DNA of 63,253 bases, filler included, from Lenisia limosa (lineage: Eukaryota; Protista; Breviatea), in the NCBI GenBank assembly GCA_001655205.1. It is 16 parts of 16 records of this genome, joined end to end, with 100 filler letters (N's around TTAATTAATTAA, not from the genome) between each part and the next. Parts side by side here need not be neighbours in the genome. Positions count along the whole stretch, not along the records: positions 11,170 to 15,793 come from LPNZ01006087.1; positions 15,894 to 23,523 come from LPNZ01010191.1; positions 23,624 to 30,147 come from LPNZ01008401.1; positions 30,248 to 32,504 come from LPNZ01007391.1; positions 32,605 to 34,312 come from LPNZ01004318.1; positions 34,413 to 35,846 come from LPNZ01001048.1; positions 35,947 to 37,446 come from LPNZ01007246.1; positions 37,547 to 42,898 come from LPNZ01005378.1; 8 more parts are not named here. One strand, given 5' to 3'. Positions within the stretch are counted from its first letter, which is position 1. Each line of letters opens with the position of its first letter. Position numbers and translations under genes: made by a program. Below the pieces are notes generated by a model. That model saw only the letters and a program-made list of their open reading frames with translations, had not been told where the DNA came from and did no database searches. Below are positions 1 through 63,253 of the stretch, one piece after another.

Positions 1-27
1 CATCCGGCTTAAATCCCCCACCCCTAC

Positions 28-191
28 CATCAACAATGATATCGTCAACATGGGGAACATTGTCATTTCCGACTCGAATTGCCAGGCTTAGCGCCTAGAG
101 AGTCAACAACACGGGAAGCGAAACATGATCCGGAGAAGATGATCCACCTCACCAGCAAAGAACTGACAAGTAGCCACCAAGATATGCCCAT
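28..191 (-). CDS. Secreted hypothetical protein, 5' end (two exons, runs off the window)
   Basis: ATG at 191. Exons 191-153 and 94-28 joined by a GTGAG...CTAG intron give MGISWWLLVSSLLALSLAIRVGNDNVPHVDDIIVD, a signal-peptide-like N-terminus. Confidence 0.6.
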
Positions 192-294
192 GTTTTGCCT
201 CTCCTTTCTTCTCCAAGCTTGGGTCTGTTCGTCTCTGTTGAGCTGTTGAGCTGTTGTTTGTTGTTTCGAAACAAATGACAAGCATTCTGTTGGA

Positions 295-312
295 ATGACG
301 TCATGACGTCAT
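295..312. promoter_or_regulatory. Tandem TGACGTCA (CRE-like) palindrome in a divergent promoter
   Basis: Perfect 18-bp palindrome ATGACGTCATGACGTCAT between divergent ATGs at 191 (-) and 464 (+). Confidence 0.5.
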
Positions 313-463
313 TTCTATCATTCCAATCAGTAAAATCTCATCAATCATATCATACCATCTCAGCATATCAGCGCCCTCCTAACTACATATGCTTTAGGTA
401 GTAACAACAACAAGAAGAAGAGAGAGTCAAACAATCATTAAGGCCAAGCTGACACAAGAAAAA

Positions 464-3400
464 ATGACAACGATGAACCAAGATTTCAAGTTCTTTTGTC
501 TTCTCCTGCTTCTCTTCTCGTCAGCGCTTGGTACGGGGTTTCTAAATACACTCCACCTGAATTGATGAAAATATGTTTGATTTTTTATAAAAAAATGAAT
601 ATACACCTCCAAATGTCTTGTGGTGTGACATGATGATACTGTTTTTTGACTATTTTTTATTAGATAGTCAACTAGGATAAGGATCTTTATATCTCACCAA
701 AAGAATAAGGTGCACCTGCTTTGATATCAACACATTAAAATAGTGGTATTGCCCTTTCTTGGTTTCTTCTTCTCTCAATTTCTAGGATTCACAAGAGATG
801 CATTGAATGTAGTCAAGGTGAGTGAAGAGGGAGCCGTTTTTGTGTTTTTATGCTGTTAGCAATTAAAAGGTATATGTGCCAATAAGCAACGCAAACGGCA
901 TTTTATGACATCTAGATCGGGCAGCTGCAGTCCACTGGTATTGAAGTTTCGGGCACAGTCACTCACAACCTTGAGGGTGATATTGAATATGTGCGTGGGA
1001 TGCTAGCCTGCTGTATATTGTTGATTGCCATTAAACGTTCAAACTCTCATCTTTTGTTTTAGACTGTTTCAGCTGGCTTTTCTTTGAATGACTGTATTGA
1101 AGAACTGATGCGCCATCATGGTAGGGGCTTTGCTTCAGTCCCAACATTTAACTCTTGCTTAATGATATTATTCCAGTCTTTTTCTACTTGTCAGCGAAAA
1201 ACGTAAAAATGCGATCGAGGCAAAAACTCAACTTTGAATTGCTTTTTATCATCCGCCTATAAGTCGATGTGGATAAAGCTTCACTTTGGTCTGACAGCAT
1301 ATCATATACTTTGTATGTTTACCAGAGCTTCATAGCGTACGTCTTTTTTTACCAATTAGAATACACAAAACCCTACACTCAGTCTCTTTTTATAAATACA
1401 GTACACCCATCAAGAAGCCGTATCTGCGTTGTACCAGCGGGAACATTCCAGTGAGCTATCCGTTCATTATTATTGAGTTACAATTTGGTCCAAAAAAGAT
1501 GAGTTATCCATGATATATTGCTGTTGTTAGGATTCGTGATATTTTCTCTTCCTCGGTAAAGCCCTCATAATACCGCAATCATTTATCACAATATGTACTC
1601 AATAATTATATTTGTCATCAGAATGTTATAAATGGATTATTTCATGCGCTGTATCTGTCAGCTTTGTTCACACCCTAGATTCGCAGCCCCATTAACAATC
1701 CCCTCTCTTCCTGGCACTTTTCATATCAAAGGCGCAGGTGCTGGGCTGACCACTCTTGAGTATGTTGATGGGGGTGGTTTACAGGAAGGTACAAATGTGG
1801 TAGAACTAGGTAATACAAATATGACAAGTGCTTCACTTCGGTTCGAAAAAAGACGGAATTTCAAAAAAGACGGAATTTCTCGATAAATCCTCGAAAACTA
1901 TCGATATTGCTAGTTTTTTTCGAACCGAAGTGAAGCCCTACGAACGAAAACGATTAATTCATTCTCTTTTTTTTGGTTAAATAATTAATTATAACATTCA
2001 GGTCTGTTTGGAGCGATGCCAACCGAGATATTCCTTTCATTCCCAATAGTGCCTATTATGGTGTGTGAGGTGTGGAAGATTTCCGAACCATCGCGTTCAT
2101 ATATTTTATTTTTATACTGATAACAGATACGCCATTTTTCAAGGCCTATTCTGAGACTTCTATAGTTCAAAATCTCTTTTAAGCATGATGGTGTGGACGG
2201 CTTCGCCCAGATACAACCTTGTTTTTCATTGCTATATGATATATTATATATACTATATCATATGTATACTTGAGACTCACATTTCTGATATAACCCCATT
2301 TACATTTAGGCTGTTTCACCAACCTTGGCGACGCCATTTTCAGTGACTTCACCATGGTTACTGACGGTAACTCGCCGTTTTCCCTCACCAAGGGACACTC
2401 ATACTTAGTTGTGGGAATGATTGAGTGGATTAATATACTGGGGAGGCATGCAGAAAGCTGTGTGCACAGAGTTGTACGGCAAATGATTGAGTGAATTAAT
2501 ATTATACTATTATAATCCAATATCCCTTAGAAGCGTGATTTTGTGGACGGCTTCGGCCAGATACAAACTTGTTTTATTTTTCATCTCTATATGCTTCTGT
2601 TACAACGTGGTTTATATGCTCTCATTACAAAGATACTCTCAATATTCTCCGAAAAATCTAGGGTTGTTTTGTCTTTTTTTTATACCGTAGGGAAGCACGT
2701 CAACTTTTCACGACATACTCTTCATTACATACTCTTCATTACATACTCTTCATTACATACTCTTCATTACATACTCTTCACTATTGTCAATTTTTCAAAT
2801 AGTACTAGTATATGATATTATTGCTCATCTTACCCTGTTGATCTTGTAGAACATTGATATGACATCTGCCTTCTCTGTGGCCGCTATTGTTGCCAAATAC
2901 GGAACCCTGACTGCAAGAAATCTGATGGTTAGTTTTACTGACTCTCTATTTTCATAATAGCTAGTGTACCAGACTTGTGGTCCCCTGGGTGAGACCCATA
3001 CTTATCAAGTCCACATGACTATTAACAGTTACAAAGTCTTTTCCAAATCATAGATGACGAAAAGGCGATGAAACTGCTAAAAATCACATTTCGGATCAAG
3101 CTGAAGACAAAACTGTTTCATTCTCTTTCAATTTTTATCCATTCATTTCTCGTAGATCTCTGGGTTTACTGTTGGAATCCAATCAGAAAACGCAAGAATT
3201 TATGTGGAGGTAGGCAAAATGATCCAAAATCTTTTTATCAAGATACTTGTACTTCTAACATATCAGAGATCAACTTTTATTGGACAAACAACAAGGGTAG
3301 GAGGCAATCTAAGTGACCATCCTCTTTTTCACACAATAGGCTATTTCATCAGCAACGCACTCGGACGTTTCAGTGGTGGCCTGCAGCATCGACAGCGAAA

Positions 3401-5008
3401 ATGGAGTGTATGCCTCTGATATGTAGCAAATTGTGGAAAGTGATGACTTTTTTACATGCCAATCTTACATATGAGTACATGTGATGTATAATGTAGAAAT
3501 GATGGGTAGATTCCTTCAAATTTGACACAAACTGCTCATTCAATTAAAAGTGAGTCTTACGCTCTCTAGGAGGGCGACCTACCTTTCATCGATGGAAATT
3601 AAGTCAACCAATATCACATGTGCAACTGGCAGCATTGGTGTTGAAATTGCTAATGTCTGTGGCTCCTTTGGATGGTTAAAAACAATAAGATGTCATATCT
3701 TATGCTCTTCTGTTGCTTTGAACAAATCTAATCAAACCCAGCTTTCATCAGGAGATCTTGAGGATGTACGAACTAATGCTATTCTATTGGTGGCAAGAGA
3801 GTGAGTACTCCTTGCATTTTGAGAAATTATTTTGAATTTTGAAGTTGGACATAGAACTCCATTTCAGACTTTGATTTTTTTTGAATTTCTTCAGACAATT
3901 ATATTCATAAAGCTCCACTTTAACAAATTCAGAAGTGCTATGTTTGTCACCGGCTTGCTTAACGTCACTTTGACTTACAGCGAGTCAAATTTTCCTCTCC
4001 AGGTGAGGATTATCTGACTTTTTCAGTATGCCATTGTTTTTGTCTGACATTCCGATTTGTGCTCTGTCGAATACATTATATATTGAAATGCAGAACTGAT
4101 AGAATCGATATGAAGAATTTAGTATTTTCTCACCAAAGCTGATTTTTTAGGCCACCTTTGGAAGCCATCTTTACCTCAACGGTGATGTTCACTTATCAAA
4201 ACCGGTTGGTGGAGAACAACCTGATATAGAATATCCAATTCAACCTATCTACACCATCACGTTGATTTTGTTATATTGATTGATTAACTACCCTCTGTGT
4301 GAATCATACATAATGACATACTGTAGCAATATAGTATCGCTATGTATGATAAGCGTGCGTGATGGTTTGACGCATCCATGTCTGTAATGATTCTCATCCT
4401 GAGGTCTGACAAGAGTTCGACTATCTGCCACAGCAACAGTCCGGTCCATATCTAAACCTAGGATTCAGCCAAATACCTTTTAAGTATTCATTCGGATGCT
4501 TTCTCATTTCTTTTACATTAACTCTGCAGTCTTGCACAACTGCGGTCTATGTCACTCGCAGCTCCTTCCTTGAACTTCACAATTCTCTCCAGACGCATTG
4601 TGAATGCACTTCCGGCGCGTATGTTTTCTCACAGTTTCCTATAATCCTCCTTTAATAAGTTTTGTTTTTCTGCTGCTGTACTTGTCTTATTGTTTAGAGT
4701 GAACCTGAGCTACTCATCGAACGGAATGTATTACACTGAGCCAATTGTGGGTTATCAGTATTAACATTTGCACTTTTTTTTTTATTTGCTCAAATCTTTT
4801 TTTTTTTATTTATTCATTCTTCGACTTGACCATAGTTCCGTATAACTTCTGTTTTTTGATTGTCTTCCACAGGTCCCCTCCGGTCTGCAGTTCATAGTCG
4901 GCTCAAACTCCTTCAACTACAACAAGGTCTAGATGTCCTGATTCTCTCAGTATTATATACTATGAATATTATATATTATATCAATATGTTTCTTTACAAT
5001 AGGTTTGA
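464..5008 (+). CDS. Secreted hypothetical protein with roughly 20 or more short exons
   Basis: MTTMNQDFKFFCLLLLLFSSAL|GFTRDALNVVK|IGQLQSTGIEVSGTVTHNLEGDIEY|TVSAGFSLNDCIEE... with GT-AG introns, ending ...VPSGLQFIVGSNSFNYNK|V-stop (TGA 5006-5008). Some internal exons unresolved. Confidence 0.7.
1826..1940. mobile_element. Family B MITE (hAT-like), with an internal 17-nt duplication
   Basis: GCTTCACTTCGGTTCGAAAAAA...TTTTTTCGAACCGAAGTGAAGCCCTA terminal inverted repeats; intronic. Confidence 0.85.
2436..2590 (+). repeat. Family A intronic dispersed repeat, near full length
   Basis: GGGGAGGCA.GCAGAAAGCTGTGTGCACAGAGTTGTA.GGCAAATGATTGAGTGAATTAAT...GTGGACGGCTTCGGCCAGATACAA. A 3' part is also at 2172-2236. 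Confidence 0.9.
2713..2780. repeat. Intronic minisatellite, 14-nt unit ACATACTCTTCATT x~5
   Basis: Direct tandem copies. Confidence 0.9.
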
Positions 5009-5134
5009 GAAACCATTTATCTAAACAAATGAAACAGCTTGAAAAGGAAACAATAAAAATGAAAAATGATACTTTTTTCAGTTAAGACGAGCAAGAAAGG
5101 CACACCTAAACACTTGAGCTTTCACGAGTTCATA

Positions 5135-7029
5135 TTATTTTGTGACCTAGTCTCCACCAAAGAAATTGTTTTATTGGATACCATACCTTTGGCGTCTGCT
5201 TTGAAGGTGGGTGGGAGTATTCTGAAGTCTCATTCGGCTTCATTAAGGCCTAGGGAATAAGAAGGTTTCTGATTTGACATAATGCAAAAGTCTCAAGCTA
5301 ATGGGCTGGTAGTTTCCCCTCTCACCGCGAATACTTCTTCAACCTTACCCCAGTTCCCTTTTTCTGCAGCCCTGTTCACAAGTAAAAACAAGACAACAAA
5401 GGAATACGAGATGAGAGATGATTGATTAAAACTAAAAATGTACAATACTGAGAATAGATGGAGATATGGACTAAGGACACGGAAATGCCACCCCCACTTA
5501 CCGAGTGGCGACGTCAAGGACCCAGGTTCGAGGGATCGTCCAGGGATTGGTTTGGGTCATGAGCTCGGTTCTGTCTTGGGTACCCGTGCCCATTTTGTCA
5601 AAAGTTGTGATGATCTTGGAGGTTAGGTCCTGCATACGGTGGTCTTTGATTTCCTTTATTATTTTTCATTTCTCCATATTACCAAGAATTGGTCACAAGA
5701 AGCCAATAATTATCTGACAAGAATGGTAAATATGTCAATAAAGAGGAAGAAAAACACATATAGTTACACGTAATAACATTTTGTACAATCCCAGCTACAC
5801 GCACCTTCTGGTACTCCTCAATGACTGGAAGCCAGGTTGCTGAATAGAACTCGGCCAATTCAGTGGGATCGTCAGGGAGGGCTGAGGCAATCTAAGCAAT
5901 GGATGAGAAGGCTATCCTATTTCCATTTGTAATATCAACAGATATATATATCATATACTATCATGTTATTGCCGATAAGTGCGGGCAATGATGATGAAGG
6001 TCTCACTGTTCGAATGTACATGTTGTGGTTGTGCATCGTCAGAAGGCCAGATAGACCAGCTTGTTCAATAAACCCAGGCTGAAGCTGAGACACAAGCTGC
6101 GAGGTAAATTGTAAATTAAACAAAACTCAAAAACTGACTCGATTTGCCGGTCATTATGTTGGGAAGTATGAAAATCAATTCGTTACATATCATAAATCTT
6201 CTACCTCTGAGCCCTACTGTGATTTGGTCCACTTGTTCCTCTGAGAACTTCGGTTTGTAGTTGTTCATCAGTATCTGAGCGCTTTAGACCCCAAACATGG
6301 AAGACGAAATAGTGGTGGTGTTTGTTCAACACTGTTAAGACTGGGAACAATTTTAAACTCTTTAGTTTCGAAAACACTCTTTCATCCAACTTGATACCCA
6401 GCGCCAAACCTCTTTTGAGGCACCAAGACGACCCAAGGCATGAGCAACACCATGGGAATTTTCAGAGTCCTTGGCACTGTCTCCTGTAATGGCAGCTGTC
6501 TGAGATTGTGAGGAAATAGAACAGGATTCTCCAAGATTCTTAGGTCAGTAAAAAACCAACGTGTGTTACACGTTGGAGTTTTCAAGAAATTGTCCTTTTC
6601 GGTTCTGAAAGGAATTCTGATGATTACCTTTTCCAGTTCCTTGAAGGCGTTAGTGAAGTCACAATGGGTCTCTCGAAGACTGTCAAAAATACGTTCCATC
6701 AAGTCATGCTCAGAGATATGCTTCTCAGTGCTTTCAATTTGGTCACCTATCGGGCGTCAAAGGGGGGACAGGTTTCAATCATCCCATCATGAAAAAGATC
6801 CACTCTGATGAATATAATTTAATGGATGATAGATTTTATATCATTAGAGGATAGCTTGATAAGTCAAGGCCTGATAGAGTATGTGAACTTCTTTATGACC
6901 CGAAGGCCCAATAACATTTGTTGACCTTGTAAAGGACATACCAGTGAATCCTAGTTTGTTTCGAAGAAGCTCAGTGACACTGGTTGTGAATTCGCTGTCA
7001 AAAAGTGCATCAGTGTAGTCACACAGAAC
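5135..7029 (-). CDS. SELENOO: Selenoprotein O / YdiU-family protein AMPylase, C-terminal part
   Basis: Spliced peptides FDSEFTTSVTELLRNKLGF, LMERIFDSLRETHCDFTNAFKEL, ELMTQTNPWTIPRTWVLDVATRAAEKGNWGKVEEV and YSHPP match the SelO C-terminal motifs (KLGL, ADFTNTF, M..NP..R..AE.GD) in order. 5'-truncated by the scaffold end. Confidence 0.85.
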
Positions 7030-7137
7030 CTAGCAGGATAAGCTGTATGAAGCCAATCAACTGTTGCACCGTTTATTTATAGTAAAAAAGATTTGAAAAG
7101 TTCTTTTCTCAGCTCCACATTCTTTCACTCCAGCATT

Positions 7138-7237
7138 NNNNNNNNNNNNNNNNNNNNNNNNNNNNNNNNNNNNNNNNNNNNTTAATTAATTAANNNNNNN
7201 NNNNNNNNNNNNNNNNNNNNNNNNNNNNNNNNNNNNN
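7138..7237. other. Artificial scaffold linker (44 N + TTAATTAATTAA + 44 N), first of 15
   Basis: Identical 100-bp spacer with stops in all six frames. Also at 11070, 15794, 23524, 30148, 32505, 34313, 35847, 37447, 42899, 48008, 52858, 57767, 59389 and 61929. Confidence 0.98.
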
Positions 7238-7310
7238 ATGAGCAGAAATATATATCAGAACATTTGCAATGAATTCCTCTGATCTTGTTTAAAATAAAAT
7301 GTAATCGTAC

Positions 7311-10300
7311 CTGGATCCAAGGGGCGTTGTAATCATGGTACACAAACGTTGAGGGGAGGGCTCCTTCAACCACCTAAAAATAAGAGAAAATTAGGTGAAA
7401 ATTGAAAGAGAAGCAAATTACAACTGTCATCATAAGATATAACAAAGTAAACCATAGTGTTTAGTACATACGATAAATAAATAATTAATAAAGTTTTATA
7501 TTATTGTGCACTTATTATACATATCATATACTATCTCTTATTTGAACCAATATCTAAATTCAAAATAATCCTCCACTCATTTAGGCCCAAAAATGAAATC
7601 CCCATTCCCCTTCCCAAATTCATAAAAGACCCCTCGCCCTTCCCTAACCTGCACCAGAATAGTAATCAGAGAATTGGCAATTCCGGTATCCGAGGCTGTC
7701 ATGCCAGTGATGGCCGGGAGGGTGACAGCCATCACGCTCGGGTCACGGTCGCATAGGGCCTGGGGGGTATATAATATGTAATATATCATATTATATGATA
7801 TATATTATATATATGTATATGTAGTAATATGTAACAATGAGAAAAAAAATAATAAGGTAATTTGATCGAAGCCGTCCACACCAACACGCTTATAAGAGAT
7901 ATTAGAATATAATATAATATTAATTCACTCAATCATTTGCCTTACAACCCTGTGTACACAGATTTCTGCGTGTCTCCCAGCATACCTATATAATATACTA
8001 TACATTTATATTACATTATATCATATGTATCATGTTTGTAGTATCATATGTGTTACATATCATCAAATTTTAGGACCTCTTTTTAATCATCATACAAATG
8101 GCTATAACTGCGTGTGCTGTGTTAAAATGATATAGCTATATACATGTATCTGTATGTAGTACATGCATATGATGTACATGTATATCAGCTATACAATAAA
8201 GCCTAACTTTGTTGATGATGACACGAGCGGCTTTGTCCGTCCTCAGACTAGGCTTCAGAATGAGGCATCTGTTGAAGAGGAGAACCGCTTTCTTGCGAAT
8301 CTGAAGGCGGAATAAGAACTGTCAAAAAAAAAAANNNNNNNNNNNNNNNNNNNNNNNNNNNNNNNNNNNNNNNNNNNNNNNNNNNNNNNNNNNNNNNNNN
8401 NNNNNNNNNNNNNNNNNNNNNNNNNNNNNNNNNNNNNNACCATCACAGCGCTCTGTGGAAATTGAAAAGTTTATTTTGAAAGGAAACTCCCACCATTGGG
8501 CTTTCATGGTCCATTAATCCGGCAGCCTTTTGGAAGAACATCTCCGCGTTCTCATCGGTAACCAGGAAAGTGAGGGACGTAATGGCCTGGGTGGTGATTG
8601 ATGGGAAGACTAATAGGAAAGTGGGAGACGATGGCGCAAAATTAATGTCAGGGGGTAGGGGGGGGGGGGGNNNNNNNNNNNNNNNNNNNNNNNNNNNNNN
8701 NNNNNNNNNNNNNNNNNNNNNNNNNNNNNNNNNNNNNNNNNNNNNNNNNNNNNNNNNNNNNNNNNNNNNNNNNNNNNNNNNNNNNNNNNNNNNNNNNNNN
8801 NNNGACGTCAAAAGGAGCGTCTTCTCGTTTTCCGGATCAAGGAACAAGGAAACTGCCATGTAGCCTGGGGGAGGTGAACAGATTAACTGACTTTTGGAAG
8901 CTGGGGAATTAAGACGAAAGAGGAAAAGAAGGTGAATTACGAATCATGCCTCCATCATCATATCGTGACCGTGATGAGTCTTGTTGACCAGCATGTTTCA
9001 GAATCCCCTTCAGAAAAATTGGTCACGATAATATTATGAGGTTGATATAGTATGCTAATTTGTAGCTGTATAAAAAAAAGGATAGTAGATCTTCACGTTC
9101 TGTTTGAATCAGCATAGAAAATGCCTGTTTTTCTTAGAAGTGAGATTGCCTTATATAACCCAGCCTACCAACAGACTTGTCCGCCACTTTTGTGCTCTGT
9201 GTGAGGTTGATTGCAGGCACCCAGGCGCGAGGGACCTGAGAATTAAAGCTGCTCTATTCATAAATAACCACTGGATCGATCCAAATTTCGAAAGAGACTT
9301 TATTGCAAAAAAACATATTAACGCTTGCAAGAACCAAAGTAGCTATTCCACTTGAATGTATGAAACAGAAAAAATATCACTGTAAGATACAATATTCCCA
9401 ACGGTCCCAAAACAGACTGAAGTTTTGAAACATAAAAACAGCAAAAAAAACGTATCCTATCATAAACAAATGATATAATGTGTTATGCCAATGGTCCTGC
9501 CAACCTGGTGCCCCATAAGTTCGCAGAAGACAGCTCGGAGGAACATGTCTCTTTTGTTTGTCTGTGGGGGGGGGGGTAACACAACATGTCCTTTTTCTTT
9601 GTCTGTGGATATGCATATATAATTANNNNNNNNNNNNNNNNNNNNNNNNNNNNNNNNNNNNNNNNNNNNNNNNNNNNNNNNNNNNNNNNNNNNNNNNNNN
9701 NNNNNNNNNNNNNNNNNNNNNNNNNNNNNNNNNNNNNNNNNNNNNNNNNNNNNNNNNNNNNNNNNNNNNNNNNNNNNNNNNNNNNNNNNNNNNNNNNNNN
9801 NNNNNNNNNNNNNCATATAGTATATCGTTTGTTTGTTGACTGGGATAGAGAAAAACTCAACAACATTCAAAAGGACCTCTTGCTGGAGGGGTCCACAGAT
9901 TGAACATGAAAGCATTATAACTCAGCAACTTTAAGCATGCTCTCCAGCAAACCTTACTGGTCAGAGGTTGCTGAAACTGCTTGTCAAGCAAACTGACCTC
10001 GTCTGAAAGTAAGCAATGGGCGGAAATGATAATTATTAACCTAGCCTCTCTCTTCCCTTTGTTTTACTCCCTCACTCTCCAGCAATATCCCTCACTCTCC
10101 ATCAATATCCCTCACTCTCCATCAATATCCCTCACTCTCCATCAACCTCTTGCACACTTCATTTCACCCCCTCACTTTTCATTGTTGCAATTTCTTCTGA
10201 ACGACTCTTACATTCCGACACCACATTAATCTAAAAAAAATGAGCTGCTGTCAATCACTATTGATGGGGATGAGGGGGATGAAGTTTTATGACACAGATT

Positions 10301-10639
10301 GGAACATTTAATAGTTTTATTGGGAACTGAACTTTCCCCCATTCATTTTCTGACAAGAAGTAAAACAAGCGCTTCTATTCCTTATAGCAAAGAGCATGTG
10401 TTCATATAAACTCATACCATGTGTTATCATTCTTAGGATATCAATAGTCTCAGGCATATACAGTGTCTGAGAAAAAGTTTGAATCCTGTTTAGAGAGAAA
10501 TCACCACGTATACGTGGAAGAGTAGTGAGTTTACTAACCCCAAGTAAACGCTGCTTGTTTCTCGCTATATCACTTATATACAATGAAATCGCAAAGGAGC
10601 TGCATGGAAGGGGCTTACAAGGTGGGGAAGTTCAGCCAT
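7311..10639 (-). CDS. AP4E1: AP-4 complex epsilon adaptin, N-terminal part
   Basis: MAELPHL|DSNFFSDT|INVVSECKSRSEE...; RDMFLRAVFCELMGH; GYMAVSLFL; IRKKAVLLF; ALCDRDPSVMA; VVEGALPSTFVYHDYNAPWIQ match AP-4 epsilon trunk motifs. Confidence 0.92.
7835..7987 (-). repeat. Family A repeat, full length, in an AP4E1 intron
   Basis: Aligns to 2436-2590 and 40000-40151; begins AG|GTATGC on the minus strand. Confidence 0.9.
10069..10145. repeat. Intronic minisatellite, 20-nt unit x~4
   Basis: CCCTCACTCTCCATCAATAT tandem copies in an AP4E1 intron. Confidence 0.9.
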
Positions 10640-11169
10640 TGTGAAGGATCGGCAGGTCCACTACTTCAGAATCACAGCTACTACCACAAATAATAATAAA
10701 AAACAATTAAGCAAAATAACGAACAACTCTCTCATCAATTTTGATTGTGTTGGTTGTCTTCTCCGGTGTCTCCGGCGCCGTAATATTTTTTCGACTCCTC
10801 CAACAGCTCCAATCAGCTTATTCGCTCTCGCATAAACCGAGCTTAATGCAACTAATATGCTTTCTGACTTTCTGACCGCCACATGTCCATATGTTATGTT
10901 CAACACAATGATTTATTGAACAGTGAAAGTCTCCAGTTCCAGATGAATAAAGTACATTCAGACTCCCTAAACAGCGACTCAGTTCTTCAGGAGTGGAGGA
11001 GTCCTGATCAGTCAGTTGAAGAAGAGGTTGGTATATTAAATATTTTCTGACAAAGATATTGGTACATCANNNNNNNNNNNNNNNNNNNNNNNNNNNNNNN
11101 NNNNNNNNNNNNNTTAATTAATTAANNNNNNNNNNNNNNNNNNNNNNNNNNNNNNNNNNNNNNNNNNNN

Positions 11170-11240
11170 AATACTCTGTCTTTTCTCTTTCCCAAATACT
11201 CTGTCTTTTCTCTTTCCCAAATACTCTGTTTTCCCCCTCT
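11170..11240. repeat. Minisatellite, 25-nt unit x~3
   Basis: AATACTCTGTCTTTTCTCTTTCCCA tandem copies at the scaffold start. Confidence 0.85.
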
Positions 11241-11250
11241 TTCTCACAGC

Positions 11251-11815
11251 TCGCCCCATTCTAACTATTTATACCTCGTAACAACATCAGAGTTCATCCA
11301 CCTCATGTTTCCCAGTATGGGAAGAGGACTATCCAAGGCTTTGTTTATTTTGTTGTTTCCAACTCTCGTGTGAAAATAATAGTTCTTGTTCTCTTATCAA
11401 CGTTTGGGTGATCGAGCAGTGGTGGGACTCTTCAAAGGCTGGCTCGGGCTTGTTTTTGTTTTTGAGTTTTTGTCGTCTGGCTTTTGTCAATTGTTAGCGT
11501 TGGTTGCTCATGCTCGTTGTTGCTTGTTTTTTTTTTGTTTGTTTGTTTGGAGTTTCAGATTATTCGGTTCGTGATTAGTACCTTTACGNNNNNNNNNNNN
11601 NNNNNNNNNNNNNNNNNNNNNNNNNNNNNNNNNNNNNNNNNNNNNNNNNNNNNNNNNNNNNNNNNNNNNNNNNNNNNNNNNNNNNNNNNNNNNNNNNNNN
11701 NNNNNNNNNNNNNNNNNNNNNNNNNNNNNNNATATCCAGGGCAAATGAGTTACTTCAAGCTCTCGAGAAGAGCAAAGACCCTCTGGAGCAAAGGTGAAGA
11801 AATCAGTATTGTATC
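11251..11815 (+). CDS. Hypothetical protein fragment (several short exons)
   Basis: AG/GT-bounded segments such as RPILTILYLVTTSEFIHLMFP and ANELLQALEKSKDPLEQ. No family recognised. Confidence 0.3.
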
Positions 11816-12049
11816 CAACATCTAACCCGTTGAAAAAAGGTGTTTTTGGAGAGCAATAAGTATATAATTACATGTAGTAGTATATATATATCATATAAAT
11901 ATATAATATTATACATATCCATATGATATACAGTGACCTCGAACGATTGTCTAGATAAAGCTCAATCAGTATCCGTGTCAGGACATGTCGCGGTCAAGGT
12001 ATAAATATTGTGCTTTGGACTTACAATATAAGTTTTTTTACAGGCTAGC

Positions 12050-13300
12050 GGACTATTGAATCTAGAATGATAAGTATCTTTATGATGGTATTTTACAGAC
12101 TCTTTCATACTTATCATACTCGAGTGAGTCTAGATCTTGAGAGTGGATCAGCAATAACAAATAGCCAAGCTTTGACTGTTTGTAGAGATTCAGTGATCAG
12201 ACGAGTAAACTCAATGGAGGATATAGACACTCCGGCAATCTTCATCACCCCTGGCCCGGCATGGGTTGACAGAGAAGGTACTGTAAGAGCTGTCAACAAA
12301 TACCAGAGAATGTCAATATTTATCAAGAATTTCTATATTTATGGAGGATTTATCGAGAAAGTGTAGCCTTTTGGGGGACCTTATTTAGGTGGGTTTGGAA
12401 GGTGAAGTGAGGCACCTGGGTTTTCTCTTTGTATTTGTTAACTTGATTATTAGGAGTTTCTTTTTTACAGCATTTGAGCTTCTTTTTTTTTACCTTTTTA
12501 TTCTTTCAACTTATTTATTGTGGTTGTATGTAGCGCTCGTGGTTTAAATTTGCGCGTAAATTTAGCCAAATTAACCACATCATGAAACACGGATCATGTA
12601 AGATACATGTACGTATGCAAAGTCAGACCTCTCATAATTTGAGCGAAGCGCGGTCATAAGCCCGCATAGCATCTTCAAAAACCATGTCATACGGCACATC
12701 CATTGCTGTTAGAGCTGGTGTGCTAGCATTGCTCGCGTGTGTCCTGTCAGACAAAAAGAAAATTAAAAGAAAAAGAAAAAGAGAGAAAAACAAAGAGAGA
12801 ATAGCAATAGTGGTACCAAATGCGGCGACCCTCCAAGCCTCGCTTAGCTCTCAAAATTTGAGTTATTCAGCATATAAATGAACGGAAACGTCATAGAATA
12901 TTATTCAATCAAAACCCAACCTTAGAATCCATTATCCTGGAAGTTGTAGCAATTGGCAGTCTGTCAATAGGTTGAATTTTTTTGCACTATGTGGTGCAAG
13001 GTCTGGTGGAGCAATATATATCGTTATCGACATGCACAAAATCAGGTAGAAGTGTGTCATATTATCAAGTATTGTCATCCAATTGACTTTTTTTCGATAT
13101 TTCCTTATCGTCTGCCGCAAAACTGAGAGGGTTAACGATGGAGGGGAGCTTTAAAATTGTGACAGTTGTTGGTTTCATTTTTTGGAATCCAGAAGCAGGG
13201 ATTGCCTTCAGAACCTCAAGGTATACTAGTGGTTGTTTCGACTCCTTCACACTTTCAACCGTTAGACCATCAAGAGCACAAATGGAAAAGTCCAAGTGAA
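12050..13300 (-). CDS. Hypothetical protein (multi-exon)
   Basis: Phase-compatible exons LPIATTSRIMDSK|RGLEGRRIW|THASNASTPALTAMDVPYDMVFEDAMRAYDRASLKIMR|ALTVPSLSTHAG...SRLTR|IQ-stop. 5' end uncertain. Confidence 0.45.
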
Positions 13301-13941
13301 TGTGTGTAGATTGTCTTGACCAGGATGTTACCGTGTCAATTATCTGAATTAGGGAATATCGATCTTCAGAATATACCAATAGGCAAGGATTCAAGACGCT
13401 ATTAACGAGGACACATTTTTGATCCCATACAGTTTGCCGATAAATATGAAGAGAACTTAAATGAGTGAAAATTAGATTTGGAAACAGGGATGTGTGTCTA
13501 TTGCAGTGGAACTAACAACTTAAATAATTGTGAAAAAGTTAAACCCTGTTCTCTTTCTTTCTATTACATATGAGCTCTTGAGCTATCTACATTGGTGCGA
13601 GTTTTACCTCTTACTTTCGATTTATCCTGTTTTTTTTATTTCTGGTGATATTCTATGCTGGCAGTATTGTGGTTTCTTTCACTGTTTTCATTTACACACT
13701 CTGTTCACATTTTAGTTATTTTAACTCGGTCGAAGTCCCTTCCCAACACGGGGCCACTCACTGGGCCTCCTTTTGGACACAAAGTATGTGCTAATTAAGC
13801 AAACTAACTTTTGACACGGAAATCTGGGCTCGAGACGTCATATTTTTACTACGTTATACTACTGTACACTACTTTTTGCTTCAGGTCTTTTCGGACCTTA
13901 GGGAAGCGAAGAGTACCCCCCCATTCCCTGTGTTGTTAGCC

Positions 13942-14002
13942 AACGGAGTTGATTTGGGCTTGTTTGTTTCATAGAATTTCCAATTTGACTTTACTCTCCC
14001 AG
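13942..14002 (+). repeat. Family C intron-end module (representative copy)
   Basis: AAC(A/G)GAGTTGATTT(T)GGGCTT...TTTCATAG.ATTTCCAATTT..TACTC.CCCAG. Sense copies at 14954, 15586, 32144(-), 32296(-), 33117, 36868, 52189(-), 54001, 59511(-); inverted relative to the host at 34479, 35287 and partly 49195. Confidence 0.8.
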
Positions 14003-15748
14003 GCCTGCCAAACAGATTTTGTCTCGTCCATGCCACCCACTCCGGTGGTGCGATCTGAAAATAGGGGACCGCGGATCTACGGAGACTCCGCTGCTGAGCC
14101 GCCTCCGGGTGGGNNNNNNNNNNNNNNNNNNNNNNNNNNNNNNNNNNNNNNNNNNNNNNNNNNNNNNNNNNNNNNNNNNNNNNNNNNNNNNNNNNNNNNN
14201 NNNNNNNNNNNNTGTCACCTTACCACAGTATCACATAGAAGGAAGTTTTTTTTTGAGAAAGAGAAATAATATTCATTGAAACTCAAGGGAAACAAAAAAA
14301 AAATACATAGGGATACCACACAAATCACCATACAGGAAGTTAGAATATTTGTGTGCAATAACAAGAAGAATAAAACAAAAACAAATAGTTGTTTATAAGG
14401 GGTGGGATTTATCGAAAATTTCAGTCTTAATTCGAACCGAAATGAAGCCTAAAAACTAGCCACCATGACCAAACACCCACATTACCAACCCGCCTCGATA
14501 AATATCGATATTTTATCGGTTTTTTGTGAACTTATTTGTTCATGGAGAGGTGGGTGCGGTGTGGTGTTGGCAGATTATTTCCGTTATTTCTGACCTTTTA
14601 GTTGTCAAAAGAAGTGCACGCGGTTCTCGACCCTCAACTCAAAGTAGGCTTATTGTGGCAATACGATAAAGGCAGTGCAGATAAAGGAATCCGTAAACAG
14701 ATGAGTCACTCTCTATCTTAGGCCGTTCTCTTTTCATAACTTAACATTTGCTAACTCATATTAGGCAATTCTTTCTGTTTGTCATTTTCTTTTATTTATC
14801 TTATAAGGCAACTTTTGCTTATGTTTTTCTCTCCCTTCCCAATAATTGATATTTTAGGGAGTTCAGCCCGCCAAACCCATGGTACAGCGCAACCTCAGGT
14901 TGGTTGTTTTTTAATGTTTTTTTCAATTATTCAGTATTATTCACACCTCCCCCACAGAGTTGATTTGAGGTTTTTTGTTTCATAAGGTGTCCAATTTTAC
15001 CCCCCCCCCCNNNNNNNNNNNNNNNNNNNNNNNNNNNNNNNNNNNNNNNNNNNNNNNNNNNNNNNNNNNNNNNNNNNAACGATATCGCAGGCATCAGGGC
15101 CTCATCTGACTCCTCCATCCGCTCGATCAGCCCGCACCCCTAGAAACAAGGCCAAATCACCCCGTGCCGCGCCCCCCAGCCCACAGCCAACTAAGGAGAC
15201 CCCCAAGGCTATCACGCCACGTAGTGAAACTCAAAAAGTGTCGCGAAGTGAGCGTCCGCGCCAGGATACGCGTAAATCTGAGCGCACCAGCCAGGAAAAG
15301 CACCGGGAGCCGGCGTCAAGCCCCCCAAGTGGGAGGGGGTATTTCTTCGAGAGAATATTCTCTACTGCACTTATGGAGTGATATGTACATATGATTAGGG
15401 CTTCCCTACGGCCCCAAAAAAAGACCGAATCTCTCAATAAATCCTCGATATATATCGATATTTAAACGGTCTTTTTCGGATCGTAGTAAACCTCTACATA
15501 TGATATAGTATATACTATTAGTTTTATGGTGGGTGCCCTTTTGTATTTTTTTATCGATCTCTAGATTGTTTTTTAACCTGCTGTCAAAGAGTTGATTTTG
15601 AGCTTTTTTTTTTCTTTTCTTGTTTTTGTTTAAATGTTCCTATTTCACCTCTGCAGTTCTCCGCAAGCCACCGTCACGAGATAAGAAGGCCTCGCCCCGG
15701 AGTGAGAAGACCGTTCAACTCAGCAAAGAGTCGCCAAGGCAGAGGAAG
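14003..15748 (+). CDS. Ser/Pro/Arg/Lys-rich low-complexity protein fragment
   Basis: GC-rich exons 14003-14109, ~15078-15329 and 15657-15748 (e.g. KAKSPRAAPPSPQPTKETPK, ILRKPPSRDKKASPRSEK) with canonical splice sites. Confidence 0.55.
15396..15496. mobile_element. Family B MITE with perfect 8-bp TSD
   Basis: TAGGGCTTCCCTACGG...CGTAGTAAACCTCTA flanked by CATATGAT at 15388-15395 and 15497-15504. Confidence 0.9.
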
Positions 15749-15893
15749 GTCTATGGACTACCGTGATGGGATGCGGTGCTGCAGAAGCGACTGNNNNNNN
15801 NNNNNNNNNNNNNNNNNNNNNNNNNNNNNNNNNNNNNTTAATTAATTAANNNNNNNNNNNNNNNNNNNNNNNNNNNNNNNNNNNNNNNNNNNN

Positions 15894-18800
15894 TCGCTCT
15901 CATCCTCGTCCAGCTCACTGAGGTCACTCAGGTCACTGCAGTCGTCGTCAAATGTGTAGAGCGACTTCTTGGGGGCGGTGCTGCCTGTACCGCGGGTTGT
16001 TCGCTTCGGGACCGCTGGTGATGAGTAATGCAGGGTGGTAGATCTAAGTACAAATAATTCATATCAGTTGAAAGGCTGTTCACCCCTTACAGGTCATAAC
16101 AATGCTGGCGTCAGAATCATCATCAAAGTCATCATCATCGTCATCTCATAAATCAAAGAAAAAAACACACAAAAAAAAAAAGAATAATTCTCAGCTATGT
16201 ATATCAAACATTATTTACTCTTTTAAANNNNNNNNNNNNNNNNNNNNNNNNNNNNNNNNNNNNNNNNNNNNNNNNNNNNNNNNNNNNNNNNNNNNNNNNN
16301 NNNNNNNNNNNNNNNNNNNNNNNNNNNNNNNNNNNNNNNNNNNNNNNNNNNNNNNNNNNNNNNNNCTACAATGTGAACAAATAAAGCTAGTTTATGATCC
16401 TGTGATAATCAACAGAATAACAAAAAGATATCCTCCCCTCTCACATCCACGGGAGACGCCTTGCGAGCTGGCTTAGGAGCTGCTTTAGTCAAGGTTCTTT
16501 TGACGGGTGCCTTCTTCTCGACCTTTTTACATGAGAATCGCTTGGTATGGAACCGTATTATACCTTCAGCTTAGGAACTGGAACAGCTTTCTTGGTGCCG
16601 GCCCGGATAATCTCGTCTTCGCTATCATCCTCGGAAGAGAATGTAAACGTACTTGCCCGATTGGGACGACTTTCCTTTTTAGGCTCGGCTGGTGGCGAGG
16701 CTCTCTTTTGGATATTCATGAGTTTGTCGGCAATGGAAACTGTCGGCTATAGAAGTTAATGGGTATTGATTGGACTTTTAGCATCCACAATCTTATCATT
16801 CACTCTACCCACTCGTTCCGTCTTGACCTTAGGCTCCTTCTTCTCAGTAGGCTTGGGCCTTTTGGCAACCGGCTTGGAGTCGGCGATTGGTCTCTTCAAA
16901 TCTCCTGGGAGGGGGCGATAAAAATACAAAAATTACAAAATAAATCAAAATACTAAGAAAGGATATTTATGAAACCAAAATGTTGGAAAATTGACAATAA
17001 ATACGTGAGAAGTTACAATTGCCATACCGTCCATTGGGGTTGGTGAAGGGGCCTTAGGGGGCTTGGCTGCCTTCTTGACCTAGAAGGTGAGAGGTGTGTT
17101 CCGGGGTCTTGGTTTTGGCTGATATAGACAATACCAGCCTCGCTAACCACGGTGAAGATATCATGGGGGACAGGGGCGGGAGGCATACGTTCCTGCTTGA
17201 AAGACTGTGTAATGCGTCCACGGTTGTTCTTCTATTGGGGAAGGGGTTAAAGCTGAATGAAACTTATCACAGAATCAGTCCCACACACATTTATCTCACT
17301 CACAAGTACTAAAACAACGTAATATTTGAGCAAAATGAAGCCCACCTGAGTAGACTTGGCCACTCGCTTGAGATGCTCTTTGTCCATGTCTTCAAGGGCC
17401 TGTTCAAGCTCGCCAAGGTCTTCTTCCCACAGGTCAACACGAGACTTGCCTTCGAGCTGGGGGGTAACCAGTTGCGGCTTTGCATTATATCTACAGCACA
17501 CAAAAAGCAANNNNNNNNNNNNNNNNNNNNNNNNNNNNNNNNNNNNNNNNNNNNNNNNNNNNNNNNNNNNNNNNNNNNNNNNNNNNNNNNNNNNNNNNNN
17601 NNNNTAAGTTCGACAATCTTGGATTTCTTCTCAGCCTCCAGCTTCTGAACGCGTTCGAGAGTCAGCGACCACAAGGGAAGGGACAGGAGGTAGTCGAAGC
17701 TTGCGCCAGAGGACTCTTCTTCTTCATCTACAGGGTCAAAATATTGCCTTTTTTTCGGCAATTTGGGAGTACTGTTAAAAAAGATTTGGCTTTCACGCAA
17801 AAAATAAAATAAAAAAATAACAATAAATAAAAATAAAAAGCCAACAACAAAATAAAAAACCAACAAGGAGGGTTCTTATAGGATTAGAGGTAAGGCCGAT
17901 TTATTCAAATTTTAACGTTAATTGATAAAATATGGGTTTTCACAATCTGTCTTAACTGCAATTGTTGTATACCTTTGAAGTAGTCATTACACAACGTCCA
18001 TCCAACCATCATCCTTCTTGCCCTTGCCCTTGTCGAACTTGTCAAATCCAAGGCGCTCCAGCTCAGCAATGAGCACAGCCTTTGCCTTCTTTGAGATGAT
18101 CAGCTCGTTGTTGATGACCATTAGGATGAAGCGAGTCTATATAGTTAATAATGAGCAAATATAAAAACCATGTGCAAATAGAGAATGAGGGAGATACCGG
18201 ACTGCTACAGTAATGAGAAAAAGACCCCCCCCCNNNNNNNNNNNNNNNNNNNNNNNNNNNNNNNNNNNNNNNNNNNNNNNNNNNNNNNNNNNNNNNNNNN
18301 NNNNNNNNNNNNNNNNNNNNNNNNNNNNNNNNNNNNNNNNNNNNNNNNNNNNNNNNNNNNNNNNCAAACGCAGATTAAACCTGTGAGGTGAGTGGTGTTG
18401 GGGGAGGTGATGGTTTCCTATAAAGAACAAGACCAGAGGAATCGAATTTATTCATGACACCCTAATTTTGCTTGGTGCGAACCAGTTGTTGAAGATATCA
18501 GAAATGGCTGCCTTGTCCTTGAGGCGATTCTGAAATGAATGAGATGAATATGACAGAAGAACTGATTGTGGAAATGGGATATTAAGAAGAAGAGCGATAT
18601 CTAAGAGCCTCCCACCTCCTGGTCGAAGTACACCACGTTGCGAACGGACATGGGGCTAGAGATCTTGAAGAACTTATGAAGACCGCCCTCTCCGGCGCAA
18701 ATGGAATCCAGCTTTTCCTTGGACAAGGTGATGACAAAGTGCACAGTCTCTTCGGTGTGGTACTGTTTGTAGTCCAAAATGATGGGGACCTGGGGGAGGG

Positions 18801-21800
18801 GATGACGTCATAAGCTGGCTCGAAAAAAAAAAAAGTCATCTATGATGAACCTTGTAAAGACACGTTCCTACCTTCTTGTCCTTGCCAGTGCCAGTATCCA
18901 TAAGACCCTCCAGGAACTCCTTATACGGCTGGGTCCAGGTCTTCAAGGGGAGCTCTGTTATCTCAACGGTGATGTCGTCCAAACGCGAAATGCTGCCGCT
19001 CACATAGTAGCTGTCTGTAAGCGTCTCTTGGTTCTGAGGGGGGGGGGGGGGNNNNNNNNNNNNNNNNNNNNNNNNNNNNNNNNNNNNNNNNNNNNNNNNN
19101 NNNNNNNNNNNNNNNNNNNNNNNNNNNNNNNNNNNNNNNNNNNNNNNNNNNNNNNNNNNNNNNNNNNNNNNNNNNNNNNNNNNNNNNNNNNNNNNNNNNN
19201 NNNNNNNNNNNNNNNNNNNNNNNNNNNNNNNNNNNNNNNNNNNNNNNNNNNNNNNNNAAGGCTTCATCTGAGTCACCCTACGTTTTGACCGCGAATCTTA
19301 GTTCGGATGTTGTCAATCAGTTCATGGGGGGAATAGTTGGGGATGGATGTTGACCAGCCGGTTCCAATACCTTCAGCTCCTTGAGGGAATGAGAATGACA
19401 GGTATGAAAATTATCTACTATGCTCATTATCTGCCATGATATCATTGCTGACTCTGCAGCACCGCATCTCATTACTCCCCGCCTACCATTGACAAGAGCC
19501 ATTGGAATAACAGGCATATAGAACTTAGGCTCAATAGACTGACCATCATCATCAAGGTAGCTAGGGGAATAAAAATCATAGAAAAGTAACTGGCTGACCA
19601 AGTCAGACATCAGGGGTTGCAGTACACAAAAAAAAAAAAAAGCCCATGCTATCAATATCAACTCTTCAGTTGATAATTGTTGGTTATGAAATGACCATGT
19701 GCGTGCTTAAGTTTAATGAAGATTACGAGAAATTCTGTGTTTCTTAGTACTAGGTGTCCCTTGAAACAATCATCATCAAAAGACGCCATCCTACTCAAGA
19801 AGAGGATCATCTTCTTGACGGAAGATTTTGCGAGTGATTTTGGCGAGGTTTGTAAAGATGTAACGCGCAGAAGCAGCATCCTGTATGGCGTTAAAATGGT
19901 GGTTCAATTCCTTATCCTTAATCTTATTCAGCCAACCTTGCCGCCGTGGATGCGGGTACCGAACATACCCACAGGCTCGAGTAGGTTAATATTGTTGGAG
20001 CCGACAAAGTTCTGAGCCATGCCGACAATGGTGGATGCAAGGGACTGTTCGCCGTGATGATAGGCACTGTGCTCCGAGACATAACTAGGAGGGATTAAAA
20101 ATGGGCTACAAGGAAAGGAGGAGTACATTGGTTGTTATGAATATTCAGAAACGGCAAACTCCCTCCAACCCGGAAAGCTGAGCCACCTTAATGTCGTTCT
20201 TGAGGTTCCTCTTGAAGCATGAGAACAGGATCTTTCTTTGTCCTGGCTTGAGGCCGTCAACACCACTCGGGATAGAACGCTGGTTGTCCGCCATTGAGAA
20301 AAGAATAAGTTCCTGGGGGGGGGGGGNNNNNNNNNNNNNNNNNNNNNNNNNNNNNNNNNNNNNNNNNNNNNNNNNNNNNNNNNNNNNNNNNNNNNNNNNN
20401 NNNNNNNNNNNNNNNNNNNNNNNNNNNNNNNNNNNNNNNNNNNNNNNNNNNNNNNNNNNNNNNNNNNNNNNNNNNNNNNNNNNNNNNNNNNNNNNNNNNN
20501 NNNNNNNNNNNNNNNNNNNNNNNNCAGTATTACATCAAGGCAGACAGAGCAAAATAGCACTCTATTCATATGATGTACACACCTTATCGATGAAATCGTT
20601 GTATGAGATGCGACGAACACGCTGATCGAGATAGGTTCCTTCACGGAAGTCTCTGAGCCACTGCTTGCGGTCATCGATACTGCCAATGTAAGAGGGCGAC
20701 AAGAAAGGCCATCAAAATAATCATTTTCAGAAGATAGAAATGAAAACAAGGCTGTATCTGACAAGATATTTGAAGAGCTTTGTGAGTGCTATTGAAGTTT
20801 TCGTACCACTACTCCAAAATTGTAATAAAACCAGCTTANNNNNNNNNNNNNNNNNNNNNNNNNNNNNNNNNNNNNNNNNNNNNNNNNNNNNNNNNNNNNN
20901 NNNNNNNNNNNNNNNNNNNNNNNNNNNNNNNNNNNNNNNNNNNNNNNNNNNNNNNNNNNNNNNNNGCCATGTGTGAAGTCAATTCGGTGGTGTACAATGT
21001 CGCCGAAATACTCCTTGGCCTCTGCTGATGTGGAGGTACCCAGACCCTATAAGTGGTCAATTGCAATTTCAGCCATGCAGTCTTGGTAGTGTCAAAGCAT
21101 CTGAAGAATACTTCAATAGAAGCTATCTGGACAACGCCCATGATATTGCTCTTATACATACTACTACAATAGGCTCTAGAACAGACCTTGTAGTACTTGG
21201 TCTTCCACTTGGTATTGTCAGCAACAGTCTCCTTCCAATTATCATACTCTGGAAGGGTGTAGAACGCATGAACCTCTCGTCCCTTGGTGACCTAGATATG
21301 GGGGGGGGGGTTACCAGGGAAATTCTGATTAACTTTAGGATATTAATCAAATAATGGGCATCGATGATGAAGCGAATGTAGGTAAAAGATTGGAACAACA
21401 CCTTTGTGTGTCGCATTGTGTGATCTCTCAACCACCCACCTTGACGATGGGTGTAATGAACTCCTGGAGGAAGCCAGGAATGTGCAAGAGCTCAGGCCAG
21501 AATTTGTGCAGAAGGTTGATGATAAGCCCCTAAGATGGCAATCAGGAATGAGTAAAAAAAAAAAAATAAGAAAAAAAACCAAAACCAAAACCAAAACAAC
21601 CAAAGGCGAATACAATAAATACCCTCCCACCTTGATATGTGAGCCATCGTGATCCTGATCGGTCATGATCATGATATGACCGTAACGAAGGCCGTCAATA
21701 GTAGGGTACTTCTTGCCGTGTTGGAATCCGAGGATCTTTTTGATGTTCGTCAGCTCCGCGTTTTCAGTTACTTGTTTGATGGTCGCGTCTGCGGGTGTGA

Positions 21801-23472
21801 GAAGTTGCTGTAACGAAATATCAGGCAGGGGACAATGCTCATTGCCACACCATTGCCTACCACGAACGTTGAGGAGCTTTCCTCTGAGGGGGAAAACACC
21901 ATATCTGTCGCGTCCGACAACTGAGAGTCCTAAAAAGGTGAAATGAGGGGGAAATATGGAAACCAATATCACTCTAATACAGTGCTCGATGTTTTCAANN
22001 NNNNNNNNNNNNNNNNNNNNNNNNNNNNNNNNNNNNNNNNNNNNNNNNNNNNNNNNNNNNNNNNNNNNNNNNNNNNNNNNNNNNNNNNNNNNNNNNNNNN
22101 NNNNNNNNNNNNNNNNNNNNNNNNNNNNNNNNNNNNNNNNNNNNNNNNNNNNNNNNNNNNNNNNNNNNNNNNNNNNNNNNNNNNNNNNNNNNNNNNNNNN
22201 NNCGGCATTTCCTTGGCACCTTGTTCCGGCCAAATTGGCGTCATCAAGCTTGGGGATGCCAGTAAGGCGGCCTGAAGGGTCAGAGAGTGCAAAAAATAAA
22301 AATAAGCAGGTATACGCTGACTGCGAACCATCGGTTATACCTCCCCCCCCCTACTTCTTTTCGAACCACCCTTGCNNNNNNNNNNNNNNNNNNNNNNNNN
22401 NNNNNNNNNNNNNNNNNNNNNNNNNNNNNNNNNNNNNNNNNNNNNNNNNNNNNNNNNNNNNNNNNNNNNNNNNNNNNNNNNNNNNNNNNNNNNNNNNNNN
22501 NNNNNNNNNNNNNNNNNNNNNNNNNNNNNNNNNNNNNNNNNNNNNNNNNNNNNNNNNNNNNNNNNNNNNNNNNNNNNNNNNNNNNNNNNNNNNNNNNNNN
22601 NNNNNNNNNNNNNNNNNNNNNNNNNNNNNNNNNNNGTCGGTGGGGGTATTGCTAGATCCGAACTTCTTGGGCTGTAGACGAGTGAATGGTAACAAGCTAT
22701 CTTTGGAAGCACGGGGGGGAGGGGAGGGTAAAACAGAGCCAAGCTTGGGGGTGTTACAGAACCCCTGCATACCACAGTGGTAAGAGTCTCCTTGGTCTGA
22801 CTGTCGAAAGCAGGGTTCTCAATCATGGCTCGGATGAAGACGAAAAGATGACGCTTGACATGAGGGATCTTAGTCTTTTCTTTCTTGCCCTTCTTCTTGT
22901 CGAATACTAGGGAAAATGTAACTGAGAGACTGGAATGGGTGTTTTTAGAAGGGTATAAACTACATATAATACTAGTGAGCATTAAGCTTGGTTACGTAAC
23001 TCTTGGCATTCACAGGGGATTGAAAATTAAAAAGATGATATGTCAAATCTTCGTATTTTCCGCCTACCATCAGAAATCAGCCTCTTAGCGACTTGGTCAG
23101 CAAAAGAATCAACATGTGTTCCACCTTTATGGGTGTGAGATTGTAGCAAATATTAATTCAGAGGTTAAAGAAATAGAAAGAAGTTCATTGGTTACTGACC
23201 TCGAACAGTACAAATGGAGTTGACAAAAGAGACCTGCTGGAACTCATCAGAGGACGGGGCAATAGCTACTTCCCATCTGTCATTGAGCTCGGCATAGAAG
23301 AAGGGTTCCACTTGGATGTGAGGAGGGAAGAGAACGGTAGGAGGACCCAATATCAACGAAAAATACACAGGGGCAGTATCACTGAAGAAAGACAGCGGTC
23401 TTTACCTGGCTTGGTTTTCTTAGTAGGAACAACGGAGTCTTCTCCAAGTATGTCTTCTGGGTTCTCAGGTTT
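15894..23472 (-). CDS. TOP2: DNA topoisomerase II (type IIA), truncated at both ends
   Basis: [71 protein letters not shown]|[23 protein letters not shown], catalytic [17 protein letters not shown], then a Lys-rich/acidic tail. Confidence 0.97.
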
Positions 23473-23720
23473 CTAAAATAGTCAGCTTTTTGTCATTGAT
23501 TTATCTTAAAATGATGACACATTNNNNNNNNNNNNNNNNNNNNNNNNNNNNNNNNNNNNNNNNNNNNTTAATTAATTAANNNNNNNNNNNNNNNNNNNNN
23601 NNNNNNNNNNNNNNNNNNNNNNNCTATGAATAATACTATCACAGAGTATATCGAATCATGTGACCATTATTATTGTTGACTCCTATTTTTGTTTTCTTGT
23701 TGAACCAAATTAATGGTCAG

Positions 23721-25598
23721 GAATGTGTCCCTGTGCGCTATAAGACCGGAGAAAAGCTCATCAGTCATGATATCAAAAACGGCACTTCGAACTACAAGTT
23801 CACCTATTGCGTCGATATTGCCCCCGTCTGTCGTGATGACCTCATTGTCCTCCCCCCTAAGGTCTGTTATCTTATTTCAATTAATTTCTCTGGCATAGTA
23901 TTCATATCTTCCCATTGGTCATATTTTTTGAGATTTTAATATCTTCATATCTGCCTGATAATGCAAGCAACAAAATGTTTTTTCTTCTTCTTTTTACCTT
24001 TATATGCCAATATGCAAATTGCTACGGGATGTGAGTGACATTATAGGCTGCTCAACACCATGGTGGCATCTCACCCCTTGTCCTCTGCCATAAGGTTTGT
24101 TTTTTTTTTGCATGTGTTGAAAGATAAACATTACAAAGTAATATATTATTAGAAGTATACAACTTGGTGATGCTCTCATTTTTACGTAATAGTGCACCAG
24201 CTGGTGTGATTGAATGTTTTGGAACAAAATCCTTTCTGATTTTAACCACTACAGCTTCAATCCAGCATCCAACTCATTGATCCCCTGTCCCTCCAAGCTG
24301 TGACCGTCCCGGGTGAAGAGTACTGGAAAATCCCCTTCCGCTCCATCATGACCGTCACCCGTTTAACTTCCTTCTACGTCATTGATGTTGATCTTGTTGG
24401 GAAGGGGTAGTATTTTTCTCATTTCTTCTATTATGTACTTAGCACTGCACTATTGCATCATTTGACTTTTTCCTCCTCCAAATAACCCTTTGACCAAACA
24501 GCTTGGTCCTACCAACGGCAAGTTCGGCCTTGCTGACGTTACTGTTGCCCGCGAGGCTGACTTCGGCAAAAATGACATTCAGATGATTGTTCGATCACAC
24601 CTTGGTCACATTCTCAATCCTGGAGATTACTGCTTAGGGTGTGTTGGAGGGTTAGATCAAAGCATATCATATCAGCATATGAAGCACCTACTCAGATTTA
24701 CAGGAGTAAATAATACACAACTTATTTTACTTTTATTTTTTTATTTTTTTTCTCCTTGCATGTACATTGCAGATTCTACTAAGCCAGGGTGTTATCTACC
24801 TCCAATTTTTAATACTCTTTTTTTTTTTCCTTTTTGTTTCTCTCTTACTCATTGTACAGTTACGACATTGAACATGCCACTATTAACAGTGAGGAGCTTG
24901 AGAAGACGCAACTCTACAAGTAGGCATACAGCTGTTCGGTCTTTTGCCCTTCCCTTCATTTGGGCTCTGCCCCACAATAGAGCATCAGATAGTACCAAAC
25001 CACTTTCCAACGTACATTATCAAAATAGTCTTCATATTTTAGGTCCGGTAATCTCCCTGATGTCATCCTTGTGAAGAAGCACTATCCTGGCTACCGTAAG
25101 AAGAAGCGTCTTCGGAACTGGCGTGTTAATACTCTGGCTAAGGTTCGGACTGCGTTTTTTTTTTGTTTTGTTATACGTTGTATATACATGTAAATATGTT
25201 GAAATGACCTTTGGTTGGTTTCTTTTCATTATCCAGGTCCAAGAAGAAGGACACAACAGCAAACGTGATGATGCAGCTGATGAAGAGCGTTTCATGCAAG
25301 AACTCGAGGAAAACCCTGAGCTCAGAGCACAAATTAATATCTACGAGCAAGAAGGTGGGCTTTGGGATCCTTAAACCCAGTAGTATCAAATAATTGCTAT
25401 CCTAACTTTTTTTCCTTTTGACTCCACAGGCGTTCAGCAAGTTGTTGGAGAAGAGGATGAAGAGGACTTCCCCCAAGTTCAGGTTAGCGGCTCTTTTTAT
25501 TGAACCTAGCCAACCTTTTCTCACTTATCATTCCTTCCCTGACCATCCAGCTCTATGAGATGCTGCGTCGTATGGACACTATGTCCATCGAAAACTAG
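23721..25598 (+). CDS. NMD3: 60S ribosomal export adaptor NMD3, C-terminal part
   Basis: VPVRYKTGEKLISHDIKNGTSNYKFTYCVDIAPVCRDDL, LIDPLSLQ..YWKIPF, RSHLGHILNPGD, PDVILVKKHY, FMQELEENPELRAQINIY. Stop TAG 25596-25598. Confidence 0.95.
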
Positions 25599-26210
25599 GT
25601 CCGGTTCTTCCTATGGTATACTTCTATGTTTCTTTGATAGATACTCTGTTTCGTTGTTTTGTGAAGAGATGCCAGCAGAGAGCAGTAATGAGCCGCCAAT
25701 CACTGACCATTCTACTTTTGGCCAACAACTGTCAGATATTGGTACATTCTCCCAACATTCTCATATTGCATTCTCGCATTCTCATTCTCTCAGCATTCTA
25801 TCATTGAGCTCTCATTCAAAGTCATCAACTCATTGGATGAGAGAATCGTTGGGAGAGTTCACTCGCGGATACAATCATATTCATCCGAAATGTTATGTCA
25901 CCTAAGCTGTAAATCAAGCTTTTACCTCCTTTTATTTTTGCTCTCAAAAGAGATTGTTCTATTTGGAGGAGAGAACAGGAGGGGCACGCCTTCAAAGCAG
26001 AGTTATGGCAACCAAGATGACTTTTTATGGATTTTAAAAGTTTCTTTTTGCCCTCTTTTTCCTGACTTTGGGTGTATTTCTGTGAGGAGGCAGGTGTCTA
26101 CATTGAGTTCACGACCTTTTGTCAGTTTAAATTCGTTACCCAAATCTTTTAGCTGAAACACCAAAGTGGGCGTTTTTTTGAGCTAGTTGTGTGACTCTGA
26201 CTTCTTTAGT

Positions 26211-29200
26211 ATGGATATCCTCTATATTGCCATTGCTGCGGCGATTATTGCCTTTGTTCTGGCGGTGGCACTTGGTGCTAATGATGCAGGTTAGCAACGA
26301 AGTGGTCTCCACTCTCTATATTGGCTAAAGTACCATTAAAAATGGATATGTGCTAATCAGACCAGGAAACAACTTGGGTACTAGTGTCGGTTCTGGCTGT
26401 CTTTCTGTCAAGCAAGCTGTGATTCTTGGAGCTATCTTCGAGTTCGCTGGAGCTGTTGCTCTCGGTGCACCTCTCGTAATAACGCTACGGTGAGTGTGAA
26501 GAGGAGAACTTTTCAGCTCCCCGTCGGACATAGACAGCTTCTCCATTGTTCCATTGCATTTCCATTGCATTCCTAACTAGACTCTAGTGAAGAGATCATC
26601 AACCCTGAAGAGTACCATGAAGACTATCTTGAACTTGCTTTCGGCTTTACATGTGCCATGATTGGCTCCTTCATTCTTGTTGGCTGGCGTTGGTATTGCC
26701 GTTTTGCTCTGACCATGCTATCCCCTTTTTACGGTTATCATCCCCACCCACTTTAGTCTTTCCTCGCTCAAACTTACAATTGTAGTTGACTGGAGCTACG
26801 ATCTTCAAGCTTCCAGTATCATCTGCCCATTCTCTGACCGGTGGTATTGTTGGCTTTGCTCTGTGAGGGGGGGGGGGGNNNNNNNNNNNNNNNNNNNNNN
26901 NNNNNNNNNNNNNNNNNNNNNNNNNNNNNNNNNNNNNNNNNNNNNNNNNNNNNNNNNNNNNNNNNNNNNNNNNNNNNNNNNNNNNNNNNNNNNNNNNNNN
27001 NNNNNNNNNNNNNNNNNNNNNNNNNNNNNNNNNNNNNNNNNNNNNNNNNNNNNNNNNNNNNNNNNNNNNNNNNNNNNNNNNNNNNNNNNNNNNNNNNNNN
27101 NNNNNNNNNNNNNNNTCATTGCCTCTTGGATTATCTCTCCCATTCTTGGAGCTATTGGAGGGTGGGTGAACAAACTATCACAGGAAAACTCTTAATGTAA
27201 TAGCTTCCTTCTCTACGGACTCATTGTGAAGACAGTTTCAGCCTCTAAGAAGCCTGTCAGAAAGTCAGTGTCACACTTGCTCTCATCACAAAATCTCATC
27301 ATTGCTGTATCATAATTGTTGTTTTTGATGAATAAACCGCTATCGTGATATTTACTGTCTTATGTTTTAGTGCTCTTGTCTCCATGCCAATTTGGTATGG
27401 TATTACTGTAAGGGGGGGGGGGGANNNNNNNNNNNNNNNNNNNNNNNNNNNNNNNNNNNNNNNNNNNNNNNNNNNNNNNNNNNNNNNNNNNNNNNNNNNN
27501 NNNNNNNNNNNNNNNNNNNNNNNNNNNNNNNNNNNNNNNNNNNNNNNNNNNNNNNNNNNNNNNNTATGTTCCAGGTCGGTATCATGAGCGTGTTTCTGAT
27601 CCTCAAGGGTGCTAAGGGTCTTGGGTAATTGGGATAAAGGCTGGCTTGGGCTGTGTGTTTGTGTTTGTGTCAACTGGGTTTTGTAGTTTTAAAGTGTATT
27701 GCTCGTGTTTGTTGTTGCTTGTGCTTTGTTTGGGTTTCAGTTTTTTTTATCATGATTATTTCGCCGCGAATATTCTTCATCGAAATTTTGTTCGTTTTAC
27801 CCCCCCCCCCCNNNNNNNNNNNNNNNNNNNNNNNNNNNNNNNNNNNNNNNNNNNNNNNNNNNNNNNNNNNNNNNNNNNNNNNNNNNNNNNNNNNNNNNNN
27901 NNNNNNNNNNNNNNNNNCACCACCCTTGTTGTCAGGTTCACCCTTGTTCCCAAGTATGCAACTTGGTTGATTAGCTGCTTCCTCACAATTCTGGTGCTCT
28001 CTCTTATACAAACAGGTACAGACGCCAGTTCGAATCTGAAGACGCAAGCCCCACCTCTGAAGAGGTTTGCACCGATTTTACTCCATCAAAATTTTTCATA
28101 AACTATTGTTATTATGATTCTCCTTCTTGTTTTAAGATCATTATGCATTGTTAACCTTATTTGGGCTCCCAGTACTATTAAAGCATTACCTTCTAGGCTA
28201 CCTTGAATGATGGTGGTGCTCAACTCCGTGAAATCCAACCCGAGTCTGTGACAGAGTCCCCCGAGCCTGAAGGTTAGGGGTCACTTCAGCCACCGAGAGA
28301 TGGTGTTTGGCCTTTTACATTTTCGTATTAACCCTTCAGAAGAGACTGTCAAGGCTGAAGAGGTTGAAATTGAAGAGAAGGTGAGCACTCAAACTTGCCC
28401 TCCTTTTTGTTTCTGGAGATTGTGTGAGTTTTTTTTTTTTTGGCAGCATTTCTTCTTCCTGCAAGCACACTGAACTAGTCAAAACAATGACATTTTAGAA
28501 TGAACCCAAGCAGTCTGAAACAACTACAAAAGATAAGGATGAAGAAATTGCTGAAGAGAAGTCAGAAGAAAAGGGTGAGAAGATTGAAGGAAAGGCCGAG
28601 GAAGAGAAGACTGATGAGGAAGAGAAGAAGATCACCCCCAAGCCCAAAACCCCCGTCAATACTCTTTCTATTGAGATCCCTCAGACTGAAGAAGAGCGCA
28701 AGCTCAAGCAGGTTGGATTGGTTCTTTTCTTTCGATGACAAGTAATGATATGTATATATATGATATTGTATTCTACATGCAATAGTAGTAGTGATTACTA
28801 GTATTACATAATATATCAATTATATGATATATTACAGTAGAGTTAATTTCCTCCTCTTCACAAGCATTTACAAGTGCAAATAATCATTTTAATTGTTTTT
28901 GTGCTTATTTATTAGTCTGAGAGAGTGTTCATCCCCCTTCTTGTTTTGACTGCCATTTGCCTTTGCTTCGCCCATGGAGGTTGGTGTGTTTTATTTCAAA
29001 ACAAGTAATATTCAACTGCATTGGTTCTGTTTGTTTTTTTTGCTCAGATACTTACACCGAATCAGCTGGTAACAACGGTAACTGCATTGGTCCCTTCGAC
29101 TCTGTTATGGTCATCCGTGATACTGACACTCTCGAAACAGGTAAGTTGTGTTTTTGTCCTCTTTCAGAAAGACATTTTATCTTACTTATATAATAGTATA

Positions 29201-29872
29201 AAGACATATAGGCAGCTGATCATCTGACCTTTCAGGGGAAGATGGCCCCGACCCGGAGCTCTGGATTTTGGCCTATGGTGGTTTCGGTATTGCTGTTGGA
29301 CTAATTTTGTTCGGCAAGGCTGTGATGGAGACTATTGGTACCCGCATTGTCCAGTAAGAGGATGTTTCTAACTGTTGCTCCAGAAAGTAGTGATTTTACC
29401 TAAATGGAACCAACCTTTCACAATTTCAAGCTAACCTGATTCTAGGATTACTTTCTCAAAGGGATTCGCAGCCCAGCTCTCAAGTACCATCGTTGTTCTT
29501 GTTGCTGCCTTCCTCGGTATCCCCACCTCAACCACTCATGGTACACAGGGTCATTTTTACCCCGTTTGGATGTGCACCATCATTTTTGCCTCTGTTCAAA
29601 TTCGAATTACTTGTTCCAGTTGCCTGCTCTGCTGTTGTTGGTGTAGGCCTTGTCAGAGATAGCAAGTCCATGAACACCGCTATTCTTAAGAGAATTGGCC
29701 TCTCATGGGTGACCACCCTGCCTTCTGCTGCTATCGGTTGGAAATCTAACAAACTCTTACAAGGAATAGAAATTCTGTATGACCTTTGTGTCCCTCACTT
29801 CTTTTTTGTGGTTCTTACTACTTTTCAGTGTCAATGGTGACCTTCCTTGTTCTCCGGCCACTTGTCCTCTAA
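26211..29872 (+). CDS. PiT/PHO4 (SLC20) family inorganic phosphate transporter
   Basis: MDILYIAIAAAIIAFVLAVALGANDA|GNNLGTSVGSG...AIFEFAGAV, WIISPILG, an acidic central loop, TAICLCFAHG, and VGVGLV...IGLSWVTTLP. Stop TAA 29870-29872. Confidence 0.95.
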
Positions 29873-30259
29873 TTCTGCATATTGTGCATCTTGAGCTGGC
29901 CGCACTTGATGCAATAACCCCTGTAAATGGTTGTGTGAATCTCATAAGGAATAATATACTTTTTTTTTTGAATGTCCACAACTTATGAACTGTTGAAAAC
30001 TACGCATTCAGTCATTCACTACTCAAGAAACTCGTCGACCTAAATGACAGTTAAAAGGCATTTGAAGCAGTTTAGTCATCATATTTTATTTTATCAAAAT
30101 ATTTATTATTAGATATTACTCCGTGATTTATCAGTTACAAAAGCAGANNNNNNNNNNNNNNNNNNNNNNNNNNNNNNNNNNNNNNNNNNNNTTAATTAAT
30201 TAANNNNNNNNNNNNNNNNNNNNNNNNNNNNNNNNNNNNNNNNNNNNTATATTATTGTG

Positions 30260-30385
30260 TATAATAACAATAATAACAATAATAACAATAATAACAATAA
30301 TAATAATAATAACAATAACAATAATAATAACAATAATAACAATACAAAAATAAAAGCATAATAATAATAATAATAACAATAATAC
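30260..30385. repeat. (AAT/AAC)n microsatellite
   Basis: Imperfect trinucleotide tract at the scaffold end. Confidence 0.9.
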
Positions 30386-30427
30386 AAACAATAAAAAGTA
30401 CTCTCTCCCCTCCCACCACAGCAATAC

Positions 30428-32295
30428 ATCCTGCACGGCAACGCTCCACCACAGAGCCCAGTTTGGCCTGGAANNNNNNNNNNNNNNNNNNNNNNNNNNN
30501 NNNNNNNNNNNNNNNNNNNNNNNNNNNNNNNNNNNNNNNNNNNNNNNNNNNNNNNNNNNNNNNNNNNNNNNNNNNNNNNNNNNNNNNNNNNNNNNNNNNN
30601 NNNNNNNNNNNCACTTCTTCAGGGCTAAAGTTACCCCCGACATCGAAGGTTTCCCAGGTGCTCTCCAGTTTTTGGCTTGATTTCTCCAGGCCTGGGTTGG
30701 TGAGATGTGGAGTGAATATAGAATTGGGAGTAGCAAGAGATATTGATCTTCAAGCCATATTTGTGTTTTGTCAGTGTGATACAGCTCCCAATATATATAT
30801 ATATATGCATATATAGCAATGAGAAACCACAAGGTTGTATCTGGCCGAAGCCGTCNNNNNNNNNNNNNNNNNNNNNNNNNNNNNNNNNNNNNNNNNNNNN
30901 NNNNNNNNNNNNNNNNNNNNNNNNNNNNNNNNNNNNNNNNNATATAACTAAGAGATACCCCCTCTCACCTGACACAACATCATCAGCAAAGGACTTAAGG
31001 AGGGTCAGTCGCTGGTTTTGGGCCGCAGTGTGGGCGGCTGCAAACATCTGGAGTATGACAAACTTGTGAAAAATAAAAAAACAAAAAAAATTCTTTAATA
31101 GATAAGTATGTTACACCATTTAATAATATAAATATAAAAAACATCTCGGACCGTAATTTGGTTGTGCGTGGATGTGAGGGCAGCCAAGTCGCCGACAGAT
31201 TGAAGTGTGTTACCCAGAGCCAGCTTTCCTAAAGCGGTAAGTGTTACCTTATATATAAGGAATCGAAGAGGTCGCCTTTTAGGAAGTTTGAAAGATAAAT
31301 ATAATCGGACAGACAGACAGCTTTCCTGCCTTAGAAAGAAGATTCAAGAAATATTTGTATTTTCTTAATAGTAGCCATGAATTCTTCTTAAATTGCAACA
31401 AAAGCTTCACTTCGGTTTGAAACAGACCATTTAAATATCGATAATTTTCGAAGATTTATCGAAAAGCCCAGTATTTTTTCGAACCGAAGTGAAGACATAG
31501 CGGCAACAATACCCCCACCCACCTTGACACCATTCTTCATTATAGAGGTCTGTGAGAGTTTGCACGCCGAATTCTAACTGATCCAAGGCCTGCGGGGGGG
31601 GGGGGGNNNNNNNNNNNNNNNNNNNNNNNNNNNNNNNNNNNNNNNNNNNNNNNNNNNNNNNNNNNNNNNNNNNNNNNNNNNNNNNNNNNNNNNNNNAAGG
31701 TAACTATGATGCTGATGTAACCGTCTTAATATATTCGAGTTGTATTGTGTGGGGAAGAAGAATATTGTAAAGAAAATAGTTTTAATAAGAAAAAACTGTT
31801 CCAGAATGGTATTTCGCTTGAAAGCAGGGTGTCAATCCAGAAAACTGTCACGGACATCCGAGTCAGTTTATGGGTTGGCACTCTGCTTTAAGTGAGCGAA
31901 TATAGCATGGACATGCTTTGTTCATCTTTGAGGGTATTTGTTTTGCTGTTGTGATATATGGAAGGGGAAATGAAGAAGAACAAACTGTTCCAGAATTGGT
32001 TCTCAGCAAAACTAATGGTCTCGCATTAGGTGAGCGAATATAGCATGGACACGCTTTGTTCATCTTTGAGGGTATTTTCTTTGTTGTCAACCCCCCTCAC
32101 GGCAGGTAGTTTCGCTTCGGCAGTCTGAATGTGACGATCCACTCTGGGAGAGTAAAATCGGAAAATTTACGAAACATAGAAAGAGCCCAAAAATATTGGA
32201 GGAGTGAATACACCCCCCGGTACCGTGAAGAATGCTGTGCCAGTTGGGACAGTCGGCAGTGTACAAGGTCAGACTCGGCTCGGCCGGCGCGGGGT
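30428..32295 (-). CDS. Hypothetical protein fragment
   Basis: Exons DPAPAEPSLTLYTADCPNWHSILH|EWIVTFRLPKRNYLP, ALDQLEFGVQTLTDLYNEEWCQ, VTLTALGKLALGNTLQ...NQIT|MFAAAHTAAQNQRLTLLKSFADDVVS with GT-AG boundaries. Confidence 0.55.
31400..31499. mobile_element. Family B MITE (decayed)
   Basis: TIRs plus TATCGA core; flanks ATTGCAAC / GCGGCAAC (5/8). Confidence 0.8.
31794..32088. repeat. Imperfect intronic duplication
   Basis: GTGAGCGAATATAGCATGGACA.GCTTTGTTCATCTTTGAGGGTATTT at ~31892 and ~32030; AAACTGTTCCAGAAT at ~31794 and ~31982. Confidence 0.85.
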
Positions 32296-32604
32296 CTGGT
32301 GGGAGTAAAATTGGAAAATTTATGCAACAAACAAAAAGAAATGTCAATATACATATAGTATATCATATACAATCATATATTATTATAAACAAATATCATA
32401 TCAAATGCATATTATGTACACGCACGCAGAAAGCTGTGTGCACAGAGTTGTTTGTAAGACAAGTGATTGGGTAAATGAATATTATACATAATTCAATATC
32501 TCTTNNNNNNNNNNNNNNNNNNNNNNNNNNNNNNNNNNNNNNNNNNNNTTAATTAATTAANNNNNNNNNNNNNNNNNNNNNNNNNNNNNNNNNNNNNNNN
32601 NNNN

Positions 32605-34276
32605 CCTAACCCGCCTCCCGCTCCGAAAATGATTGCTTCGCCCACTCCGCTGTCCGCTCCAGTAGGAGTGCAAACTACCCCTTCACAAGCCGCTGCGGCT
32701 CCAATGGTCAAGTCCCCCCCTGGTTTGTTTATGTTCGGTTATCTTTCCATGGAGGTACCATAAGACCAGGGATGGTGATCTGACCATCACCCTAGCTAGC
32801 TATCTTTTCATATACTTTTCCAATTCTCAAAAAATAACAAACAACATGATCTTTCTGTCTCTTATTTAGAGGACTCCATGCAATTGAGAAATGTTCTGTA
32901 AAATATGAAGTGATATCGATAGATGGTATCTCAGAATAGCCTTAAACAAGTACTATATATCATTTACATAAATCCTAAACTTCAAACAAAGCCCATAGTC
33001 TCAACTAACATCCCATCTCTTCATTATTCCACTACAACCAAAAAAACCCCTAATTTTTCTGTTTTAGAGATAAGCTGAATTTAATATTCATCATTAAAAT
33101 GTCTTCAAGATCAGTCAACGGAGTTGATTTTGAGTTTTTTTTTATTATGATTGGTTTTTTTTTTTTTTTCTCAATAATTTTCCATTTTTACTCCCCCAGG
33201 AGGCTGCAATTTGTCCCAAATCAGCAACTTCATCACCGAATCCCCCCAACAACCCACACCAAGCCAAGCTGAGGTTATAGTCCTTGATGAATCCCCACTG
33301 CCGCCACCAAAGCCCCCAACGCTCTCATCAGTTCCCCCTGTAACAACGCCCGAAACTCCTAATGCGCTCTCTCTCATCCCCCTCGACCCCGCGCCCCCTT
33401 CGAAAAAGAACATTTTGTCCGAAGATGACCCGTTTGTATCGAGTTTAGCCGACTTCAATAAGGCTTCAGTCGTGATTACGTCGCAATTCACACCAAAGAG
33501 CCTTCCTGGAAGTATGCATCTTCAGTATTCTAAGTCTTGACCGATTTTCTTTGGGAAATTATTGAACAAATCGGTCAAGACTTATCTCGGTTACTGTATA
33601 TTAATAGTAAAACTCGGTTAGTGTATAATTATTATAACTATTATTGTTTTACAATGCTATCATATGATATGGCATATCTAACGAGTCATCTCTCACCACC
33701 CCTATCAAGTACCCAAAATTCACGTTTTCAGTTTCGGGCATTCCCCCAATCACGTCATCTCTCCTCAAACCTGCGCCTCTCACGTCCACGTCACTCTCAG
33801 CGCCCAATGGCACGCAGCCGCCCGTTATCCCGTCCTTGGTCACGCATCCCCCCATCAACATCAGTGACCCGCCCGTCTTCACACCAGCCTTCCCGCCCAA
33901 GCTTTCTGACAAACCGTCTGGTCTGAACGGCAAAATCGAGCCAATTCTCGCGATTAAAACTGAGGCACGTTCTGGGTGTGGGAATGCTAGTAAACTTGGT
34001 TGTCAACAGGAGAACAAAATGGAGGTGAAATCCGACGGCAATGAGCATGACGTTGAGACACAAGTGAAAAACGAGGAGTCAGCTGATATTAAAACTGAAA
34101 TTAAAACTGAAATTAAAACTGAAATTAAAACTGAAATTAAAATCGAGGTCAAACCAGAGTGTTTGGAGAGCCTGATTCCAGGCGTGGCTAATAGGGAATT
34201 AAAGAGAACCATTGAACAAAAGCCCCTTCTCTCTGCGTCGCCCCCATTTGAGGAAGATTCCGTGCCCGTTTTACAA
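32605..34276 (+). CDS. Pro-rich disordered protein fragment with an IKTE repeat array
   Basis: Exons ~32605-32720, 33200-33511 and ~33731-34276; ORFs 33211 and 33836 of the track. 12-bp repeat ATTAAAACTGAA x4 at 34088-34135. Confidence 0.6.
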
Positions 34277-34555
34277 GTGAGTTTTGAAATGTATCAGTTT
34301 ATTTGGGTTTTTNNNNNNNNNNNNNNNNNNNNNNNNNNNNNNNNNNNNNNNNNNNNTTAATTAATTAANNNNNNNNNNNNNNNNNNNNNNNNNNNNNNNN
34401 NNNNNNNNNNNNCCCCCCCCCCCCCCCATTACCATTCTTTACTATTGTTTTGTTGCTCTCAACCCTCTTGTGCTAGGCAACAGAGTTGATTTTGGGCCTT
34501 TGTTTAATAAATTTACCCACCCCCCTTGCTACCCCTCGTTCACAACCCGACCCAC

Positions 34556-35817
34556 CTTATTCAGTGCCACAGGCGCAGTAGACAGGGCAGCCACGGTAGC
34601 CATAGTAATGACGGCGCAATTTGGCTCGATAGTCTCAAGAAGAGAAGCCGTCTGCGTCACGGTTTCGCCGACTGCATGGGTAAATTTTAAGGTGGCTAAG
34701 GACTGCATACAAAGTTAGACCCTCATATTTAAAAACTCCTCCATGCTCCCTTTTATATACACTGTATCGTTTGATAGCAAAACTGTTGGCTACTACACCC
34801 CATGTGCCTGGTAGGTCACCCCTATAATTAATTTCTCTTTCAATTCAATATCCCTCATAAGCGTGATGGTGTGGACAGCTTCGGCCAGATACAACCTTGT
34901 TTTTTTTTTAATTATGTTATTTCTCATTGTTAAAATGTATTACACTGAATTCCCATAAATTTCTTTCCACCCTCCCTCTAATACCAATATAAAACTGCAT
35001 CCCCTCTAACCCCACCCCTCTTCAATATTATCATAGAGTTAGACTTAACATGGGAACGGGAAGATGGCGGAAAGAGAGAACAGAAAAAAGAATAAAGAAG
35101 ATATAGAGGTAAAGCACAAATCAAGCTACCTTCTCCCTTCCAACCAAGAGTGAAGTGAAACGTGTGCTTGCCAAGAATACCACCCAGGACAAAGCCGCTA
35201 AAGTGTAACAGCTAGCAATCAATCCACAATCATGTCATAAATCTTGCCATATATTTATCACGTATAGCTCATATGAAGAAGGGATCAACAGCTTGAGCTT
35301 TTTTTGTTTCATAGATTTTCCAATTTTACTCCCCATCGTCCTACCTGTGGACAGCAATGGAGATGGTGAGGGGCGAGTGGGCCGCCAAGGCAGGGCACGA
35401 CGCCTGGACAAACTGAACCGCTTCACAGGCGAACAGAGCCATTCGCTCAGCGTGTTGCAGGTCTTTATTAGGACAATTCTGGGGAGTGAGCCACAAAATA
35501 TTGTTAATCATACATCCTCTCCACTATCATAGCAAGGGTTTCCCTACGGTCCCAAAAAGTCCGATAAAATATCGATATTTATCGAGGATTTATCGAGAAA
35601 TTCAGTCTTTTTTTGGACCGAAGTAAAGCCCTAATCATATACCCCTTGCCCACGGTGCACGCCATGTAGGAATGGCCGACAGTTTCGACCTTGAACACGC
35701 CAAGACGCAAACAAAGGTCGTCAAGCAGCTCGAAGACGTGGTTTATGACGGACATTGTAGCGTCGGCTGTCAGGTCACTTGACACAGCAGTGAAGTTGTT
35801 GATGACCGCAAAGGCAA
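34556..35817 (-). CDS. Class III adenylate/guanylate cyclase domain with degenerate catalytic residues (fragment)
   Basis: AFAVINNFT...LLDDLCLRLGVFKVETVGHSYMACT|NCPNKDLQHAERMALFA...ISIAVH|SGFVLGGILGKHTFHFTL|VGETVTQTASLLE follows the cyclase fold motifs in order. Confidence 0.85.
35534..35633. mobile_element. Family B MITE
   Basis: TIRs plus core; flanks ATCATAGC / ATCATATA (6/8); in a cyclase intron. Confidence 0.85.
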
Positions 35818-36080
35818 CTGCGGGGGAGGGGGGGGGGTAAATTGGGNNNNNNNNNNNNNNNNNNNNNNNNNNNNNNNNNNNNNNNNNNNNTTAATTAATT
35901 AANNNNNNNNNNNNNNNNNNNNNNNNNNNNNNNNNNNNNNNNNNNNTTTATGCATGTCCACGGTTTCCGCTATATATAATAGTATATCCGACTTCAAATT
36001 GTATTAAGTTTTCAATTAAACCTAAGTAATTATAAAATCTGATGGAAGCACCACACCAGTGTTAGCGATGATGCCAGCAT

Positions 36081-36184
36081 TAGAGCTTCACTCTCGGTTC
36101 CGAAACAGCTGTATAATATCGGTATTTATCGAGGATTTATCGAGAATTCAGTCTTCTTTTTTTGGAACCGAAAGTGCAGCTCAA
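36081..36184. mobile_element. Family B MITE with perfect 8-bp TSD
   Basis: TAGAGCTTCAC...GCAGCTCAA flanked by GCCAGCAT at 36073-36080 and 36185-36192. Confidence 0.9.
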
Positions 36185-36305
36185 GCCAGCATCCACCTTC
36201 GATATTCAGCCAACTTATGAGATTCAAGTAAAATATCGCTATTTATTTTATCGAGGATTTATCGTTTAAGCGGATGTGAAGCCCCCCTAATTGTCACGTT
36301 TTCAG

Positions 36306-37446
36306 GGTGCCTTGGCGTTCCTTGCCTTCCCGACTCAAAAGACCGTGAGCATATCTGATATTGGTGCCGTCATAGCGTCGCACCATTTCTCGGTGAGCTT
36401 TTTCAAAAAACAAATGTATTGAATAAAAGACAAGGGAAACAAATACACATATTTGGATCATATGTCAGGGGGAAGCGTGGTATGTGTGAGAGCAAAAATA
36501 TGTACTTGTACGCAGTACGTTGTTCTACATTTAATCATAGAACAAATTACCCAATTCCGTGCTTCATAGCTTCACATCGCTTCTGGGTGAGTGTTTTCTT
36601 GGTTTTTTTCTTTTTTGTTATTTGATTCAAATTACTTCACCGTTTTTTCTTGTTTATTTCACCTCACCCCACGCCCCACTTTTTTTTTTTTTGAAGTATT
36701 ACTATTTGTCCTTTGTTTCTCTGTTTTCTCCACTGCTCCTCGAAAACTATCAATATTTTCCGGGTATTTTTTGAACCGAAGTGAAAAGCTACTCTCACAA
36801 TTTTTCCGTCGTTTCAATTTGAAACCCCCACCCCTTTTGTTAATATGGGCTTTTTCGAACCTCAGCTAACAGAGTTATTTTGAGCTTTATTTTGTTTCAT
36901 CCATTTTCCCAGGCCACGATCACGGGCATGGATGTTTGTGACAGCGGGAGGCGACTCACGGCCGTTCTTTCAAGCCACGTTGCAGCCTCGTTTGAAGTAG
37001 GCGGTTTCGAGGGTCAAATATTTGGGTTTGTTTGTTTTAATTTGGAGAATAATGAATGTAAAGCCACATTAGGATCGTTCAGATCTCACGGATTATATAC
37101 TGATATGTGTGGAAAAATCATATTCTTCTAAAGCAAGGTGATAATTCAAAAAATTGTCACGGATGCTGTCAGAACGGCTTCTTTGAAACGAATTACTTTT
37201 TTTGTTGATAACTACCTGTTACTTCATTTTGGAAGACTCCAAGCTTTGGCGTCAAATCAATCACATTCAAAATGCGCCATTCTTAGGGAAAATTGAATTT
37301 TCTGAATTACCACCCTGCTTTAAAGAACCTAAAACCATATTCTGATCTTTCAGATCTCTTGGCCCGGAGAGCCAGTATCAATTCTAGCCCCCCCGGACGG
37401 CTACGAGTTTACCACCCATGTCCGGTCGCGGGACGGGCCAAAATCC
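36306..37446 (+). CDS. Hypothetical protein fragment (possibly beta-propeller-like)
   Basis: GALAFLAFPTQKTVSISDIGAVIASHHFS|ATITGMDVCDSGRRLTAVLSSHVAASFE and a further GC-rich exon at ~37354-37446. Confidence 0.45.
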
Positions 37447-37568
37447 NNNNNNNNNNNNNNNNNNNNNNNNNNNNNNNNNNNNNNNNNNNNTTAATTAATT
37501 AANNNNNNNNNNNNNNNNNNNNNNNNNNNNNNNNNNNNNNNNNNNNCCCCCATGACCCCTTATCCAAG

Positions 37569-37970
37569 ACCGGGTAACTCAAACTTTTCAGAGTTTCATC
37601 AACACTGACATTTTCAGGGCAGAGGAAAGCGACCTTGACAAGCTGACTACGCCACGTGATAAGATTTGCGCCATGCTTGGCGTGGACCCCCCGAAAGTAC
37701 GTGGGGGTTTTGGTAGTCTATCATGACATCTTCCTGTTTTGTTGGACCCACCCTGAAGAGTTATCGGTTACGATATAGGTGATTGTTCACAAGACGGGAG
37801 CCAAAACGAAGGCAGTAGCCAAGTCTGCCGATACCGGTACTTATGCTGGTTGGGGGGGGGGGTATTTTGNNNNNNNNNNNNNNNNNNNNNNNNNNNNNNN
37901 NNNNNNNNNNNNNNNNNNNNNNNNNNNNNNNNNNNGTTTGACAGGCGTATCGATAGAAATTCGATCATAA
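37569..37970 (+). CDS. Hypothetical protein, 3' end
   Basis: RVTQTFQSFINTDIFRAEE...GVDPPK|VIVHKTGAKTKAVAKSADTGTYA|GVSIEIRS-stop with compatible phases. Confidence 0.5.
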
Positions 37971-38454
37971 CATTTACCATAAAAGATATTATCTTCCCAT
38001 TCTATTGAGAAGGCTTCTTCGACTACCTCATATACGTTTACCTATTTCGGACCTTGACTTCTTCAGATCTTGTTCGCGATTCTTATTTCTAGACTTCTTG
38101 TTGTATTTTTTTGTGTATTTAAGGTACCATGTAGTTCGTTCTGATGTCAAGGCATGTTTTACGTATCTGTTTTGCATACCAACAGCCACCTTGTGCTTCA
38201 ACTAAATAATTCCGGAAACAACACACATTCACACGATTTACACAAACTATACCTACTAAAAATCTAATTGAAAACAACTAAGCAATACCATTCTTATGTT
38301 TTTCTATTTTTCCTCTGTGGAACCTGCGAAGTTAGAGAGAAACCCAGGCTTACCACTATTTTGACATTATCCATGATTGACACATCTGAAGTGTTTACAA
38401 CATTAAAATTGTATGGTGGGGAAAATTCACATCTCATCCTATTCTTCGTCTACC

Positions 38455-41400
38455 GATCTCACCCACCATCTCTGTCATGGTCATCATGGCGATGGTGCCT
38501 CTTGACCTCTGTGCTGCTGGTATAAGGCCATCGTCTGCAAAGGTCGTATTCACCTGGGGGATTAATGATTTAACTGTTAGATTAATGAAAATGCTCAACC
38601 AAGTGATATCCAGGATTGTGTAATTTAGAATTCAAACAATCCCAATGTTAACAGAACTCTATTTAAGTTCAAATTTGTCAATTATCTTATGCCACTTACT
38701 CTCAGGGTTAAGCACCCATTGAGTGTGTGCATTGGTGTGCAGCAGTGAGAACAAGTAAGGCTTCTTCAGCCCGTGGATTGCCACATTATCACAATGACAA
38801 GACTGAGAGGGGGGGTAAGCTTCTGAATTATAACCCATGTAAATTTTGGTTCCAAACAGAGTTTTACAATATTGGCCACCGTCCGTCATACCAAATGGAT
38901 ATTGAGGCGATCATCAGTGACAAGGGTGGGTGGCGACTTGATGCAAGCGGTTGCCATGCCTGGGTCAATATTAATGAAAACAAACCCTCAAAGGCACATA
39001 TCATATGATTTAAATGGAATATCATACCTAGTATATTGAGATGGCCACCTACCCATCCAAACATCTTCGAGTGGGAATGGGGGCCACGATGTCAGCGTTT
39101 CTAGAAATGACTCCAACTCCCTACAGTAGATGTAATTTTTGTCAAACCCAAAAAGTCAGTATTATATCGTTCGGGAATAAATATCTTGTAGATTTTGAAA
39201 GGACAAAAATGTGTTTGTCGTAAAAACATTCAGTAAACTTGGTATACAGAGTCAAAACTTGGCATACGTTTCAAACCGAGCTGGACGTCTCCTCCATTTT
39301 CTTTGGTTTCTCAGCGAATTGCGTGTCAGCTCCATGGCAATCTGAGAAGGGAGTAACACACACAAAACTCAAATATTATCGTTTCTCATTAAAAAGGAAA
39401 TAAGTGAAGAATCGTACCGGATAAATATCAGTTACCAAGTCCCGAGATAGGATGTACCCGGCTCCACTGAGCACTCCAGGTCCTGTGGTGTCACAAATTG
39501 TTTTTTGGACGAGTTAAGAATAAAGCTCCGATATCATTCTAAATACTACATAATAGTATATTCCCTCATCTCACCAGAATCTAGCGAATACGCTTCATAA
39601 GGGATGTAATACTTGTCCAAAGGCTCACGGTGTGGTTGGTAGTTAGAACTAAAAGAATTCAAAGTTATTGTGATAAGTATATGATAAACTGACGAACTTA
39701 TCCAAAATAACTGATTGAACTATTCTCCCACTCGATCATTGATCCATAAAACAATCGGGTTGAATTCATGCCCTCAAGGATTCCTTGTAGCTTTGGGATA
39801 TGCCACCATGCATCATCGTCCGTCTATGCAATGAGTATCCTATCATTAATTGTGTACCACCCAGGTTAGTAAGAATTTTTAAACCGTCAAGAGTATATTT
39901 CACAAATAATTAACATCAATGGTGTATCAAGTGAGCATATTTAGCAGTTTAGGTTGGCTAAATCATTGGGCTTTACTTCTGTTCAGACAAAGTATATTGC
40001 AATGCGAAAAAAAATAAAGATGTGTCTGGCCGAAGCCGTCCACACCATTACGCTTATAAGAGCTATTGGATTATAGTATAACATTAATCCACCCAATCAT
40101 TTGCCTTACAACTTGTGCACACAGCTTTCTGTCTGCCTCCCCCGCATACCTACAAGGGTTAGATTTATGAATAAGGACAATAGCCCCTGAATAATAACCC
40201 AGGTAGGCCCTCTTAAATCCGTCTTATGTCACAGATTCAGGAGGTGCCAGTGAGTTAGAATTGCAGACATCAAAGGTTTATAGAATAGTATTATCGTAAA
40301 TATTGATAACGTCCTCAAAGGAGAACAGATTATAAGGGGCTCAATGGTAGGACTAGGTCTCAGGTGGAGAGATCCCATAGTCTATGAGGCCGGTGAGTTT
40401 GCTTAGGAGAAGCGCCCTCAGGTTTGTTCGATGGGGTGTCATTAATGCAAGCTTGAATTTGAAGTTTAACAATATCGTTAATTTCTTGAAAATACGGACC
40501 AAAGTGAAACCCGAATTCAGCTTTCAGAATGCAAATGGGACAAGTGCCCCTCCCCCTTCACCTTCAGGAGATAGTTCCAGTTGTACTGTTGGGAGTAGGC
40601 CCATTTGATGATTTCAGCCGTCTTTTTCGTAAAACTCATGCATAGTTGGGGTTTCAAAAACGAAGTAAAAAGACCCATATCCAGAAACCTCGTTGACCAC
40701 ACTATAACTGTCAAACCACCTCACTTTGAGTGCAAGAAAATTCCAATTTTCGGGTTGGTTGATAGTAAGAATATCGCCGTGAATATCATTTTCAATTTGT
40801 AGTCGATTCCGTTGCTCAATGCAAGTATGTGATTCGGGATCTATGTAATGAGTTTCAATTTAATTGTAATAAAACCAATCATTATATGGAAATATGGACA
40901 CCTCACATTGTACACACTCTTTTGATAGGCCAATAACAAAGACGTGCGTGAAGCAACCCCTGGATACATGAGGTCTGCATTGGAAAACATACGTTAAAAA
41001 GTGAGATGAAAACATTGCATTCATTTGTTTACAGATTGTTACCGAGTTTGCATATGTCATGCCCATAGCATACTTGGTACCAGAAACAGACAGCCATGTA
41101 TCTCTGATCACTTGTCGCAGTATCAGGTTTTGGGGCATGGACAGGATCCCTTCAAATATTAAACGACCCTCGTGATCATTGAAGTTACATTGAGCAGACC
41201 TATGAGAAGGGAGCACTGTGGAGGGTGCTGTATTCGTGCTAAGTGGGCCATAGAGGGGCCTTCAATTGCAACGTCATGCATGTATTTGAGCAGTTCATTG
41301 GGATCATCGAAGACCCTTGGTCTGAGACGTATCATGTGTCGCTAAACAGTGAAATGGTGATAACTGAATTAACGGAATCACCAAACTGTCCTCTACGTAT

Positions 41401-42110
41401 ATGAACTGAAGTTACATAAACGGAAGCTTACAGAAGGCTTGACGTTTACGGGAATGGTGGGCCATGCGTTATCCTTGGTGTGTGCTGATGAACCTATCAC
41501 AGTCTGTGGCGTGATAATGATGAAGGTATATTTGACAAAAAAAGCCACATCACTGATATTTGGATATACAAAGGGGTGGATAAACAATAATTGAACCAAT
41601 CTCTCTTTCAAAGTGAATAGTTTTGATCTGCCCCACACCTGTATACGCGATGTAGGCTCACTTGAGTTGCTTCGTTGTATTCTTACCCACTTCGTGGGGA
41701 ATACATCTAAGAAATGGGAAGCATTTTTCATACAATTTGAATGTGACTTTGTCATTATCCAAAACAGTCAAACTAAAATACGCACTAGATGATATCCATT
41801 TCATATGTATAAACCCAGAATACCCTCAATATTTGCCTCGTCGAATTTCAAACGACATTCAGGCCGAGTCTCTATCATGCCGGTGTAGACCCATGTTTTA
41901 CCAGGAAGCAGATAGCCGCCTAAATGTACATGAGAAAAGGAACCGTCGCTTTGGGGCAATTTTATGCTTCTTCGTCAGCCAATTATTCACAAATATATCA
42001 TATATGATATGCTCTTCCAATTGAGTAGAACAGATCAGTTTTTTGAAACAGTAAACATAAATTGATTGCCTCCGGCTACCTTTGAGAACAAGAGACGCCT
42101 TTTCCTGGAA
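38455..42110 (-). CDS. Glycosyltransferase family 31 (beta-1,3-galactosyltransferase-like)
   Basis: GILSMPQNLILRQVIRDTW, HVFVIG, ENDIHGDIL...NFLALK, YLLK|TDDD, PHREPLDKYYIPYEAY, LSGAGYILSRDL, PLEDVWMG and AIHG are the GT31 motifs in order. Both ends uncertain. Confidence 0.85.
40000..40151 (-). repeat. Family A repeat, full length, in a GT31 intron
   Basis: Aligns to the other copies; begins AG|GTATGC on the minus strand. Partial copies at ~30815(-), 32422(+), 34845(+), 44890(+), 46130(+), 48225(-), 50160(-), 50440(-), 51655(-), 54862(+), 57208(+). Confidence 0.9.
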
Positions 42111-43090
42111 GATGATGACGTTGGTTGTTAGTAAAAAGATCAAAAGCACGAGAAAGTAGGGGCAAAGCTGTTGTATAGTGCTACAGTGTGAGTTTAAATG
42201 AAATACTTTCAGAGTTGTTGTCATTTGTCATTTTGAAAATATAACGGATTAAGGCTTACTAGTCAGATATCATAATTGCTAGATTTCATGAACCTCTTTT
42301 CTTTTGAAATAACTCACTGATGGGTAAAAAGAAGAAGAAAAGGTATGCTTGCTGTCCAGTTATACAGATTTAATAAAGTGATGGAACTTGCCTTATTGGG
42401 AAGAAGAATAAATTGTGATCTTTGATCCTTTGATTTTGGCCTATGATCCTTCTGAACTCTAAGCCGTTTACGACTCTCTTTTGCTTCAGAGGGATGTACC
42501 ATGCTTGTAGAATTGTGAATTTTTCTCTTTAGTTTGCATTAGATGTTGACAGTGTTGGGTCTCTTTATTTAATCTTGCTTGAGGGCAATTGTGCAATAGT
42601 CATTGTTGTTAGAAAGAGTTCTCCCACTCCTGGTTCACCAGTTATTTGCCCAACCAATGTTGGTGATAAAACCTTAAAACTAATTCAACCAGAGATTTCG
42701 TCAGTAGAGTAAGAAGTACGTTGTTATAGAGAAAAGCCGTAACTAGAACATTCGCTTATTGACGTAGAGGTGAAAATACATACACATTGAAGATACAAAA
42801 TTACATTAACAGCGCTTGTGCCCAATCTACTAGTGTACATGAATACATAGAAACCATAAGATCAGCCCAAACAGGCTAGTGCAGATGCGAGTAATCAGNN
42901 NNNNNNNNNNNNNNNNNNNNNNNNNNNNNNNNNNNNNNNNNNTTAATTAATTAANNNNNNNNNNNNNNNNNNNNNNNNNNNNNNNNNNNNNNNNNNNNTT
43001 ATAGACCTGTGGGAGGGTATGACGGTTATAGACCTGTGGGAGGGTATGAAGATATACAGAATGTCGGAATTTAGTACTCTGACGAACCAG

Positions 43091-46000
43091 GCTGCCAAGA
43101 GAGGAGCGGTTCTCTTCTTTGTGCTCTCTGAGCTTTGTGGTGTCAATCCCATGTATGTATACTCTCTGCACAGCTACTTGGACATCTTCCGCCTCTCTCT
43201 CAAGAGGTCTCTGCACGACCCGATGCTCATGACCAGGTTTGAGAGACCCGATGCTCATTGGGCTTTGTATCAACTAACCACCTTGATCTGAACATCCCCC
43301 TATGCTTAAGAGCGCTTCCCTACGTTCCGGAAAAGACCGTTACAATATCGATATTTATCGGTATTTATCGAGGATTATTGAAATTCAGTCTTTTTTTCGA
43401 ACCGAAGTGAAGCCCTAATTTTACCCCCCCCCCCCCCNNNNNNNNNNNNNNNNNNNNNNNNNNNNNNNNNNNNNNNNNNNNNNNNNNNNNNNNNNNNNNN
43501 NNNNNNNNNNNNNNNNNNNNNNNNNNNNNNNNNNNNNNNNNNNNNNNNNNNNNNNNNNNNNNNNNNNNNNNNNNNNNNNNNNNTAAAAGATGATGGTTGG
43601 AGCTTTCGAAGGTATCCCCTGCTCTGACGCCCAGGTCAACGACGAGAAACTCTGCACATCCGAACTGTCGTTCTTCTTAAGAGGAAACACGGCTCTCACG
43701 CGGTCGACTCGTGGCAACCCCTTCCTGTGGCTGTCTACCCAGGTGCGTGGTCTTGTAAAGAATTTAGTCCTAGTATCCATTCAACATGTAAAGGTAGTCC
43801 TAGAATCTAGAGCTTCACTTCGGTTCGAAAAAAGAATTGCTCATTAAATCCTCAATGATTATCGATATTTTGCCGTTCTTTTTCGAACCGAAGCGAAGCC
43901 CTAATAGTATCCATCCATTCGACACAGTTTGGACCAAATTGACCTTGGCCAGGGTTGGGAGGACCTCATCCAGCTCACCACCGTGTCGCCTTCGTTCGAG
44001 ACCATCATTGAGGACATGGAGGCGGCCCCCCGCGAGTGGCAGGAGTGGGCTGCTGGAGACACACCCGAAACCGTGGACATGCCGCAGGTGGGCTTGGGGT
44101 TGTTCATCGAGAAATTTGGTCTTTTTATGGAACTGTTAAAGTAAGAATCACTGGTGATGCGGACTAACATTTTCAGGACTACTCGAAGAAGCTGAGTTCC
44201 ATCCAATGTCTTTGCCTCACTCGCTGCATCAGAAGAGACAGGGTCTACTACGCTGGTGCGTCTTTTGGCTTATCGTCTTATTATCTCTCAATTAGCCTAT
44301 TCTCTTCCCATTATCTTCTGTTGGAGCCTATTTTCTTCTCATTATCTTCTGTTGGAGCCTATTCTCTTCCTATTATCTTCGTTGAGACTATTCTCACGTG
44401 TGTTGTCAGCCAACAGNNNNNNNNNNNNNNNNNNNNNNNNNNNNNNNNNNNNNNNNNNNNNNNNNNNNNNNNNNNNNNNNNNNNNNNNNNNNNNNNNNNN
44501 NNNNNNNNNNNNNNNNNAACTTCGTTATTGAGAATCTGAGTGAGCAATACGTCCGGCCACCGATCCTTAACTATGACCTGCTCTTCGAACAGTCCGCGCC
44601 TGAGACCCCCGTTGTGTTCATTCTCAGCCCGGGTGCTGGTGGGGGGGTGTGGTAGATAAGCATGTCATGGCAATATTGATGGCTTGTTGTTCAATATATG
44701 TATATATGTAGCTACATGTACATATATATTATATGCAGTACCTTTTGCTCATCACTGAGCGTCACCCCAGGTCTCATTATAACTTCGTAGACCCCGCTGG
44801 CGATATCGTGGCAATGGGCGAGCAGATGGGCTTCACTGGTAACCGTTTGAAGGTACCTGGGTTTATTATTCAGTCTGTCTATATTTAAGTATGATGGCTT
44901 CGGCCAGATACAACGTTTTTAATTTCTCATTTCTATCTACTAGATAGTTTTAAAAATACCCCTTAGCCCTTATAGATGTTATTCTCTCTTTCTCTTCTCT
45001 GACATATTTTGGTGTTTTTTACCGAGGATATTTGACTTGACCCAGGGGATATTGGGTGATGGATGCCCAAAGGCATTTTCTGACCCTCCTTTGCCCATAG
45101 GCAGTTCCTGACCCTCCTTTGTCCAAAGGCAGTTTCTGACCTTTTAGACAATTGCACTTGGCCAAGGCCAGGGACCACTTGCTCTGCAGCTGGTAGAGAC
45201 AGGCCGCACCCGAGGCCAGTGGGTGGTGGTGCAGAACTGTCATCTCATGCCGGCATGGGTCAAGCTGCTCGAAAAGAAACTCAGCAAGGTTGGCGCAATA
45301 CCCCAGGAAAAGGACAGCCTTACCCTTATTGCTTGTTTTTTTTTTTGTTTTTTTTTNNNNNNNNNNNNNNNNNNNNNNNNNNNNNNNNNNNNNNNNNNNN
45401 NNNNNNNNNNNNNNNNNNNNNNNNNNNNNNNNNNNNNNNNNNNNNNNNNNNNNNNNNNNNNNNNNNNNNNNNNNNNNNNNNNNNNNNNNNNNNNNNNNNN
45501 NNNNNNNNNNNNNNNNNNNNNNNNNNNNNNNNNNNNNNNNNNNNNNNNNNNNNNNNNNNNNNNNNNNNNNNNNNNNNNNNNNNNNNNNNNNNNNNNNNNN
45601 NNNNNNNNNNNNNNNNNNNNNNNNNNNNNNNNNNNNNNNNNNNNNNNNNNNNNNNNNNNNNNNNNNNNNNNNNNNNNNNNNNNNNNNNNNNNNNNATTTT
45701 TCCATTTTACATCCCCCATTGACCTGGTTATTAACCGCCATTGCAGCGGTCCTTGAAGGTTGTGACCGAACCACCCAATGGGCTGAAGCTGAACCTGCAA
45801 GCGTCATTCAGCAGACTCAACCAGAGCATCTTCGACCGATGCCCACATCCACTCCTTCCGAGCCTCGTGGGGGGGGGGGNNNNNNNNNNNNNNNNNNNNN
45901 NNNNNNNNNNNNNNNNNNNNNNNNNNNNNNNNNNNNNNNNNNNNNNNNNNNNNNNNNNNNNNNNNNNNNNNNNNNNNNNNNNNNNNNNNNNNNNNNNNNN

Positions 46001-48007
46001 NNNNNNNNNNNNNNNNNNNNNNNNNNNNNNNNNNNNNNNNNNNNNNNNNNNNNNNNNNNAAGTTTGGCAAGGTAAGCAACCTGCTTTTCTCATTTTGGAC
46101 GGTAAACACGTTGGATTTGTTATTGACGTTTGGTGTGGACGGTTTCGGCCAGATACAACCTTATTTTTTATTTCCCATTGCTTTAATCATTCAAAATTCC
46201 CGGACACATCAAAACTCCCGGACAGCTTGAAGTTGACACCTTGTATAGGCCATTGCTAGTGTTTTTTGAAAAATGCTTCGAGGAATTTTAAATGATGTCC
46301 GGAGCTTTGACTATACATATACATATATATATATACTGACGTTTGTTGTGTGCTTTGAGTTTTAATTATTTCGACAATCATTTTAAAATAATACCATGAA
46401 TGCTCTTTACCCCCCCCCCCAGNNNNNNNNNNNNNNNNNNNNNNNNNNNNNNNNNNNNNNNNNNNNNNNNNNNNNNNNNNNNNNNNNNNNNNNNCTGTCT
46501 CCCTCGCGATTCTGGACCAATACCTCACGCAGTCCCACAACCACAGTAGGCTATTGCTGATCTTTGTGATCTGGCTTTGAGGTTTCAAATTGTTTGGTTG
46601 CCTTCCCACCTACAATACCCTACAGTACCGTATTTTCTCCACCATATCCACGCAAGCTATCTTCACCCCCCCCCCCCNNNNNNNNNNNNNNNNNNNNNNN
46701 NNNNNNNNNNNNNNNNNNNNNNNNNNNNNNNNNNNNNNNNNNNNNNNNNNNNNNNNNNNNNNNNNNNNNNNNNNNNNAGTCATGTACGGCGGACGTGTTA
46801 CAGATCACTGGGATCGCAGAGTCCTCAATACGTACCTCAACGAGTACCTTGGAGACTTCCTCTTCGACTCATTCCAACCCTTCCACTTCTTCACCAACAA
46901 AACTGTGCGTTTGGGATAATGCGCGACATTGCCACTCCGATTCACTAGGCCATTCATTAGGGATTCAGTGTAACGCTTACGCTCCAGATTGACTATGTCA
47001 TTCCCAAGGCCAAGACTCACGAAGAGTTCTCGGCAGCAATTGAAGAGCTTCCTCTTGTGAGCGGTTGTGGCTAGTTTACTGCTGATGTGACCCCCTATCT
47101 TGGCTCAACATTATTCCTCTCTTACTTTTGCCTATCCACTTCTGACCCCCTCAGCTGAACTCACCCGAGGTTGTCGGACTACATAGCAACGCAGAAGTTC
47201 GTTACCTTGAGTCTTCCGTCCGCATGATGTGGGCCGACCTCATCAGCCTCCAACCCCGCATCCATGGTGGCAATGAGAGCAAAACTCGCGACTCTGTCAT
47301 CAACCAAGCCGCCGTGGACATTTTGGCCAAGGTAGGCTTGATCGATTGATCGTGGGAATGATAGACAAGCAATTGTGAAGTTTAAGCTGTTGTACGGATT
47401 AACCCCCAGGTTCCGCTTCCTTTCGACCTGCAGAGAGTTGCCAAGAGTGTCGGCACACCCTCTCCCACCCAGGTTAGACTATTTCTGTCACCCACTTGTA
47501 GTCCTGTCATTCCCAAATACTGGAAAAATCTTCCTCCATCATCCCCCCCCCCCCCCNNNNNNNNNNNNNNNNNNNNNNNNNNNNNNNNNNNNNNNNNNNN
47601 NNNNNNNNNNNNNNNNNNNNNNNNNNNNNNNNNNNNNNNNNNNGAGATGGCGTCTTCACTTCGACTCCTCCAGAAGGCTCTTGCTGGTGAGGGGTATTTT
47701 TGGAGCAAAACAAATTCGATATAAAACGTAATAATCACAAGGGAACCAAAAAACAACCCTTTCGATCCTTGACAGACATTATAGGTGAAGCGTCTATGTC
47801 CCAAGATCTCGACCGGATGGCCGAAGCTTTGTACAACGGTACCATTCCACCTTCATGGCTCCCTCTTTGTCCCCCTACTGAGAAGTCCCTGGTAGGCACT
47901 GGAGTGGCACGTGACTCTTTCTTCTCAGATCACATGGGATCAATTTGTTGTGGATATTTTGTTTATCACCGCCATGCAATTGGACGACTAACGATTCAGG
48001 CTGATTG
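43091..48007 (+). CDS. DNAH10: Axonemal dynein heavy chain, inner arm f/I1 alpha type (AAA6 to C-terminal fragment)
   Basis: AAKRGAVLFFVLSEL, LWLSTQ, FILSPG, LGQGQGPLALQLVE..RGQWVVVQNCHL, SLKVVTEPPNGLKLN, VMYGGRVTDHWDRRVLNTYLNEYLGDFLFDSFQPFHFF; the last is typical of DNAH10 orthologues. Confidence 0.9.
43310..43417. mobile_element. Family B MITE
   Basis: Left end GCTTCCCTACG, right end CGAACCGAAGTGAAGCCCTA; dynein intron. Confidence 0.8.
43808..43903. mobile_element. Family B MITE
   Basis: Clear TIRs; flanks CTAGAATC / ATAGTATC (6/8); dynein intron. Confidence 0.85.
44275..44395. repeat. Intronic minisatellite, ~32-nt unit x3-4
   Basis: ATTATCTTCTGTTGGAGCCTATT.TCTTC tandem copies in a dynein intron. 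Confidence 0.85.
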
Positions 48008-48309
48008 NNNNNNNNNNNNNNNNNNNNNNNNNNNNNNNNNNNNNNNNNNNNTTAATTAATTAANNNNNNNNNNNNNNNNNNNNNNNNNNNNNNNNNNNNN
48101 NNNNNNNCATAATAACTACAGTAATCACAACAATAGAGCACCCTCCCCCTATGAAAGATTGTAAGATCTATTAAATGAGGACATTAGTGAAACAAATATA
48201 ATATCAATACCATCATATATAGAAATGAAATAAAAAATAGGGTTGTGTCTGGCCCAAGCCGTCCACACCATCTATCACGCAATAATCACAACAACAAGGT
48301 ATCCCCTAC

Positions 48310-51300
48310 GTTTGACTCGTAGCACCATGAGCATTGGGATTTAGTGAAGCATGAGGCACAGGTCATCTCTGACTCGCAATGTGTTAACGTCTGGGGGTGA
48401 TTATATTCAAACGTTCGGGCCCCATGGCTTTTTTGGTTCATAAAATGTGGCATATAGTACAAACCATGTAGTAGTTAAACGCGCCATTTTCTCCTGTTTT
48501 TGAAGGGCCTGTATTTGCAATAGCGCTGATCATTCCGGATACCTGAGGAGGGGGGGGGGGGGNNNNNNNNNNNNNNNNNNNNNNNNNNNNNNNNNNNNNN
48601 NNNNNNNNNNNNNNNNNNNNNNNNNCCAGCAATCTATGAAACAATAATAAAGAAATGAAAGTCCATGTAAGAAACTATATCACCCCCAAAATATACACAT
48701 ACTTCAAATAAACCAAGCCCACCATCGACCACTCCATTGATGACATGCCCCAAGTAGCGATGATGCCTCCACCCCCGCCGCCGCCTAAGAGGGGGGTGAT
48801 TGGAAAAGATATGATTTTTTTTGGAAAAAATTAGGGAACATAATAAAATAGGCCTAAATCAACTGACATTTTCAGCAGAAGTGCAAGTATAATGGCGAAA
48901 AATTATAAGAGTTATGAACAAAGCAAAACTATGCACAATTGAAATAATAAATTACAAACCCAGTTACAAACAAACCTGTAACACCGTCCATATAAGGTGC
49001 CCCTCCAAGGGCTTTGATATCGCCAGTGGTCACTGAATAGGATTCCGACTGGAGAGTGAAGAGGTGATTCTTGTGAAATGTCGAAATGTCGACATGGGAG
49101 TGCCCAGCCAAAGCCGTACATACCATCACAAAATGAATATTCCTTAATATTCGGTTGGATAGTCTTGCCAAACAAAATTGACTAAAAATGCAATCTGTGC
49201 CCCTCCTTCATTTTAACTCCCCCCACCTCAATTTTAATGCTACCTCCGGCTCCGGATCCGCCGACTGTTCCCGTCGTGGCCGACATAGAACCGACTTCTC
49301 CTGCGGGGGTTATATNNNNNNNNNNNNNNNNNNNNNNNNNNNNNNNNNNNNNNNNNNNNNNNNNNNNNNNNNNNNNNNNNNNNNNNNNNNNNNNNNNNNN
49401 NNNNNNNNNNNNNNNNNNNNNNNNNNNNNNNNNNNNNNAAATCCCCAACTCTGTGAGATGAAATAGCCCGGGGGATACAAACCCTTTGCAACAAAATCAT
49501 TCAGAATGCATGACCGTTGCATCCAGCAAACCATCAGCACGAACGGGTCCATAGAGTTCAAGAGAATAGGTGTATATCTCAATGATACCTCCTCCACAGC
49601 CTCCTGCAGCTACAAATGTTAAAAAATGGAACATTAATACGAAAATGAAAGATAAGGCCAAGAATTCTCCAAATTCGTCTCTGTGTACCCCAAGTAACAG
49701 TATTATACCTTAGGCTTCATTAAAGACAGGATTTCTCAACAATCCTCGATAAATATCGATAAATATCGATAACTTCTTCCTCTATTTCGAACCGGAGGGA
49801 AGTCCCTCTATTTCGAACCGGAGGGAAGTCCCCACAATAAATAGCACTGAATCGACCTGAAAAAATTGGAAAAAGAATTACCCTCCCCCCCTCAACAATG
49901 TACACCCTCCTCCTACCTAAACCTACACTGGTTCCGGAGCCACCCGCACTCATTGGCCAGGCCGGGTCATCGAAAGCCCCGCGGTGAGACGAGAACTGGT
50001 GTGTGAGTGTAAATCATGTAAGATAGCTTGGGCTAAACAGTTAATGTCTATAAAAATGAAGAAAAATGTGAATTGTATTTTAGGAGAATTGTAATATCAA
50101 AATAAAGGGCATAGTGTGAGAAATATAATATCAATGAAGTAAGCTGGGAGACTGGAGTAAACTATTAATTCACTCAATCATTTGATAACACTGTTTAAAC
50201 AGCTTACTACATGCCCCTAGCATACAAAGGGAGAGTTAGCAAGAGTGTTATTGCCTCCGTGGCCTCCATGGGCACCACCCATTCCTCCAAGAGCACCGTC
50301 AATAGGCACACCGTCTCCTTCGTTGGGCTGGGGGAAGGGGAAGGGAGATGTTAGAGGTCTAATGGTAAATAAAGTTTTCTGTGGTATCGAAACGTACTCG
50401 CATCAGCAATATCATATGATAGGTAGTCCTATTGAGATAAGAAATCAAACAAGGCTGTCTCTGGCCGAAGCCGTCCCCACCATCACGCTTATCATAGAGA
50501 TTTAAAAGCACCCCCCCCCCCNNNNNNNNNNNNNNNNNNNNNNNNNNNNNNNNNNNNNNNNNNNNNNNNNNNNNNNNNNNNNNNNNNNNNNNNNNNNCGT
50601 TTTTGCTGTCACGTTACAAAATCCCATTTTCAAACTCCTTTTATATATTGTTAAGACCAACCTCGGGCAGTCCGGGGATCAAGGTAACGTAGAAGTTGCC
50701 TCCTCCACCTGAAGCCTGAAGGTAGTTAAATAAATGCAGCTTCATGCATGATGAAACGAAACAATTGTCTTTAAATTTGGTACTGTGAAGAAAGGAGAAC
50801 AACTAATGATGAAATCACAGATTTTGGGTATTAATATAGGAGAATATAAATTATAGATTTTGTCAATAATTATATACTTTCATATTAAATGATAAATATC
50901 GATTAAATTACAGATGTTGATCCTAGAACATATTTCCAACATAACCCCACCTTCAACCCTCCTGATGGACCAACATACCCCCACCTTCAACCCTCCTGAT
51001 GGACCAACATAACCCCACCTTCAACCCTCCTGATGGACCAACATAACCCCACCTTCAACCCTCCTGATGGATCAACATAGAACGTCTGGCTGTTGATCAC
51101 AATGTGTCGGGCCAAAATTTCAGCGTAGATTTTAACTTCTCCAGTCTACNNNNNNNNNNNNNNNNNNNNNNNNNNNNNNNNNNNNNNNNNNNNNNNNNNN
51201 NNNNNNNNNNNNNNNNNNNNNNNNNNNNNNNNNNNNNNNNNNNNNNNNNNNNNNNNNNNNNNNNNNNNNNNNNNNNNNNNNNNNNNNNNNNNNNNNNNNN

Positions 51301-52743
51301 NNNNNNNNNNNNNNNNNCACCAGAATAGTAAACAACAAAAACCTATAGCTTGAAATTATGAGGCAGCATAATAACGTATGATTATGAAACCCCAAAATAG
51401 CATTGCATATGAGGAAAACAACCCAAAATCAACCCAGAATAGTACAAAATAGCATATACATACATATGCATATGAATAATATAAACAACCCAAAATAGCA
51501 TATACAAACATATAGTACATGTACAGTACAACAATCCAAAATCAACCCAATATAGATTATCAACAACCCAGCTCACCGCTTCAATGGTCACGGTATTTGC
51601 AGTGATAGGCCCGTTAATTGAGACGTTTACTGCCATAACTACAGGAGATTAATATAGAAAGACAAAAACAAGGTTGCATCTGGCCGAAGCCATCCAACCA
51701 TCCCGCTAGTGAGAGATATTGTAATCCAGTTACCAAGTATAATTTAGTTCAAAAACCACGAAGCCGCTCACTGTTAACATTCATAGCCGCAACAGTGGCT
51801 AAAGTAACGGTCGGAGCTTCCACACTCAGATCTCCAGTGATGCTCAATTCAGCTCCAAGCTGAGGTGAGTTAATATTGTAGGTAAGGATAGAGTGAATTA
51901 ATCAGAGTGTAATGCTTAGGGATTCCGCACGGTCCAAAAAAGACTGAATTTCTCGATAAATCCTGGATAAATACCGATATTTGACCGCTCTATTCCGTAC
52001 CCCCCCCCCCCAAANNNNNNNNNNNNNNNNNNNNNNNNNNNNNNNNNNNNNNNNNNNNNNNNNNNNNNNNNNNNNNNNNNNNNNNNNNATGATCCTTGCT
52101 GAGATGGTGTTCTGCCAACGATGTGCGGTCGGTTGTAGGATAAGAGATGCGTTGATCTAGGAGGTTAAAATGCAGATAGGACGTTGATCTGGGAGGAGGG
52201 GGGTAAAATGGGGAAATTTAAGAGAGAAAAAAAAGCCCAATTCGACCCTGTTGCCTGACACCACACGAGAAGAGATAACAACAAAACAAATAAAGCCAAG
52301 GCTGGGGTGGGGGAGGGGGGGTTTAAACGGAGGAAGCCAATTGAAAACTGATAACATATTCCACACTTTACAGAACTGATAGTAGCACCCTCCCCCCCAC
52401 AGACACACACACATATGATATGTCAATATAAATTAATCACATCGCAGAACTGACAAAAATATACCCACTTCCACACTTTACACAATTGATAAAACCCCCA
52501 TTCAGTATATCGCAGAATTGATAATACCCCTCCAAACCGACCATAATAAAATCACTGAAGAACTGAAGACAGCTCAATACTAATGATACTTTGAATAGCC
52601 TGTGGTCTTCACACCACACTTTACAGAATTGATAGTACCCCCACATTCAGCACATCGCAGAACTGGTAGTACCCGGCAATAGTCAGGGGCTTGTTGATGG
52701 TCAGGTCAGAGAAGACGATTTCTGAACCCTCGTGTGTTGTCAT
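48310..52743 (-). CDS. Gly-rich repeat surface/secreted protein with a PSI-like Cys domain (fragment)
   Basis: GGMGGAHGGHGG, WPMSAGGSG, AGGCGGGIIEI, GGSGAGGSIKIE, GGGGGGGII repeats, followed by CESEMTCASCFTKSQCSWC (C..C..C...C.WC). Confidence 0.7.
50937..51080. repeat. Intronic minisatellite, 34-nt unit x4, starting at a splice donor
   Basis: CAACATAACCCCACCTTCAACCCTCCTGATGGAC tandem copies with no spacers. Confidence 0.92.
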
Positions 52744-53179
52744 CTGGAGGAGGTAAGAAATAAATAAATGGTGACCCATATCCAGTTGAGTTATGATCAA
52801 ATATAGAATGTAACCTTTGTGTAGGTCGGGGGGGGGGGGTAAATGGTTGATATACAGNNNNNNNNNNNNNNNNNNNNNNNNNNNNNNNNNNNNNNNNNNN
52901 NTTAATTAATTAANNNNNNNNNNNNNNNNNNNNNNNNNNNNNNNNNNNNNNNNNNNNGCATGAGAGTCACCGCAAGTCACGACACCCAAATTCAATCTGT
53001 AATTCCGAGGTTCCGCGTTCCGCCATTTTTCATTCAAGGAATCTGACCTATTTAAGCAGAAATTCCTCTTCGGTTCGCCCTTTTGAATAGCCAGAATATT
53101 AACTCGGTTAAATTCCGCAGTGTTAGCGTGATAAAAACGTGTTAGACCAACCCCTGGTTTCCCTCCCTTCTCTCCAGCG

Positions 53180-56100
53180 ATGGCCTCGTACCCCTCCGGA
53201 GCCTCTTATGAGTACGCTGCTATATTTAAGTGTTCTGAAGAGCTTTAACAGTGTCATAAGTCCGTCACTGCCCTATCAGTCTTCCATTGCATCTGTTTCT
53301 GAACCTCTAGGGAGCTCCAGAAGTGGTTTCAAGAGAACAAAGACCTCCTCAGGAACGGCACTCCTGGTGATGCTGTGTCCTTCGTGGACTACACCCACTC
53401 TATCATGGTGGGTAACAACTTCTGCAGAAACGAATTCTCTTTTGGATCTCATTCTTTCATTGGATTTCTGCTGCTCTATACTTCTTCTGATAGTGGATGT
53501 TGAGCTTTTTTCGCTATTTACATGCTCTTATTCACCATCTTGATAGTCACTCATACTTACTGTGTTGGATGATAGTCAGTTTGAGTTTACTTGTGAACAT
53601 TATGTCACGGAGACGGATTTCCATTTGACCAGCTTAGGACCGCGTCCAAGGCATTAGAACGTTGGCCAACTTCAAATCCAAGGCCATGAATGAGAAAGTC
53701 GAAAAGGTGGGACTGGGCTGCAATGGTTTGGAATGTCACTACCCGAAACGATGGGTGACGAATAGAGATTGGTTATTATTTCCATGTATCCTCGTCACTT
53801 TCACTCGCAAAAAGAGAATTATCATTTGCTTAGAGCATACACAATTGCCAAGCATAATCCCCCCTCTTATATTCTCAACTTAGCCAATAGTGTTGATTTA
53901 TTTGAGGGGGATGTCATTGATAAGAATTTGCGGTGCTGCAGAAGCGAGTGGCCTGTGCTTTTCATTGTTTTGTTGTTATCAACCCTTGTGTTGCTAGCCG
54001 ACAGAGTTTGATTTGGGCTTTTTGTTTTTACCCCCCCCCCCCAGAAAGTCCTGGACTCCATCACGTGCGCCTTCAGACCCGGCCGTATGGTGCTTGTCTC
54101 TGGCATGCCCGGTGAGGGGTGGTGTTGTTAATTTAAGGGAGAGGGGTGGTGTTGTTATTTTAAGGGAGAGGGTATTGGGTTCGTGTTGACTTATGTGAGG
54201 GAGGTAATGAACTTTCAATATCCAACTGAAATTACTGCCATCACAGGATCCGGCAAGTCTTCTCTTCTTCAGGCTGCGGCAGGAAGAATCCCAGCCACGG
54301 TTTGTCGTGATGATACGAAATACCACATTATATAAAAGCTCAGCATCCCCAGTATCCTTACCACATCTGACATTACCATGGCCTTTCTTGAAAGCAATTG
54401 ATGATATTATGTGAGTTCAACTCACCTCATTAGTCGGGAGAGGTCAGGCTGAATTGCCTCAAGATGCCCATGACCTACAAGGCCGAATCTTCATATGTCT
54501 CTCAGCGTGACGTGCATTTGTGTGAGCTTGGGTCACCTGTGAATATCGATACTACCAGGCTATTTTGGAGGCTGCTCTTCTTTTGTGTTGTTTACTTGCT
54601 GTTTTTTTTTTATGAGTATTGCTGAACTCTGAGCTTTACTGCGTTTTGGTACCAATGTGGGACCGTACGGACCAATGCGGTGGCTGACTCCTTAGCCACT
54701 TTGACTGTACGCGAAACCCTGCTCTTCTCTGCACGCTGTCGTTTCAGTGCCACATCCACCAACGATGAAATTAATGACATGGTGGGTTATTTTTAAATAA
54801 TACTTTCAAATGTGTTCTTGTTGTTATGACTCTTTTCATTATTTTAATCCAACATCCGATAGGTGTGATGTGTGGAGGGCTTCGGCCGGATACTACCATA
54901 TTATTTTTTTCTCTTTTCGACCTGTTTCCAAAGAAGTTCAATTTTTTTATTGGGACATTCAGTTTTTCGCATGTCTAATTTTCATTCGTCATTTGCCATA
55001 ACCAGACAGGTGGACATCATCATCCAAATGCTGAACCTGAAGAGCTGTGCTGAATCGCTGGTTGGTGACGAGACCATTCGAGGCATTTCTGGTGGAGAGA
55101 AAAGACGGCTTTCTATCGGTTTGCTTATTGTCTGTATTGCTCAGAGTCTGCTCCTTCCATCCCTCCTTTTAAGAAGCCGAAGCAGCCCTCTAACGCTTTT
55201 AGGCGTGGAAATGGTCCTGGGGTCGCGGTCATTCTTCTTTGACGAGCCCACCAACGGCCTTGACGCGAACGCAGCGCTGGAGGTGGGAGGGATACTCAGA
55301 TGGTACAGTCGTATAAGTCCTCGATATTGAGATTGAAACCAGTCTCTTTAGAAGTTATTCGAAGTAATAAAAATGTAATACCGCATTTCTGATCCCCAGT
55401 TATATCCAGTATGACCCCCCAGGTTCTTAAGGCATTGAAGGCCGTCAGCAGCCTCGGATACCCTGTTGGAGTCGTAATCAAACAAGCAAGTGACCAGGTG
55501 AGTAGTCTGACGTCAGCTCATAGGTCACTCGCCTCCCCCCCCCCCCCNNNNNNNNNNNNNNNNNNNNNNNNNNNNNNNNNNNNNNNNNNNNNNNNNNNNN
55601 NNNNNNNNNNNNNNNNNNNNNNNNNNNNNNNNNNAAATATCAATACCCCTCTTGTCTCTTCCAACCTCTCCCCTGCATATTTTCCCATGACCCCCCAGAT
55701 GATTGAGCTTTTCGATGACGTGGCTCTCTTGACACGTGGCAAACTGGCTTTTTTCGGCCCCCTGCAGGCCTGTCTCAACCATTTCGAGGGTCTTGGTCTC
55801 TGTATCCCCGCCCTCTCCACAAAGGCTGAATTCTTTGGTTGGCAGGATACTGGGTCTTCGGTGGACTGAGGGACAATTCGAAATTAGTCAAAGCATCATA
55901 TTATATTGGCTGTGTTTGTTGTACAAAATGAGAAGGTATCCAATTTGGTAAAACAATCATACTACCATGTATCAAGGATACAGTTTACAACGTTTTCTCC
56001 CGCTCTTTAATGAGTCATATTGGTGGTCTTTAACAGCCCCAGAGGAAGTCACGGAGTGGACCGCTAAATATGGCAAAACACCGAGTGCCACTGCCCTCAC

Positions 56101-57715
56101 CCCTGATGCCCTCGTGAACGTGGGGAACTCTTTTCACCTTTATTGCCATTATGAAGGCGTTTGTCTTGATGACATCCATAGCATCGGGTTTTAATTTCTC
56201 CACTGGTGCTGACATAACCCGACCCCATTAGCGTTACAACGCGTGTGAACACTTCACAAATGCTCGAGATGCCGCGGATTGTGACGGAGCTTCGTGCTTA
56301 GAGCCCATGGGTAAGATGGGCCTTTTGTTGCAGATTGTATGTCTTTGCTCTTGGTGAATGAGGACTTGGGTATATTGTTTACTTCCTTATTACATCCCCT
56401 TGTATGTCTCCTACCCTTCTCACCGTGCAGTCAAGAGCGAAACGGCCAGCTTTGGGAAGCAGCTCTCTCTTCTTCTATCCCGTGTATGAAAGTTAACTGT
56501 TACCCTCACACTATCACATTTTGCACGGATTTCATTACAACATTCCACATCAATCAGTATTGTCATTCCCCACACATTTCCAGTTTACCCCGTCTTCCCT
56601 CAGCAACGCACAGTCATCCGACGCAACACTCAGGCTTTGCGCGCGCGCCTCATGAGCTCCATAGTTATTTCTGTTGTTTTCGGTATGCTGGTTTACTTTT
56701 ACCTGACCAATCTTTTCGATGGTTGTGGATGGTGATCTTTCTCTAATACACAACGATATTCAGTATTGTATAAATAAACTCCACATCATGGCTAATAGAC
56801 TCCACATCATGGCTAATAATACAGGAACACTCTTCTTCCAGCTGGAAAACAACCAAAATGACTTGCTTCTTCGCTATTCAATTTTGTGAGCAATTGAAGT
56901 AATTAGTTTATTATGACTGAGGCTTACCAATGGCCCAAGAAAATTCTACCTTTTTCACGATGTTCTTTCTTTTTGGAAACATTGGGAAGCACTGCTGTCT
57001 TATTCTCATTGTTATGCCAGTGTTGAATGATTCACGTTGCTAACGCCATTAGTTTCATGATTTGCCCCATTCTGATGCTCTCCGCTCTCCGAACCATTCC
57101 GTCCCTTGCTGCTCAACTCGAAGTGGGATCTTTTATGGATTCTTGGCACCTATTCTGGGTATTATTCTTACTCAATTTCCATTTTCCTACTTTTTCAGAT
57201 AGTAATAACTGATGCGGACGGCTTCTGCCAGATACAATTTTGTTTTTTTATTTCCAATCGCCTTATATAAATATAAATACAACCCCTTGAAAGTTTATTG
57301 TGGTAGTATTAATTTCGAAGCAATATTGCGTTATGAATTTAGGTGTTACGCAAACAAAAAGCATCTCGTCTCTTCAGCACCCTCGCGTTCTACCTCTCCG
57401 TGATTTTGACTGACGTTCCACTGCTCTTTGCTGAGGCCATTTTCCTGACCATTCCGCTATATCTGTAAGCAAAAGGCCGTGATAAAACAATGCAGAAATC
57501 CTACTCAAGGAATCTGGCATGAAATCTTCAAATTTTCTTCGAAATTCAATATTCTCAATAATTCCATACTCCTGCTGACAATCTTGTGAACCTCATGCCT
57601 CAGACTTGCTGGGCTGGAGGCTGAATCGTGGCGCTTCCTGTACTTCATTTTCCTTGTCTTTGGTGGCCTTCTCTTTACCCACGCCGTGGCAAGGAACATT
57701 GTGGCAATTGTCAAG
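53180..57715 (+). CDS. ABCG (PDR-like) ABC transporter, NBD1 and first TMD
   Basis: Walker A GMPGSGKSS, LTVRETLLFSARCR, LVGDETIRGISGGEKRRLSIG, Walker B FFDEPTNGLD, VIKQASDQ, followed by hydrophobic TM exons. 3'-truncated. Confidence 0.95.
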
Positions 57716-59094
57716 GTTGGGGCACCTTGCGTTGAACGCGTTTGATTCGGAATAATTAGTCTGTAANNNNNNNNNNNNNNNNNNNNNNNNNNNNNNNNNN
57801 NNNNNNNNNNTTAATTAATTAANNNNNNNNNNNNNNNNNNNNNNNNNNNNNNNNNNNNNNNNNNNNCCGCCGATATCTGACAATTTATCATATAATAAAA
57901 CAGACTTACTCCAAATAGAATATTATTTCCCCAAATAGAATTAATCTGTTAAGCATATTACCCCTAGTTCCGCCCCCATAATCCGTGTAGTGTGACTCTG
58001 AGCACCCCATGAACAACGTTATGGATATCATCGCCCTCACCGCGACCCTCATCTCCATTATCGTCGTGGAAGTATCAATCTTAATGATCCACGATGCTCC
58101 CCTCGGTATTCGGGACCCCCCCGAGGAAATCGAGGAAGATGGCCGCCATTGGATGGCATATGAAGCTATATGATCTATGATACACTATCTCCCCTTTCCC
58201 ATGCTGAAAATAGAATGAGATTAGGTTCTCACTTCTCGTGACTATGAATGTGTTGGTCAGTTGTTTTCATTTTAATGTATTCTTACCTTTCTTCAAACAC
58301 CTGAGTCAAATAAAAGTTGGAGTATTAGTTTTTTTGAACATTTTTATAACAATTTGGGAATCAAATGAATCAAATACTGTATGCTATAATATTAGTTTTT
58401 CGCCTAGAAAACCCCAAGTTTTCTTGGGAGTGGTTTTGGTGTTTTCAAGGTGCTTGCCGAAAACTCCAAAGAAAACCACAGAAAACGAGGGGAATTAGAC
58501 CGAGTCAGGATTTTTCTATTCCAGGTTAACATTGGAAAATAGTATTTAAAGATGGGCGAAGTAGCCTGACGTGTTTGCCAATGAAGAGACTCCTCGCTAC
58601 TCAACTGATGCAAACGCAAAACAAAAAAAATCCCCAAGTAGATAGAAAGCAGGAAAAATTGGATAAGCTACAGTGTAATAATAAATAAGTTGTAAAAGTT
58701 CTAGGGGTAATNNNNNNNNNNNNNNNNNNNNNNNNNNNNNNNNNNNNNNNNNNNNNNNNNNNNNNNNNNNNNNNNNNNNNNNNNNNNNNTTTGGATAGTA
58801 TTTCTTTCAAAGAAGAGTCTTATTTATTTCTATCACTCTCAGAAACTCAAGCCAATGCATAATACCCCTCAGAAAAATCCAACATCTCCATAGTCACAAG
58901 CACGAAGGCAAACGGCCAATTCAGCCAAGATCAGAGATTGCACAATCGTTCGGTCAAACAGTAGGGACAAAGGGTTTGGAACTGAACGACTGTTTCACTT
59001 TTCGAACGCTTTCGTCCACTCGCTGCTGTGTGAGTTGAATTGTTATTTTGAAAAAAAAACCCAATTCTGAACAACGTTTCAATCACATAACTAC

Positions 59095-59191
59095 GGGCTT
59101 CACTTCGCTTCAAAAAAAGACAGAAATTCTCGATAAATCCTCGAAAACTATCGATATTTCCACGGTTTTTTCGAACTGAAGTGAAGCCCTA
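59095..59191. mobile_element. Family B MITE
   Basis: Clear TIRs; flanks ATAACTAC / GTAACTCC (6/8). Partial copies also at ~12315, 14405, 14495, 36230, 36735, 44104, 49735 and 51917. Confidence 0.85.
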
Positions 59192-59510
59192 GTAACTCCC
59201 TCCAACATTCAACGTTTCAATCATGTGATGCACGACAGTGAGAGCATCCCCATAGTTTCCTGAAGCAACTGGGGCTATAATGTAAAAGGCTAAATCATGG
59301 GAGGAGCTAGGATAGGGGCAGATGACAGCTAAAATAGAGCTGAAATGTAAATGGCAAATAATCATCAGGACAAGTCTTTTTTTTACCANNNNNNNNNNNN
59401 NNNNNNNNNNNNNNNNNNNNNNNNNNNNNNNNTTAATTAATTAANNNNNNNNNNNNNNNNNNNNNNNNNNNNNNNNNNNNNNNNNNNNACCGAATAATCT
59501 GAAACGTAGT

Positions 59511-61108
59511 CTGGGGGAGGGGGAGAGAGAGAGAAAAATAACCCAAATTAACTTTTTTGGATCAGCATTTGACGAAAGAATTTTCGATTGGGGGGAGGGG
59601 GTGAAACAAAGGAATGAAATGAACATAAACAAACACACAAAATCAAATATTCCGGCAAATCTTTGGGGCGGGNNNNNNNNNNNNNNNNNNNNNNNNNNNN
59701 NNNNNNNNNNNNNNNNNNNNNNNNNNNNNNNNNNNNNNNNNNNNNNNNNNNNNNNNNNNNNNNNNNNNNNNGCGAAGATAGAAAAAAGCCAAAAAAGATG
59801 ACATTGGGGTTTCAATGGCGAAATCCAATTAACCTGTTCTGAAGCACCTATTTTGATTAATGCCGTTGTTTCGGAATTATAAATCTTCTTAAGGGTAGTG
59901 TTGTCGGAACACTGACGATCCCCTCATACTGCAGTCAGACTTGGAAACCAAATCAATATGATATCGCAGAGAACTCGGGAAGCAAACAAGAAAAGTGGTC
60001 AGGCCAATACGCCCAGTTCCTGGACCTAATCGCCATGGCTGTTTGCCCTTTTCTTGGCTCTGTGGTTAAAGATGAAGATATTCGGCCTGGTTAATGCGTT
60101 AGATAAGAGCCCTTTGCTCTTAGAGCGATTTGAACGTTGTTTGCCCTTTTCTCAAACAGCTAATGACATAAAAGGGAGCAATTTTTGGGGTGCAATAAAG
60201 ACTTAAGCAGTTGGGGAGGGGGACTAATGTTGTAGAAATCAACTCTGGTACTTATGAATTAGCGCCTCACCCGATTCTCCACTTGACACCGACCTACTGA
60301 CGCTTCAAGATCAACAGAGTATGTGATGGTATTAGAGTATATAGTATTCAAGCTAAGTCCACCTATGATGACTTTCAGCTGATACTGTGAGCCTTCGTTG
60401 CTTCTTTTGAACATTTGATGCTTTTGCTGCAACAGCAAGTAATACATTCAGATTCTCCATGTGCTTGATAAGGGATCTTGATCTTGCAATCAAAGAGTGG
60501 ATACCATGACCTCGTTGCCTTTCACTTCAAGGCCAAGACTCTTCTGTAGTGGGATCCGCAATTTACCAGGGTTTTGTCAAGGAGGTTTTTTCCGTTGCGC
60601 AGGGGTAGAAGCTTTTCACTGCATGGTACTTCGCAGCTGCCGGGAGGTATGCCGAAGGTGTTTGGGTTCCGTCTCTTGAAACTGACAAAGCCCATTTATA
60701 AGCCTTGGAATTGCCCTCGGGTAGGTCCCATCCAAAGAATATAAGCACTATGAATTAAAGCAGCGTACCAAATTCAATCAGGCTCGAATAAATGTCAAAA
60801 AAGTACTGTTACCTTCCATCGCCATCTCCGTATTACGGTTTTGCCGACCATTGCGAGCTGCTCAAGTTGGAAAATCCCACGCACGAGGCTCTCCGTCGTA
60901 TTGCTGAAAATACCTCCCTTCCTGTCTTCACTATTTTCTTAATCTTGTTTACACCGAATGGCTTTTTGTTTCCCGCCATTTCAAGATGGTCGTTTTGTAT
61001 TTCCAATTTCTCTTCAATTCGACATTTTCCATATTCCAATGATCCTGCCACCGACATGCGTGCTGTGGGAAAGCTTGGGGTCTTGGTTTTGGCCTCACTC
61101 ACCGAGCA
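59511..61108 (-). CDS. Hypothetical multi-exon gene fragment
   Basis: Minus-strand C-rich acceptors at 59511 and ~59590, and exon-like blocks (KSLGLEVKGNEVM; ARMSVAGSLEYGKCRIEEKLEIQ). Phases not fully resolved. Confidence 0.35.
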
Positions 61109-62028
61109 AGCTGTAGGAAAACGTATCGTATTCTGTGGTGGTAGATGTTTTTAGATTACAGTTGATTCTGTTAATATCAATATGCGCAAAACAGTAACCC
61201 GGATTTCAAATTGAAATATCACGTCTTCTACTTTACCAATTTGTCGCATAGTATATCTCTTCTCTTACCCCCTCCCCCAAAGTCATGCTCTCTTCTCAAG
61301 ATCGGTTACGTTTCTTTTAGTACTGCCGATTCGTATTGCTCATGTAAGGATGCAGATTTATTTGTAAGTAGTTTAGGCTATTAGGAGTGCGCTCTTACGA
61401 AGATGCGATTTAAAAGTATTTTATATAACTCAATTTCAAATTGGTTGTGGACATTCGGGTGAGTTCATTGAATGGAGGAATGGACATATGGACACCCCGT
61501 GCTCTTTTGAAAACACTAATATTCTCTGATGACCCCCTGGGACTTCTTCGACCATAAACCCGTGTAAAAGGAAAAAGCGGAAAAGAAAAAATAAAAAAGA
61601 AAAGAAGATCAAAAGGCTTGAAGCTGTAAACGGTTATAATAATAAGTGAAATTTAATTTTGAAACACAACCCAATACCAACAGCTTTGGAGAAACAATAG
61701 CAATAACCACCAACAAATTAGACGAAGCAATAGTAAGTACAAAATAAAAGCCACCACCAACAGCTTTGGAGAAGCAATCAGGGCGAGATTTATGGAATCA
61801 CCCAAGTCCTCAAAGCACTCCGCAAAGGGCACCCAAGAGTTACTAAAATATTAAGGAGGAAACATGTTCAAATCAATGATGTGTTGGTAAATGACTGCCT
61901 AAAATATTATGTTAGGAAGGGGGGGGGGNNNNNNNNNNNNNNNNNNNNNNNNNNNNNNNNNNNNNNNNNNNNTTAATTAATTAANNNNNNNNNNNNNNNN
62001 NNNNNNNNNNNNNNNNNNNNNNNNNNNN

Positions 62029-62466
62029 ATTTCTGAATTGCTGCACGCACTGCTGCACCTTCTTCTGTTTTCATTCAAAAAAAAAAATAAATGGGTAAGT
62101 TCTTATTTATTTGAAAAATAACCCCTAGACCTGCCTCTCTTGGCTCCANNNNNNNNNNATTTACCCTCCCCGAACCAGAACAAGACTCTTGGTACTTATA
62201 TGGTTTATGGCTTTTGAGTTTTTCAGCCGGCAGCCTCCCCCCCTTTCCAATAACATATACAACAACAACAGCAGAGTACAACAACAAACACTACTTCACC
62301 ACTAACAAGAAGTAAACAGCAAACACATAAACAAGATCCAAGTCCTTTGATTTCTGAATTGCTGCACGCACTGCTGCACCTTCTTCTGTTTTCATTCAAA
62401 AAAAAAAATGGGTAAGTTCTTATTTATTTGAAAAATAACCCCTAGACCTGCCTCTCTTGGCTCCAG
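62029..62466. repeat. ~120-nt direct repeat (62029-62148 vs ~62352-62465) beside a 10-N gap
   Basis: Near-identical blocks differing in A-run length; may be a scaffolding artefact. Confidence 0.75.
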
Positions 62467-63253
62467 GTCCATACATTCCAGATCAGCTTCACCATATTGT
62501 CCCTCTTGAAATTCCCCCAGGTCCCGAACTTATTGAGAGGTTTTTAGCAGGATGTGTTTCTGTACCTCAGGAATCGTATGTTGCCTTTCGCGTTGGCGAT
62601 ATGAGAGAAATATTCGAACTAATGAGGTATGATGTGCATTATACTGATTCACTTTTATTAAAACCCACTTTACTTTTCCTCTCACAATAAAATAATTTTT
62701 GATTATCATCATAGATATCTTGTTTTATTTGTATCATTTTATAGAGATTTCAAGCAATTCATGACTGAAGTGAAGGAACATGGAAATATGAGGCCGCGGA
62801 AAAAGCGATGCTCTGCGGAGGTTGCCAAACTGGTTAATGTTGGCCGGCACGTTGACGTACTTATTGAATCAGGATACTGTAATTGATGCATGTGCGTACT
62901 TTCTGTCTTCTTTTTTTATTGCGCGTCATTCAACAATTGCATCATCTATCCGTGCTCACCTTGGTGATCAGGTGAAAGATGACGAAGTTCCTGAAAATGT
63001 AAACTTTTACGCATGTGCCTCTACTCTTTGTTATTGATCACATGTTTTATGGCTTTAGGTTTCTGATCGTGTTACAAAAGAACTTCATAGGCTGTTACGT
63101 AACCTAGATGAATCTGACCAGCCTTTAAATACTGTTACAGACGCACTTAATTACCTCCAACTTCCACCAATTCCCGACCACGACCTTAGGATGGAACCCA
63201 CTGAAAATGCGAATCAACGTTTCTTGGTTTATGTGGGAGATATAGCATTTCTA
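62467..63253 (+). CDS. Hypothetical protein fragment
   Basis: PYIPDQLHHIVPLEIPPGPELIERFLAG...FELMR|DFKQFMTEVKEHG... and VKDDEVPEN|VSDRVTKELHRLLRNLDE... with GT-AG introns. Confidence 0.5.

Follow-up and report, generated by a model that had tools for sequence, protein, structure and literature searches.

A repeat arm of probable transposon origin at predicted splice acceptors of the breviate Lenisia limosa

A repeated sequence that extends to the boundary of introns in unrelated genes may have created these introns, or it may have taken over splice sites that were already present. This question is raised by a stretch of 63,253 nucleotides from Lenisia limosa (the window, i.e., the whole stretch of DNA that was analyzed), in which an earlier note described a ~60-nt module, here referred to as family C, as the terminal inverted repeat (TIR) of an intron-generating transposon. 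Repeat similarity that extends to the intron boundary is also a property of the introners of Micromonas, Aureococcus and Symbiodinium (excerpts of PMC9860276, PMC12130899 and PMC11282704). In PMC12130899, it is the filter by which secondary insertions are excluded, so that family C could pass this filter on the 3′ side.

The window is eukaryotic and intron-rich. It is composed of 15 pieces, between which a 12-nt linker is embedded in runs of N. Of the 63,253 bases 6,078 are N, and because many of the N gaps start or stop in G or C runs beside splice sites, assembly gaps hide many intron ends. Genes found in the window encode topoisomerase II, a class III cyclase (Pfam, E 6e-10), a dynein heavy chain (7e-10) and, with a weak score (0.041), an ABC transporter. 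The splice sites discussed below are predicted (acceptors from open frames), and the training set of the intron predictor comprised 20 donors and 17 acceptors from the same window. The background set consists of 66 hand-picked, arm-free introns, from which predicted junctions that looked wrong or missed one end were excluded; 57, 60 and 61 of these were sufficiently free of N for individual tests. The genome-wide view is that given by contigs of a DNA run (X2) and an RNA run (X1) on two stretches of the window. On these stretches the X1 contigs covered no exon and so showed no splice joint, which reflects missing coverage and does not speak against splicing.

The cyclase (35817-34556, minus strand) has four predicted exons, one of which (35197-35145) is 53 nt long. 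Joined together they contain no stop, and they can be aligned with four bacterial cyclases. Where these homologues have GDAY/GDSY the Lenisia protein has GHSY, and ET..Q.AS.LE is found for DT.N.ASRME; its class III domain is probably catalytically degenerate. Homologue searches with the NMD3 and ABC exons gave no match, searches of PDB sequences with two cyclase exons returned nothing useful, and a viral scan with one cyclase exon yielded no relative.

Position of the repeat in introns

All 12 main copies of family C were recovered in leave-one-out tests, in which a profile made from the remaining 11 scored each copy at 9.8-37.2 bits, compared to a top score of 6.2 bits in 10 locally shuffled windows. 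The nine sense arms with visible ends (13942, 15586, 32144, 32296, 33117, 36868, 52189, 54001 and 59511) all stop at an AG, where 32144 has a second candidate AG 2 nt further on, and the end of the tenth sense copy (14954) is concealed by an N gap; the location at acceptors described earlier is borne out for nine predicted acceptors. For the seven sense ends in introns of known length, all of which are found at most 15 nt from the AG, the probability of such an arrangement by chance is ~1e-8, assuming uniform placement in introns. The reverse complement reported after two cyclase donors was also seen: the copy at 35287-35337 begins at position 8 of its intron (last exon base 35345), and that at 34479-34526 begins ~30 nt past the donor at 34556. 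From a partial inverted copy proposed at 49195-49226 a borderline match over 49214-49226 is retained (p=0.05 vs shuffles), and another, proposed at 10055-10075, gave no profile match at E<10; it coincides with the edge of the tandem repeat of 20 nt. The copies are listed in Table 1 together with the other repeats of the window.

Table 1. Copies of the family C element and other repeats in the window
Feature	Position	Strand	Basis
Right arm to predicted acceptor; C-tract directly left	13927..14002	+	profile, C-tract test
Right arm ending inside N gap; left edge with acceptor-like tract and AG	14954..15010	+	profile
Diverged right arm to predicted acceptor	15583..15656	+	profile
Element head ~12 nt past candidate donor; cut by linker gap	15761..15793	+	head similarity
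Head from ~position 10 of 107-nt topoisomerase II intron; no 3′ arm; no added codons	19453..19477	-	
Short right arm to predicted acceptor of 80-nt intron	32144..32194	-	profile
Short right arm to predicted acceptor	32296..32345	-	profile
Right arm with T-run expansion, to predicted acceptor	33113..33199	+	profile
ATTAC after a C-run; may be the right terminus of another inverted copy inside gap	34413..34432	+	inference
Middle and arm, inverted relative to cyclase gene, ~30 nt past donor 34556	34445..34526	+	profile
Inverted right arm in cyclase intron 35344-35198; retains CCCCATC; no added codons	35287..35337	+	profile
Internally shortened right arm to predicted acceptor; C-tract on left	36863..36912	+	profile
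Arm start in dynein intron, remainder in N gap	44397..44416	+	weak profile match, E 7.3
Sense right terminus ~23 nt before dynein acceptor; retains CCCCCAT..AC (unfused state)	45696..45723	+	unscored by family profile
Possible short inverted end merged with donor G-run, doubtful	49214..49226	+	p=0.05
Middle and arm to predicted acceptor; intact-looking acceptor directly left	52189..52300	-	profile
Sole copy with head, middle and arm; ends at ABC-transporter acceptor	53915..54044	+	profile, X2 contigs
Diverged arm ending in AG; C-tract on left	59511..59566	-	profile, 9.8 bits
Older arm start in ABC intron	53883-53907		
Middle fragment outside predicted genes	11337-11372		
Family A hits (and 9 more)	2420-2590, 7830-7980, 39995-40145		
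Family B copies	1826-1940, 15396-15496, 31400-31499, 35534-35633, 43310-43417, 43808-43903, 59093-59191		
Tandem repeat, 20 nt	10068-10147		
Tandem repeat, 9 nt	30251-30400		
Tandem repeat, 12 nt (coding, IKTE)	34115-34145		
Tandem repeat, 34 nt	50936-51071		

The strict position and orientation at acceptors is what would be expected of an extended 3′ splicing element of the host with no transposon origin. We consider such a host signal very improbable, because the sequence is found in only ~11 introns of the window and is absent from the 66 curated ones, is contiguous with a sharp-ended head (see below) and also occurs in inverted copies. Furthermore, family C does not resemble a structured RNA: there were no Rfam matches at the gathering score, and none of the four copies examined showed a stable fold above shuffles (z -0.02 to 0.97).

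The introns of this genome display a G/C polarity that the earlier note proposed to explain by family C. In the 66 background introns, starts are G-rich (38% vs 16% in the interior) and ends are C-rich (44% vs 18%), and donors are variable at +3/+4 with G at +5 in 63/66, where both the polarity and the donor figures are partly circular because the introns were hand-picked from the output of a predictor trained on the same window. Since these introns are free of the arm, family C is not needed to explain the polarity.

The element to which the arm belongs

The family reaches ~85 nt further to the left than the module originally described. At 54001 the arm is preceded by a T-rich middle, common to the copies at 34479 and 52189, and further to the left by a head that is 91-95% identical to 15763-15793 and 19453-19475. 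Of the eight X2 DNA pieces listed, four start in this head (53929-53932), include the arm and end at 54022-54029. At 53929, 46 X2 contigs diverge from the window; their consensus ends TAGTGATGGGA, and there is little agreement among contigs in the flank outside this head end (0.47 overall). Head and arm constitute one element, the left end of which is sharp. Because this left end differs from the arm to which it is linked, and because the inverted termini probably comprise only ~10 bp, we regard family C as the right arm of a high-copy element ~145 nt in length and not as a TIR, as had been claimed.

Three right ends that are not located at acceptors extend CCCC with ATC, ATTGAC or ATTAC, and the loose-end consensus behind 35334, which is mostly C and weak (agreement 0.39), has ATCA and CATCAC. 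We infer that the element has the termini TAGTGATGGG and CCCATCACTA, that the right terminus ends in TA and that the length is near 145 nt; no copy in the window has both termini intact. The inverted termini of ~10 bp (TAGTGATGGG) are probably hAT-like, where the left end is based on the 46 contigs and the right end partly on the three window copies and the loose-end consensus. The left end also fits (T/C)A(A/G)NG, the hAT terminal pattern.

Elements of the hAT type have short TIRs and 8-bp target-site duplications (TSDs) (excerpts of PMC3517528 and PMC3942097); the criterion for short TIRs in hAT MITEs used here was 5-27 bp. Like the hAT MITEs Mar of Drosophila and the short copies derived from BuT2, as described in the same excerpts, the element is short, non-coding and high-copy, with an AT-rich interior and probable ~10-bp termini. 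Unlike these MITEs, its copies are concentrated at splice acceptors, and no TSD or intact right terminus was seen in the window. The earlier proposal of an origin from a non-autonomous DNA transposon is likely right, and family C is a real, high-copy, transposon-derived feature of intron ends.

The summed X2 depth relative to single-copy sequence, which is not strictly comparable between the two parts and is not a copy number, was 2,400-4,200x for the head and 3,000-6,700x for the arm. These values indicate that copies of the element number in the order of thousands. On the head-bearing stretch, 505 DNA contigs (X2) were found vs 2 RNA contigs (X1). In one frame the head at 15767-15793 (plus strand) reads MGCGAAEAT, which resembles an N-terminal lipidation motif; as only two RNA contigs matched the head, this resemblance is probably a coincidence. 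Exact-pattern scans of viral, metagenome and prokaryote contigs gave no match to the element, nor did the family profile match any of 76 fetched topoisomerase II loci.

Another repeat of the window, family B, represents a typical hAT-like MITE: it is palindromic and ~100 nt long, has TAGGG termini and is flanked by 8-bp repeats. Among seven paired copies the identity of the 8-bp flanks is 0.59 vs 0.33 when cross-paired, with 8/8 in one copy, and it is only for this family that an 8-bp TSD was found in the window. The summed depth of family B exceeds 14,000x single copy.

Tests of intron creation

An old introner would explain the data if the whole ~145-nt element entered exons and became intron, with the TA and a flanking G forming the acceptor, and one of the ends in each intron was later erased by insertions and deletions. 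We regard this scenario as possible but rather unlikely. It accounts for the presence of an element end at the splice site, an introner feature seen at the predicted acceptors of all nine visible sense ends, and for the heads and inverted ends near donors, which point in the expected direction. Against it stands the observation that both element ends were found in none of 12 introns of the window: there was no head at the donor in nine sense-arm introns, no arm at the acceptor in the single head intron and no reversed head at the acceptor in two inverted introns. In the topoisomerase II intron with a head, the 3′ end was considered as a possible decayed arm but rejected, as its score of 21.4 falls within the background (at most 40.2; arm introns 46.8-99.4).

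The flanking sequences also speak against the intron-generating role given to the family in the earlier note. An in-register TSD, defined as an 8-mer match of at least 6/8, was found at none of 10 element-linked junctions, and the introns show no general TSD signal at offsets -14 to +11. Off-register matches of at least 6/8 were found in five of 10 introns, vs 17% of permuted pairs, at offsets -20, -13, +8, +13 and +15. Only one of these, in the ABC-transporter intron, fits a known introner type: a 7/8 8-mer repeat would add 12 nt in frame (a possible insertion of four residues in the ABC protein), which is the size reported in an Aureococcus family (excerpt of PMC9860276). The probability of one 7/8 match among 10 introns is ~0.11. 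The donor of this intron is weakly like the head (p=0.08). The element copy itself (53915..54044) is confined to the last 130 nt of the 338-nt intron.

Added codons could be tested in two introns, the head-bearing one of topoisomerase II and the one of the cyclase that carries an inverted arm, and there are none in either. The topoisomerase II junction has the same spacing as 67/67 motif matches in the 76 loci, which are mostly uninterrupted and, judging by match length, distant genes, and the cyclase junction shows no gap relative to four homologues. In addition, the left end of the element has T at +5 in both registers vs G in 63/66 background donors, and the X2 consensus has C rather than G directly to the left of the head. 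From this comparison, the left end would be unable to supply a donor of this genome unless it was mutated, and no donor among the 66 background introns carried a general head-like signal (p<=0.02). As in Symbiodinium-type introners, the element appears to supply a 3′ splice signal, but unlike introners it is found at one boundary per intron only, with no TSD geometry and no element-derived donor.

A proposed takeover of existing acceptors

The reading that we favor, at about an even chance, is that family C is the arm of an old hAT-type miniature transposon of ~145 nt, the sense copies of which inserted in existing acceptor tracts and were then fused with these. A stranded C-tract (at least 7 C in 10 nt, at most 45 nt to the left of the arm) was found in five of 11 sense copies vs none of 27 matched intron windows (p=0.0009), in a post hoc test with edges set by eye, and in two copies (14954 and 52189) this tract still ends in AG. 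Such stranded tracts favor insertion at pre-existing acceptors followed by fusion. A branch A is found at -10/-11 in five of nine arms, compared to a background mode of -9/-10 (24/61 introns), and introns that bear an arm are longer than those of the background (median 328 vs 140, p=0.005).

We propose that a transposase encoded elsewhere in the genome would mobilize the element, the right end of which, with its yTnAy motif and C-run, would mimic the acceptor of this genome. A sense copy in mid-intron would therefore be purged as a cryptic acceptor. A copy landing in an acceptor tract, by contrast, would split or duplicate this tract and be tolerated. Slippage between the C-run of the element and the native C-run could then delete the terminal ATCACTA and restore the native distance between branch point and AG, and deletions would wear the copy down from the left. 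Near the G-rich donors, both the G-rich head and the inverted ends would be tolerated.

Purging of cryptic acceptors from mid-intron positions in this genome is also suggested by family A. This high-copy repeat of introns is ~160 nt long, contains a small GGCC hairpin and lacks clear inverted termini. Relative to the gene in which they are found, 11 of its 12 copies share the same orientation, and it is the strand thus avoided that has a CCCCAG acceptor motif at its end. An orientation bias of intronic transposons in mammals has likewise been attributed to cryptic acceptors; in contrast to mammals, where all classes are depleted beside donors and acceptors, the family C element is concentrated there (PMC3446317, in excerpt, for the mammalian data).

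Several observations argue against a takeover. The head is missing from all five copies that have a stranded tract, and each of the deletions would need to have stopped near the left terminus. Moreover, two of three heads and one or two inverted ends are found at most 15 nt from donors, as predicted for an introner, and in two arms the branch-to-AG spacing is -15 and -16, which matches an unfused terminus followed by a flanking G.

In another scenario, the transposon would have seeded some acceptors, after which the arm alone spread between intron ends, either copied into C-tracts by break repair or through reverse transcription of excised intron RNA primed at a G-run of the opposite strand. 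This route, which we find improbable, would fit the right end fixed at AG together with ragged left ends, the acceptor copies that have no terminal motif, the native tract split on the left without a head and the ratio of arms to heads in the window of ~4 to 1. It is countered by X2 depths of head and arm (not strictly comparable) that are of the same order, and by the fact that erosion from the left under selection for the acceptor yields the same shape. Taken as a general statement, i.e., that the arm is a self-spreading acceptor module that homes into 3′ splice-site C-tracts and has rewritten thousands of acceptors without adding introns, the idea is quite unlikely; if true, it would represent turnover of splice sites by a mobile element as well as a source of false introner calls.

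The window contains ~11 arm-bearing acceptors in 57 kb of called sequence. If it is typical, a sizeable share of the acceptors of this genome would be transposon ends, and an element concentrated at acceptors would be the reverse of the exclusion zones described for mouse. We found no genome-wide case of such acceptor takeover in the literature covered. If the window is typical, repeat similarity up to an intron boundary need not signify intron gain, and family C offers many natural replicates for distinguishing the creation of introns from the takeover of their splice sites.

Follow-up and report, generated by a model that had tools for sequence, protein, structure and literature searches.

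The GT31 gene and its 738-nt intron

The window (the whole stretch of DNA that was analysed, 63,253 nt from Lenisia limosa) contains a GT31 (B3GALNT2-like) gene on its minus strand. Minus-strand reading frames and GT..AG borders gave a model of 12 exons and 11 introns for the part between 38458 and 41199 (exons from 41199 to 38458, 5′ exons excluded). The joined protein matches the Pfam family Galactosyl_T (PF01762) at 1.6e-20, and the last intron of the gene is seen spliced out in a polyA-RNA contig (record 9). A protein search returned distant animal B3GALNT2 matches alone, the best of which was from a fish and 28% identical.

Ten of the GT31 introns measure 66-156 nt. The remaining one occupies 738 nt (39824..40561, minus strand), between an exon that ends with ...NWNYLLK and is followed by the donor GTGAAG (40562..40621, minus strand) and an exon that opens with TDDDAWW, which contains the DxD motif of the transferase (39732..39823, minus strand). 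The exons were placed by frame joins and alignment with homologues, the intron by frame joins and by the contiguity of K|TDDD in the homologues. In the alignment with zebrafish B3GALNT2 the sequence LLKTDDD is gap-free over the exon junction, therefore the whole segment from 40561 to 39824 must be removed and no microexon is needed. A single intron of about 730 nt (~40557 to ~39826) had been predicted at this place, and the model refines its borders.

In the acceptor region of the intron (39824..39871, minus strand) the sequence has a TACTAAC at 39871-39865 and ACTCATTGCATAG ending at 39824; the acceptor scores 10.0 bits with the position weight matrix (PWM) described below. The outer signals GTGAAG, TACTAAC and CATAG are intact, and they lie far from the internal AG|GT. 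With its 738 nt, compared with 33-207 nt in repeat-free modelled introns, the intron has the excess length that is looked for around a recursive splice site.

Inside the intron the minus strand reads AATCTAACCCTTGTAG|GTATGCGGGGG (40139..40165). Direct reading of the sequence placed CTAAC at 40162-40158, TAG at 40152-40150 and GTATGC, followed by a G-run, at 40149-40144, in agreement with the positions given in the original prediction. The branch-like A of CTAAC is 10 nt before the AG, and the junction is formed by the G of TAG (40150) and the G of GT (40149). The motif is thus an acceptor (branch, pyrimidines and AG) fused straight onto a donor, which is the sequence arrangement of a zero-length exon. 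The contiguity of K|TDDD in homologues supports the earlier claim that no exon separates AG from GT. It also rules out a hidden microexon ending at 40150.

AGGT occurs once in the 738-nt intron, at the reported junction. The loose pattern YAG|GTR was present in 37% of 5000 dinucleotide-preserving shuffles of the intron, and a strict site, defined by G at +5 plus CTRAY about 6-48 nt upstream, in 1.5% of them. The motif is uncommon for a single intron. It is not to be read as an event at the GT31 locus, because it probably originated a single time, in the ancestor of a repeat family, and spread by copying. Beyond the motif itself the donor-like 14-mer has no second occurrence in the window, and a repeat search within the piece that holds the gene detected just short, chance-like two-copy matches.

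The fused pair lies inside a high-copy repeat

Contig depth, BLAST and nhmmer delimited a near full-length copy of a SINE-like retroposon at 39994..40494 (minus strand, in gene sense), with an uncertainty of about 15 nt at either end. Contigs of the DNA-like sequencing run X1 (background depth 36) were placed on 38000-42898 at 80% likeness. The summed contig depth was 83 over 40460-40623, about 1,900 over 40296-40459, about 8,500 over 40132-40295 and about 113,000 over 39968-40131. Around the junction it was 12,697 at 40166, 9,926 at 40158, 15,435 at 40144, 19,956 at 40143 and 31,900 at 40132-40133. The profile falls smoothly and without a break at 40149/40150. The depth over the junction is roughly 10,000-20,000, compared with the background of 36, and the junction is bridged by contigs from other loci (records 3, 4, 12 and 13).

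At 40143, 40158 and 40166 the majority sequence of the family, as read from the X1 contigs, has other letters than the window copy. Over the junction it is ...CTAATCCTTGTAG|GTATGCT..., with CTAAT at the place where the window copy has CTAAC; the textbook CTAAC is private to the window copy. At AG|GT there was no variant with a frequency of at least 5% among the variants listed.

Near its 3′ end the repeat has a hairpin with a GGC-UUCG-GCC core (40014..40051, minus strand; fold −17.2 kcal/mol), at which the family depth peaks. The fold is no better than that of shuffled sequence (z −1.5). After the hairpin come a T-run, then CATTGC and a short tail rich in TA; a poly(A) tail is absent, and the element ends with CATTGC plus a few TA. 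An Rfam scan of the element gave no match at E≤1. A scan for tRNA-like structure in the element found none, and there is no tRNA, 7SL or 5S head. No reverse-transcriptase ORF or partner LINE was seen in the 65 kb read, and a metagenome scan with the 24-nt repeat core yielded 0 matches.

Sister copies share a 3′ end and are truncated at the 5′ end

The window copy was combined with the majority letters of the family into a consensus, in which an ORF of about 90 codons extends over the junction. This ORF, used as a protein query, identified three ORFs in one ENA assembly, which has the coverage of X1 and is evidently from the same genome. The contigs of these three copies were fetched and later extended to about 60 kb. 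BLAST and nhmmer located copies of the repeat in the contigs L001, L002 and L003 and in the extended contigs. The copies in L001, L002 and L003 all read ...CTTATTCATGA(A/G)TCTAATC(C/A)TTGTAG|GTA(A)TGCTGGGG.... The three full copies are an ascertained sample, found through an ORF that crosses the junction; unbiased support comes from the depth profile and from further copies that happened to lie in the extended contigs of about 60 kb.

With a four-copy profile nhmmer gave ten matches, nine of which reach the 3′ end at profile positions 399-408. The starts of these nine are spread over profile positions 2 to 353. The tenth match (positions 56-233) represents the front half of a diverged copy, from which the middle section including the AG|GT is deleted. 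Expressed in window coordinates, the 5′ start is at ~40494 in the window copy, ~40481 in the dehydrogenase copy (L002), 40355 in the L001 copy, ~40290 in the second L003 copy and ~40147 in the antisense copy of contig N474. Several 3′ fragments start at profile positions 321-353. Flanking sequence is non-homologous between the loci. The family thus has the shared 3′ terminus and the variable 5′ truncation by which SINEs and non-LTR elements are recognized, and its depth climbs toward the 3′ end.

The host splice sites were found outside the repeat in all three host introns that were modelled (3/3). The copy in L002 is located in an intron of a UDP-glucose dehydrogenase gene, 402 nt long (L002 1946-2347), which is a second host-gene intron enlarged by a sister copy. 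The dehydrogenase protein, aligned to the solved C. elegans enzyme, is contiguous over ...YSRW|VDSKK.... The copy is flanked by an exact 14-bp duplication, TATGTCCTTATTCT (2000-2013 / 2329-2342), and the splice sites lie beyond these target duplications, at distances of 54 nt and 5 nt. The intron minus the insert and one duplicate is 73 nt, a typical length for this genome. The copy in N474 lies in antisense orientation in an intron of about 230 nt that belongs to a gene of the opposite strand, and has an exact 12-bp target duplication (0/500 shuffles). The 14-bp and the 12-bp duplications are in the range of variable-length target-site duplications (~7-20 bp).

In the GT31 intron the splice sites are ~67 nt and ~170 nt outside the repeat, and the evidence for a target duplication is weak. 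The possible 5′ duplicate ACTTTGGTCCG (40495..40505, minus strand) and the possible 3′ duplicate ACTTTGTCTG (39984..39993, minus strand) differ by one indel and one change and share 6 nt exactly; the similarity is not significant. ACTTTGTCTG adjoins the tail ...GCAATAT, in the same arrangement as the clean duplication of the antisense N474 copy. Clean target duplications were found in two of eight copies. The sequence CTCATTGC, shared by the real acceptor of the GT31 intron and the tail of the element, is compatible with chance.

Splice competence of the internal site

Donor and acceptor PWMs were built from 17 introns with borders fixed by protein homology, two of which start with GTATGC. The internal donor scored 13.2 bits; the real donors, scored by leave-one-out, had a median of 5.8 and a maximum of 11.5. 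The outer donor GTGAAG, which is without the G at +5 that most donors have in this genome, scored 6.7 bits. The score of the internal acceptor was 6.5 bits, compared with a median of 5.5 for real acceptors. Ranked among the decoy GT and AG sites of the 17 introns, the internal donor and acceptor are in the top 2-4%. In most real introns a branch-like yUnAy is present 8-13 nt before the AG, thus the internal CTAAC at −10 fits the genome, and so does the CTAAT of the family. Judged by these scores both halves of the fused internal site, the acceptor and the donor, look competent.

X2, a polyA metatranscriptome and the sole RNA run beside X1, is without any of the words of this locus. Its depth is zero over 39476-39967 and from 40460 onward, including the flanking exons, and its depth inside the GT31 intron is due to repeat copies at other loci.

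If the fused pair is used, the outer donor would be spliced to the internal AG, which would recreate AAG|GTATGC. Alternatively, the internal donor would be spliced to the outer acceptor, and the first half would stay behind as an ordinary intron ending in TAG|ACG. Removal in either order would give the message ...LLK|TDDD.... Because AG and GT are adjacent, use of either internal site would be harmless.

Whether the motif is used is a matter on which two readings have to be weighed. An inert motif, with the intron always removed in one step via the outer sites and the AG|GT being a chance likeness of the repeat to splice sites, is in our estimate an evenly balanced proposition. The outer donor, the perfect TACTAAC and the outer acceptor are all intact, so removal in one step is possible. 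In addition, the CTAAC is a private change of the window copy replacing the CTAAT of the family, and polyA-RNA contigs of other copies are unspliced over the junction (records 12 and 13). High-scoring decoy splice sites are often unused. Against an inert motif, the internal donor outscores the outer one (13.2 vs 6.7 bits) and is also nearer to the acceptor, the score of the internal acceptor is higher than the median for real acceptors, and short-intron yeasts split unusually long introns at such sites.

The second reading is that, in a substantial share of the transcripts, the intron is spliced out as two tandem introns, 412 and 326 nt long, which meet at a zero-length exon. In our opinion this is a serious candidate that stops a little short of being probable. 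What makes two-step removal plausible is that the internal acceptor scores higher than the median and the internal donor higher than the outer donor, together with the precedents in yeasts.

Origin of the AG|GT pair

The common 3′ end, the variable 5′ truncation, the duplications of 12-14 bp and the increase in copy number toward the 3′ end speak for a SINE-type retroposon. Against a textbook SINE, the element is without a poly(A) tail and without a tRNA, 7SL or 5S head, no partner LINE was seen, and the hairpin is not above shuffles. The AG|GT is probably family-wide interior sequence of this SINE-like retroposon, which inserted in a pre-existing intron, and not the place where a new intron joined an old acceptor. 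A retroposon of about 500 nt would have inserted, in sense orientation, into an ancestral GT31 intron of about 225 nt, and the insertion would have produced the intron of 738 nt. The branch-like motif, the short pyrimidines and the TAG fused to GTATGC and the G-run would have been brought by the interior of the element.

One intron found in the extended sequence resembles the element. It belongs to a gene with MORN repeats (Pfam MORN, 8.4e-18) and is 207 nt long (L006 11339-11545). It opens with GTATGCTGAGGAGGTATAGAGAAAGCTATG and is identical to the element, from GTATGC on, at 24 of 30 positions (~80%); beyond the first 30 nt the similarity is weak. The local alignment that starts from base 1 of this intron has a p value of ~0.013. 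No further introns similar to the GTATGC part of the element were seen in 65 kb. At the least, the MORN-gene intron indicates that the GTATGC sequence of the element can serve as a donor in this genome. Some introns may share an origin with the right-hand part of the element, in either direction.

Such a shared origin could mean that the progenitor of the family was a composite: a mobile intron, corresponding to the part 40149..~39994, once landed after an acceptor-like site elsewhere, and the composite spread as a retroposon. The MORN-gene intron opens exactly at the homologous GTATGC (p ~0.013; an 8-mer at the same offset), and the part from GTATGC to the tail, ~156 nt, has the length of a normal intron in this genome. 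We nevertheless find this scenario improbable: there is one such intron in 65 kb, its 3′ half is not alignable, it is absent from the nhmmer matches at E<1, and a protein-word search for ORFs leading from foreign sequence into GTATGC... yielded no candidate.

The original prediction ascribed the site to a mobile intron of a family A, beginning with GTATGC, which inserted after an existing GT31 acceptor and created two tandem introns. The part of this proposal that stands is that a mobile repeat brought the site into the intron; insertion after an existing acceptor does not stand, because the repeat spans the junction. The TAG can hardly be an older GT31 acceptor, since the TAG, the branch-like motif and ~340 nt upstream of it are the same repeat as the GTATGC. 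The G-run after GTATGC (GGGGAGG), which may have suggested the family A, marks no family, as it also follows the donors of many unrelated introns. The mobile-intron model, which implies an empty-site allele with ...CTAACCCTTGTAG directly before the sequence now at ~39993, draws on the facts that GTATGC...GGAGG...AGAAAGCT also opens the real MORN-gene intron and that the depth is roughly halved between 40143 and 40158, but it is barely credible, as the sequence upstream of the TAG belongs to this repeat in all long copies that were sequenced and, judged by depth, in hundreds of genome equivalents, the contig ends listed form no strong cluster at 40149/40150, the decay of the depth is smooth, as under 5′ truncation, and a G-run after the donor is general to introns of this genome.

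Comparison with known systems

Splicing around a zero-length exon has been described for S. pombe SPNCRNA.445, with an intron of 336 nt, and for C. neoformans BOT1, with an intron of 375 nt composed of 210 and 165 nt (10.1101/226894, 10.1101/224170). These cases were established by spliceosome profiling, splice junctions and branches, and they are conserved between species (10.1101/226894, 10.1101/224170). They resemble the GT31 intron in that an intron several-fold above the norm of the species contains an acceptor fused to a donor, and the sizes are comparable, with 412 and 326 nt for the two parts of the GT31 intron in a genome whose usual introns measure 33-156 nt. The yeast introns of 336 and 375 nt indicate that intron size is no objection to recursive splicing in L. 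limosa. The differences are that the yeast cases are proven at the RNA level, whereas the GT31 case is known from sequence alone, and that the yeast sites are locus-specific and conserved, whereas the site described here is part of a repeat with hundreds of copies.

The ratchet points of Drosophila (Duff et al.) occur in introns of 11-133 kb, have branch points 21-36 nt upstream and are deeply conserved (10.1101/006163; PMC8605326). The juxtaposed AG|GT and the regeneration of a donor after the first step are common to the ratchet points and to the arrangement proposed here. In contrast to them, the GT31 intron has 738 nt, its branch-like A lies 10 nt before the AG and the site is carried by a repeat.

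In the stwintrons of filamentous fungi an inner intron interrupts the donor, the branch or the acceptor of the outer intron, and removal in two steps is obligatory (PMC8469720, PMC9024468, PMC12403724). The likeness consists in two spliceosomal introns in one intervening sequence, and some stwintrons have spread as sequence-similar copies. In the GT31 intron, however, nothing interrupts the outer signals, and the two units would be side by side, not nested, which sets it apart from stwintrons.

An introner constitutes an intron by itself; its splice sites are located at its ends, adjacent to them or in its short target duplication (PMC9860276, PMC3609843, PMC4457414). The family described here is similarly a high-copy repeat within introns of unrelated genes, but the host splice sites are ~5 to 170 nt outside the repeat and do not coincide with its ends. 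One copy is antisense, and the duplications of 12-14 bp together with the 5′ truncation are retroposon-like.

With SINEs and 5′-truncated non-LTR retroposons the family shares the common 3′ end, the variable 5′ truncation, duplications of more than 10 bp and of variable length, thousands of 3′ fragments and a conserved 3′ stem-loop. Unlike in SINEs, the tail consists of a few TA and is neither poly(A) nor a simple repeat, and the element has no recognisable polymerase III head.

As it stands, the GT31 intron is the product of an ordinary event, the presence of a mobile repeat with splice-site-like sequence in an intron. A more far-reaching idea, which we put forward as a rather doubtful one, is that the family has a putative built-in zero-length exon, by which long sense copies would split enlarged introns into two ordinary-sized ones. 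Splicing at either of the strong internal sites would then again lead to the right message. If true, the repeat would be a genome-wide source of recursive splice sites, and the device would help the element to persist inside genes. To our knowledge, the cases of recursive splicing described in eukaryotes with short introns are few, and each concerns one conserved locus. Should the fused pair be used, a repeat that equips hundreds of introns with such a device would illustrate the origin of such sites, and would also show how a genome of tiny introns tolerates insertions that make introns several-fold longer. With its sense, antisense and truncated copies, the family provides many natural replicates.

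Variant and insertion site of the element

Contig L001 carries, on the minus strand at 3541-3338, a diverged variant of the SINE-like element, which lacks the middle section including the fused AG-GT junction. In this variant ...TTTATGAATCT is joined directly to TGGTATGGA....

The copy residing in the UDP-glucose dehydrogenase intron (contig L002) is flanked by a 14-bp target duplication (2000-2013 and 2329-2342), which has an 11-mer, TGTCCTTATTC, in common with the interior of the element itself (2176-2186). The interior 11-mer lies a short way upstream of the CTAAT..TAG of the element. By a rough estimate the probability of such a match arising by chance is ~1e-3. The shared 11-mer could mean that homology guided the choice of target, or it could derive from an older fragment.

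Putative intron signals and introns of the MORN-repeat gene

Two introns of the gene encoding a MORN-repeat protein (contig L006) were of interest. The start of the 207-nt intron (11339-11545) is ~80% similar to the element from the internal GTATGC onward, and this intron may be related to the repeat. The 33-nt intron (11615-11647; GTAGGC...GACTCATGGTTTAG), whose sole support is the continuity of the MORN repeats, illustrates how short an intron can get in this genome.

Introns 2 and 4 of the glycosyltransferase (GT31) gene both end with ACTCATT(A/G)CATAG (window 40906-40841 and 39836-39824), and CTCAT, located 8-9 nt 5′ of the AG, is present again in the MORN introns. This common type of ending is probably a local branch consensus rather than a sign of shared ancestry. 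Many unrelated donors, in the window as well as in the other loci, are followed within ~15 nt by a G-rich, GGGGAGG-like run, which looks like a general intronic signal of this genome.

Other reading frames and expression around the GT31 gene

An uninterrupted ORF of 583 codons (L001 9199-10947) had no Pfam match. The ENA-stored gene calls at L003 3510-3656 and 10444-11025 contain in-frame stops under both the standard and the bacterial code. These calls are either of poor quality or were made with a different code.

PolyA RNA (run X2) covered, at low depth, no more of the GT31 gene than its 3′ third (window 38000-39475); this coverage includes one spliced contig across the last intron. A separate expressed contig extends to the upper edge of the piece (window 42822-42898). 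Within the piece there is an assembly gap, an N run adjoined by a C-run (window 37870-37935), and the sequence below it has a higher G+C content (0.50).
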